In this document: one piece after another, positions 1 through 64,000 of the stretch
How the letters are laid out: each line of letters starts with the position of its first letter
How positions within the stretch are numbered: position 1 is the stretch's first letter
Source of the DNA: Eledone cirrhosa
Taxonomy: Eukaryota
Length of the DNA: 64,000 nucleotides
NCBI GenBank assembly: GCA_964016885.1
Contig: OZ024740.1
Span: forward strand, 806,001-870,000
Direction: 5' to 3'
Made by a program: the position numbers and the translations under genes
The notes under the pieces: generated by a model
What the model was told of the DNA's origin: nothing
Database searches by the model: none
The model's input: only the letters and a program-made list of their open reading frames with translations

Positions 1-3000
1 TACATTACTCTATATTTACACTACTCTATAATTACATTACTCTATAATTAAATTACTCTATATTTACACTACTCTATATTAACACTACTCTATATTTACA
101 CTACTCTATATTTACATTACACAATATTTACACTACTCTATATATACATTACTCAATATTTATGTTACTCTATAATTACATTACTCTATATTTACATTAC
201 TCTATAATTACATTACTTTATATTTACACTACTCTATATTGAAACTACTCTATATTTACACTACTCTATATTTACATTACTCTATAATTACACTACTTTA
301 TATTTACACTACTCTATATTTACATTACTCTTTATTTACACTACTCTATATTTACATTACTCTATTTTTACACTACTCTATATTTACATTATTCTATAAT
401 TATATTACTCTATATTTACATTACTCTATATTTACATTACTCTATATTTACATGACTCTATAATTACAATACTCTATAATTACATTGCTCTATATTTTCA
501 CTACTCTATATTTACACTACTCTATATTTACACTACTCTATATTTACATTACACTATATTTACACTACTCTATATATACATTACTATATATTTACACTAC
601 TCTATATTTACATTACTCTATATTTACATTACTCTATGTTTACATTACTCTATATTTACAATACTTTATATTTACACTACTCTATATTTACATTACTCTA
701 TATTTATATTACTCTATAATTACATTATTCTATAATTACATTAATCTATATTTACACTACTCTATATTTACATTACTCTCTATTTACACTACTCTATAAT
801 TACAATACTCTATAATTACATTACTCTATATTTACACTACTCTATAATTACATTACTCTATAATTAAATTACTCTATATTTACACTATATATTTACACTA
901 CTCTATATTTTCACTACTCTATATTTACATTACTCAATATTTACATTACCCTAAATTACATTACTCTATAATTACATTACTCTATATTTACATTACTCTA
1001 TAATTAAGTAACTCTATATTTACATTACTCTAAATTACATTATTCTATATTTACACTACACTATATTTACACTGCTCTATATTTACATTACTCTATATTT
1101 ACACTACTCTATATTTACACTACTCTATATTTACACTACTCTATAATTACACTATTCTATATTTACCTTACTCTATATATGTATTACTCTATATTTACAT
1201 TACTCTATATTTACACTACTCTATAATTACAATACTCTATAATTACATTGCTCTATATTTACACTACTCTATATTTACACTACTCTATATTTACATTAGA
1301 CTATATATACATTACTCTATATATACATTACTCTATATTTACACTACTCTATATTTACATTACTCTATATTTACATTACTCTAAATTACATTACTCTATA
1401 TTTACACTACTCTATTTTTACACTACTCTATATTTACATTACTTTATATTTACACTACTCTATATTTAAATTAATCTATATTTACACTACTCTATATTTA
1501 AATTACTCTATATTTACACTACTCTATATTTACATTACTCTATAATTACATTATTCTATATTTACACTACACTATATTTACACTGCTCTATATTTACATT
1601 ACTCTATATTTACACTACTCTATATTTACACTACTCTATATTTACACTACTCTATAATTACATTACTCTATATTTACACTACTCTATAATTACATTACTC
1701 TATATTTGCATTACTCTATATTTACACTACTCTATATTTACACTACTTTATATTTACATTACTCTATATTTACACTACTCTATATTTACATTACTCTATA
1801 TTTACACTACTCTATATTTACATTACTCTATATTTACACTACTCTATATTTACATTACTCTATATTTACACTACTCTATATTTACATTACTTTATAATTA
1901 CATTACTTTATAATTACATTACTCTATATTTACATTACACTATATTTACATTACTCTATAATTACATTACTCTATATTTAAATTACTCTAAATTACATTA
2001 CTCTATATTTACACTACTCTATATTTACATTACTCTATAATTACATTACTCTATATTTACATTACTCTATATTTACATTACTCTATATTTACATTACTCT
2101 ATATTTACACTACTCTATATTTACACTACTCTATATTTACATTACTCTATATTTACACTACTCTATATTTACATTACTCTATATTTACACTACTCTATAA
2201 TTACACAACTTTATATTTACATTACTCTATATTTACACTACTCTATATATACATTACTCTATATTTACATTACTCTATGTTTACATTACTCTATATTTAC
2301 AATACTTTATATTTACACTACTCTATATTTACATTACTCTATATTTATATTACTCTATAATTACATTATTCTATAATTACATTAATCTATATTTACACTA
2401 CTCTATATTTACATTACTCTCTATTTACACTACTCTATAATTACAATACTCTATAATTACATTACTCTATATTTACACTACTCTATAATTACATTACTCT
2501 ATAATTAAATTACTCTATATTTACACTATATATTTACACTACTCTATATTTACACTACTCTATAATTACATTACTCTATAATTAAATTACTCTATTTTTA
2601 CACTAATCTATATTAACATAACTCTATAGTTACACTACTCTATATTTACATTACACAATATTTACACTACTCTATATATACATTACTCTATATTTATATT
2701 ACTCTATAATTACATTACTCTATATTTACATTACTCTATAATTACATTACTTTATATTTACACTACTCTATATTGACACTACTCTATATTTACACTACTC
2801 TATATTTACATGACTCTATAATTACACTACTTTATATTTACACTACTCTATATTTACATTACTCTATATTTACACTACTCTATATTTACATTACTCTATA
2901 TTTACACTACTCTATATTTACATTACTCTATAATTACATTACTCTATATTTACATTACTCTATATTTACATTACTCTATATTTACATTACTCTATAATTA

Positions 3001-5534
3001 CAATACTCTATAATTACATTGCTCTATATTTACGCTACTCTATATTTATACTACTCTATATTTACACTACTCAATATTTACATTACACTATATTTACACT
3101 ACTCTATATATACATTACTCTATATTTACACTACTCTATATTTACATTACTCTTTAATTACATTACTCTTTATTTACATTACTCTATAATTACATTACTC
3201 TATATTTACATTACTCTAAATTAAATTACTCTATATTTACACTACTCTATATTTACAATACTCTATAATTACACTACTTTATATTTACATTATTCTATAT
3301 TTACACTACTCTATATATACATTACTCTATATTTACATTAGTATATATTTACACTACTCTATGTTTATAATACTTTATAATTACATTACTCTATGTTTAC
3401 ATTACTCTACATTTACATTACTCTATAATTACATTATTCTATATATACACTACTCTATATTTACATTACTCTATAATTACATTACTCTATATTTGCATTA
3501 CTCTATATTAACATTACACCATATTTACATTACTCTATAATTACATTACTCTATATTTACATTACTCTAAATTACATTACTCTATATTTATACTACTCTA
3601 TATATACATTACTCTATATTTACATTACTATATATTTACACTACTCTATATTTATATTACTCTATAATTATATTACTCTATATTTACATTACTCTATATT
3701 TACATTACTCTACATTTACATTACTCTATAATTACATTATTCTATATATACACTACTCTATATTTACATTACTCTATAATTACATTACTCTATATTTACA
3801 TTACTCTATATTTACATTACACCATATTTACATTACTCTATAATTACATTACTCTATATTTACATTACTCTAAATTACATTACTCTATATTTATACTACT
3901 CTATATATACATTACTCTATATTTACATTACTATATATTTACACTACTCTATATTTATATTACTCTATAATTATATTACTCTAAATTACATTACTCTATA
4001 TTTACACTACTCTATATTTACACTACTCTATATTTACATTACTCTATAATTACACCACTCTATATTTACATTACTCTATAATTACATTATTTATATTTAC
4101 ACTACTCTATATTTACATTACTCTATATTTACACTACTCTATATTTACATTACTCTATATTTACATTACTCTATATTTATATTACTCTATAATTACATTA
4201 CTCTATATTTACATTACTCTACATTTACATTACTCTATATTTATATTACTCTATAATTACATTACTCTATATTTACATTACTCTACATTTACATTACTTT
4301 ATAATTACATTACTCTATATTTACACTACTCTATATTTACATTACACTATATTTACACTACTCTATATATACATTACTCTATATTTACATTACTCTATAA
4401 TTACAGTACTCTATATTTACATTACTCTATAATTAAATTACTTTATATTTACACTACTCTATATTTACATTACTCTATATTTACACTACTCTATATTTAC
4501 ATTACTCTATATTTACATTACTCTATATTTATATTACTCTATAATTACATTACTCTATATTTACATTACTCTATATTTACACTACTCTATATTTATATTT
4601 CTCTTTAATTCCATTACTCTATATTTACATTACTCTATAATTACATTACTCTATATTTACATTACTCTAAATTAAATTACTCTATATTTACACTACTCTA
4701 TATTTACACTACTCTATAATTACACAACTTTATATTTACATTATTCTATATTTACACTACTCTATATATACATTACTCTATATTTACATTAATATATATT
4801 TACACTACTCTATGTTTATATTACTTTATAATTACATTACTCTATATTTACATTACTCTACATTTACATTACTCTATAATTACATTATTCTATATATACA
4901 CTACTCTATATTTACATTACTCAATAATTACATTACTCTATATTTACATTACTCTAAATTACATTACTTTATATTTATACTACTCTATATATACATTACT
5001 CTATATTTACATTACTATATATTTACACTTCTCTATATTTATATTACTTTATAATTACATTACTCTATATTTACATTACTCTACATTTACATTACTCTAT
5101 AATTACATTACTCTATATTTACACTACTCTATATTTACATTACACTATATTTACACTACTCTATATATACATTACTCTATATTTACATTACTCTATATTT
5201 ACACTACTCTATATTTACATTACTCTATAATTACATTACTCTATAATTACATTACTCTATATTTACATTACTCTATATTTACATTACTCTATATTTACAT
5301 TACTGTATAATTACAATACTCTATAATTACATTGCTCTATATTTACGCTACTCTATATTTACACTACTCTATATTTACACTACTCTATATTTACATTACA
5401 CTATATTTACACTACTCTATATATACATTATTCTATATTTACACTACTCTATATTTACATTACTCTATATTTACATTACTCGATATTTACAATACTTTAT
5501 ATTTACACTACTCTATATTTACAATACTCTATAA

Positions 5535-5656
5535 TATAGAGTAGTGTAAATATAGAGTAATGTAAATATAGAGTAGTGTAAATATAAAGTAATGTAATTA
5601 TAGAGTAATGTAAATATAGAGTAATGTAATTATAGAGTAATGTAAATGTAGAGTAA
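5535..5656 (-). repeat. 122-bp inverted block of the 16-bp satellite (copy 1)
   Basis: The sequence switches to tatagagtagtgtaaa... (reverse complement of the unit) at 5535 and switches back at 5657. Confidence 0.95.
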
Positions 5657-8600
5657 TTTACATTACTCTATAATTACATTACTCTATATTTACATTACTC
5701 TATAATTACATTACTTTATATTTACACTACTCTATATTTACATTACTCTATATTTACACTACTCTATATTTACATTACTCTATATTTACACTACTCTATA
5801 TTTAGATTACTCTATAATTACATTACTCTATATTTACATTACTCTATATTTACACTACTCTATATTTACATTACTCTTTAATTACATTACTCTTTATTTA
5901 CATTACTTTATAATTACATTACTCTATATTTACATTACTCTATATTTACATTAGACTATATTTACACTACTCTCTATATGAATTACTCTATATTTACATT
6001 ACTCTATAATTACCTTACTCTATAATTACATTATTCTATATATATTATTCTACATTATATATATACATTATTCTACATTATATTTGCATTACTCTATATT
6101 TATACTACTCTATATATACATTACTCTATATTTACATTACTATATATTTACACTACTCTATATTTATATTACTTTATAATTACATTACTATATATTTACA
6201 TTACTCTACATTTACATTACTCTATAATTACATTACTCTATATTTACACTACTCTATATTTACATTCCTCTATATTTACACTACTCTATATATACATTAC
6301 TCTATATTTACATTACTCTATAATTACACTACTCTATATTTACACTACTCTATATTAACATTACTTTATATTTACACTACTCTATATTTACATTACTCTA
6401 TATTTACATTACTCTATATTTACACTACTCTATATTTACATTACTCTATATTTACACTACTCTCTATTTACATTACTCTATAATTACATTACTCTATATT
6501 TACATTACTCTATATTTACACTACTCTATATTTACATTACTCATTAATTACATTACTCTTTATTTACATTTCTCTATAATTACATTACTCTATATTTACA
6601 TTACTCTAAATTAAATTACTCTATATTTACACTACTCTATATTTACAATACTCTATAATTACACTACTTTATATTTACATTATTCTATATTTACACTACT
6701 CTATATATACATTACTCTATATTTACATTAGTATATATTTACACTACTCTATGTTTATATTACTTTATAATTACATTACTCTATATTTACATTACTCTAC
6801 ATTTACATTACTCTATAATTACATTATTCTATATATACACTACTTTATATTTACATTACTCTATAATTACATTACTCTATATTTACATTACTCTAAATTA
6901 CATTACTCTATATTTATACTACTCTATATATACATTACTCTATATTTACATTACTATATATTTACACTACTCTATATTTATATTACTTTATAATTACATT
7001 ACTCTATATTTACATTACTCTACATTTACATTACTCTATAATAACATTACTCTATATTTACACTACTCTATATTTACATTACACTATATTTACACTACTC
7101 TATATATACATTACTCTATATTTACACTACTCTATATTTACATTACACTATATTTACACTACTCTATATATACATTACTCTATATATAAATTACTCTATA
7201 TTTACACTACTCTATATTTACATTACTCTATAATTACATTACTCTATATTTACATTACACCATATTTACATTACTCTATAATTACATTACTCTATATTTA
7301 CATTACTCTAAGTTACATTACTCTATATTTATACTACTCTATATATACATTACTCTATATTTACATTACTATATATTTACACTACTCTATATTTATATTA
7401 CTCTATAATTATATTACTCTATATTTACATTACTCTATATTTACATTACTCTATATTTACATTACTCTATATTTACACTACTCTATAATTACACCACTCT
7501 ATATTTACATTACTCTATAAGTACATTATTTATATTTACACTACTCTATATTTACATTACTCTATATTTACACTACTCTATATTTACATTACTCTATATT
7601 TACATTACTGTATATTTATATTACTCTATAATTACATTACTCTATATTTACATTACTCTACATTTACATTACTCTATATTTATATTACTCTATAATTACA
7701 TTACTCTATATTTACATTACTCTACATTTACATTACTTTATAATTACATTACTCTATATTTACACTACTCTATATTTACATTACACTATATTTACACTAC
7801 TCTATATATACATTACTCTATATTTACATTACTCTATAATTACATTACTCTATATTTACATTACTCTATAATTACATTTCTTTATATTTACACTACTCTA
7901 TATTTACATTAGTCTATATTTACACTACTCTATATTTACATTACTCTATATTTACATTACTCTATATTTATATTACTGTATAATTACATTACTCTATATT
8001 TACATTACTCTATATTTACACTAATCTATATTTATATTTCTCTTTAATTCCATTACTCTATATTTACATTACTCTATAATTACATTACTCTATATTTACA
8101 TTACTCTAAATTAAATTACTCTATATTTACACTACTCTATATTTACACTACTCTATATTTACATTACTCTATAATTACATTATTCTATATTTACACTACT
8201 CTATATTTACACTACTCTATATTTACATTACTCTATAATTACATTATTCTATATTTACATTACTCTATAATTACCTTACTCTATAATTACATTACTCTAT
8301 ATATATTATTCTACATTATATATATATACATTATTCTACATTATATTTGCATTACTCTATATTTATACTACTCTATATATACATTACTCTATATTTACAT
8401 TACTATATATTTACACTACTCTATATTTATATTACTTTATAATTACATTACTCTATATTTACATTACTCTACATTTACATTACTCAATAATTACATTACT
8501 CTATATTTACACTACTCTATATTTTCATTACACTATATTTACACTACTCTATATATACATTACTCTATATTTACATTACTCTATATTTACACTACTCTAT

Positions 8601-9033
8601 ATTTACATTACTCTATAATTACATTACTCTATAATTACATTACTCTATATTTACATTACTCTATATTTACACTACTCTATATTTACATTACACTATATTT
8701 ACACTACTCTATATATACATTACTCTATATTTACACTACTCTATATTTACATTACTCTATATTTACATTACTCTATATTTACATTACTCTATATTTACAT
8801 TACTCTATATTTACAATACTTTATATTTACACTACTCTATATTTACATTACTCTATATTTATATTACTCTATAATTACATTATTCTATAATTACATTAAT
8901 CTATATTTACACTACTCTATATTTACATTACTCTTTAATTACATTACTCTTTATTTACATTACTCTATAATTACATTACTCTATATTTACATTACTCTAA
9001 ATTAAATTACTCTATATTTACACTACTCTATAA

Positions 9034-9155
9034 TATAGAGTAGTGTAAATATAGAGTAATGTAAATATAGAGTAGTGTAAATATAAAGTAATGTAATTAT
9101 AGAGTAATGTAAATATAGAGTAATGTAATTATAGAGTAATGTAAATGTAGAGTAA
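9034..9155 (-). repeat. 122-bp inverted block of the 16-bp satellite (copy 2, identical to copy 1)
   Basis: Same 122-nt sequence as 5535-5656, including the tataaagt and tgtagagt variants. Offset is 3499 bp. Confidence 0.95.
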
Positions 9156-12100
9156 TTTACATTACTCTATAATTACATTTCTTTATATTTACACTACTCT
9201 ATATTTACGTTACTCTATATTTACACTACTCTATATTTACATTACTCTATATTTACACTACTCTATATTTAGATTACTCTATAATTACATTACTCTATAT
9301 TTACATTACTCTATATTTACACTACTCTATATTTACATTACTCTTTAATTACATTACTCTTTATTTACATTACTCTATAATTACATTACTCTATATTTAC
9401 ATTACTCTATATTTACATTAGACTATATTTACACTACTCTATATAAACATTACTCTATATTTACATTACTCTATAATTACCTTACTCTATAATTACATTA
9501 TTCTATATATATTATTCTACATTATATATATACATTATTCTACATTATATTTCCATTACTCTATATTTATACTACTCTATATATACATTACTCTATATAT
9601 ATATTACTATATATTTACACTACTCTATATTTATATTACTTTATAATTACATTACTATATATTTACATTACTCTACATTTACATTACTCTATAATTACAT
9701 TACTCTATATTTACACTACTCTATATTTACATTACACTATATTTACACTACTCTATATATACATTACTCTATATTTACATTACTCTATAATTACACTACT
9801 CTATATTTACACTACTCTATATTAACATTACTTTATATTTACACTACTCTATATTTACATTACTCTATATTTACATTACTCTATATTTACACTACTCTAT
9901 ATTTACATTACTCTATATTTACACTACTCTATATTTACATTACTCTATAATTACATTACTCTATATTTACATTACTCTATATTTACACTACTCTATATTT
10001 ACATTACTCATTAATTACATTACTCTTTATTTACATTTCTCTATAATTACATTACTCTATATTTACATTACTCTAAATTAAATTACTCTACATTTACACT
10101 ACTCTATATTTACACTACTCTATAATTACACTACTTTATATTTACATTATTCTATATTTACACTACTCTATATATACATTACTCTATATTTACATTAGTA
10201 TATATTTATACTACTCTACGTTTATATTACTTTATAATTACATTACGCTATATTTACATTACTCTACATTTACATTACTCTATAATTACATTATTCTATA
10301 TATACACTACTCTATATTTACATTACTCTATATTTACACTACTCTATAATTACAATACTCTATAATTACATTGCTCTATATTTACATTACTCTATATTTA
10401 CACTAATCTATATTTACACTACTCTATATTTACATTACACTATATTTACATTACTCTATATTTACACTACTCTATAATTACATTATGCTATATTTACATT
10501 ACTCTATATTTTTATTACTGTATATTTACATTACTCTATATTTACATTACTCTATATTTACACTACTCTATAATTACAATACTCTATAATTACCTTACTC
10601 TGTATTTACACTACTCTATATTTACATTACTCTATATTTACACTACTCTATAATTACATTACTCTATATTTACACTACTCTATATTTACACTACTAAATA
10701 TTTACACTACTCTATATTTACACTACTCTATATTTACATTACACTATATTTACACTACTCTATATATACATTACTCTATATTTACATTACTATATATTTA
10801 CACTCTATATTTATATTACTTTAAAATTACATTACCCTATATTTACATTACTCTACATTTACATTACTCTATAATTACATTACTCTATATTTACACTACT
10901 CTATAATTACAATACTCTATAATTAAATTATTCTATATTTACACTACTCTATATTTACACTACTCTATATTTACATTACTCTATATTTACATTACTCTAT
11001 ATCTTTATTACTCTATATTTACATTACTCTATATTTACATTACTCTATATTTACACTACTCTATAATTACAATACTCTATAATTACATTACTCTATATTT
11101 ACACTACTCTATAATTACATTACTCTATATTTACATTACTCTATATTTACACTACTCTATATTTACACTACTCTATATTTACATTACTCTATATTTACAC
11201 GACTCTATGTTTACATTACTCTATATTTATACTACTCTATATTTACATTACTTTATAATTACATTACTCTATATTTACATTACTCTATATTTACATTACT
11301 CTATAATTACATTACTCTATATTTACAATCCTCTAAATTAAATTACTCTATATTTACAGTACTCTATATTTACACTACACTATAATTACACTATATTATA
11401 TTTGCATTACTCTATGTTTATACTACTCTATATATACATTACTCTATATTTACATTACTATATATTTACACTACTCTATAGTTATATTTCTTTATAATTA
11501 CATTACTCTATATTTACATTACTCTATATTTACATTACTCTATAATTACATTACTCTATATTTACACTACTCTATATTTACATTACTCTATATTTACACT
11601 ACTCTATAATTACATTACTCTATATATACATTACTCTATATTTACATTACTCTATATTTACACTACTCTATATTTACATTACTCTATAATTACATTACTC
11701 TATATTTACATTACTCTAAATTAAATTACTCTATATTTACACTACTCTATATTTACACTACTCTATATTTACACTACTCTATATTTGCACTAAGCTATAT
11801 TTACATTACACTATACTTACACTACTCTATATATACATTACTCTATATTTACATTACTCTATAATTACTCTACTGTATAATTACATTACTCTATATTTAC
11901 ATTACTCTATATTTACACTACTCTATATTTCCAGTACTCTATAATTACATTACTATATATTTACACTACTCTATATTTACATTACTCTTTATTTACTCTA
12001 CTCTATAATTACAATACACTATAATTACAATACTCTATAATTACATTACTCTATATTTACACTACTCTATATTTACACTACTCTATATTTACATTACTCT

Positions 12101-15100
12101 ATATTTACATTACTCTATATTTACACCACTCTATAATTACATTATTCTATATTTAGATTACTCTATATTTTTATTACTCTATATTTACATTACTTTATAT
12201 TTACATTACTCTTTATTTACACTACTCTATAATTACAAAACTCTATAATTACATTACTCTATATTTACACTACTTTATAATTACATTACTCTATATTTAC
12301 ATTACTCTATATTTACACTACTCTATCTTTACACTACTCTATATTTACATTACTCTATATTTACACTACTCTGTATTTACATTACTCTATTTTTATACTA
12401 CTCTATATTTACATTACTTTATAATTACATTACTCTATATTTACATTACTCTATATTTACATTACTCTATAATTACATTACTCAATTTTTACATTACTCT
12501 AAATTAATTTACTCTATATTTACAGTACTCTATATTTACACTACACTATAATTACACTACATTATATTTGCATTACTCTATATTTATACTACTCTATGTA
12601 TACATTACTCTATATTTACATTACTATATAATTACACTACTCTATATTTATATTACATTATAATTACATTACTCTATATTTACATTACTCTACATTTACA
12701 TTACTCTATAATTACATTACTCTATATTTACACTACTCTATATTTACATTACACTATATTTACACTACTCTATATATACATTATTCTATATTTACATTAC
12801 TCTATAATTACATTACTCTATATTTACATCACTCTATAATTACATTACTTTATATTTACATTACTCTATATTAACATTACTCCATATTTACACTACTTTA
12901 TATTTACATTGCTCTATATTTACAATACTCTATATTTACATTAATCTATATTTACACTACTCTATATTTACATTACACTATATTTCCACTACTCTATATT
13001 TACACTACTCTATATTTACATTACTCTATATTTACACTACTCTATAATTACATTACTCTATATTTACATTACTCTATGTTTACACTACTCTATATTTAGA
13101 TTACTCTATAATTACATTACTCTATATTTACATTACTCTATAATTACATTACTCTATATTTACACTACTCTATATTTACACTACTCTATAATTACACTAA
13201 TTTATATTTACATTATTCTATAATTATACTACTCTATATATACATTACTCTATATTTACATTACTCTATATTTACATTACTCTATAATTACATTACTCCA
13301 TATTACACTACTCTATATTTACATTACTCTACATTTACATTACTCTATAATTACATTATTTTATATTTACACTACTCTATATTTACATTACTCTATATTT
13401 ACAGTACTCAATAATTACATTACTCTGTATTTACACTACTCTATATTTACATTACTCTATATTTATACTACTCTATATTTACATTACTTTATAATTACAT
13501 TACTCTATATTTACATTACTCTATAATTACATTACTCAATTTTTACATTACTCTAAATTAAATTACTCTATATTTACAGTACTCTATATTTACACTACAC
13601 TACAATTACACTACATTATATTTGCATTACTCTATATTTATACTACTCTATATATACATTACTCTATATTTACATTACTATATATTTACACTACTCTATA
13701 TTTATATTACATTATAATTACTTTACTCTATATTTACATTACTCTACATTTACATTACTCTATAATTACATTACTCTATATTTACACTACTCTATATTTA
13801 CATTACACTATATTTACACTACTCTATATATACATTATTCTATATTTACATTACTCTATAATTACATTGCTCTATATTTACATCACTCTATAATTACATT
13901 ACTCTATATTTACACTACTCTATAATTACATTATTCTATATTTACATTATTCTATATTTTTATTACTCTATTTTTACATTACTCTATATGTTCATTACTC
14001 TATATTTACACTACTCTATAATTACAATACTCTATAATTACTTTACTCTGTATTTACTCTATTCTCTATTTAAATTAATCTATATTTACACTATTTTATA
14101 ATTACATTACTCTATAATTAAATTACTCTATATTTACACTACTCTATATTTACACTACTCTATATTTACACTACTCTATATTTACATTACCCTATATTTA
14201 CACTAATCTATATATACATTACTCTATATTTACATTACTCTATAATTACACTACTCTATAATTACATTACTCTATATTTACATTACTCTATAGTTACACT
14301 ACTCTATATTTACACTATTCTATATTTACATTACTCTATATTTACATTACTCTATATTTACATTACTCTATATTTACATTACTCTATAATTACATTACTC
14401 TATATTTACATTACTCTAAATTAAATTAGTCTATATTTACACTACTCTATATTTACACTACTCTATAATTACACTACTTTATATTTGCATTACTCTACAT
14501 TTATACTACTCTATATATACATTACTCTATATTTACATTACTATATATTTACACTACTCTATATTTATATTACTTTATAATTACATTGCTCTATATTTAC
14601 ATTACTCTATATTTTTATTACTCTATATTTAGATTACTTTATGTTCACATTACTCTATATTTACATTACTCTATAATTACAATACTCTATAATTACATTA
14701 CTCTATATTTACACTACGCTATATTTACACTACTCTATGTTTACACTACTCTATACTTACATTACTCTATCTTACACTACTCTATATTTACATTACTCTA
14801 TATTTACACTACTCTATATTTACATTACTTTATAATTACATACTCTATATTTACATTACTCTAAATTAAATTACTCTATATTTACAGTACTCTATATTTA
14901 CACTACTCTATAATTACACTAAATTATATTTGCATTACTCTATATTTATACTACTCTATATGTACATTACTCTATATTTACATTACTATATATTGACACT
15001 ACTCTATATTTATATTACTTAATAATTACATTAATCTATGTTTACGTTACTCTACATTTACATTACTCTATAATTACATTACTCTATATTTAAACTACTC

Positions 15101-18100
15101 TATATTTACATTACACTATATTTACACTACTCTATATATACATTACTATATATTTATATTATTCTATAATTACATTACTCAATATTTACATTACTCTATA
15201 ATCACATTATTTTATATTTACACTACTCTATATTTACACTACTCTATATTTACATTGCTCTATATTTACACTACTCTATATTTACATTACTCTATATTTA
15301 CACTACTCTATATTTACATTACTCTATAATTAAATTACTCTATATTTACACTACTCTATATTTACACTACTCTATATTTACATTACTCTATATTTACACT
15401 ACTCTATATTTGCATTACTCTATAATTACATTACTCTATATTTACATTACTCTATATTTACACTACTCTATATTTACATTACTCTATAATTACATTACTC
15501 TATATTTACATTACTCTATAATTACATTACTCTATATTTACACTACTCTATATTTACACTACTCTATAATTACACTACTTTATATTTACATTATTCTATA
15601 TTTACACTACTCTATATATACATTACTCTATATTTACATTACTATATATTTACACTACTCTATGTTTATATTACTTTATAATTACATTACTCTATATTTA
15701 CATTACTCTATATTTACACTACTCAATAATTACATTACTCTATATTTACACTACTCTATATTTACATTACTCTATAATTAAATTACTCTATATTTACACT
15801 ACTCTATATTTACACTACTCTATATTTACATTACTCTATATTTACACTACTCTATATTTGCATTACTCTATAATTACATTACTCTATATTTACATTACTC
15901 TATATTTACACTACTCTATATTTACACTACTCTAAATTAACATTACTCTATATTTATACTACACTATAATTACAATATTCTATAATTACATTACTCTATA
16001 TTTACACTACTCTATATTTACACTACTCTATATTTAGATTACTCTATATTTACATTACTCTATATTTACACTACTCTATAATTACATTATTCTATATTTA
16101 CATTACTCTATATTTTTATTACTCTATTTTTACATTACTCTATATTTACATTACTCTATATTTACACTACTCTATAATTACAATACTCTATAATAACTTT
16201 CCTCTATGTTTACATTACTCTATAATTAAATTACTCTATAATTACATTATTTTATATTTACACTACTCTATATTTACACTACTCTATATTAACATTATTT
16301 TATATTTACACTCCTCTATATTTACATTGCTCTATATTTACACTACTCTATATTTACACTATTCTCTATTTACACTACTCTATATTTACATTACACTATA
16401 TTTACACTACTCTATATATACATTACTCTATATTTACATTACTCTATATTTACACTACTCTATATTTACACTTCTCTATATTTACATTCCTTTATATTTA
16501 CATTACTCTATATTTACATTACTCTATAATTACATTACTCCATATTTACATTACTCTATATTTACATTACCCAATATTTACATTACTCTATAATTACATT
16601 ACTCTATATTTACATTACTCTATATATACATTACTCTATATTTACACTACTCTATATTTACATTACTCTATAATTACATTACTCTATATTTACAATACTC
16701 TATAATTACATTACTATATATTTACATTACTCTAAATTAAATTACTCTATATTTACACTACTCTATATTTACATTACTCTATATTTACACTACTCTATAT
16801 TTACACTACTCTATATTTACATTACTCTATATTTACACTACTCTATATTTACACTACTCTATAATTACATTACTCTATATTTACATTACTCTATAATTAC
16901 ATTACTCCATATTTACATTACTCTATATTTACATTACTTTATAATTACATTACTCTATATTTACATAACTCTAAATTAAATTACTCTATATTTACACTAC
17001 TCTATATTTACACTACTCTATAATTACATTATTCTATAATTACATTACTCTATATTTACACTACTTTATATTTACACTACTCTATATTTACATTACACTA
17101 TATTTACACTACTCTATATATACATTACTCTATATTTACATTACTCTATAATTACACTACTCTATATTTACATTACTCTATATTTTCACTACTCTATATT
17201 TACACTACTCTATAATTACACTACTTTATATTTACATTATTCTATATTTACACTACTCTATATTTATATTACTTTATAATTACATTATTCTATATTTACA
17301 TTACTCTACATTTACATTACTCTATAATTACATTACTCTATATTTACACTACTCTATATTTACACTACTCTATATTTACACTACTCTATATTTACATTAC
17401 TCTATATTTACATTACTCTATATTTACATTACTCTATATTTACATTACTCTATATTTACACTACTCTATAATTACAATACTCTATAATTACATTACTCTA
17501 TATTTACATTACTCTATAATTACATTACTCTATATTTACATTACTCTATATTTACATTACTCTATATTTACATTACTCTATAATTACATTACTCTATATT
17601 TACACTACTCTATCAATAAACTACTTTATATTTGCATTAGTCTATATTTATACTACTCTAAATATACATTACTCTATATTTACATTACTATATATTTACA
17701 CTACTCTATATTTATATTACTTTATAATTACATTACTCTATATTTACATTACTCTACATTTACATTACTCTATAATTACATTACTCTATATTTACACTAC
17801 TCTATATTTACACTACTCTATATTTACATTACTCTACTTTATATTTACATTATTCTATATTTACACTACTCTATATTTATATTACTTTATAATTAAATTA
17901 CTCTATATTTACATTACCCTACATTTACATTACTCTATAATTACATTACTCTATATTTACACTACTCTGTATTTACATTACTCTATATTTACACTACTCT
18001 ATATTTACACTATTCTATATTTACACTACTCTATATTTACATTACTCTATATTTACATTACTCTATATTTACACTACTCTATAATTACATTATTCTATAT

Positions 18101-18774
18101 TTACATTACTCTATATTTTTATTACTCTATATTTACATTACTCTATAATTACATTACTCTATATTTACACTACTCTATATTTACATTACTCTATATTTAC
18201 CCTACTCTATAATTACATTACTCTATATTTACACTACTTTATATTTACACTACTCTATATTTACATTACTCTATATTTATATCACTCTATAATTACATTT
18301 TTCTATAATTACATTAATCTATATTTACACTACTCTATATTGATATTACTCTATATTTACACTACTCTATAATTACAATACTCTATAATTACATTACTCT
18401 ATATTTACACTACTCTACAATTAGATTACTCTATAATTAAATTACTCTATATTTACACTACTCTATATTTACACTACTCTATATTTACACTACTCTATAT
18501 TTACATTACACTATATTTACACTATTCTATATATACATTACTCTATATTTACATTAATTTATAATTACATTACTCTATATTTACATTACTCTATATTTAC
18601 ATTACTCTATATTTACATTACTCTATATTTATTTACACTACTCTATATTTACATTACTCTATATTTACACTAATCTATATTTACACTACTCTATATTTAC
18701 ATTACTCTATATTTACATTACTCTATAATTACATTACTCTATATTTACATTACTCTATATTTACATTACTCTAT

Positions 18775-18990
18775 ATTTACATTATTCTATATATAGTACT
18801 ATATTTTCAAAATAAAGCCTTTATCTCCAAAAACTATCTCACCTAATATGTAATCAATGAGATTTTGATATTATTTATTTTCAGAACAATACCTTAACAT
18901 CAGTATGAGCGACCAGTTACGGCTGGTTTGAACAGATAGAGATGAGATAATTCTGGCTGGACATGGCCGGTTTAAATACTAAATGATTAA
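18775..18990 (-). mobile_element. Diverged piggyBac-like MITE body and terminus fused to the end of the 16-bp array
   Basis: Aligns by eye along its length with the reverse complement of 25874-26084 (e.g. gagattttgatattatttattttcagaacaataccttaac vs aagattttgacattagttattttgagaataataccttaac; gtttgaacaga; gagataattctggc). Ends in a degenerate TIR taaatactaaatga plus TTAA (18987-18990). Confidence 0.88.
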
Positions 18991-19069
18991 TGACTAAAAG
19001 AGCCTTTTAACCTACCTGCTTTCTACTTTGAAAAATGTTAATAATGTTTAGATTCCATTATAACAAAAC

Positions 19070-19145
19070 TTACGGGGTTGATAATATAAAGTACCAGTAA
19101 TGTACTGGGTAATTACTGGCCTTGTGCCAAAAGTAGAAACAATTA
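19070..19145 (+). mobile_element. SINE-like 3' fragment
   Basis: ggggttgataatataaagtaccagt...tactggg...ggccttgtgccaaaa. The same motif (ggttgataaaataaagtac) recurs at ~24477-24495. It resembles cephalopod SINE tails, from memory only. Confidence 0.5.
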
Positions 19146-19193
19146 TAACAAAACTTTTCATCAAATATATTCCAAATGTTTCATATTCTGCAG

Positions 19194-19351
19194 TTCTGTT
19201 CTCCAAAGATAATCAACCAGTTTTAGACCTGATTCAGACAGAATCGCAAACAAATTTCTCACCTATAAAGTTTGCTAACAGCTACTGGGACTACAATGCC
19301 TTCTCGTTTCTAATGTCATCAGGTGCAATTAGTGAAGCTGTTATTGTCAAG
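19194..19351 (+). CDS. Internal exon A of a host gene (xLFSKDNQPVLDLIQTESQTNFSPIKFANSYWDYNAFSFLMSSGAISEAVIVK)
   Basis: Acceptor ttctgcag|, donor AAG|gtctgt. Open frame, phase 1 to phase 0. Non-repetitive composition. Confidence 0.65.
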
Positions 19352-19479
19352 GTCTGTATTTTAATTCTTCATGCCATAGCTTAATTCTAAAACTGATAAT
19401 TTATCTATTTAGATTATCAGGAATAATTAAGACAAATAAAATATTTAAATTGGGATTTATTAATTTCTTTTGTTGTTAG

Positions 19480-19715
19480 TAATTTGATTTAAATTTATAT
19501 ATTTTTTTTTAGTTTTATTTAAATTTCTATAATTTTTAAAATTTTATCCAAATTTCTATAATTTTTTTAATTTGATTTAAATTTCTATATTTTTTTTAGT
19601 TTTATTTAAATTTCTATATATTCTTTTTTAGTTTCATTTAAATTTCTATAATATTTTTAATCTGATTTAAATTTCTATAATTTTTTAAATTTGATTTAAA
19701 TTTCTATAATTTTCT
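19480..19715. repeat. AT-rich ~30-bp intronic minisatellite (aatttgatttaaatttctataattttttt-like)
   Basis: About 7-8 imperfect copies containing atttaaatttctata, lying between exons A and B. Confidence 0.8.
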
Positions 19716-19727
19716 TTTAAACTTCAG

Positions 19728-19794
19728 GTGCTCCTTGAATGTGCTTATAAAAATGATACATTGATGTATAATTACTCAGTTCCTATAGAGAAAG
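19728..19794 (+). CDS. Internal exon B (VLLECAYKNDTLMYNYSVPIEK+G)
   Basis: Acceptor ttttaaacttcag|, donor AAAG|gtcagt. 67 bp, phase 0 to 1, in frame with exon A. Confidence 0.7.
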
Positions 19795-19805
19795 GTCAGT
19801 ACTAA

Positions 19806-19930
19806 CATATGTGTACATATATATATAATATATATAATATATATATCATATATGTGTACATACATATATAATTTATATATATAATATATATATAATACAT
19901 ATATATATAATTTATATATATAATATATAT
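19806..19930. repeat. Compound (AT)n / catatatgtgtaca module, left part
   Basis: The same modules (tatcatatatgtgtacatacatatata, taatttatatatataat) continue at 21291-21541 and 22677-22692. Confidence 0.85.
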
Positions 19931-20032
19931 TCAGTAGTTAAGCAAATCAAGACCACAAGCTCACATATAAGACATTAGTCGAAAAGTATCAACATTAACT
20001 GCAGTTTAATATAAAAAAGGGGTAATAATGTC

Positions 20033-20157
20033 AGTTTACAATTGTTTCACTACTCCATATAATGTTTCTGGATCAATCGATGGTAATATTGTTATTGATT
20101 TGGTTCAGAGAAAGATAATTAACATAGAATAATATTATGGAACAGGTCCTCAGAACT
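20033..20157 (-). ncRNA. Type I hammerhead ribozyme motif (PLE-associated)
   Basis: Minus strand reads AGTT-CTGAGGA-C-CTGTTCCATA...TATGGAGTAG-T-GAAAC-AATT-GTA-AACT. It has both catalytic boxes, stem I AGTT/AACT, a 10-bp stem II with G-U pairs, and a palindromic mini stem III. Confidence 0.72.
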
Positions 20158-20585
20158 TAAAGTTAGATAATGAAAATATTAATATTTATAAAGTAGAAAT
20201 AAAAATAAAATAAAATAAGAGGGTTACGTGTCTGTAAATAATCGTCAGATTAGCAGGTCCCTTGGCACTGGAAAATTCAAGTGTATGGTATAAAGAAACG
20301 TTACATATCTGTCGAGGCTGAAGGTAAACAATGCCGTCTAACGCACAACAAAATGGCTTCTTGTAGGGAAATTACCTTATTGTACAGAGATGGGTTTCAG
20401 GGGAGGCAACTCCTTGAAGATCCAAGTGCGACAATGAGAGTTGTAACTAAGATAATGAAAAGAGGTAGCTTATAGGTAAAGTTATAATGAGATATGTGAC
20501 TAAGATAATGCTAAGGAGGTAACTTATAGGTGTTTACGTGGAGGACTAAATATGTTTTAATTTGTTAGTTATAGTAAATGATAGG

Positions 20586-21158
20586 CTAAGGTGGGTCAAA
20601 TATTCTGTTAGCAAAGGAGCTCGCTCTGCGGTGGTGGCAGTTGATGACCAACTCATTCCTGTCATTTATGGGGGGTGGCCTTGACAGAGTTATGTGATAG
20701 GCCTCGGTGAGACAGAGATCGCAACAATTTCTTCTCCCATTAAACGCTGGAGATCTAGCCAAGATAACCCAAGTTAGTGAGTGTTCAATGTTGGCTAGTT
20801 TAAGGTTTTTAACGAGCCTAGCTAGAGAAGTAGAGCATCTATGGCCAGGGTCGTGGAAGGAAAATGAGTGCGCGTTATATCGAACCTTAAATGGGTTAGA
20901 TTTAGAGCCAATATAGGAGTTAGTAGATGAGGCCATTCTAACGATGCACCTATATACGATATTGGGCGTAAGGCACTGCCCGTTAAGCAGGCATGCAGTG
21001 GGGTTACGGCAGTTGCAATTAGGATTGCGATTAATGGGAGGAGGGTTGTTTAAACTATGCGGCTGGTGTGTACTAGAGGCATTGGAGGGGGGAGTTCTGC
21101 TACTAGGATAAGTATTGGTGTGGTTGCGTGGTGTACTTATAGGGGGTGGTGGTGTCAC
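20586..21158 (-). pseudogene. GIY-YIG (Uri) endonuclease domain of the Penelope-like element
   Basis: VY...YIG motif, conserved R (KVRY), E (LCLTE) and N (INDRNE), plus a Cys-rich linker, as in PLE endonucleases. The upstream linker appears disrupted near the poly-G run at ~21160-21171, and the RT is absent. Confidence 0.85.
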
Positions 21159-21290
21159 AGGGGGGGGGGGAGTTATATTTTTTTAGTTTATGATGGTTGC
21201 TAAATGCGATGTGGTTAGCTAAGTTCGGTGTGGTGGAGAAGGAGATTTTTATATTGTTTTTATTAAAGAGTTTGTAATATCTATGGTTTT

Positions 21291-21541
21291 ATATATATAT
21301 ATATATATATATAATACATACATATATAATTTATATATATAATACATATATCATATATGTGTACATACATATATATATAATTTATATATATAATATATAT
21401 ATCATATATGTGTACATATACATATATATATAATTTATATATATAATATATATATATATATAATACATATATATATATAATTTATATATAAAATATATAT
21501 ATATTATATGTCTACATATATATATATATAATTTATATATA
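21291..21541. repeat. Compound (AT)n / catatatgtgtaca module, right part
   Basis: Repeated tatcatatatgtgtaca and taatttatatat modules matching 19806-19930. Confidence 0.85.
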
Positions 21542-22676
21542 CTAGCTGACGTACCCAGCTTCGCCTGGGTAAACAGATGATAAGAGAAGACAGGTAAAAG
21601 AGAACATGACTGTATTGGATGTTTGTCTGGTTACAGTATGAGGCGAGTCCATGGTGTCTGTGTGATACAGAAAACAGTAAAAAAAAATCTTCCAGATATA
21701 CCAGATTTTTCGTTGTATCGTTTGTGCATAGTATATGAACAATTCTAGGTGCCCCCACCTAGAATAGTGACCTCTAGGAGATTATTCATCTTCTGCCTGA
21801 CTGTAAAACGTGTATCATTGCATAGACGTGGTTGTTCCACGTTTCTCAAAAGGATGATGGAAGTTCCAATCTTTTATATTATATGTAGATATAGATATAG
21901 ATAATTAATATAAAAAATGATGCTCAGCCAGTTCGTCTTTAACCATCGCAGCACGCCGTCGCTGCTTGGCTCCAGTGTTTCGTTGGCGTCATTCAGCCAG
22001 CTCCTCTTCTTTCATGGCGGCACATCTTCGCCTCTGAAGTTCGGTGTTCCGATGGTGCTGTTCGGGCCCGTTTTTCTTCATTCCTGGCTGCACGCCGTCG
22101 CCGCTGTAGTTCACTGTTTGATAAAGTCGAACTGCTTTTATTATCAGTATTCACTTCGAGCAATTGTCAAAAAATGACACAATAATAAATATAAAAGATG
22201 TCTGTCAATGTAAAAAAATGTCCCTATTTACTCCCTTCACAACTCTGTGTATGTTAGACTGACAGACAGGCACACAGACAGATAAACTGCGTGGCGATTG
22301 TGGAACGCCCCACGTACACACACATACACGCATGGAAACGCGCACATGCATGCAAACTTACACACACACCCGTGCACTTACACACACTTACACACTCACA
22401 CATGTTGATAGTTTTTACTTTCTGTGGAACGCTGCACGCACGCACACACACACATAAACATACGCGCACGTACATACACACGCACACATGGTAATAGTTA
22501 CAGCGTTCACTTTGCCTCTCTGTTTCTTACTCTCCCCTCTCACTCCCTCATTGGCATTATGCATATTAATTTAAGTTTGGCGTCATTGAGGTGGGCAGAG
22601 TCGTTTGAAACCTATGAACCAATGATAATCGAGAATTATGACACACGGAATACTGACGTTAAAATTAATATATAGA
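21542..22676 (-). mobile_element. Non-autonomous Helitron
   Basis: Minus strand begins A|TCTATATATTAAT (22676) and ends with hairpin TACCCAG-gcgaag-CTGGGTA, 6 nt, then CTAG|T (21542). It is inserted in an A|T dinucleotide with no TSD. It has internal (GACA)n/(CA)n tracts and decayed 23-aa Arg/Glu repeats. Confidence 0.82.
22255..22490. repeat. Degenerate (GACA)n/(CA)n microsatellite inside the Helitron
   Basis: gacagacaggcacacagacaga; cacacacacatacacg... Confidence 0.85.
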
Positions 22677-22693
22677 TAATATATATATCATAA

Positions 22694-24221
22694 TTCTGTC
22701 TGAACAACGGTGCTACTCCAGAACAGTGGAAAACTGCCAGTGTCGTTCCTCTGTTCAAAAAGGGTGACCGCACATCACCTGTGAACTATCGTCCAGTCAG
22801 TCTTACTAGCTGCATTGCCAAACTGATGGAATCCTGTGTCAGAGAAACACTTTGGAACTTCTGGAACTCTCACAGTCTTATCCGGCCCTAGCAATTTGGG
22901 TTTATCCCTAACTCCAGCTACTGTGATCAACTTATCGAGTTTCTTGAAGACATCACCCGGATCACTGATGGCGGCTCATGGGTGGATGTTGTTTACCTTG
23001 ACTTTGCTAAAGCTTTCAATTCTGTGCCATACAAAAGACATGACAAAACTCTCTGCAATGGGTGTGAAGCATGACCTTTTTAACTGGTTGAAGTTCTTCA
23101 TTCTCAGTCGAAGAGAGGAAGTGACGGTTCTAGGACAGCATTCTTGACTGTATGAGATGTCATCTGATGTACCACAGGGATCTGTTTTTGGTCCCCTTTT
23201 GTTTGTGGCATATATTAATGATATAGATGCCAACTTAAAGAATGCCACAGTACTGAAATATGCAAATGAAATCAGGCTGTACCTTGAGATAAAAAGGACA
23301 GATCCTGAACACTATAGATCTTTCCTGCAATCAGACCTGGTCACAATGCAACAATGGATCACAGACTGGCAACTCAAGTTGGCTGTGGACAAGTGTACCA
23401 CCATGCATTTTGGGAGTAAAAACCCAGCGTCCACATACTCCCTCCACAACACTAATATCAAGATGTCTTTTTGTGAACATGACCTGGGCATTACGGTCAG
23501 CAGCAATTTGCGTTGGACAAAGCACGTCTCTAAAATTCTCAAGAAGGCCGAGGGTGTCTTAGCATCACTCAGCAAGACCTTTGTCAGCCGCTCTCCAGCT
23601 ATCTATTTAAAGCTTTACGTAGCTATGGTGCGGCCACACTTGGAATTTGCATCACCAGTCTGGAACCCCTATCTTGCTCAGTATATTGACTACCTGGAAA
23701 CTGTTCAGAGACGTTCAACCAAGCCAATACCCTCCATCAGGCATCTACCATACTCTGAACGCCTTGCTTCCCTGGGCATGGATACATTGAAGCTCCGACG
23801 TCTGGCAACTGACTTGGTAAACACCCACAAAATTGTTAACCATCTTGCCAACAATAACCCTGAGCACTTTTTTGAATTCCATGTGTCTAACACACGTGGA
23901 CATACCTACAATGTCAGAAAACAGCACAGCTCCCATGACTTTCAGAAACATTTTTTCACGCCCAGAGTTGCTGAAGCATGGAACAACTACCTGCATCAGT
24001 TGTTAGCTGTCGAGACACTGCATTCTTTAAAACCTCCAGGCTTCCTGAAATTTGCCAACACTACAACTGATATCCCCCCTCCATACACACGCACACATGT
24101 ATATCATGACTCATACACTGTACACCTTCCTGACATTTGTACATTCTATTCACTATACATGCATCTTTGATGAGTTGTAGTGCACCTGAGCACTGTACAC
24201 AATAATTTCATTATTATTATT
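22694..24221 (+). mobile_element. 5'-truncated CR1/L2-type LINE, decayed reverse transcriptase plus 3' UTR and (TTA)n tail
   Basis: Encodes WKTASVVPLFKKG..NYRPVSLTSCIAKLMES, QFGF, DVVYLDFAKAFNSVP, VPQGSVFGPLLF.AYIND, KYANE (degenerate YADD) and VRPHLEFASPVWNP. Has in-frame stops and frameshifts. Ends cattattattattaa. Confidence 0.93.
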
Positions 24222-24439
24222 AACATAAACCACTGCCTCATGGCCCCGGTGGACAGGATGGAGAAGACAACTCCAGAGGATGGCAAAGGAGACACGCTGG
24301 AACCAAACTACAGAAGGACAATCTTCGTCTTTAATTTATGTTAACATTTCGTATTCTATCAACTGATTACCATTGATATTGATTGCAAAATCAATTGATT
24401 GGTAGACAACACTGTCTAGTTATATACCTAGTCAAACAA

Positions 24440-24496
24440 TCCTACCAGAATCAAGTTTCAATTTTCATCCTTCCAAGGTTGATAAAATAAAGTACA
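24440..24496 (+). mobile_element. SINE-like fragment interrupted by the second LINE piece (appears to resume at ~25326-25350)
   Basis: ttttcatccttccaaggttgataaaataaagtac, then after the LINE tail ttaatactggggattgatttatc. Compare with the uninterrupted aaagtaccagtaatgtactggg at 19088-19109. Confidence 0.5.
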
Positions 24497-25325
24497 CTCG
24501 CGGGCATGCCTACAAAGTCAGAAAATATTACAGCTCCCATGAATTTATATTCAGAGTTGCTGAAGCATGGAACAAACTATCTGCATCAGTTGTTAGCTGT
24601 CGAGACACTGCATCCTTCAAAACCTCCATGGAACAAACTACCTGCATCAGTTGTTAGCTGTCGAGACACTGCATCCTTCAAAACCTCCATGGAACAAACT
24701 ACCTGCATCAGTTGTTAGCTGTCGAGACACTGCATCCTTCAAAACCTCCATGGAACAAACTACCTGCATCAGTTGTTAGCTGTCGGGACACTGCATCCTT
24801 CAAAACCTCCATGGAACAAACTACCTGCATCAGTTGTTAGCTGTCGAGACACTGCATCCTTCAAAACCTCCATGGAACAAACTACCTGCATCAGTTGTTA
24901 GCTGTCGGGACACTGCATCCTTCAAAACCTCCATGGAACAAATTACCTGCATCAGTTGTTAGCTGTCGAGACACTGCATCCTTTAAAACTTCCATGGAAC
25001 AAACTACCTACATCAGTTGTTAGCTGTCGAGACACTGCATCCTTCAAAACCTCCATGGAACAAACTACCTGCATCAGTTGTTAGCTGTTGGGACACTGCA
25101 TCCTTCAAAACCTCCATGCTTCCTGAAATTCACCAACACTACACCTGATATCCCCCCTCCATACACATGCACACATGTATCTGTGTATATCATGACTCAT
25201 ACACTGTTCACTTCCCTGACATTTGTACATTATTCTATGTACTATACATGCACCTTTGATCAGTTGTAGTGTACCTTAGCACTGTACACAATAATGTATT
25301 TTCATTATTATTATTATTATTATTA
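24497..25325 (+). mobile_element. Second 3' fragment of the same LINE family, with internal minisatellite and (TTA)n tail
   Basis: Matches 23891-24221 (tacaaagtcagaaaa...ctcccatga; cagagttgctgaagcatgg; tatcccccctccatacac; gcactgtacacaataat). Ends (tta)n. Confidence 0.93.
24566..25114 (+). repeat. 61-bp minisatellite x9 derived from the LINE 3' end
   Basis: Unit catggaacaaactacctgcatcagttgttagctgtcgagacactgcatccttcaaaacctc starts every 61 bp from 24566 to 25054. A single copy is present in the first LINE at ~23977-24036. Confidence 0.97.
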
Positions 25326-25460
25326 CTTAATACTGGGGATTGATTTATCATTTTTGTTACCATATTTCTAATAAAAATGCTGCCTATGAATTTTAATTAA
25401 TTTTGAAAATAATCAAAAATTCTAGGACTACCTAATCCAATCTATTCTTCTTATTTTTAA

Positions 25461-25869
25461 CCCTTTTTGTACCTAGTTACATAAAACCAACCCTACTCTT
25501 ATGATACACAGCTGTATATTTTCAAATATTCATGCTTACTGTATTTCTCGGCATCGAAGATGCTACTTTTTTCCTAAAATAAGTCTCAAAAATCTACCAT
25601 GCGTCGTGGAAGCCAAAGGTTATTTATTATTTTTTTTCAAAATTTTGGTTGTCAAAATTAAGGTGGGTCCTTGAGGATGAAGCGTCTTCGACGCCGGGAA
25701 ATACGGTATATCAAATGATTTTCTTAAGAATTTTTCAAGTGACATTATAAACACCAACTTACTAATGAAAAAATTGATAATTTTATTAAATTCTTCCAAT
25801 TTTTTTTTTATTATTTTCAAAATTGAAACATTGGAAGTGAATTTCATTAGTAATGCAGTTAAAAAAGGA
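25461..25869. mobile_element. Older TTAA-flanked piggyBac-like MITE (degenerate TIRs)
   Basis: TTAA|CCCTTTTT... at 25457-25468 and ...AAAAAAGGA|TTAA at 25861-25873. Its right end resembles the reverse complement of the fragment at ~25345-25425. Confidence 0.5.
25539..25706. mobile_element. Tc1/mariner-superfamily (Tc2/pogo-like) MITE with TA TSD
   Basis: TA|ctgtatttctcggcatcgaagatgct ... agcgtcttcgacgccgggaaatacgg|TA. The 26-bp TIRs match at 22/26. Confidence 0.85.
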
Positions 25870-25873
25870 TTAA

Positions 25874-26084
25874 CCCTTTAGCATTTAAACTGGCCGTATC
25901 TGGCCAGAATTATCTCACCTCTTTCTGTTCAAACTGGCTGTAACCGGCCACTCATACTAACGTTAAGGTATTATTCTCAAAATAACTAATGTCAAAATCT
26001 TGTAGATTCAATAATACATGAGATAATTAAGTGTTTACCATGAAAATATAATAGTAAATATAGAGTAATGTAAATGCTAAAGGG
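25874..26084 (+). mobile_element. Intact 211-bp piggyBac-like MITE
   Basis: TTAA at 25870-25873 and 26085-26088. Perfect 14-bp TIRs CCCTTTAGCATTTA / TAAATGCTAAAGGG. The right subterminus contains aaatatagagtaatgtaaa, the reverse complement of the 16-bp satellite unit. Confidence 0.92.
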
Positions 26085-26304
26085 TTAAGACAGCAGGGTG
26101 TGATTTCAGAGATTTGGCTCCTATTTCTAGCAGGGCAAGTAACCATGTTCAAGTTCTTCTTGTAACTAAGTGACTATAGAATCACTGCATTGCTATTTTC
26201 AATGCCGCATGTTGTTGTTGTTGTTGTTGTCATCATCATTGTTGTTGTCTATTAGTTTGTCAGACAACAATCTCTAACTGTATATAACTGGTTTCTGTTC
26301 CTAG

Positions 26305-26379
26305 AAAGCTGTGAACTCTCCTGTGGTGGAGGTGGAGATCTTTATGAATGTTCTTGCTTGTGTAAAAATGGTAGAGGAG
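26305..26379 (+). CDS. Internal exon C, Cys-rich EGF-like segment (ESCELSCGGGGDLYECSCLCKNGRG)
   Basis: Acceptor gtttctgttcctag|, donor GAG|gtaggt (alternative donor at 26370|gtagag, same phase). 75 bp, phase 1-1, compatible with exon B. C-x3-C...C-x-C-x-C-x2-G spacing is EGF-like. Confidence 0.62.
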
Positions 26380-26629
26380 GTAGGTTGCAAATAGATTTTT
26401 TTTTTCTTGCAACACTTTTAGAATGTGCTACTACTACCACCACCACTACAACACCACCACCACCATTTTATACCATATTGAGAAGGGGGCAGGGATCAAG
26501 CCATTTGGTATTAGGATGCACATACAGCCATAGAAACGAAGCCCAGAATGAAGAGTAGGAGCAAGATGCAGCCAACAAACCCTAACCCTTTAATAATGGA
26601 GCTTTGGAGGTCCACTTCTCAATTGGTTA

Positions 26630-26890
26630 ACATCATCACCACCATCACTACTATCATCATTATCATCATTGTTGTCATCATCATCATTACCACTACTCTC
26701 ATCACCACCATCACCATCATCAACATCATCACTACCACCACTATCATCATTATCATCAACATCATCGCCACCATCATCGTTGTGGACATCAATAACATCA
26801 TCGCCTCCACCATCATCATCATCATCAACATCTTCACCACCACTGCCACCACCACCACCACCATCATCAGCAACAACGCCGCTGCTGCCG
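26630..26890. repeat. Degenerate (CAT/CAC)n trinucleotide repeat
   Basis: catcatcaccaccatcactact... over ~260 bp. Smaller (GTT)n/(CAT)n at ~26210-26250 and (ACC)n at ~26430-26465. Confidence 0.9.
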
Positions 26891-26894
26891 CCAA

Positions 26895-27500
26895 CGTGAG
26901 GCCGAGACTTGGAACCGGATCGAACTCAGCCCAGTGGACATTCCTTCTCCTTCTTCCCCTGTTGACGTCAAGTCCCTACAGAGTATTTGGGATGCCATCC
27001 AGTGCAATCTGGCCTCGGACAGACGAGCGCGCCAGCTCGGCAAGCACAGCCTCGCAGGTTTTTGCTCAGCTGCGCAACCCCACAGCGGTGCCTGGCTACA
27101 TGCCTTACCCTCCTTTTCTACTGACATGCAGCTGGACAATGATAGCCTGTGCATAAGTGTTTCCATGAGGCTCAGCCTCTGGATCTGTGAGTCACACAAA
27201 TGTTACTGCAGATCGACTGTAGACTCTTTCGGCCTCCACCTGTTGTCCTGTCACTACAGTGCTGGCAACCATCAAGTATCGGTCGCTCTCCGACAGGTTT
27301 ACAGTCAAGCCCCTAGCAGTGAAGACTTCCAGTGTCCTTGGTACTTGAGCTACCTCCCTACTCACCACCATAGGTGCTGAGCTGGCTAGCCACAAGTGTG
27401 TGCCTCGCAAGATGGAATCGCTCTTGCAATGCATCTCCCTCACCATTCTCCGAAATGCCTTCTCCCTTCTGTCTGCCGGGGTCGTGGGGCGGCCAGCAGG
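26895..27500 (+). mobile_element. Decayed 3' fragment of a CRE-like (restriction-like endonuclease) non-LTR retrotransposon
   Basis: Encodes AAQPHSGAWLHALP..L.LDN..L.ISV.MRL....C..HKCYC...VD.FG.HLLSC (zinc knuckle region). In another frame it encodes KYRSLSDRF.VKPLAVKT..V.G..*...IG.EL....LQCISLTILRNA (C-terminal RLE region). Confidence 0.72.
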
Positions 27501-27930
27501 TGTCACTCCATTTATTCATGATAGTGAGATATCGGGAGGGTGAGAGTGATGGAGGTGATGGGAGTGGGAGTGTGGCTCCTCTGTATTTGGACCTGGTGTA
27601 CATGTATGTGTTTGTTTCCATTCATTCGATATGACACATATTTTTTTAGTTATTGGATCAAATTTAGGGTAGATTAAGATGAATAGATTTCACTGCTCAC
27701 CACATATACACATAGTTCAAAATACTAGGAACTGCTTCAGTTATGCCTTTCTTATCTCAATCAAATTTTGCTTCTGCTCATAAGGCCTAGCACTTTTTCA
27801 ATCAATATTCACCCCCACCCCACCCCTCTCATTCATGAATTTCAGAATCTTGAATTCTGCTTTCACCACATCTGCCAGAGCCATAACTTTCCTATCTCAA
27901 ACGCATTTTTTTCTTGCATTTTGGCACTTG

Positions 27931-30900
27931 TTCCACTAATACTCACCACAGTTACTCATGTATCTACATGTACAAGTTATACTTCCACCAATACTTACCA
28001 CAGTTACTCATGTATCTACATCTACCAGTTATACTTCCACTAATACGCACCACATTTACTCATGTATCTACCTGTACCAGTTATACTTCCACCAATACTC
28101 ACCACAGTTACTCATGTATCTACCTCTACAAGTTCTACTTCCACCAATACTCACCACTGTTACTCATGTATCTACCTCTACCAGTTATACTTCCACCAAT
28201 ACTCACCACATTTACTCATGTATCTACCTCTACCATTTATACTTCCACCAATACTCACCAGCGTTACTCATGTATCTACCTGTACCAGTTCTACTTCCAC
28301 CAATACTCACCACAGTTACTCATGTATCTACCTCTACAAGTTATACTTCCACCAATACTCACCACAGTTACTCATGTATCTACCTGTACCAGTTATACTT
28401 CCTCCAATACTCACCACAGTTACTCATGTATCTATCTCTACCAATTATACTTCCACCAATACTCACCACAGTTACTCATGTATCTACCTCTACCAGTTCT
28501 ACTTCCACCAATACTCACCACAGTTACTCATGTATCTACCTCTACCAGTTCTACTTCCACCAATACTCACGACAGTTACTCATGTATATACCTGTACCAG
28601 GTATACTTCCACCAATACTTACCATGGTTACTCATGTATCTACCTCTACCAGTTATACTTCCAACAATACTTACCACAGTTACTCATGTATATACCTGTA
28701 CCAGTTATACTTCCACCAATACTTACCATGGTTACTCATGTATCTAACTCTACCAGTTCTACTTCCACCAATACTTACCACAGTTACTAATGTATCTACC
28801 TCTACCAGTTCTACTTCCACCAATACTCACCACAGTTACTCATGTATCTACCTCTACCAATTATACTTCCACCAATACTCACCACAGTTACTCATGTATC
28901 TACATCTACCAGTTCTACTTCCACCAATACTCACCACATTTACTCATGTATCTACCTCTACCATTTATACTTCCACCAATACTCACCAGCGTTACTCATG
29001 TATCTACCTGTACCAGTTCTACTTCCACCAATACTCACCACAGTTACTCATGTATCTACCTCTACAAGTAATACTTCCACCAATACTCACCACAGTTACT
29101 CATGTATCTACCTGTACCAGTTATACTTCCTCCAATACTCACCACAGTTACTCATGTATCTATCTCTACCAATTATACTTCCACCAATACTCACCACAGT
29201 TACTCATGTATCTACCTCTACCAGTTCTACTTCCACCAATACTCACCACAGTTACTCATGTATCTACCTCTACCAGTTCTACTTCCACCAATACTCACCA
29301 CAGTTACTCATGTATATACCTGTACCAGTTATACTTCCACCAATACTTACCATGGTTACTCATGTATTTACCTCTACCAGTTATACTTCCAACAATACTT
29401 ACCACAGTTACTCATGTATATACCTGTACCAGTTATACTTCCACCAATACTTACCATGGTTACTCATGTATCTAACTCTACCAGTTCTACTTCCACCAAT
29501 ACTTACCACAGTTACTAATGTATCTACCTCTACCAGTTCTACTTCCACCAATACTCACCACAGTTACTCATGTATCTAACTCTACCAGTTCTACTTCCAC
29601 CAATACTTACCACAGTTACTAATGTATCTATCTCTAACAATTATACTTCCACCAATACTCACCACAGTTACTCATGTATCTACCTCTACCAGTTCTACTT
29701 CCACCAATACTCACCACAGTTACTCATGTATCTACCTCTACCAGTTCTACTTCCACCAATACTCACCACAGTTACTCATGTATCTACCTGTACCAGTTAT
29801 ACTTCCACCGATCCTCACCACAGTTACTCATGTATCTACCTCTACCAGTTATATTTCCATCAGTACTCACCACAGTTACTCATGTATGTACCTTTACCAG
29901 TTATACTTCCACCAATACTCACCACAGTTACTCATGTATCTACATGTACCAGTTATACTTCCAGCAATACTCACCACAGTTACTCATGTATCTACTTCTA
30001 CCAGTTATACTTCCACCAATACTCACCACAGTTACTCATGTATCTACTTCTACCAGTTATACTTCCACCAATACTCACCACAGTTACTCATGTATCTACC
30101 TGTACCAGTTATACTTCCACCAATACTCACCACAGTTACTCATGTATCTACCTCTACCAGTTCTTCTTCTACTAATACTCACCACAGTTACTCATGTATC
30201 TACCTGTACCAGTTCTACTTCCACCAATACTCACCACAGTTACTCATGTATCTACCTCTACCAGTTCTACTTCCACCAATACTGACCACAGTTACTCATG
30301 TATATACCTCTGCCAGTTATACTTCCACCGATCCTCACCACAGTTACTCATGTATCTACCTCTACCAGTTATATTTCCATCAGTACTCACCACAGTTACT
30401 CTTGTATCTACCACTACCAGTTATAATTCCACCAATACTCACCACAGTTACTCATGTATCTACCTCTACCAGTTCTACTTCCACCAATACTCACCATTGT
30501 TACTCATGTATCTACCTCTACCAGTTCTACTTCCACCAATACTCACCATAGTTACTCATGTATCTACCTCTACCAGTTATACTCCCACCAATACTCACCA
30601 TTGTTACTCATGTATCTACCTCTACCAGTTCTACTTCCACCAATACTCACCACAGTTACTCATGTATCTACCTCTACCAGTTATACTTCCACCAATACTC
30701 ACCACCGTTACTCATGTATCTACCTCTACCAGTTCTACTTCTACCAATACTCAACACAGTTACTCATGTATGTACCTCTACCAGTTATACTTCCACCAAT
30801 ACTTACCACAGTTACTCATGGATCTACCTCTACCAGTTCTAGTTCCTCCAATACTTACCACAGTTACTCATGGATCTACTTCTACAAATTATACTTCCAC

Positions 30901-33900
30901 CATTACTCATCACTGTTACTCATGTATCTACCTGTAACAGTTCTACTTCCACCAATACTTACCACAGTTACTCATGTATGTACTTCTACTAGTTATACTT
31001 CCACCAATACTCACCACAGTTACTCTTGTATCTACCTGTACCAGTTATTCTTCCACAAATACTTACCACAGTTACTCATGTATCTACCTGTACCAGTTAT
31101 ACTTCCACCAATACTCACCACAGTTACTCATGTATCTACCTCTACGAGTTCTACTTCCACCAATTCTCACCACAGTAACACATGTATCTACCTGTACTAG
31201 TTATATTTCCACCAATACTCACCAGATTTACTCATGTCTCTACCTCTACCAGTTCTACTCCCACCAATACTCACCACTGTTACTCATGTATCTACCTCTA
31301 CCAGTTCTACTTCAAACAATACTCACCACAGTTACTCATGTATCTACCTCTACCAGTTCTACTTCCACCAATACTCACCACAGTTACTCATGTATCTACC
31401 TCTACCAGTTCTACTTCCACCAATACTCACCACAGTTACTCATGTATCTACCTCTACCAGTTATACTTCCACCAATACCCACCACAGTTACTCATGTATC
31501 TACCTGTACCAGTTCTACTTCCACCAATACTCACCACAATTACTCATGTATCTATCTCTACCAGTTATACTCGCACCAATACTCACCATTGTTACTCATG
31601 TTTCTAACTCTAGCAGTTCTGTTTCCACCAATACTCACCACAGATACTCATGTATATACCTGTACCAGTTCTACTTCCACCAATACTCACCACATTTACA
31701 CATGTATCTACCTCTCCCAGTTATACATCCACTCATACTCACCACAGTTACTCATGTATCTATCTCTACCATTTATACTTCCACCAATACTCTCCACAAT
31801 TACTCATGTATCTACCTCTACAAGTTATACTTCCACCAATACTCATCACAGTTACTCATGTATCTACCTCTACCAGTTCTACTTCCACCAATACTTACCA
31901 CAGTTACACATGTATATACCTCTACCAGTTATACTTCCACCAATACTCACCACAGTTACTCATGTACCTACATCTTCCCGTTCTACTTCCACCAATACTC
32001 ACCACAGACACTCTTGTATCTACCTCTAACAGTTATACTTCCACGAATACTCACCACATTTACAAATGTATCTACTTCCACCAATTCTCACCATTGTTAC
32101 TCATGTATCTACCTCTACCAGTTCTACTTCCACCAATACTCACCATAGTTACTCATGTATCTACCTCTACCAGTTATACTCCCACCAAAACTCACCATTG
32201 TTACTCATGGATCTACCTCTACCAGTTCTACTTCCACCAATACTCACCACAGTTACTCATGTATCTACCTCTACCAGTTATACTTCCACCAATACTCACC
32301 ACAGTTACTCATGTATCTACATCTACCAGTTCTACTTCTACCAATACTCAACACAGTTACTCATGAATGTACCTCTACCAGTTATACTTCCACCAATACT
32401 TACCACAGTTACTCATGTATCTACCTCTACCAGTTATACTTCCACCAATACTCACCACAGTTACTCATGTATCTACCTGTACCAGTTATACTTCCACCAA
32501 TACTGACCACATTTACACATGTATCTACTGCTATCAGTTATACTTCCACCAATACTCACCACAGTTACTCATGTATCTACCTCTACCAGTTCTACTTCCA
32601 CCAATACTCACCACAGTTACTCATGTATCTACCGCTACCAGTAATACTTCCACCAATACTCACCACAGTTACTCATGTATCTACCTCTACCAGTTATACT
32701 TCCACCAATACTCACCACAGTTACTCATGTATCTACCACTACCAGTTATACTTCCACCAATACTCACCACAGTTACTCATGTATCTACCTCTACCAGTTC
32801 TTCTTCTACTAATACTCACCACAGTTGCTCATGTATCTACCTCTACCAGTTCTACTTCCACCAATACTCACCACAGTTACTCATGTATCTACCTCTACCA
32901 GCTCTACTTCCACCAATACTTACCACAGTTACACATGTATATACCTCTATCAGTTATACTTCCACCAATACTCACCACAGTTACTCATGTACCTACATCT
33001 TCCCGTTCTACTTCCACCAATACTCACCACAGTTACTCATGTATCTACCTCTACCAGTTATACGTCCACCAATACTCACCACAATTACTCATGTATCTAC
33101 CTCTACCAATTATACTCCCACCAATACTCACCACAGTTACTCATGTATCTACCTCTACCAGTTATACGTCCCCCAATACTCACCACAATTACTCATGTAT
33201 CTACCTCTACCAGTTATACTTCCACCAATACTCACCACATTTACTCATGTATCTACTTCTACCAGTTATCCCTCCACCAATACTCACCACAGTTACTCAT
33301 GTATCTACCTCTACCAGTTATACGTCCACCAATACTTACGACAGTTACTCATGTATCTACCTCTACCAGTTATACTTCAACCAATACTCACCACAGTTAC
33401 TCATGTATCTACCTCTACCTGTTATACTTGCACCATATTCACCACAGTTACTCATGTATCTACCTCTACCAGTTATACTTGCACCAATACTCACCACAGT
33501 TACTCATGTATCTACTTCTCCCAGTTATACTTCCACCAATACTCACCACAGTTACTCATGTATCTACCTCTACCTGTTATACTTGCACCAATACTCACCA
33601 CAGTTACTTATGTATCTACCTGTACGAGTTATACTTCCACCAATACTCACCACAGTTACTCATGTATCTACCTCTACCAGTTATACTTCCACCAATACTC
33701 ACCACATTTACTCATGTATCTACCTCTACAAGTTATACGTCCACCAATACTCACCACAATTACTCATGCAACTAACTCTACCAGTTCTACTTCCACCAAT
33801 ATTTACCACAGTTACTCATGTATCTACCTCTACCAGTTATACTTCCACCAATACTCACCACAGTTACTCATGTATCTACCTCTAACAGTTCTACTTCTAC

Positions 33901-36900
33901 CAATACTCACCACAGTTACTCATGTATCTACCTCTACCAGTTATATTTCCACCAATACTCACCACTGTTACTCATGTATCTACCACTACCAGTTCTACCT
34001 CCACCAATACCCACCACATTTACTCATGTCTCTACCTCTACTAGTTCTACTTCTACCAATACTCACCACTGTTACTCATGTATCTACCTCTACCAGTTAT
34101 ACTTCCACCAATACTCATCACAGTTACACATGTATCTACCTCTATCAGTTATAATTCCACAAATACGCACCCCAGTTACTCATATATCTACCTCTACCAG
34201 TTATACTTCCACCAATACTCATCACAGTTACTCATGTTTCTACATCTACCAGTTATACTTCCACCAATATTCATAACAGTTACTCATGTATCTACCTCTA
34301 CCAGTTATACTCCCACCAATATTCACCACAGTTACTCATGTATCTACCTCTACCAGTTATACTTACACCAATACTCACCACAGTTACTCATGTATCTACA
34401 TCTACAAGTTATACTTCCACCAATACTCATCACAGTTACTCATGTATCTACATCTACCAGATCTACTTCCACCAATACTCACCACAGTTACTCATGTATC
34501 TACCTCTACCAGTTCTACTTCCATCAATATTCACAACAGTTACTCATGTATCTACTTCTACCAGTTATACTCCCACCAATACTCACCACAGTTACACATG
34601 TATCAACCTGTACCAGTTATACTTCCACCAATACTCACCACATTTACTCATGTATCTATCTCTACCAGTTATACTTCCACCAATACTCACTATATTTACT
34701 CATGTATCTACCTCTACCAGTTATACTTCCACCAATACTCACCAAAGTTACTCATGTATCTACCTGTACCAGTTATACTTCCACCAATACTCACCACAGT
34801 TACTCATGTATCTACCTCTACCAGTTATACTTCCACCAATACTCACCTCATTTACTCATGTATCTACCTCTACCAGTTATATTTCCACCAATACTCACCA
34901 CTGTTACACATGTATCTACCTGTATCAGTTATACTTCCACCAATACTCACCACATTTACTCATGTCTCTACCTCTACTAATTCTACTTCCACCAATACTC
35001 ACCACAGTTACTCATGTATCTACCTCTACCAGTTATAATTCCACCAATACTCACCACAGTTACTCATGTATCTACCTCTACCAGTTATACTTCCACCAAT
35101 ACTCACCACATTTACTCATGTATCTACCTCTACAAGTTATACGTCCACCAATACTCACCACAATTACTCATGCAACTAACTCTACCAGTTCTACTTCCAC
35201 CAATATTTACCACAGTTACTCATGTATCTACCTCTACCAGTTATACTTCCACCAATACTCACCACAGTTACTCATGTATCTACCTCTAACAGTTCTACTT
35301 CTACCAATACTCACCACAGTTACTCATGTATCTACCTCTACCAGTTATATTTCCACCAATACTCACCACTGTTACTCATGTATCTACCACTACCAGTTCT
35401 ACCTCCACCAATACCCACCACATTTACTCATGTCTCTACCTCTACTAGTTCTACTTCTACCAATACTCACCACTGTTACTCATGTATCTACCTCTACCAG
35501 TTATACTTCCACCAATACTCATCACAGTTACACATGTATCTACCTCTATCAGTTATAATTCCACAAATACGCACCCCAGTTACTCATGTATCTACCTCTA
35601 CCAGTTATACTTCCACCAATACTCATCACAGTTACTCATGTTTCTACATCTACCAGTTATACTTCCACCAATATTCATAACAGTTACTCATGTATCTACC
35701 TCTACCAGTTATACTCCCACCAATATTCACCACAGTTACTCATGTATCTACCTCTACCAGTTATACTTACACCAATACTCACCACAGTTACTCATGTATC
35801 TACATCTTCAAGTTATACTTCCACCAATACTCATCACAGTTACTCATGTATCTACATCTACCAGATCTACTTCCACCAATACTCACCACAGTTACTCATG
35901 TATCTACCTCTACCAGTTATACTTCCATCAATATTCACAACAGTTACTCATGTATCTACTTCTACCAGTTATACTCCCACCAATACTCACCACAGTTACA
36001 CATGTATCAATCTGTACCAGTTATACTTCCACCAATACTCACCACATTTACTCATGTATCTATCTCTACCAGTTATACTTCCACCAATACTCACTATATT
36101 TACTCATGTATCTACCTCTACCAGTTATACTTCCACCAATACTCACCAAAGTTACTCATGTATCTACCTGTACCAGTTATACTTCCACCAATACTCACCA
36201 CAGTTACTCATGTATCTACCTCTACCAGTTCTACTTTCACCAATACTCACCACATTTGCTCATGCAACTAACTCTACCAGTTCTACTTCCACCAATATTT
36301 ACCACAGTTACTCATGTATCTACCTCTACCAGTTATACTTCCACCAATTCTCACCACAGTTACTCATGTATCTACCTCTAACAGTTCTTCTTCTACCAAT
36401 ACTCACCACAGTTACTCATGTATCTACCTCTACCAGTTATATTTCCACCAATACTCACCACTGTTACTCATGTATCTACCACTACCAGTTCTACCTCCAC
36501 CAATACCCACCACATTTACTCGTCTCTACCTCTACTAGTTCTACTTCTACCAATACTCACCACTGTTACTCATGTATCTACCTCTACCAGTTATACTTCC
36601 ACCAATACTCATCACAGTTACACATGTATCTACCTCTATCAGTTATAATTCCACAAATACGCACCCCAGTTACTCATGTATCTACCTCTACCAGTTATAC
36701 TTCCACCAATACTCATCACAGTTACTCATGTTTCTACATCTACCAGTTATACTTCCACCAATATTCATAACAGTTACTCGTGTATCTACCTCTACCAGTT
36801 ATACTCCCACCAATATTCACAACAGTTACTCATGTATCTACTTCTACCAGTTATACTCCCACCAATACTCACCACAGTTACACATGTATCAACCTGTACC

Positions 36901-39900
36901 AGTTATACTTCCACCAATACTCACCACATTTACTCATGTATCTATCTCTACCAGTTATACTTCCACCAATACTCACTATATTTACTCATGTATCTACCGC
37001 TACCAGTTATACTTCCACCAATACTCACCAAAGTTACTCATGTATCTACCTGTACCAGTTATACTTCCACCAATACTCACCACAGTTACTCATGTATCTA
37101 CCTCTACCAGTTATACTTCCACCAATACTCACCTCATTTACTCATGTATCTACCTCTACCAGTTATATTTCCACCAATACTCACCACTGTTACACATGTA
37201 TCTACCTGTATCAGTTATACTTCCACCAATACTCACCACATTTACTCATGTCTCTACCTCTACTAATTCTACTTCCACCAATACTCACCACAGTTACTCA
37301 TTTATCTACCTCTACCAGTTATACTTCCATCAATATTCACAACAGTTACTCATGTATCTACTTCTACCAGTTATACTCCCACCAATACTCACCACAGTTA
37401 CACATGTATCAATCTGTACCAGTTATACTTCCACCAATACTCACCACATTTACTCATGTATCTATCTCTACCAGTTATACTTCCACCAATACTCACTATA
37501 TTTACTCATGTATCTACCTCTACCAGTTATACTTCCACCAATACTCACCAAAGTTACTCATGTATCTACCTGTACCAGTTATACTTCCACCAATACTCAC
37601 CACAGTTACTCATGTATCTACCTCTACCAGTTATACTTCCACCAATACTCACCTCATTTACTCATGTATCTACCTCTACCAGTTATATTTCCACCAATAC
37701 TCACCACTGTTACACATGTATCTACCTGTATCAGTTATACTTCCACCAATACTCACCACTGTTACACATGTATCTACCTGTACCAGTTATACTTCCACCA
37801 ATACTCACCACATTTACTCATGTATCTACCTCTACCAGTTATACTCCCACCAATACTCACCACTCTTACTCATGTATCTACCTCTACCAGTTCTACTTTC
37901 ACCAATACTCACCACATTTGCTCATGCAACTAACTCTACCAGTTCTATTTCCACCAATATTTACCACAGTTACTCATGTATCTACCTCTACCAGTTATAC
38001 TTCTACCAATACTCACCACAGTTACTCATGTATCTACCTCTAACAGTTCTTCTTCTACCAATACTCACCACAGTTACTCATGTATCTACCTCTACCAGTT
38101 ATATTTCCACCAATACTCACCACTGTTACTCATGTATCTACCACTACCAGTTCTACCTCCACCAATACCCACCACATTTACTCGTCTCTACCTCTACTAG
38201 TTCTACTTCTATCAATACTCACCACTGTTACTCATGTATCTACCTCTACCAGTTATACTTCCACCAATACTCATCACAGTTACACATGTATCTACCTCTA
38301 TCAGTTATAATTCCACAAATACGCACCCCAGTTACTCATGTATCTACCTCTACCAGTTATACTTCCACCAATACTCATCACAGTTACTCATGTTTCTACA
38401 TCTACCAGTTATACTTCCACCAATATTCATAACAGTTACTCGTGTATCTACCTCTACCAGTTATACTCCCACCAATATTCACAACAGTTACTCATGTATC
38501 TACTTCTACCAGTTATACTCCCACCAATACTCACCACAGTTACACATGTATCAACCTGTACCAGTTATACTTCCACCAATACTCACCACATTTACTCATG
38601 TATCTATCTCTACCAGTTATACTTCCACCAATACTCACTATATTTACTCATGTATCTACCGCTACCAGTTATACTTCCACCAATACTCACCAAAGTTACT
38701 CATGTATCTACCTGTACCAGTTATACTTCCACCAATACTCACCACAGTTACTCATGTATCTACCTCTACCAGTTATACTTCTACCAATACTCACCTCATT
38801 TACTCATGTATCTACCTCTACCAGTTATATTTCCACCAATACTCACCACTGTTACACATGTATCTACCTGTATCAGTTATACTTCCACCAATACTCACCA
38901 CATTTACTCATGTCTCTACCTCTACTAATTCTACTTCCACCAATACTCACCACAGTTACTCATGTATCTACCTCTACCTGTTATAATTCCACCAATACTC
39001 ACCACAGTTACTCATGTATCTACCTCTACCAGTTATACTTCCACCAATACTCACCACATTTACTCATGTATCTACCTCTACAAGTTATACGTCCACCAAT
39101 ACTCACCACAATTACTCATGCAACTAACTCTACCAGTTCTACTTCCACCAATATTTACCACAGTTACTCATGTATCTACCTCTACCAGTTATACTTCCAC
39201 CAATACTCACCACAGTTACTCATGTATCTACCTCTAACAGTTCTACTTCTACCAATACTCACCACAGTTACTCATGTATCTACCTCTACCAGTTATATTT
39301 CCACCAATACTCACCACTGTTACTCATGTATCTACCACTACCAGTTCTACCTCCACCAATACCCACCACATTTACTCATGTCTCTACCTCTACTAGTTCT
39401 ACTTCTACCAATACTCACCACTGTTACTCATGTATCTACCTCTACCAGTTATACTTCCACCAATACTCATCACAGTTACACATGTATCTACCTCTATCAG
39501 TTATAATTCCACAAATACGCACCCCAGTTACTCATGTATCTACCTCTACCAGTTATACTTCCACCAATACTCATCACAGTTACTCATGTTTCTACATCTA
39601 CCAGTTATACTTCCACCAATATTCATAACAGTTACTCATGTATCTACCTCTACCAGTTATACTCCCACCAATATTCACCACAGTTACTCATGTATCTACC
39701 TCTACCAGTTATACTTACACCAATACTCACCACAGTTACTCATGTATCTACATCTACAAGTTATACTTCCACCAATACTCATCACAGTTACTCATGTATC
39801 TACATCTACCAGATCTACTTCCACCAATACTCACCACAGTTACTCATGTATCTACCTCTACCAGTTATACTTCCATCAATATTCACAACAGTTACTCATG

Positions 39901-42900
39901 TATCTACTTCTACCAGTTATACTCCCACCAATACTCACCACAGTTACACATGTATCAATCTGTACCAGTTATACTTCCACCAATACTCACCACATTTACT
40001 CATGTATCTATCTCTACCAGTTATACTTCCACCAATACTCACTATATTTACTCATGTATCTACCTCTACCAGTTATACTTCCACCAATACTCACCAAAGT
40101 TACTCATGTATCTACCTGTACCAGTTATACTTCCACCAATACTCACCACAGTTACTCATGTATCTACCTCTACCAGTTATACTTCCACCAATACTCACCT
40201 CATTTACTCATGTATCTACCTCTACCAGTTATATTTCCACCAATACTCACCACTGTTACACATGTATCTACCTGTACCAGTTATACTTCCACCAATACTC
40301 AACACATTTACTCATGTATCTACCTCTACCAGTTATACTCCCACCAATACTCACCACTCTTACTCATGTATCTACCTCTACCAGTTCTACTTTCACCAAT
40401 ACTCACCACATTTGCTCATGCAACTAACTCTACCAGTTCTACTTCCACCAATATTTACCACAGTTACTCATGTATCTACCTCTACCAGTTATACTTCCAC
40501 CAATACTCACCACAGTTACTCATGTATCTACCTCTAGCAGTTCTTCTTCTACCAATACTCACCACAGTTACTCATGTATCTACCTCTACCAGTTATATTT
40601 CCACCAATACTCACCACTGTTACTCATGTATCTACCACTACCAGTTCTACCTCCACCAATACCCACCACATTTACTCGTCTCTACCTCTACTCGTTCTAC
40701 TTCTACCAATACTCACCACTGTTACTCATGTATCTACCTCTACCAGTTATACTTCCACCAATACTCATCACAGTTACACATGTATCTACCTCTATCAGTT
40801 ATAATTCCACAAATAGTCACCCCAGTTACTCATGTATCTACCTCTACCAGTTATACTTCCACCAATACTCATCACAGTTACTCATGTTTCTACATCTACC
40901 AGTTATACTTCCACCAATATTCATAACAGTTACTCGTGTATCTACCTCTACCAGTTATACTCCCACCAATATTCACCACAGTTACTCATGTATCTACTTC
41001 TACCAGTTATACTTACACCAATATTCACCACAGTTACTCATGTATCTACATCTACCAGTTATACTTCCACCAATATTCACCACAGTTACTCATGTATCTA
41101 CATCTACAAGTTATACTTCCACCAATACTCATCACAGTTACTCATGTATCTACATCTACCAGGTCTACTTCCACCAATACTCACCACAGTTACTCATGTA
41201 TCTACCTCTACCAGTTATACTTCCATCAATATTCACAACAGTTACTCATGTATCTACTTCTACCAGTTATACTCCCACCAATACTCACCACAGTTACACA
41301 TGTATCAACCTGTACCAGTTATACTTCCACCAATACTCACCACATTTACTCATGTATCTATCTCTACCAGTTATACTTCCACCAATACTCACTATATTTA
41401 CTCATGTATCTACCTCTACCAGTTATACTTCCACCAATACTCACCAAAGTTACTCATGTATCTACCTGTACCAGTTATACTTCCACCAATACTCACCACA
41501 GTTACTCATGTATCTACCTCTACCAGTTATACTTCCACCAATACTCACCTCATTTACTCATGTATCTACCTCTACCAGTTATATTTCCACCAATACTCAC
41601 CACTGTTACACATGTATCTACCTGTATCAGTTATACTTCCACCAATACTCACCACATTTACTCATGTCTCTACCTCTACTAATTCTACTTCCACCAATAC
41701 TCACCAAAGTTACTCATGTATCTACCTCTACCAGTTATATTTCCACCAATACTCACCACTGTTACTCATGTATCTACCACTACCAGTTCTACCTCCACCA
41801 ATACCCACCACATTTACTCACGTCTCTACCTCTACTAGTTCTACTTCTACCAATACTCACCACAGTTACTCATGTATCTACATCTACCAGTTATACTTCC
41901 ACCAATATTCACCACAGTTACCCATGTATCTACATCTACAAGTTATACTTCCACCAATACTCACCACAGTTACACATGTATCAACCTGTACCAGTTATAC
42001 TTCCACCAATACTCACCACATTTACTCATGTATCTACCTCTACCAGTTATACTTCCACCAATACTCACTATATTTACTCATGTATCTACCTCTACCAGTT
42101 ATACTTCCACCAATACTCACCAAAGTTACTCATGTATCTACCTGTACCAGTTATACTTCCACCAATACTCACCACATTTACTCATGTATCTACCTCTACC
42201 AGTTATACTTCCACCAATACTCACCTCATTTACTCATGTATCTACCTCTACCAGTTATATTTCCACCAATACTCACCACTGTTACTCATGTATCTACCTC
42301 TACCAGTTATACTTCCACCAATACTCATCACAGTTACACATGTATCTACCTCTATCAGTTATAATTCCACAAATACGCACCCCAGTTACTCATATATCTA
42401 CCTCTACCAGTTATACTTCCACCAATACTCATCACAGTTACTCATGTTTCTACATCTACCAGTTATACTTCCACCAATATTCATAACAGTTACTCATGTA
42501 TCTACCTCTACCAGTTATACTTCTACCAATACTCACCTCATTTACTCATGTATCTACCTCTACCAGTTATATTTCCACCAATACTCACCACTGTTACACA
42601 TGTATCTACCTGTATCAGTTATACTTCCACCAATACTCACCACATTTACTCATGTCTCTACCTCTACTAATTCTACTTCCACCAATACTCACCACAGTTA
42701 CTCATGTATCTACCTCTACCAGTTATAATTCCACCAATACTCACCACAGTTACTCATGTATCTACCTCTACCAGTTATACTTCCACCAATACTCACCACA
42801 TTTACTCATGTATCTACCTCTACAAGTTATACGTCCACCAATACTCACCACAATTACTCATGCAACTAACTCTACCAGTTCTACTTCCACCAATATTTAC

Positions 42901-45900
42901 CACAGTTACTCATGTATCTACCTCTACCAGTTATACTTCCACCAATACTCACCACAGTTACTCATGTATCTACCTCTAACAGTTCTACTTCTACCAATAC
43001 TCACCACAGTTACTCATGTATCTACCTCTACCAGTTATATTTCCACCAATACTCACCACTGTTACTCATGTATCTACCACTACCAGTTCTACCTCCACCA
43101 ATACCCACCACATTTACTCATGTCTCTACCTCTACTAGTTCTACTTCTACCAATACTCACCACTGTTACTCATGTATCTACCTCTACCAGTTATACTTCC
43201 ACCAATACTCATCACAGTTACACATGTATCTACCTCTATCAGTTATAATTCCACAAATACGCACCCCAGTTACTCATGTATCTACCTCTACCAGTTATAC
43301 TTCCACCAATACTCATCACAGTTACTCATGTTTCTACATCTACCAGTTATACTTCCACCAATATTCATAACAGTTACTCATGTATCTACCTCTACCAGTT
43401 ATACTCCCACCAATATTCACCACAGTTACTCATGTATCTACCTCTACCAGTTATACTTACACCAATACTCACCACAGTTACTCATGTATCTACATCTACA
43501 AGTTATACTTCCACCAATACTCATCACAGTTACTCATGTATCTACATCTACCAGATCTACTTCCACCAATACTCACCACAGTTACTCATGTATCTACCTC
43601 TACCAGTTCTACTTCCATCAATATTCACAACAGTTACTCATGTATCTACTTCTACCAGTTATACTCCCACCAATACTCACCACAGTTACACATGTATCAA
43701 CCTGTACCAGTTATACTTCCACCAATACTCACCACATTTACTCATGTATCTATCTCTACCAGTTATACTTCCACCAATACTCACTATATTTACTCATGTA
43801 TCTACCTCTACCAGTTATACTTCCACCAATACTCACCAATGTTACTCATGTATCTACCTGTACCAGTTATACTTCCACCAATACTCACCACAGTTACTCA
43901 TGTATCTACCTCTACCAGTTATACTTCCACCAATACTCACCTCATTTACTCATGTATCTACCTCTACCAGTTATATTTCCACCAATACTCACCACTGTTA
44001 CACATGTATCTACCTGTATCAGTTATACTTCCACCAATACTCACCACATTTACTCATGTCTCTACCTCTACTAATTCTACTTCCACCAATACTCACCACA
44101 GTTACTCATGTATCTACCTCTACCAGTTATAATTCCACCAATACTCACCACAGTTACTCATGTATCTACCTCTACCAGTTATACTTCCACCAATACTCAC
44201 CACATTTACTCATGTATCTACCTCTACAAGTTATACGTCCACCAATACTCACCACAATTACTCATGCAACTAACTCTACCAGTTCTACTTCCACCAATAT
44301 TTACCACAGTTACTCATGTATCTACCTCTACCAGTTATACTTCCACCAATACTCACCACAGTTACTCATGTATCTACCTCTAACAGTTCTACTTCTACCA
44401 ATACTCACCACAGTTACTCATGTATCTACCTCTACCAGTTATATTTCCACCAATACTCACCACTGTTACTCATGTATCTACCACTACCAGTTCTACCTCC
44501 ACCAATACCCACCACATTTACTCATGTCTCTACCTCTACTAGTTCTACTTCTACCAATACTCACCACTGTTACTCATGTATCTACCTCTACCAGTTATAC
44601 TTCCACCAATACTCATCACAGTTACACATGTATCTACCTCTATCAGTTATAATTCCACAAATACGCACCCCAGTTACTCATGTATCTACCTCTACCAGTT
44701 ATACTTCCACCAATACTCATCACAGTTACTCATGTTTCTACATCTACCAGTTATACTTCCACCAATATTCATAACAGTTACTCATGTATCTACCTCTACC
44801 AGTTATACTCCCACCAATATTCACCACAGTTACTCATGTATCTACCTCTACCAGTTATACTTACACCAATACTCACCACAGTTACTCATGTATCTACATC
44901 TACAAGTTATACTTCCACCAATACTCATCACAGTTACTCATGTATCTACATCTACCAGATCTACTTCCACCAATACTCACCACAGTTACTCATGTATCTA
45001 CCTCTACCAGTTATACTTCCATCAATATTCACAACAGTTACTCATGTATCTACTTCTACCAGTTATACTCCCACCAATACTCACCACAGTTACACATGTA
45101 TCAATCTGTACCAGTTATACTTCCACCAATACTCACCACATTTACTCATGTATCTATCTCTACCAGTTATACTTCCACCAATACTCACTATATTTACTCA
45201 TGTATCTACCTCTACCAGTTATACTTCCACCAATACTCACCAAAGTTACTCATGTATCTACCTGTACCAGTTATACTTCCACCAATACTCACCACAGTTA
45301 CTCATGTATCTACCTCTACCAGTTATACTTCCACCAATACTCACCTCATTTACTCATGTATCTACCTCTACCAGTTATATTTCCACCAATACTCACCACT
45401 GTTACACATGTATCTACCTGTATCAGTTATACTTCCACCAATACTCACCACTGTTACACATGTATCTACCTGTACCAGTTATACTTCCACCAATACTCAA
45501 CACATTTACTCATGTATCTACCTCTACCAGTTATACTCCCACCAATACTCACCACTCTTACTCATGTATCTACCTCTACCAGTTCTACTTTCACCAATAC
45601 TCACCACATTTGCTCATGCAACTAACTCTACCAGTTCTACTTCCACCAATATTTACCACAGTTACTCATGTATCTACCTCTACCAGTTATACTTCCACCA
45701 ATACTCACCACAGTTACTCATGTATCTACCTCTAGCAGTTCTTCTTCTACCAATACTCACCACAGTTACTCATGTATCTACCTCTACCAGTTATATTTCC
45801 ACCAATACTCACCACTGTTACTCATGTATCTACCACTACCAGTTCTACCTCCACCAATACCCACCACATTTACTCGTCTCTACCTCTACTCGTTCTACTT

Positions 45901-48900
45901 CTACCAATACTCACCACTGTTACTCATGTATCTACCTCTACCAGTTATACTTCCACCAATACTCATCACAGTTACACATGTATCTACCTCTATCAGTTAT
46001 AATTCCACAAATAGTCACCCCAGTTACTCATGTATCTACCTCTACCAGTTATACTTCCACCAATACTCATCACAGTTACTCATGTTTCTACATCTACCAG
46101 TTATACTTCCACCAATATTCATAACAGTTACTCGTGTATCTACCTCTACCAGTTATACTCCCACCAATATTCACCACAGTTACTCATGTATCTACTTCTA
46201 CCAGTTATACTTACACCAATATTCACCACAGTTACTCATGTATCTACATCTACCAGTTATACTTCCACCAATATTCACCACAGTTACTCATGTATCTACA
46301 TCTACAAGTTATACTTCCACCAATACTCATCACAGTTACTCATGTATCTACATCTACCAGGTCTACTTCCACCAATACTCACCACAGTTACTCATGTATC
46401 TACCTCTACCAGTTATACTTCCATCAATATTCACAACAGTTACTCATGTATCTACTTCTACCAGTTATACTCCCACCAATACTCACCACAGTTACACATG
46501 TATCAACCTGTACCAGTTATACTTCCACCAATACTCACCACATTTACTCATGTATCTATCTCTACCAGTTATACTTCCACCAATACTCACTATATTTACT
46601 CATGTATCTACCTCTACCAGTTATACTTCCACCAATACTCACCAAAGTTACTCATGTATCTACCTGTACCAGTTATACTTCCACCAATACTCACCACAGT
46701 TACTCATGTATCTACCTCTACCAGTTATACTTCCACCAATACTCACCTCATTTACCCATGTATCTACATCTACAAGTTATACTTCCACCAATACTCACCA
46801 CAGTTACACATGTATCAACCTGTACCAGTTATACTTCCACCAATACTCACCACATTTACTCATGTATCTACCTCTACCAGTTATACTTCCACCAATACTC
46901 ACTATATTTACTCATGTATCTACCTCTACCAGTTATACTTCCACCAATACTCACCAAAGTTACTCATGTATCTACCTGTACCAGTTATACTTCCACCAAT
47001 ACTCACCACATTTACTCATGTATCTACCTCTACCAGTTATACTTCCACCAATACTCACCTCATTTACTCATGTATCTACCTCTACCAGTTATATTTCCAC
47101 CAATACTCACCACTGTTACTCATGTATCTACCTCTACCAGTTATACTTCCACCAATACTCATCACAGTTACACATGTATCTACCTCTATCAGTTATAATT
47201 CCACAAATACGCACCCCAGTTACTCATGTATCTACCTCTACCAGTTATACTTCCACCAATACTCATCACAGTTACTCATGTTTCTACATCTACCAGTTAT
47301 ACTTCCACCAATATTCATAACAGTTACTCATGTATCTACCTCTACCAGTTATACTTCTACCAATACTCACCTCATTTACTCATGTATCTACCTCTACCAG
47401 TTATATTTCCACCAATACTCACCACTGTTACACATGTATCTACCTGTATCAGTTATACTTCCACCAATACTCACCACATTTACTCATGTCTCTACCTCTA
47501 CTAATTCTACTTCCACCAATACTCACCACAGTTACTCATGTATCTACCTCTACCAGTTATAATTCCACCAATACTCACCACAGTTACTCATGTATCTACC
47601 TCTACCAGTTATACTTCCACCAATACTCACCACATTTACTCATGTATCTACCTCTACAAGTTATACGTCCACCAATACTCACCACAATTACTCATGCAAC
47701 TAACTCTACCAGTTCTACTTCCACCAATATTTACCACAGTTACTCATGTATCTACCTCTACCAGTTATACTTCCACCAATACTCACCACAGTTACTCATG
47801 TATCTACCTCTAACAGTTCTACTTCTACCAATACTCACCACAGTTACTCATGTATCTACCTCTACCAGTTATATTTCCACCAATACTCACCACTGTTACT
47901 CATGTATCTACCACTACCAGTTCTACCTCCACCAATACCCACCACATTTACTCATGTCTCTACCTCTACTAGTTCTACTTCTACCAATACTCACCACTGT
48001 TACTCATGTATCTACCTCTACCAGTTATACTTCCACCAATACTCATCACAGTTACACATGTATCTACCTCTATCAGTTATAATTCCACAAATACGCACCC
48101 CAGTTACTCATGTATCTACCTCTACCAGTTATACTTCCACCAATACTCATCACAGTTACTCATGTTTCTACATCTACCAGTTATACTTCCACCAATATTC
48201 ATAACAGTTACTCATGTATCTACCTCTACCAGTTATACTCCCACCAATATTCACCACAGTTACTCATGTATCTACCTCTACCAGTTATACTTACACCAAT
48301 ACTCACCACAGTTACTCATGTATCTACCTCTACCAGTTATACTTCCACCAATACTCATCACAGTTACACATGTATCTACCTCTATCAGTTATAATTCCAC
48401 AAATACGCACCCCAGTTACTCATGTATCTACCTCTACCAGTTATACTTCCACCAATACTCATCACAGTTACTCATGTATCTACATCTACCAGATCTACTT
48501 CCACCAATACTCACCACAGTTACTCATGTATCTACCTCTACCAGTTCTACTTCCATCAATATTCACAACAGTTACTCATGTATCTACTTCTACCAGTTAT
48601 ACTCCCACCAATACTCACCACAGTTACACATGTATCAACCTGTACCAGTTATACTTCCACCAATACTCACCACATTTACTCATGTATCTATCTCTACCAG
48701 TTATACTTCCACCAATACTCACTATATTTACTCATGTATCTACCTCTACCAATTATACTTCCACCAATACTCACCAAAGTTACTCATGTATCTACCTGTA
48801 CCAGTTATACTTCCACCAATACTCACCACAGTTACTCATGTATCTACCTCTACCAGTTATACTTCCACCAATACTCACCTCATTTACTCATGTATCTACC

Positions 48901-51900
48901 TCTACCAGTTATATTTCCACCAATACTCACCACTGTTACACATGTATCTACCTGTATCAGTTATACTTCCACCAATACTCACCACATTTACTCATGTCTC
49001 TACCTCTACTAATTCTACTTCCACCAATACTCACCACAGTTACTCATGTATCTACCTCTACCAGTTATAATTCCACCAATACTCACCACAGTTACTCATG
49101 TATCTACCTCTACCAGTTATACTTCCACCAATACTCACCACATTTACTCATGTATCTACCTCTACAAGTTATACGTCCACCAATACTCACCACAATTACT
49201 CATGCAACTAACTCTACCAGTTCTACTTCCACCAATATTTACCACAGTTACTCATGTATCTACCTCTACCAGTTATACTTCCACCAATACTCACCACAGT
49301 TACTCATGTATCTACCTCTAACAGTTCTACTTCTACCAATACTCACCACAGTTACTCATGTATCTACCTCTACCAGTTATATTTCCACCAATACTCACCA
49401 CTGTTACTCATGTATCTACCACTACCAGTTCTACCTCCACCAATACCCACCACATTTACTCATGTCTCTACCTCTACTAGTTCTACTTCTACCAATACTC
49501 ACCACTGTTACTCATGTATCTACCTCTACCAGTTATACTTCCACCAATACTCATCACAGTTACACATGTATCTACCTCTATCAGTTATAATTCCACAAAT
49601 ACGCACCCCAGTTACTCATGTATCTACCTCTACCAGTTATACTTCCACCAATACTCATCACAGTTACTCATGTTTCTACATCTACCAGTTATACTTCCAC
49701 CAATATTCATAACAGTTACTCATGTATCTACCTCTACCAGTTATACTCCCACCAATATTCACCACAGTTACTCATGTATCTACCTCTACCAGTTATACTT
49801 ACACCAATACTCACCACAGTTACTCATGTATCTACATCTACAAGTTATACTTCCACCAATACTCATCACAGTTACTCATGTATCTACATCTACCAGATCT
49901 ACTTCCACCAATACTCACCACAGTTACTCATGTATCTACCTCTACCAGTTATACTTCCATCAATATTCACAACAGTTACTCATGTATCTACTTCTACCAG
50001 TTATACTCCCACCAATACTCACCACAGTTACACATGTATCAATCTGTACCAGTTATACTTCCACCAATACTCACCACATTTACTCATGTATCTATCTCTA
50101 CCAGTTATACTTCCACCAATACTCACTATATTTACTCATGTATCTACCTCTACCAGTTATACTTCCACCAATACTCACCAAAGTTACTCATGTATCTACC
50201 TGTACCAGTTATACTTCCACCAATACTCACCACAGTTACTCATGTATCTACCTCTACCAGTTATACTTCCACCAATACTCACCTCATTTACTCATGTATC
50301 TACCTCTACCAGTTATATTTCCACCAATACTCACCACTGTTACACATGTATCTACCTGTATCAGTTATACTTCCACCAATACTCACCACTGTTACACATG
50401 TATCTACCTGTACCAGTTATACTTCCACCAATACTCAACACATTTACTCATGTATCTACCTCTACCAGTTATACTCCCACCAATACTCACCACTCTTACT
50501 CATGTATCTACCTCTACCAGTTCTACTTTCACCAATACTCACCACATTTGCTCATGCAACTAACTCTACCAGTTCTACTTCCACCAATATTTACCACAGT
50601 TACTCATGTATCTACCTCTACCAGTTATACTTCCACCAATACTCACCACAGTTACTCATGTATCTACCTCTAGCAGTTCTTCTTCTACCAATACTCACCA
50701 CAGTTACTCATGTATCTACCTCTACCAGTTACATTTCCACCAATACTCACCACTGTTACTCATGTATCTACCACTACCAGTTCTACCTCCACCAATACCC
50801 ACCACATTTACTCGTCTCTACCTCTACTCGTTCTACTTCTACCAATACTCACCACTGTTACTCATGTATCTACCTCTACCAGTTATACTTCCACCAATAC
50901 TCATCACAGTTACACATGTATCTACCTCTATCAGTTATAATTCCACAAATAGTCACCCCAGTTACTCATGTATCTACCTCTACCAGTTATACTTCCACCA
51001 ATACTCATCACAGTTACTCATGTTTCTACATCTACCAGTTGTACTTCCACCAATATTCATAACAGTTACTCGTGTATCTACCTCTACCAGTTATACTCCC
51101 ACCAATATTCACCACAGTTACTCATGTATCTACTTCTACCAGTTATACTTACACCAATATTCACCACAGTTACTCATGTATCTACATCTACCAGTTATAC
51201 TTCCACCAATATTCACCACAGTTACTCATGTATCTACATCTACAAGTTATACTTCCACCAATACTCATCACAGTTACTCATGTATCTACATCTACCAGGT
51301 CTACTTCCACCAATACTCACCACAGTTACTCATGTATCTACCTCTACCAGTTATACTTCCATCAATATTCACAACAGTTACTCATGTATCTACTTCTACC
51401 AGTTATACTCCCACCAATACTCACCACAGTTACACATGTATCAACCTGTACCAGTTATACTTCCACCAATACTCACCACATTTACTCATGTATCTATCTC
51501 TACCAGTTATACTTCCACCAATACTCACTATATTTACTCATGTATCTACCTCTACCAGTTATACTTCCACCAATACTCACCAAAGTTACTCATGTATCTA
51601 CCTGTACCAGTTATACTTCCACCAATACTCACCACAGTTACTCATGTATCTACCTCTACCAGTTATACTTCCACCAATACTCACCTCATTTACTCATGTA
51701 TCTACCTCTACCAGTTATATTTCCACCAATACTCACCACTGTTACACATGTATCTACCTGTATCAGTTATACTTCCACCAATACTCACCACATTTACTCA
51801 TGTCTCTACCTCTACTAATTCTACTTCCACCAATACTCACCACAGTTACTCATGTATCTACCTCTACCAGTTATAATTCCACCAATACTCACCACAGTTA

Positions 51901-54900
51901 CTCATGTATCTACCTCTACCAGTTATACTTCCACCAATACTCACCACATTTACTCATGTATCTACCTCTACAAGTTATACGTCCACCAATACTCACCACA
52001 ATTACTCATGCAACTAACTCTACCAGTTCTACTTCCACCAATATTTACCACAGTTACTCATGTATCTACCTCTACCAGTTATACTTCCACCAATACTCAC
52101 CACAGTTACTCATGTATCTACCTCTAACAGTTCTACTTCTACCAATACTCACCACAGTTACTCATGTATCTACCTCTACCAGTTATATTTCCACCAATAC
52201 TCACCACTGTTACTCATGTATCTACCACTACCAGTTCTACCTCCACCAATACCCACCACATTTACTCATGTCTCTACCTCTACTAGTTCTACTTCTACCA
52301 ATACTCACCACTGTTACTCATGTATCTACCTCTACCAGTTATACTTCCACCAATACTCATCACAGTTACACATGTATCTACCTCTATCAGTTATAATTCC
52401 ACAAATACGCACCCCAGTTACTCATGTATCTACCTCTACCAGTTATACTTCCACCAATACTCATCACAGTTACTCATGTTTCTACATCTACCAGTTATAC
52501 TTCCACCAATATTCATAACAGTTACTCATGTATCTACCTCTACCAGTTATACTCCCACCAATATTCACCACAGTTACTCATGTATCTACCTCTACCAGTT
52601 ATACTTACACCAATACTCACCACAGTTACTCATGTATCTACATCTACAAGTTATACTTCCACCAATACTCATCACAGTTACTCATGTATCTACATCTACC
52701 AGATCTACTTCCACCAATACTCACCACAGTTACTCATGTATCTACCTCTACCAGTTATACTTCCATCAATATTCACAACAGTTACTCATGTATCTACTTC
52801 TACCAGTTATACTCCCACCAATACTCACCACAGTTACACATGTATCAATCTGTACCAGTTATACTTCCACCAATACTCACCACATTTACTCATGTATCTA
52901 TCTCTACCAGTTATACTTCCACCAATACTCACTATATTTACTCATGTATCTACCTCTACCAGTTATACTTCCACCAATACTCACCAAAGTTACTCATGTA
53001 TCTACCTGTACCAGTTATACTTCCACCAATACTCACCTCATTTACTCATGTATCTACCTCTACCAGTTATATTTCCACCAATACTCACCACTGTTACACA
53101 TGTATCTACCTGTATCAGTTATACTTCCACCAATACTCACCACTGTTACACATGTATCTACCTGTACCAGTTATACTTCCACCAATACTCCAAACATTTA
53201 CTCATGTATCTACCTCTACCAGTTACACTCCCACCAATACTCACCACTCTTACTCATGTATCTACCTCTACCAGTTCTACTTTCACCAATACTCACCACA
53301 TTTGCTCATGCAACTAACTCTACCAGTTCTACTTCCACCAATATTTACCACAGTTACTCATGTATCTACCTCTACCAGTTATACTTCCACCAATACTCAC
53401 CACAGTTACTCATGTATCTACCTCTAGCAGTTCTTCTTCTACCAATACTCACCACAGTTACTCATGTATCTACCTCTACCAGTTATATTTCCACCAATAC
53501 TCACCACTGTTACTCATGTATCTACCACTACCAGTTCTACCTCCACCAATACCCACCACATTTACTCGTCTCTACCTCTACTCGTTCTACTTCTACCAAT
53601 ACTCACCACTGTTACTCATGTATCTACCTCTACCAGTTATACTTCCACCAATACTCATCACAGTTACACATGTATCTACCTCTATCAGTTATAATTCCAC
53701 AAATAGTCACCCCAGTTACTCGTGTATCTACCTCTACCAGTTATACTCCCACCAATATTCACCACAGTTACTCATGTATCTACTTCTACCAGTTATACTT
53801 ACACCAATATTCACCACAGTTACTCATGTATCTACATCTACCAGTTATACTTCCACCAATATTCACCACAGTTACTCATGTATCTACATCTACAAGTTAT
53901 ACTTCCACCAATACTCATCACAGTTACTCATGTATCTACATCTACCAGGTCTACTTCCACCAATACTCACCACAGTTACTCATGTATCTACCTCTACCAG
54001 TTATACTTCCATCAATATTCACAACAGTTACTCATGTATCTACTTCTACCAGTTATACTCCCACCAATACTCACCACAGTTACACATGTATCAACCTGTA
54101 CCAGTTATACTTCCACCAATACTCACCACATTTACTCATGTATCTATCTCTACCAGTTATACTTCCACCAATACTCACTATATTTACTCATGTATCTACC
54201 TCTACCAGTTATACTTCCACCAATACTCACCAAAGTTACTCATGTATCTACCTGTACCAGTTATACTTCCACCAATACTCACCACAGTTACTCATGTATC
54301 TACCTCTACCAGTTATACTTCCACCAATACTCACCTCATTTACTCATGTATCTACCTCTACCAGTTATATTTCCACCAATACTCACCACTGTTACACATG
54401 TATCTACCTGTATCAGTTATACTTCCACCAATACTCACCACATTTACTCATGTCTCTACCTCTACTAATTCTACTTCCACCAATACTCACCACAGTTACT
54501 CATGTATCTACCTCTACCAGTTATATTTCCACCAATACTCACCACTGTTACTCATGTATCTACCACTACCAGTTCTACCTCCACCAATACCCACCACATT
54601 TACTCACGTCTCTACCTCTACTAGTTCTACTTCTACCAATACTCACCACAGTTACTCATGTATCTACATCTACCAGTTATACTTCCACCAATACTCACCA
54701 AAGTTACTCATGTATCTACCTGTACCAGTTATACTTCCACCAATACTCACCACATTTACTCATGTATCTACCTCTACCAGTTATACTTCCACCAATACTC
54801 ACCTCATTTACTCATGTATCTACCTCTACCAGTTATATTTCCACCAATACTCACCACTGTTACTCATGTATCTACCTCTACCAGTTATACTTCCACCAAT

Positions 54901-57900
54901 ACTCATCACAGTTACACATGTATCTACCTCTATCAGTTATAATTCCACAAATACGCACCCCAGTTACTCATGTATCTACCTCTACCAGTTATACTTCCAC
55001 CAATACTCATCACAGTTACTCATGTTTCTACATCTACCAGTTATACTTCCACCAATATTCATAACAGTTACTCATGTATCTACCTCTACCAGTTATACTC
55101 CCACCAATATTCACCACAGTTACTCATGTATCTACCTCTACCAGTTATACTTACACCAATACTCACCACAGTTACTCATGTATCTACATCTACAAGTTAT
55201 ACTTCCACCAATACTCATCACAGTTACTCATGTATCTACATCTACCAGATCTACTTCCACCAATACTCACCACAGTTACTCATGTATCTACCTCTACCAG
55301 TTATACTTCCATCAATATTCACAACAGTTACTCATGTATCTACTTCTACCAGTTATACTCCCACCAATACTCACCACAGTTACACATGTATCAATCTGTA
55401 CCAGTTATACTTCCACCAATACTCACCACATTTACTCATGTATCTATCTCTACCAGTTATACTTCCACCAATACTCACTATATTTACTCATGTATCTACC
55501 TCTACCAGTTATACTTCCACCAATACTCACCAAAGTTACTCATGTATCTACCTGTACCAGTTATACTTCCACCAATACTCACCACAGTTACTCATGTATC
55601 TACCTCTACCAGTTATACTTCCACCAATACTCACCTCATTTACTCATGTATCTACCTCTACCAGTTATATTTCCACCAATACTCACCACTGTTACACATG
55701 TATCTACCTGTATCAGTTATACTTCCACCAATACTCACCACTGTTACACATGTATCTACCTGTACCAGTTATACTTCCACCAATACTCACCACATTTACT
55801 CATGTATCTACCTCTACCAGTTATACTCCCACCAATACTCACCACTCTTACTCATGTATCTACCTCTACCAGTTCTACTTTCACCAATACTCACCACATT
55901 TGCTCATGCAACTAACTCTACCAGTTCTACTTCCACCAATATTTACCACAGTTACTCATGTATCTACCTCTACCAGTTATACTTCCACCAATACTCACCA
56001 CAGTTACTCATGTATCTACCTCTAACAGTTCTTCTTCTACCAATACTCACCACAGTTACTCATGTATCTACCTCTACCAGTTATATTTCCACCAATACTC
56101 ACCACTGTTACTCATGTATCTACCACTACCAGTTCTACCTCCACCAATACCCACCACATTTACTCGTCTCTACCTCTACTACTTCTACTTCTACCAATAC
56201 TCACCACTGTTACTCATGTATCTACCTCTACCAGTTATACTTCCACCAATACTCATCACAGTTACACATGTATCTACCTCTATCAGTTATAATTCCACAA
56301 ATACGCACCCCAGTTACTCATGAATCTACCTCTACCAGTTATACTTCCACCAATACTCATCACAGTTACTCATGTTTCTACATCTACCAGTTATACTTCC
56401 ACCAATATTCATAACAGTTACTCGTGTATCTACCTCTACCAGTTATACTCCCACCAATATTCACAACAGTTACTCATGTATCTACTTCTACCAGTTATAC
56501 TCCCACCAATACTCACCACAGTTACACATGTATCAACCTGTACCAGTTATACTTCCACCAATACTCACCACATTTGCTCATGTATCTATCTCTACCAGTT
56601 ATACTTCCACCAATACTCACTATATTTACTTATGTATCTACCGCTACCAGTTATACTTCCACCAATACTCACCAAAGTTACTCATGTATCTACCTGTACC
56701 AGTTATACTTCCACCAATACTCACCACAGTTACTCATGTATCTACCTCTACCAGTTATACTTCCACCAATACTCACCTCATTTACTCATGTATCTACGTC
56801 TACCAGTTATATTTCCACCAATACTCACCACTGTTACACATGTATCTACCTGTATCAGTTATACTTCCACCAATACTCACCACATTTACTCATGTCTCTA
56901 CCTCTACTAATTCTACTTCCACCAATACTCACCACAGTTACTCATGTATCTACCTCTACCAGTTATACTTCCATCAATATTCACAACAGTTACTCATGTA
57001 TCTACTTCTACCAGTTATACTCCCACCAATACTCACCACAGTTACACATGTATCAATCTGTACCAGTTATACTTCCACCAATACTCACCACATTTACTCA
57101 TGTATCTATCTCTACCAGTTATACTTCCACCAATACTCACTATATTTACTCATGTATCTACCTCTACCAGTTATACTTCCACCAATACTCACCAAAGTTA
57201 CTCATGTATCTACCTGTACCAGTTATACTTCCACCAATACTCACCACAGTTACTCATGTATCTACCTCTACCAGTTATACTTCCACCAATACTCACCTCA
57301 TTTACTCATGTATCTACCTCTACCAGTTATATTTCCACCAATACTCACCACTGTTACACATGTATCTACCTGTATCAGTTATACTTCCACCAATACTCAC
57401 CACTGTTACACATGTATCTACCTGTACCAGTTATACTTCCACCAATACTCAACACATTTACTCATGTATCTACCTCTACCAGTTATACTCCCACCAATAC
57501 TCACCACTGTTACTCATGTATCTACCTCTACCAGTTCTACTTTCACCAATACTCACCACATTTGCTCATGCAACTAACTCTACCAGTTCTACTTCCACCA
57601 ATATTTACCACAGTTACTCATGTATCTACCTCTACCAGTTATACTTCCACCAATACTCACCACAGTTACTCATGTATCTACCTCTAGCAGTTCTTCTTCT
57701 ACCAATACTCACCACAGTTACTCATATATCTACCTCTACCAGTTATATTTCCACCAATACTCACCACTGTTACTCATGTATCTACCACTACCAGTTCTAC
57801 CTCCACCAATACCCACCACATTTACTCGTCTCTACCTCTACTAGTACTACTTCTACCAATACTCACCACTGTTACTCATGTATCTACCTCTACCAGTTAT

Positions 57901-60900
57901 ACTTCCACCAATACTCATCACAGTTACTCATGTATCTACCTCTACCAGTTATACTCCCACCAATATTCACCACAGTTACTCATGTATCTACCTCTACCAG
58001 TTATACTTACACCAATACTCACCACAGTTACTCATGTATCTACATCTACAAGTTATACTTCCACCAATACTCATCACAGTTACTCATGTATCTACATCTA
58101 CCAGATCTACTTCCACCAATACTCACCACAGTTACTCATGTATCTACCTCTAGCAGTTCTTCTTCTACCAATACTCACCACAGTTACTCATGTATCTACC
58201 TCTACCAGTTATATTTCCACCAATACTCACCACTGTTACTCATGTATCTACCACTACCAGTTCTACCTCCACCAATACCCACCACATTTACTCGTCTCTA
58301 CCTCTACTAGTTCTACTTCTACCAATACTCACCACTGTTACTCATGCATCTACCTCTACCAGTTATACTTCCACCAATACTCATCACAGTTACACATGTA
58401 TCTACCTCTATCAGTTATAATTCCACAAATACGCACCCCAGTTACTCATGTATCTACCTCTACCAGTTATACTTCCACCAATACTCATCACAGTTACTCA
58501 TGTTTCTACATCTACCAGTTATACTTCCACCAATATTCATAACAGTTACTCGTGTATCTACCTCTACCAGTTATACTCCCACCAATATTCACAACAGTTA
58601 CTCATGTATCTACTTCTACCAGTTATACTCCCACTAATACTCACCACAGTTACACATGTATCAACCTGTACCAGTTATACTTCCACCAATACTCACCACA
58701 TTTACTCATGTATCTATCTCTACCAGTTATACTTCCACCAATACTCACTATATTTACTCATGTATCTACCGCTACCAGTTATACTTCCACCAATACTCAC
58801 CAAAGTTACTCATGTATCTACCTGTACCAGTTATACTTCCACCAATACTCACCTCATTTACTCATGTATCTACCTCTACCAGTTATATTTCCACCAATAC
58901 TCACCACTGTTACACATGTATCTACCTGTATCAGTTATACTTCCACCAATACTCACCACATTTACTCATGTCTCTACCTCTACTAATTCTACTTCCACCA
59001 ATACTCACCACAGTTACTCATGTATCTACCTCTACCAGTTATAATTCCACCAATACTCACCACAGTTACTCATGTATCTACCTCTACCAGTTATACTTCC
59101 ACCAATACTCACCACATTTACTCATGTATCTACCTCTACAAGTTATACGTCCACCAATACTCACCACAATTACTCATGCAACTAACTCTACCAGTTCTAC
59201 TTCCACCAATATTTACCACAGTTACTCATGTATCTACCTCTACCAGTTATACTTCCACCAATACTCACCACAGTTACTCATGTATCTACCTCTAACAGTT
59301 CTACTTCTACCAATACTCACCACAGTTACTCATGTATCTACCTCTACCAGTTATATTTCCACCAATACTCACCACTGTTACTCATGTATCTACCACTACC
59401 AGTTCTACCTCCACCAATACCCACCACATTTACTCATGTCTCTACCTCTACTAGTTCTACTTCTACCAATACTCACCACTGTTACTCATGTATCTACCGC
59501 TACCAGTTATACTTCCACCAATACTCACCAAAGTTACTCATGTATCTACCTGTACCAGTTATACTTCCACCAATACTCACCACAGTTACTCATGTATCTA
59601 CCTCTACCAGTTATACTTCCACCAATACTCACCTCATTTACTCATGTATCTACCTCTACCAGTTATACTTACACCAATACTCACCACAGTTACTCATGTA
59701 TCTACATCTACAAGTTATACTTCCACCAATACTCATCACAGTTACTCATGTATCTACATCTACCAGATCTACTTCCACCAATACTCACCACAGTTACTCA
59801 TGTATCTACCTCTACCAGTTATACTTCCATCAATATTCACAACAGTTACTCATGTATCTACTTCTACCAGTTATACTCCCACCAATACTCACCACAGTTA
59901 CACATGTATCAATCTGTACCAGTTATACTTCCACCAATACTCACCACATTTACTCATGTATCTATCTCTACCAGTTATACTTCCACCAATACTCACTATA
60001 TTTACTCATGTATCTACCTCTACCAGTTATACTTCCACCAATACTCACCAAAGTTACTCATGTATCTACCTGTACCAGTTATACTTCCACCAATACTCAC
60101 CACAGTTACTCATGTATCTACCTCTACCAGTTATACTTCCACCAATACTCACCTCATTTACTCATGTATCTACCTCTACCAGTTATATTTCCACCAATAC
60201 TCACCACTGTTACACATGTATCTACCTGTATCAGTTATACTTCCACCAATACTCACCACTGTTACACATGTATCTACCTGTACCAGTTTTACTTCCACCA
60301 ATACTCAACACATTTACTCATGTATCTACCTCTACCAGTTATACTCCCACCAATACTCACCACTGTTACTCATGTATCTACCTCTACCAGTTCTACTTTC
60401 ACCAATACTCACCACATTTGCTCATGCAACTAACTCTACCAGTTCTACTTCCACCAATATTTACCACAGTTACTCATGTATCTACCTCTACCAGTTATAC
60501 TTCCACCAATACTCACCACAGTTACTCATGTATCTACCTCTAGCAGTTCTTCTTCTACCAATACTCACCACAGTTACTCATGTATCTACCTCTACCAGTT
60601 ATATTTCCACCAATACTCACCACTGTTACTCATGTATCTACCACTACCAGTTCTACCTCCACCAATACCCACCACATTTACTCGTCTCTACCTCTACTAG
60701 TACTACTTCTACCAATACTCACCACTGTTACTCATGTATCTACCTCTACCAGTTATACTTCCACCAATACTCATCACAGTTACACATGTATCTACCTCTA
60801 TCAGTTATAATTCCACAAATAGTCACCCCAGTTACTCATGTATCTACCTCTACCAGTTATACTTCCACCAATACTCATCACAGTTACTCATGTTTCTACA

Positions 60901-63900
60901 TCTACCAGTTATACTTCCACCAATATTCATAACAGTTACTCGTGTATCTACCTCTACCAGTTATACTCCCACCAATATTCGCCACAGTTACTCATGTATC
61001 TACTTCTACCAGTTATACTTACACCAATATTCACCACAGTTACTCATGTATCTACATCTACCAGTTATACTTCCACCAATATTCACCACAGTTACTCATG
61101 TATCTACATCTACAAGTTATACTTCCACCAATACTCATCACAGTTACTCATGTATCTACATCTACCAGGTCTACTTCCACCAATACTCACCACAGTTACT
61201 CATGTATCTACCTCTACCAGTTATACTTCCATCAATATTCACAACAGTTACTCATGTATCTACTTCTACCAGTTATACTCCCACCAATACTCACCACAGT
61301 TACACATGTATCAACCTGTACCAGTTATACTTCCACCAATACTCACCACATTTACTCATGTATCTATCTCTACCAGTTATACTTCCACCAATACTCACTA
61401 TATTTACTCATGTATCTACCTCTACCAGTTATACTTCCACCAATACTCACCAAAGTTACTCATGTATCTACCTGTACCAGTTATACTTCCACCAATACTC
61501 ACCACAGTTACTCATGTATCTACCTCTACCAGTTATACTTCCACCAATACTCACCTCATTTACTCATGTATCTACCTCTACCAGTTATATTTCCACCAAT
61601 ACTCACCACTGTTACACATGTATCTACCTGTATCAGTTATACTTCCACCAATACTCACCACATTTACTCATGTCTCTACCTCTACTAATTCTACTTCCAC
61701 CAATACTCACCACAGTTACTCATGTATCTACCTCTACCAGTTATATTTCCACCAATACTCACCACTGTTACTCATGTATCTACCACTACCAGTTCTACCT
61801 CCACCAATACCCACCACATTTACTCATGTCTCTACCTCTACTAGTTATACTTCCATCAATATTCACAACAGTTACTCATGTATCTACTTCTACCAGTTAT
61901 ACTCCCACCAATACTCACCACAGTTACACATGTATCAACCTGTACCAGTTATACTTCCACCAATACTCACCACATTTACTCATGTATCTATCTCTACCAG
62001 TTATACTTCCACCAATACTCACTATATTTACTCATGTATCTACCTCTACCAGTTATACTTCCACCAATACTCACCAAAGTTACTCATGTATCTACCTGTA
62101 CCAGTTATACTTCCACCAATACTCACCACATTTACTCATGTATCTACCTCTACCAGTTATACTTCCACCAATACTCACCTCATTTACTCATGTATCTACC
62201 TCTACCAGTTATATTTCCACCAATACTCACCACTGTTACACATGTATCTACCTGTATCAGTTATACTTCCACCAATACTCACCACATTTACTCATGTCTC
62301 TACCTCTACTAATTCTACTTCCACCAATACTCACCACAGTTACTCATGTATCTACCTCTACCAGTTATAATTCCACCAATACTCACCACAGTTACTCATG
62401 TATCTACCTCTACCAGTTATACTTCCACCAATACTCACCACAGTTACTCGTGTGTCTACCTCTACCAGTTCTACTTCCACCAATACTCACCACTGTTACA
62501 CATGTATCTACCTGTACCAGTTATACTTCCACCAATACTCACCACATTTACTCATGTATCTACCTCTACCAGTTATACTTCCACCAATACTCACCACATT
62601 TACTCATGTATCTACCTCTACCAGTTATACTTCCACCAATACTCATGTATCTACATCTACCAGTTATACTTCCACCAATACTCACCACACTTACTCATGT
62701 CTCTACCTCTACTAGTTCTACTTCCACCAATACTCACCACAGTTACTCATGTATCTACCTGTACCAGTTCTACTTCCACCAATACTCACCCTAGTTACTC
62801 TTGTTTCTACCTCAACTAGTTACACTTCCACCAATACTCACCACTGTTACTCATGTATCTACCTCTACCAGTTCTACTTTCACCAATACTCACCACATTT
62901 GCTCATGCAACTAACTCTACCAGTTCTACTTCCACCAATATTTACCACAGTTACTCATGTATCTACCTCTACCAGTTATACTTCCACCAATACTCACCAC
63001 AGTTACTCATGTATCTACCTCTAACAGTTCTTCTTCTACCAATACTCACCACAGTTACTCATGTATCTACCTCTACCAGTTATATTTCCACCAATACTCA
63101 CCACTGTTACTCATGTATCTACCACTACCAGTTCTACCTCCACCAATACCCACCACATTTACTCGTCTCTACCTCTACTAGTTCTACTTCTACCAATACT
63201 CACCACTGTTACTCATGTATCTACCTCTACCAGTTATACTTCCACCAATACTCATCACAGTTACACATGTATCTACCTCTATCAGTTATAATTCCACAAA
63301 TACGCACCCCAGTTACTCATGTATCTACCTCTACCAGTTATACTTCCACCAATACTCATCACAGTTACTCATGTTTCTACATCTACCAGTTATACTTCCA
63401 CCAATATTCATAACAGTTACTCGTGTATCTACCTCTACCAGTTATACTCCCACCAATATTCACAACAGTTACTCATGTATCTACTTCTACCAGTTATACT
63501 CCCACCAATACTCACCACAGTTACACATGTATCAATCTGTACCAGTTATACTTCCACCAATACTCACTATATTTACTCATGTATCTACCTCTACCAGTTA
63601 TACTTCCACCAATACTCACCAAAGTTACTCATGTATCTACCTGTACCAGTTATACTTCCACCAAAACTCACCACAGTTACTCATGTATCTACCTCTACCA
63701 GTTATACTTCCATCAATATTCACAACAGTTACTCATGTATCTACTTCTACCAGTTATACTCCCACCAATACTCACCACAGTTACACATGTATCAATCTGT
63801 ACCAGTTATACTTCCACCAATACTCACCAAAGTTACTCATGTATCTACCTGTACCAGTTATACTTCCACCAAAACTCACCACAGTTACTCATGTATCTAC

Positions 63901-64000
63901 CTCTACCAGTTATACTTCCATCAATACTCACCACAGTTACACATGTATCAATCTGTACCAGTTATACTTCCACCAATACTCACCACATTTACTCATGTAT
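27931..64000. repeat. 52-bp tandem satellite array, consensus CCACCAATACTCACCACAGTTACTCATGTATCTACCTCTACCAGTT(A/C)TACTT, roughly 690 units, open at the right edge
   Basis: Direct 52-bp periodicity. The consensus has no stop codon in any + frame, which explains the stacked ORFs. Diagnostic variants recur at multiples of 52. Confidence 0.99.

Follow-up and report, generated by a model that had tools for sequence, protein, structure and literature searches.

Organization of the 16-bp array

The analyzed window, a 64-kb stretch of an Eledone cirrhosa contig, begins within a tandem array of 16-bp units on the plus strand (positions 1-18792). A monomer parse and TRF (period 16, 1175.9 copies, 86% matches) revealed at least 1,175 units with the consensus TTTACATTACTCTATA. 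Since the array starts before base 1, its length is a lower bound; at least 18.8 kb lie within the window, the left end lies outside. The GC content is 20%. Of 1179 parsed pieces, 1125 were 16 nt long, and 213 distinct monomers were found, the commonest being the C7 variant (251), followed by the type that also occurs in the transposable element described below (229). The long head-to-tail organization, the spread of variants and the presence of block duplications identify the array as satellite DNA, which is best read as neutral and of the heterochromatin type; no host function is indicated. Two long arrays together make up 86% of the window, the only hint of a heterochromatic, centromeric or subtelomeric position.

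The array grew later through kilobase block duplications and an inversion. Duplicated blocks are 94-97% identical. The largest duplication spans 5678-10367 on the plus strand, where the segment 5678-6900 recurs at 9145-10367 with 97% identity, 218 units apart. An inverted block of approximately 7.6 units (5535-5656, minus strand) is present a second time 3,499 bp downstream (9034-9155, minus strand), to which it was carried by block duplication. A regular higher-order repeat was rejected, as the sole peak, at 218 units, was weak and stems from one duplication. Adjacent units were no more similar to each other than units far apart.

Some further features of the region were analyzed. An interpretation of 20060-21290 as a mitochondrial insert was discarded after translation with table 5, which revealed no mitochondrial gene, and a protein search with the frame of this segment returned 50 candidates, none of them significant. 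Pfam reported only RVT_1, in one of five frames. Comparisons within the window gave no link of a 52-bp array to the MITE or to the 16-mer. A 61-bp unit located in a LINE fragment at a distance of 6 kb has undergone a 9-fold expansion and thus, repeat expansion is not rare in this region.

Two copies of a piggyBac-type MITE

A MITE of 211 bp is located at 25874-26084 on the minus strand. It possesses perfect 14-bp terminal inverted repeats (TIRs; 25874-25887 and 26071-26084) starting with CCCT and is bordered on both sides by a TTAA target site duplication (25870-25873 and 26085-26088). These ends match the definition of piggyBac-type MITEs in the available text of PMC2872659 (TIRs of 12-19 bp, terminal CC[C/T]T). 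Assignment to the T2-MITE/Kolobok elements of the Xmix type was rejected because the ends are CCCT and not AGGRR or RR, the criterion given in the part of PMC6004289 at hand. A subterminal inverted repeat of 10 bp (25908-25917 and 26019-26028) was also identified. The element is not covered by an open reading frame of at least 90 amino acids, Rfam gave no match in 18000-28500, and no autonomous piggyBac partner with the ends of the MITE was found in the 64-kb window. A sequence-only reading of the window had already described this copy, its ends and, as quoted there, its beginning on the minus strand, with one 16-bp unit abutting and overlapping the TIR; all of this was confirmed. The copy had also been termed intact, which holds for its ends only; a 10-bp block is missing and many sites differ from the majority of the family.

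The element contains a stretch of 22 nt in the phase of the array (26054-26075, minus strand), corresponding to 1.4 units, in which two direct repeats (ATTTAC) frame a single 16-bp unit. The match begins at element base 10 and shares five bases with the TIR, which has its mirrored counterpart at the opposite end of the element. The unit is trailed by a decayed partial unit that likewise belongs to the element. Compared to these 22 nt, same-phase matches did not exceed 13 nt in any of 2000 shuffles, 10 nt within the 52-bp array and 9 nt in the remaining non-array DNA of 19001-27900, the element excluded.

On its right side, the array meets a second MITE copy exactly at the position that the unit occupies in the single-unit copy. 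The junction (18776-18809, plus strand) comprises the last unit, a partial unit and the start of the MITE body, in the same register as in the intact element. It is followed by the body (18810-18972, plus strand), which retains the 10-bp block missing from the neighbor, by a decayed TIR (18973-18986, plus strand), in which 11 of 14 bases are retained and the terminal GGG has become TGA, and by a TTAA (18987-18990), which probably represents the target site duplication belonging to this array-bearing copy. No further TIR-like sequence was detected in the window. BLAST aligned the junction region to the reverse complement of the intact copy with 77% identity over 209 columns (E 2e-43), and 18832-18991 pairs with 25869-26028 without gaps (81%). 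The body alone, without the unit, scored 163, while the maximum in 2000 resamples was 33. The proposals that the array continues through the MITE body to a degenerate TIR plus TTAA and that it takes the position held by the single unit are borne out for the right side. In view of this score and register, an explanation of the junction by chance likeness of AT-rich sequence or by an assembly mis-join is very improbable, even though the unit is indeed AT-rich and the read comparison described below was confined to the intact copy, since the 22-nt match exceeds anything seen in the shuffles, the register agrees exactly with the family structure, and 213 distinct monomers with block duplications of 94-97% identity do not resemble collapsed identical copies.

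The MITE family in public sequencing runs

Of the public runs X1-X13, contigs of X8, X1 and X2 and raw reads of X11 were compared with the intact copy. More than 1,000 distinct insertion flanks were counted in each of two organisms and more than 100 in a third. Before position 25870, 1,275 (X8), 1,859 (X1) and 123 (X2) contigs carried flanks; just behind the TTAA at 26088, 1,161 (X8) and 1,974 (X1) contigs and 6,954 reads (X11) exit into unrelated sequence. On either side of the element, the loose ends begin just outside the TTAA, and their flanks are unrelated (agreement 0.36-0.39). The end of the element that carries the unit was found in runs from three organisms. In the normal form of the family, the unit passes straight into the TIR, and the raw-read depth is level across unit and TIR (about 12,300, 12,900 and 10,600). 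Contig word depth over the unit was rejected as a measure of satellite abundance, as it is not a copy number. The coverage of the element's flanks in the public runs came from other repeats. In metagenomes, the 18-nt TTAA-plus-TIR pattern gave 40 loci whose extensions were at chance level, with a best E of 0.001 for the 18 nt itself, and these loci were dismissed.

The 10-bp block was present in the loose ends of all four runs. At 16 sites where the neighbor departs from the family majority (X11 raw reads), the array-side body carries the majority base 13 times and shares the minority base of the neighbor only once. Due to this better fit to the majority, the neighbor is a sibling and not the parent of the array-bearing copy. 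The sequence comparison supports the view that the flank of the array represents a true, full family member. A particular relationship of the two copies in the window was thus rejected. The nearby position of the single-unit copy, 7 kb away, which the sequence-only reading had pointed out, carries no particular weight because the family is present in very many copies, of which others resemble the array copy at least as closely as the neighbor does.

Among the matches listed for the four runs (12 of 34 indels, 15 of 259 joints), neither a 16-nt insertion nor a joint going back by 16 nt was found, and copies with two to 20 units were likewise absent from the matches listed; this negative result is weak, as the comparison may not register such events and RAD reads under-sample arrays. 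A few other copies show a tandem duplication of the unit-bearing end, by a joint leading from 26076 back to 26034 (115 reads from 22 starts in X11, three contigs in X1 and one contig in X2). The ATTTAC direct repeat comprises 6 nt in the intact copy and is imperfect (26057 A>T) in 39-47% of the family sequence compared. Since this variant is also present in the array-side partial unit, the founding copy may have had only five of six matching bases.

Origin of the satellite and comparison with known systems

The direction from transposon to satellite is favored by the sequence data. The majority base of the array equals that of the element's unit at all 16 positions, and this unit is the medoid of all array monomers. 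As the 16-mer of the element thus constitutes both the consensus and the center of the variants, it is the likely starting point. The two common one-step variants seldom occur together (27 observed versus 85 expected; as monomers are not independent, the P value of this repulsion is inflated), and the element-type background is more diverse (5.1% versus 2.2% at other sites). The last five to 15 units before the junction are nearer to the unit of the element than 96-98% of windows of equal size, a weak tendency for window sizes chosen by ourselves that is lost at 30 units.

We regard it as moderately probable (about 0.6) that the satellite, which continues in register into the body of the piggyBac-type MITE, expanded in place from the single 16-mer beside the left TIR. 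According to this scenario, the 16-mer of the array-bearing copy would first have been duplicated in tandem, either by slippage or by microhomology repair involving the short direct repeats of the ATTTAC type, which are spaced by 16 bp. The subsequent expansion, more than 1000-fold, would presumably have proceeded by slippage and unequal exchange. Mobility would have been lost as the right TIR decayed and the left TIR was pushed more than 18 kb away. At the far left end of the array, a TTAA followed by the left TIR is predicted, in which case the whole array would be a single giant MITE copy, as put forward in the sequence-only reading.

It is conceivable, though rather unlikely, that the satellite originated from the 16-mer of the family in another copy and that the junction arose later, by recombination over the shared 22 nt or by flank exchange between arrays, resulting in a one-sided structure. 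All evidence on direction is also compatible with such a course. Only the right side of the array is visible in the window, duplications at the kilobase scale and an inversion have rearranged the units, and one-sided 'intermediate' arrays of the oyster Cg170/HindIII have been ascribed to recombination (available text of PMC12628747). On the other hand, an extra event on just 22 nt of homology would be required, and the slight, weak resemblance of the junction-proximal units to the element argues against it. Quite improbable is an older satellite from which a MITE ancestor captured one unit beside its TIR, before the present copy came to lie at the margin of an array by insertion or recombination. 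For miDNA4 of Xenopus, capture of an existing repeat was proposed by Scalvenzi and Pollet 2014 (via the accessible part of PMC12628747), and the exact central type would be captured by chance in about one fifth of cases (229 of 1117 units). However, the unit shares 5 nt with the TIR and is followed by the decayed partial copy belonging to the element, and the unit end occurs in the runs of three organisms. Moreover, an inserted copy would leave a left TIR and TTAA at the junction, neither of which is there.

Returning to expansion in place, the claim that a subterminal 16-mer was amplified is favored with regard to its direction; its extension to the family as a general seeder of repeats has so far remained unsupported, as one junction is known and the listed indels and joints yielded no 16-nt step. 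That the 16-mer expanded independently in many copies and that most 16-bp arrays of the genome represent giant MITE copies which retain both their ends is unlikely. If true, the transition from a single copy to a multi-kilobase satellite could be followed in natural replicates that are dated, along with thousands of unexpanded controls. The birth of a satellite from a non-tandem sequence is usually inferred only afterwards. Since not only the ancestral single unit and the element containing it but also thousands of siblings without expansion and one preserved junction are at hand, birth and age of the array are directly testable by genome search.

The family and the scale of the expansion had been suggested to be undescribed. 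In the literature searched, no report of the MITE family or of a piggyBac-type satellite source and no study of cephalopod satellites was found, the reviews searched did not mention a piggyBac-type source in their available parts, and a text search with four 13-nt motifs matched only an unrelated study on an aptamer. The repeat library on Zenodo belonging to PMC13282606 comprises 36 piggyBac and 80 satellite families, in which the element or the 16-mer may already be named. The route itself has been published, and the kilobase scale is not new either since, according to the part of PMC4079207 at hand, Tetris/TIR-220 from Drosophila virilis is a DNA transposon in which an internal 220-bp repeat has been amplified to as many as 66 copies (approximately 14.5 kb by our own arithmetic); on DNA fibres, long arrays were located between the ends of the element. 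Tetris, however, is a foldback element with several 220-bp repeats in the TIR from the start, while here one 16-bp unit is present in at least 1,175 copies.

As far as described in the available text of PMC12628747, PMC9659126 and PMC12054243, miDNA4 of Xenopus tropicalis appears by analogy to share the anatomy of the present system (PMC12628747). In 61% of its copies, this MITE contains a single monomer, while an array is sometimes present instead, the monomer lies between AT-rich direct repeats of at least 5 bp, and the inverted repeats of long arrays have been lost by mutation. What separates the two is the superfamily (Tc1/mariner versus piggyBac-type), the size (elements of 300-600 bp versus an array of at least 18.8 kb), the short unit overlapping the TIR in our MITE and the multi-unit intermediates known for miDNA4, none of which were among the matches listed here. 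Xmix/Xstir of Xenopus (T2-MITE, presumed Kolobok; accessible parts of PMC6004289 and PMC12628747) also derive from a TTAA-targeting MITE, an internal segment of which gave rise by amplification to a large family of tandem repeats, including composite MITE-plus-array forms. By contrast, their termini are AGGRR (Kolobok type) and not CCCT (piggyBac type), and the mechanism proposed for them, joining of two nearby elements via a stem-loop, is not required by anything observed here. CMITE of Acropora corals (available text of PMC2872659) resembles our element in structure, since it is small, piggyBac-type and TTAA-flanked with 13-14-bp TIRs starting with CCCT, and has about 1,600 copies. Its tandem arrays, however, consist of whole elements and not of a subterminal piece. 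Expansion from a piece of a transposon is thus a known route to satellite DNA (Xenopus miDNA4 and Xstir, Drosophila Tetris) and existing models are unchanged, to which the present locus adds a probable piggyBac-type source and a cephalopod case of a likely MITE-derived satellite.

The array and its junction with the MITE

The 16-bp tandem array at 1-18792 comprises 1175.9 copies (86% matches), and since its left end lies upstream of base 1 of the window, both its length and its copy number are lower bounds. At the right edge, the last unit (18776) is followed by a partial unit and then by non-repetitive sequence, which could be aligned to the minus strand of the intact MITE at 25874-26084 (77% over 209 columns, E 2e-43; 81% over 160 nt if ungapped). 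The MITE body without the unit gave an alignment score of 163, compared to at most 33 across 2000 resamples. This array-side copy terminates in an inverted repeat (TIR) with three of 14 bases altered, followed by TTAA at 18987-18990. The sequence-only reading had described the register of the unit, the passage of the array into the MITE body and the array-side TIR with its TTAA, and its description was accurate. That the whole array represents one giant MITE copy is a prediction; within the array as contained in the window, whose left end lies beyond it, no TIR-like sequence was found.

The intact copy is flanked by TTAA on either side and possesses perfect 14-bp TIRs beginning with CCCT as well as a 10-bp subterminal inverted repeat. 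It showed the tested features of piggyBac MITEs listed in PMC2872659, and its ends do not form a Kolobok terminus. Bases 10-31 of its minus strand match the array phase exactly over 22 nt. This stretch consists of one unit flanked by two ATTTAC repeats, and its first five bases belong to the TIR. Elsewhere, matches to the array phase did not exceed 13 nt across 2000 shuffles or 9-10 nt in the remainder of the window.

Between the array-side copy and its neighbour at 25874-26084, differences were found at 31 of 160 sites, including 13 of the CpG-decay type. The two are siblings that decayed separately, the neighbour not being the unexpanded parent. In each of the four sequencing runs compared, loose ends before 26029-26034 carry a block that is, by eye, absent from the neighbour and retained in the array-side copy (18813-18827 region). 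Among the 40 of 229 substitutions listed, 21 fell within the ungapped alignment and 20 were used; position 26028, where the array copy shares the neighbour's base, was excluded as the edge of a deletion. At the 16 listed sites where the neighbour is unlike most raw RAD reads (run X11), the array copy agrees with the majority at 13, with the neighbour at one and with neither at two. Beyond the ungapped region, it agrees with the neighbour at 26049 and carries the variant at 26057.

The MITE family and neighbouring repeats

Thirteen runs matched 18800-27900, three of which contain half of the words. Four runs were compared, at a likeness of 80%, with the intact copy plus its flanking sequence, yielding 42,979 (X8), 32,918 (X11), 52,044 (X1) and 1,773 (X2) matched records. 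Unrelated flanks begin immediately beyond TTAA. Loose ends before 25870 were found in 1,275 (X8), 1,859 (X1) and 123 (X2) contigs and in 5,836 reads, those behind 26088 in 1,161 (X8) and 1,974 (X1) contigs and in 6,954 reads. Thus, at least three organisms carry this TTAA element in high copy number, and a unit running directly into the TIR is the usual form of the family. Contigs connecting two copies end to start were common (for a single joint, 70 contigs in X8 and 72 in X1), and therefore a neighbour at 7 kb is unremarkable. Most family copies have a C at 25912, creating an EcoRI site (25908-25913) at which RAD reads stop in bulk; both window copies have an A there.

Between the MITE copies, a frameshifted LINE reverse-transcriptase fragment extends from 22700 to 24210. 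Among the 50 matches listed for its RVT_1 frame (23148-24167), the closest named relatives are Octopus species (72-77% identity), the others, from other animals or unnamed, showing mostly 31-51% and two short unnamed ones 61% and 66%. These matches make an octopus the likely host. Within a 3' LINE fragment, a 61-bp unit is repeated 9.1 times at 24566-25118 (96% matches), which is a second in-place expansion inside a transposon. The same unit is present unexpanded in the LINE copy at about 23975-24035; in the expanded copy, it is bounded by a CATG repeat. Within a second large satellite, with a 52-bp unit (27931-64000, at least 694 copies), offsets near 1.4 kb (about 27 units) and near 2.8 kb (about 54 units) recur. 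It showed no link to either the MITE or the 16-mer, and no source for it was found in 18800-27930.

An AT-rich minisatellite (19480-19721, period 29, 7.9 copies) and a 198-codon open frame on the minus strand (20586-21182) were also detected. The frame, located between related AT-rich microsatellite blocks (19807-19930 and 21290-21541), matched nothing in Pfam or in a protein search; it resembles the GIY-YIG endonuclease end of Penelope-type elements. The ends of a short element at 21542-21890 may resemble those of non-autonomous Helitron/Helentron elements. A broken frame with a Cys/His motif (26960-27500), adjoining a (CAT)n tract (26631-26843), had no Pfam match; the motif may resemble the C-terminus of CRE- or Hero-type non-LTR elements.

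Probable mechanism and direction of the expansion

In-place expansion of the 16-mer is the likeliest mechanism, with a probability of about 0.6. The MITE would have inserted at TTAA 18987-18990, and its 16-mer would have been doubled by slippage or microhomology repair between short direct repeats and lengthened by slippage and unequal exchange, both presumed growth steps. Kilobase duplications and one inversion would then have followed, and the right TIR decayed. Blocks of 0.3-1.2 kb are repeated at offsets of 3467, 3439, 1641 and 448 bp (94-97% identity). No regular higher-order repeat was found in the array. A stretch of 7.6 units lies inverted at 5535-5656 and occurs again with the same sequence at 9034-9155, forming local palindromic junctions.

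The main rival also derives the unit from the element but assumes that the junction was formed secondarily, which is rather unlikely. The second direct repeat is imperfect in 39-47% of the matched family sequence and likewise at the array junction; this and the failure to find few-unit copies among the indels and joints listed count against a tidy expansion. On the other hand, a longer subterminal duplication (joint from 26076 back to 26034; 115 reads from 22 starts and four contigs) and the nearby ninefold 61-bp expansion argue for instability at this end. Neither a 16-nt insertion nor a go-back joint occurred among the 12 of 34 indels and 15 of 259 joints listed, which is weak evidence against repeated seeding by the family, as short-repeat events may escape read-matching and RAD reads under-sample arrays. 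Many independent expansions retaining both MITE ends across the genome are doubtful.

The majority base of the array equals that of the element's unit at 16/16 positions, and 229 of 1125 full-length units are identical to it, the C7 type (C at position 7) being slightly more common (n=251). If the inverted blocks are left out, the medoid of the remaining 1117 units is that of the element, with a mean distance of 1.17 compared to 1.49 for the next. A at position 1 and C7, both common variants, differ from it by a single step, and they occurred together 27 times compared to 85 expected, although the P value is not to be taken at face value since units are not independent. At other sites, divergence was 5.1% on the element-type background versus 2.2% on the C7 background. 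Medoid, variant repulsion and background diversity form the pattern that an ancestral monomer followed by sweeps of derived variants would give. Due to this pattern, to the unit overlapping the TIR and to the occurrence of the element in several organisms, the 16-bp unit very probably originated from the element. Capture of a unit from an older satellite by a MITE ancestor is improbable, and an artefact is highly improbable.

Age and comparison with known systems

Divergence of the array units from that of the element is 7.3% (JC 0.077), and the element copies are separated from each other by JC 0.22, about 0.11 each. At the rate of 0.0036 per million years used in PMC13282606, borrowed from another species, this roughly corresponds to 20 and 30 million years, respectively, both CpG decay and variant sweeps making these ages too high. 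For O. vulgaris, the annotation in that paper comprises 36 families of piggyBac elements (15.6 Mb) and 80 of satellites, the latter making up 3.12% of the genome, and its sequence library may already include element and satellite. No published report of this MITE family, the 16-mer or a piggyBac-derived satellite was found in literature searched without most subscription journals and repeat databases.

Unit expansion within a MITE is a standard model. In miDNA4 of Xenopus, most copies have one monomer, surrounded by AT-rich direct repeats of at least 5 bp, and some have arrays (PMC12628747, PMC9659126, PMC12054243). Xstir was born within Xmix, a TTAA-targeting element with ends of the Kolobok type (PMC6004289). 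Array and junction are a real and clean case of this known route; the literature searched contained no description for either the family or the host group. Since Tetris arrays reach 66 copies of 220 bp (PMC4079207), the kilobase length of the 16-bp array also has a precedent.
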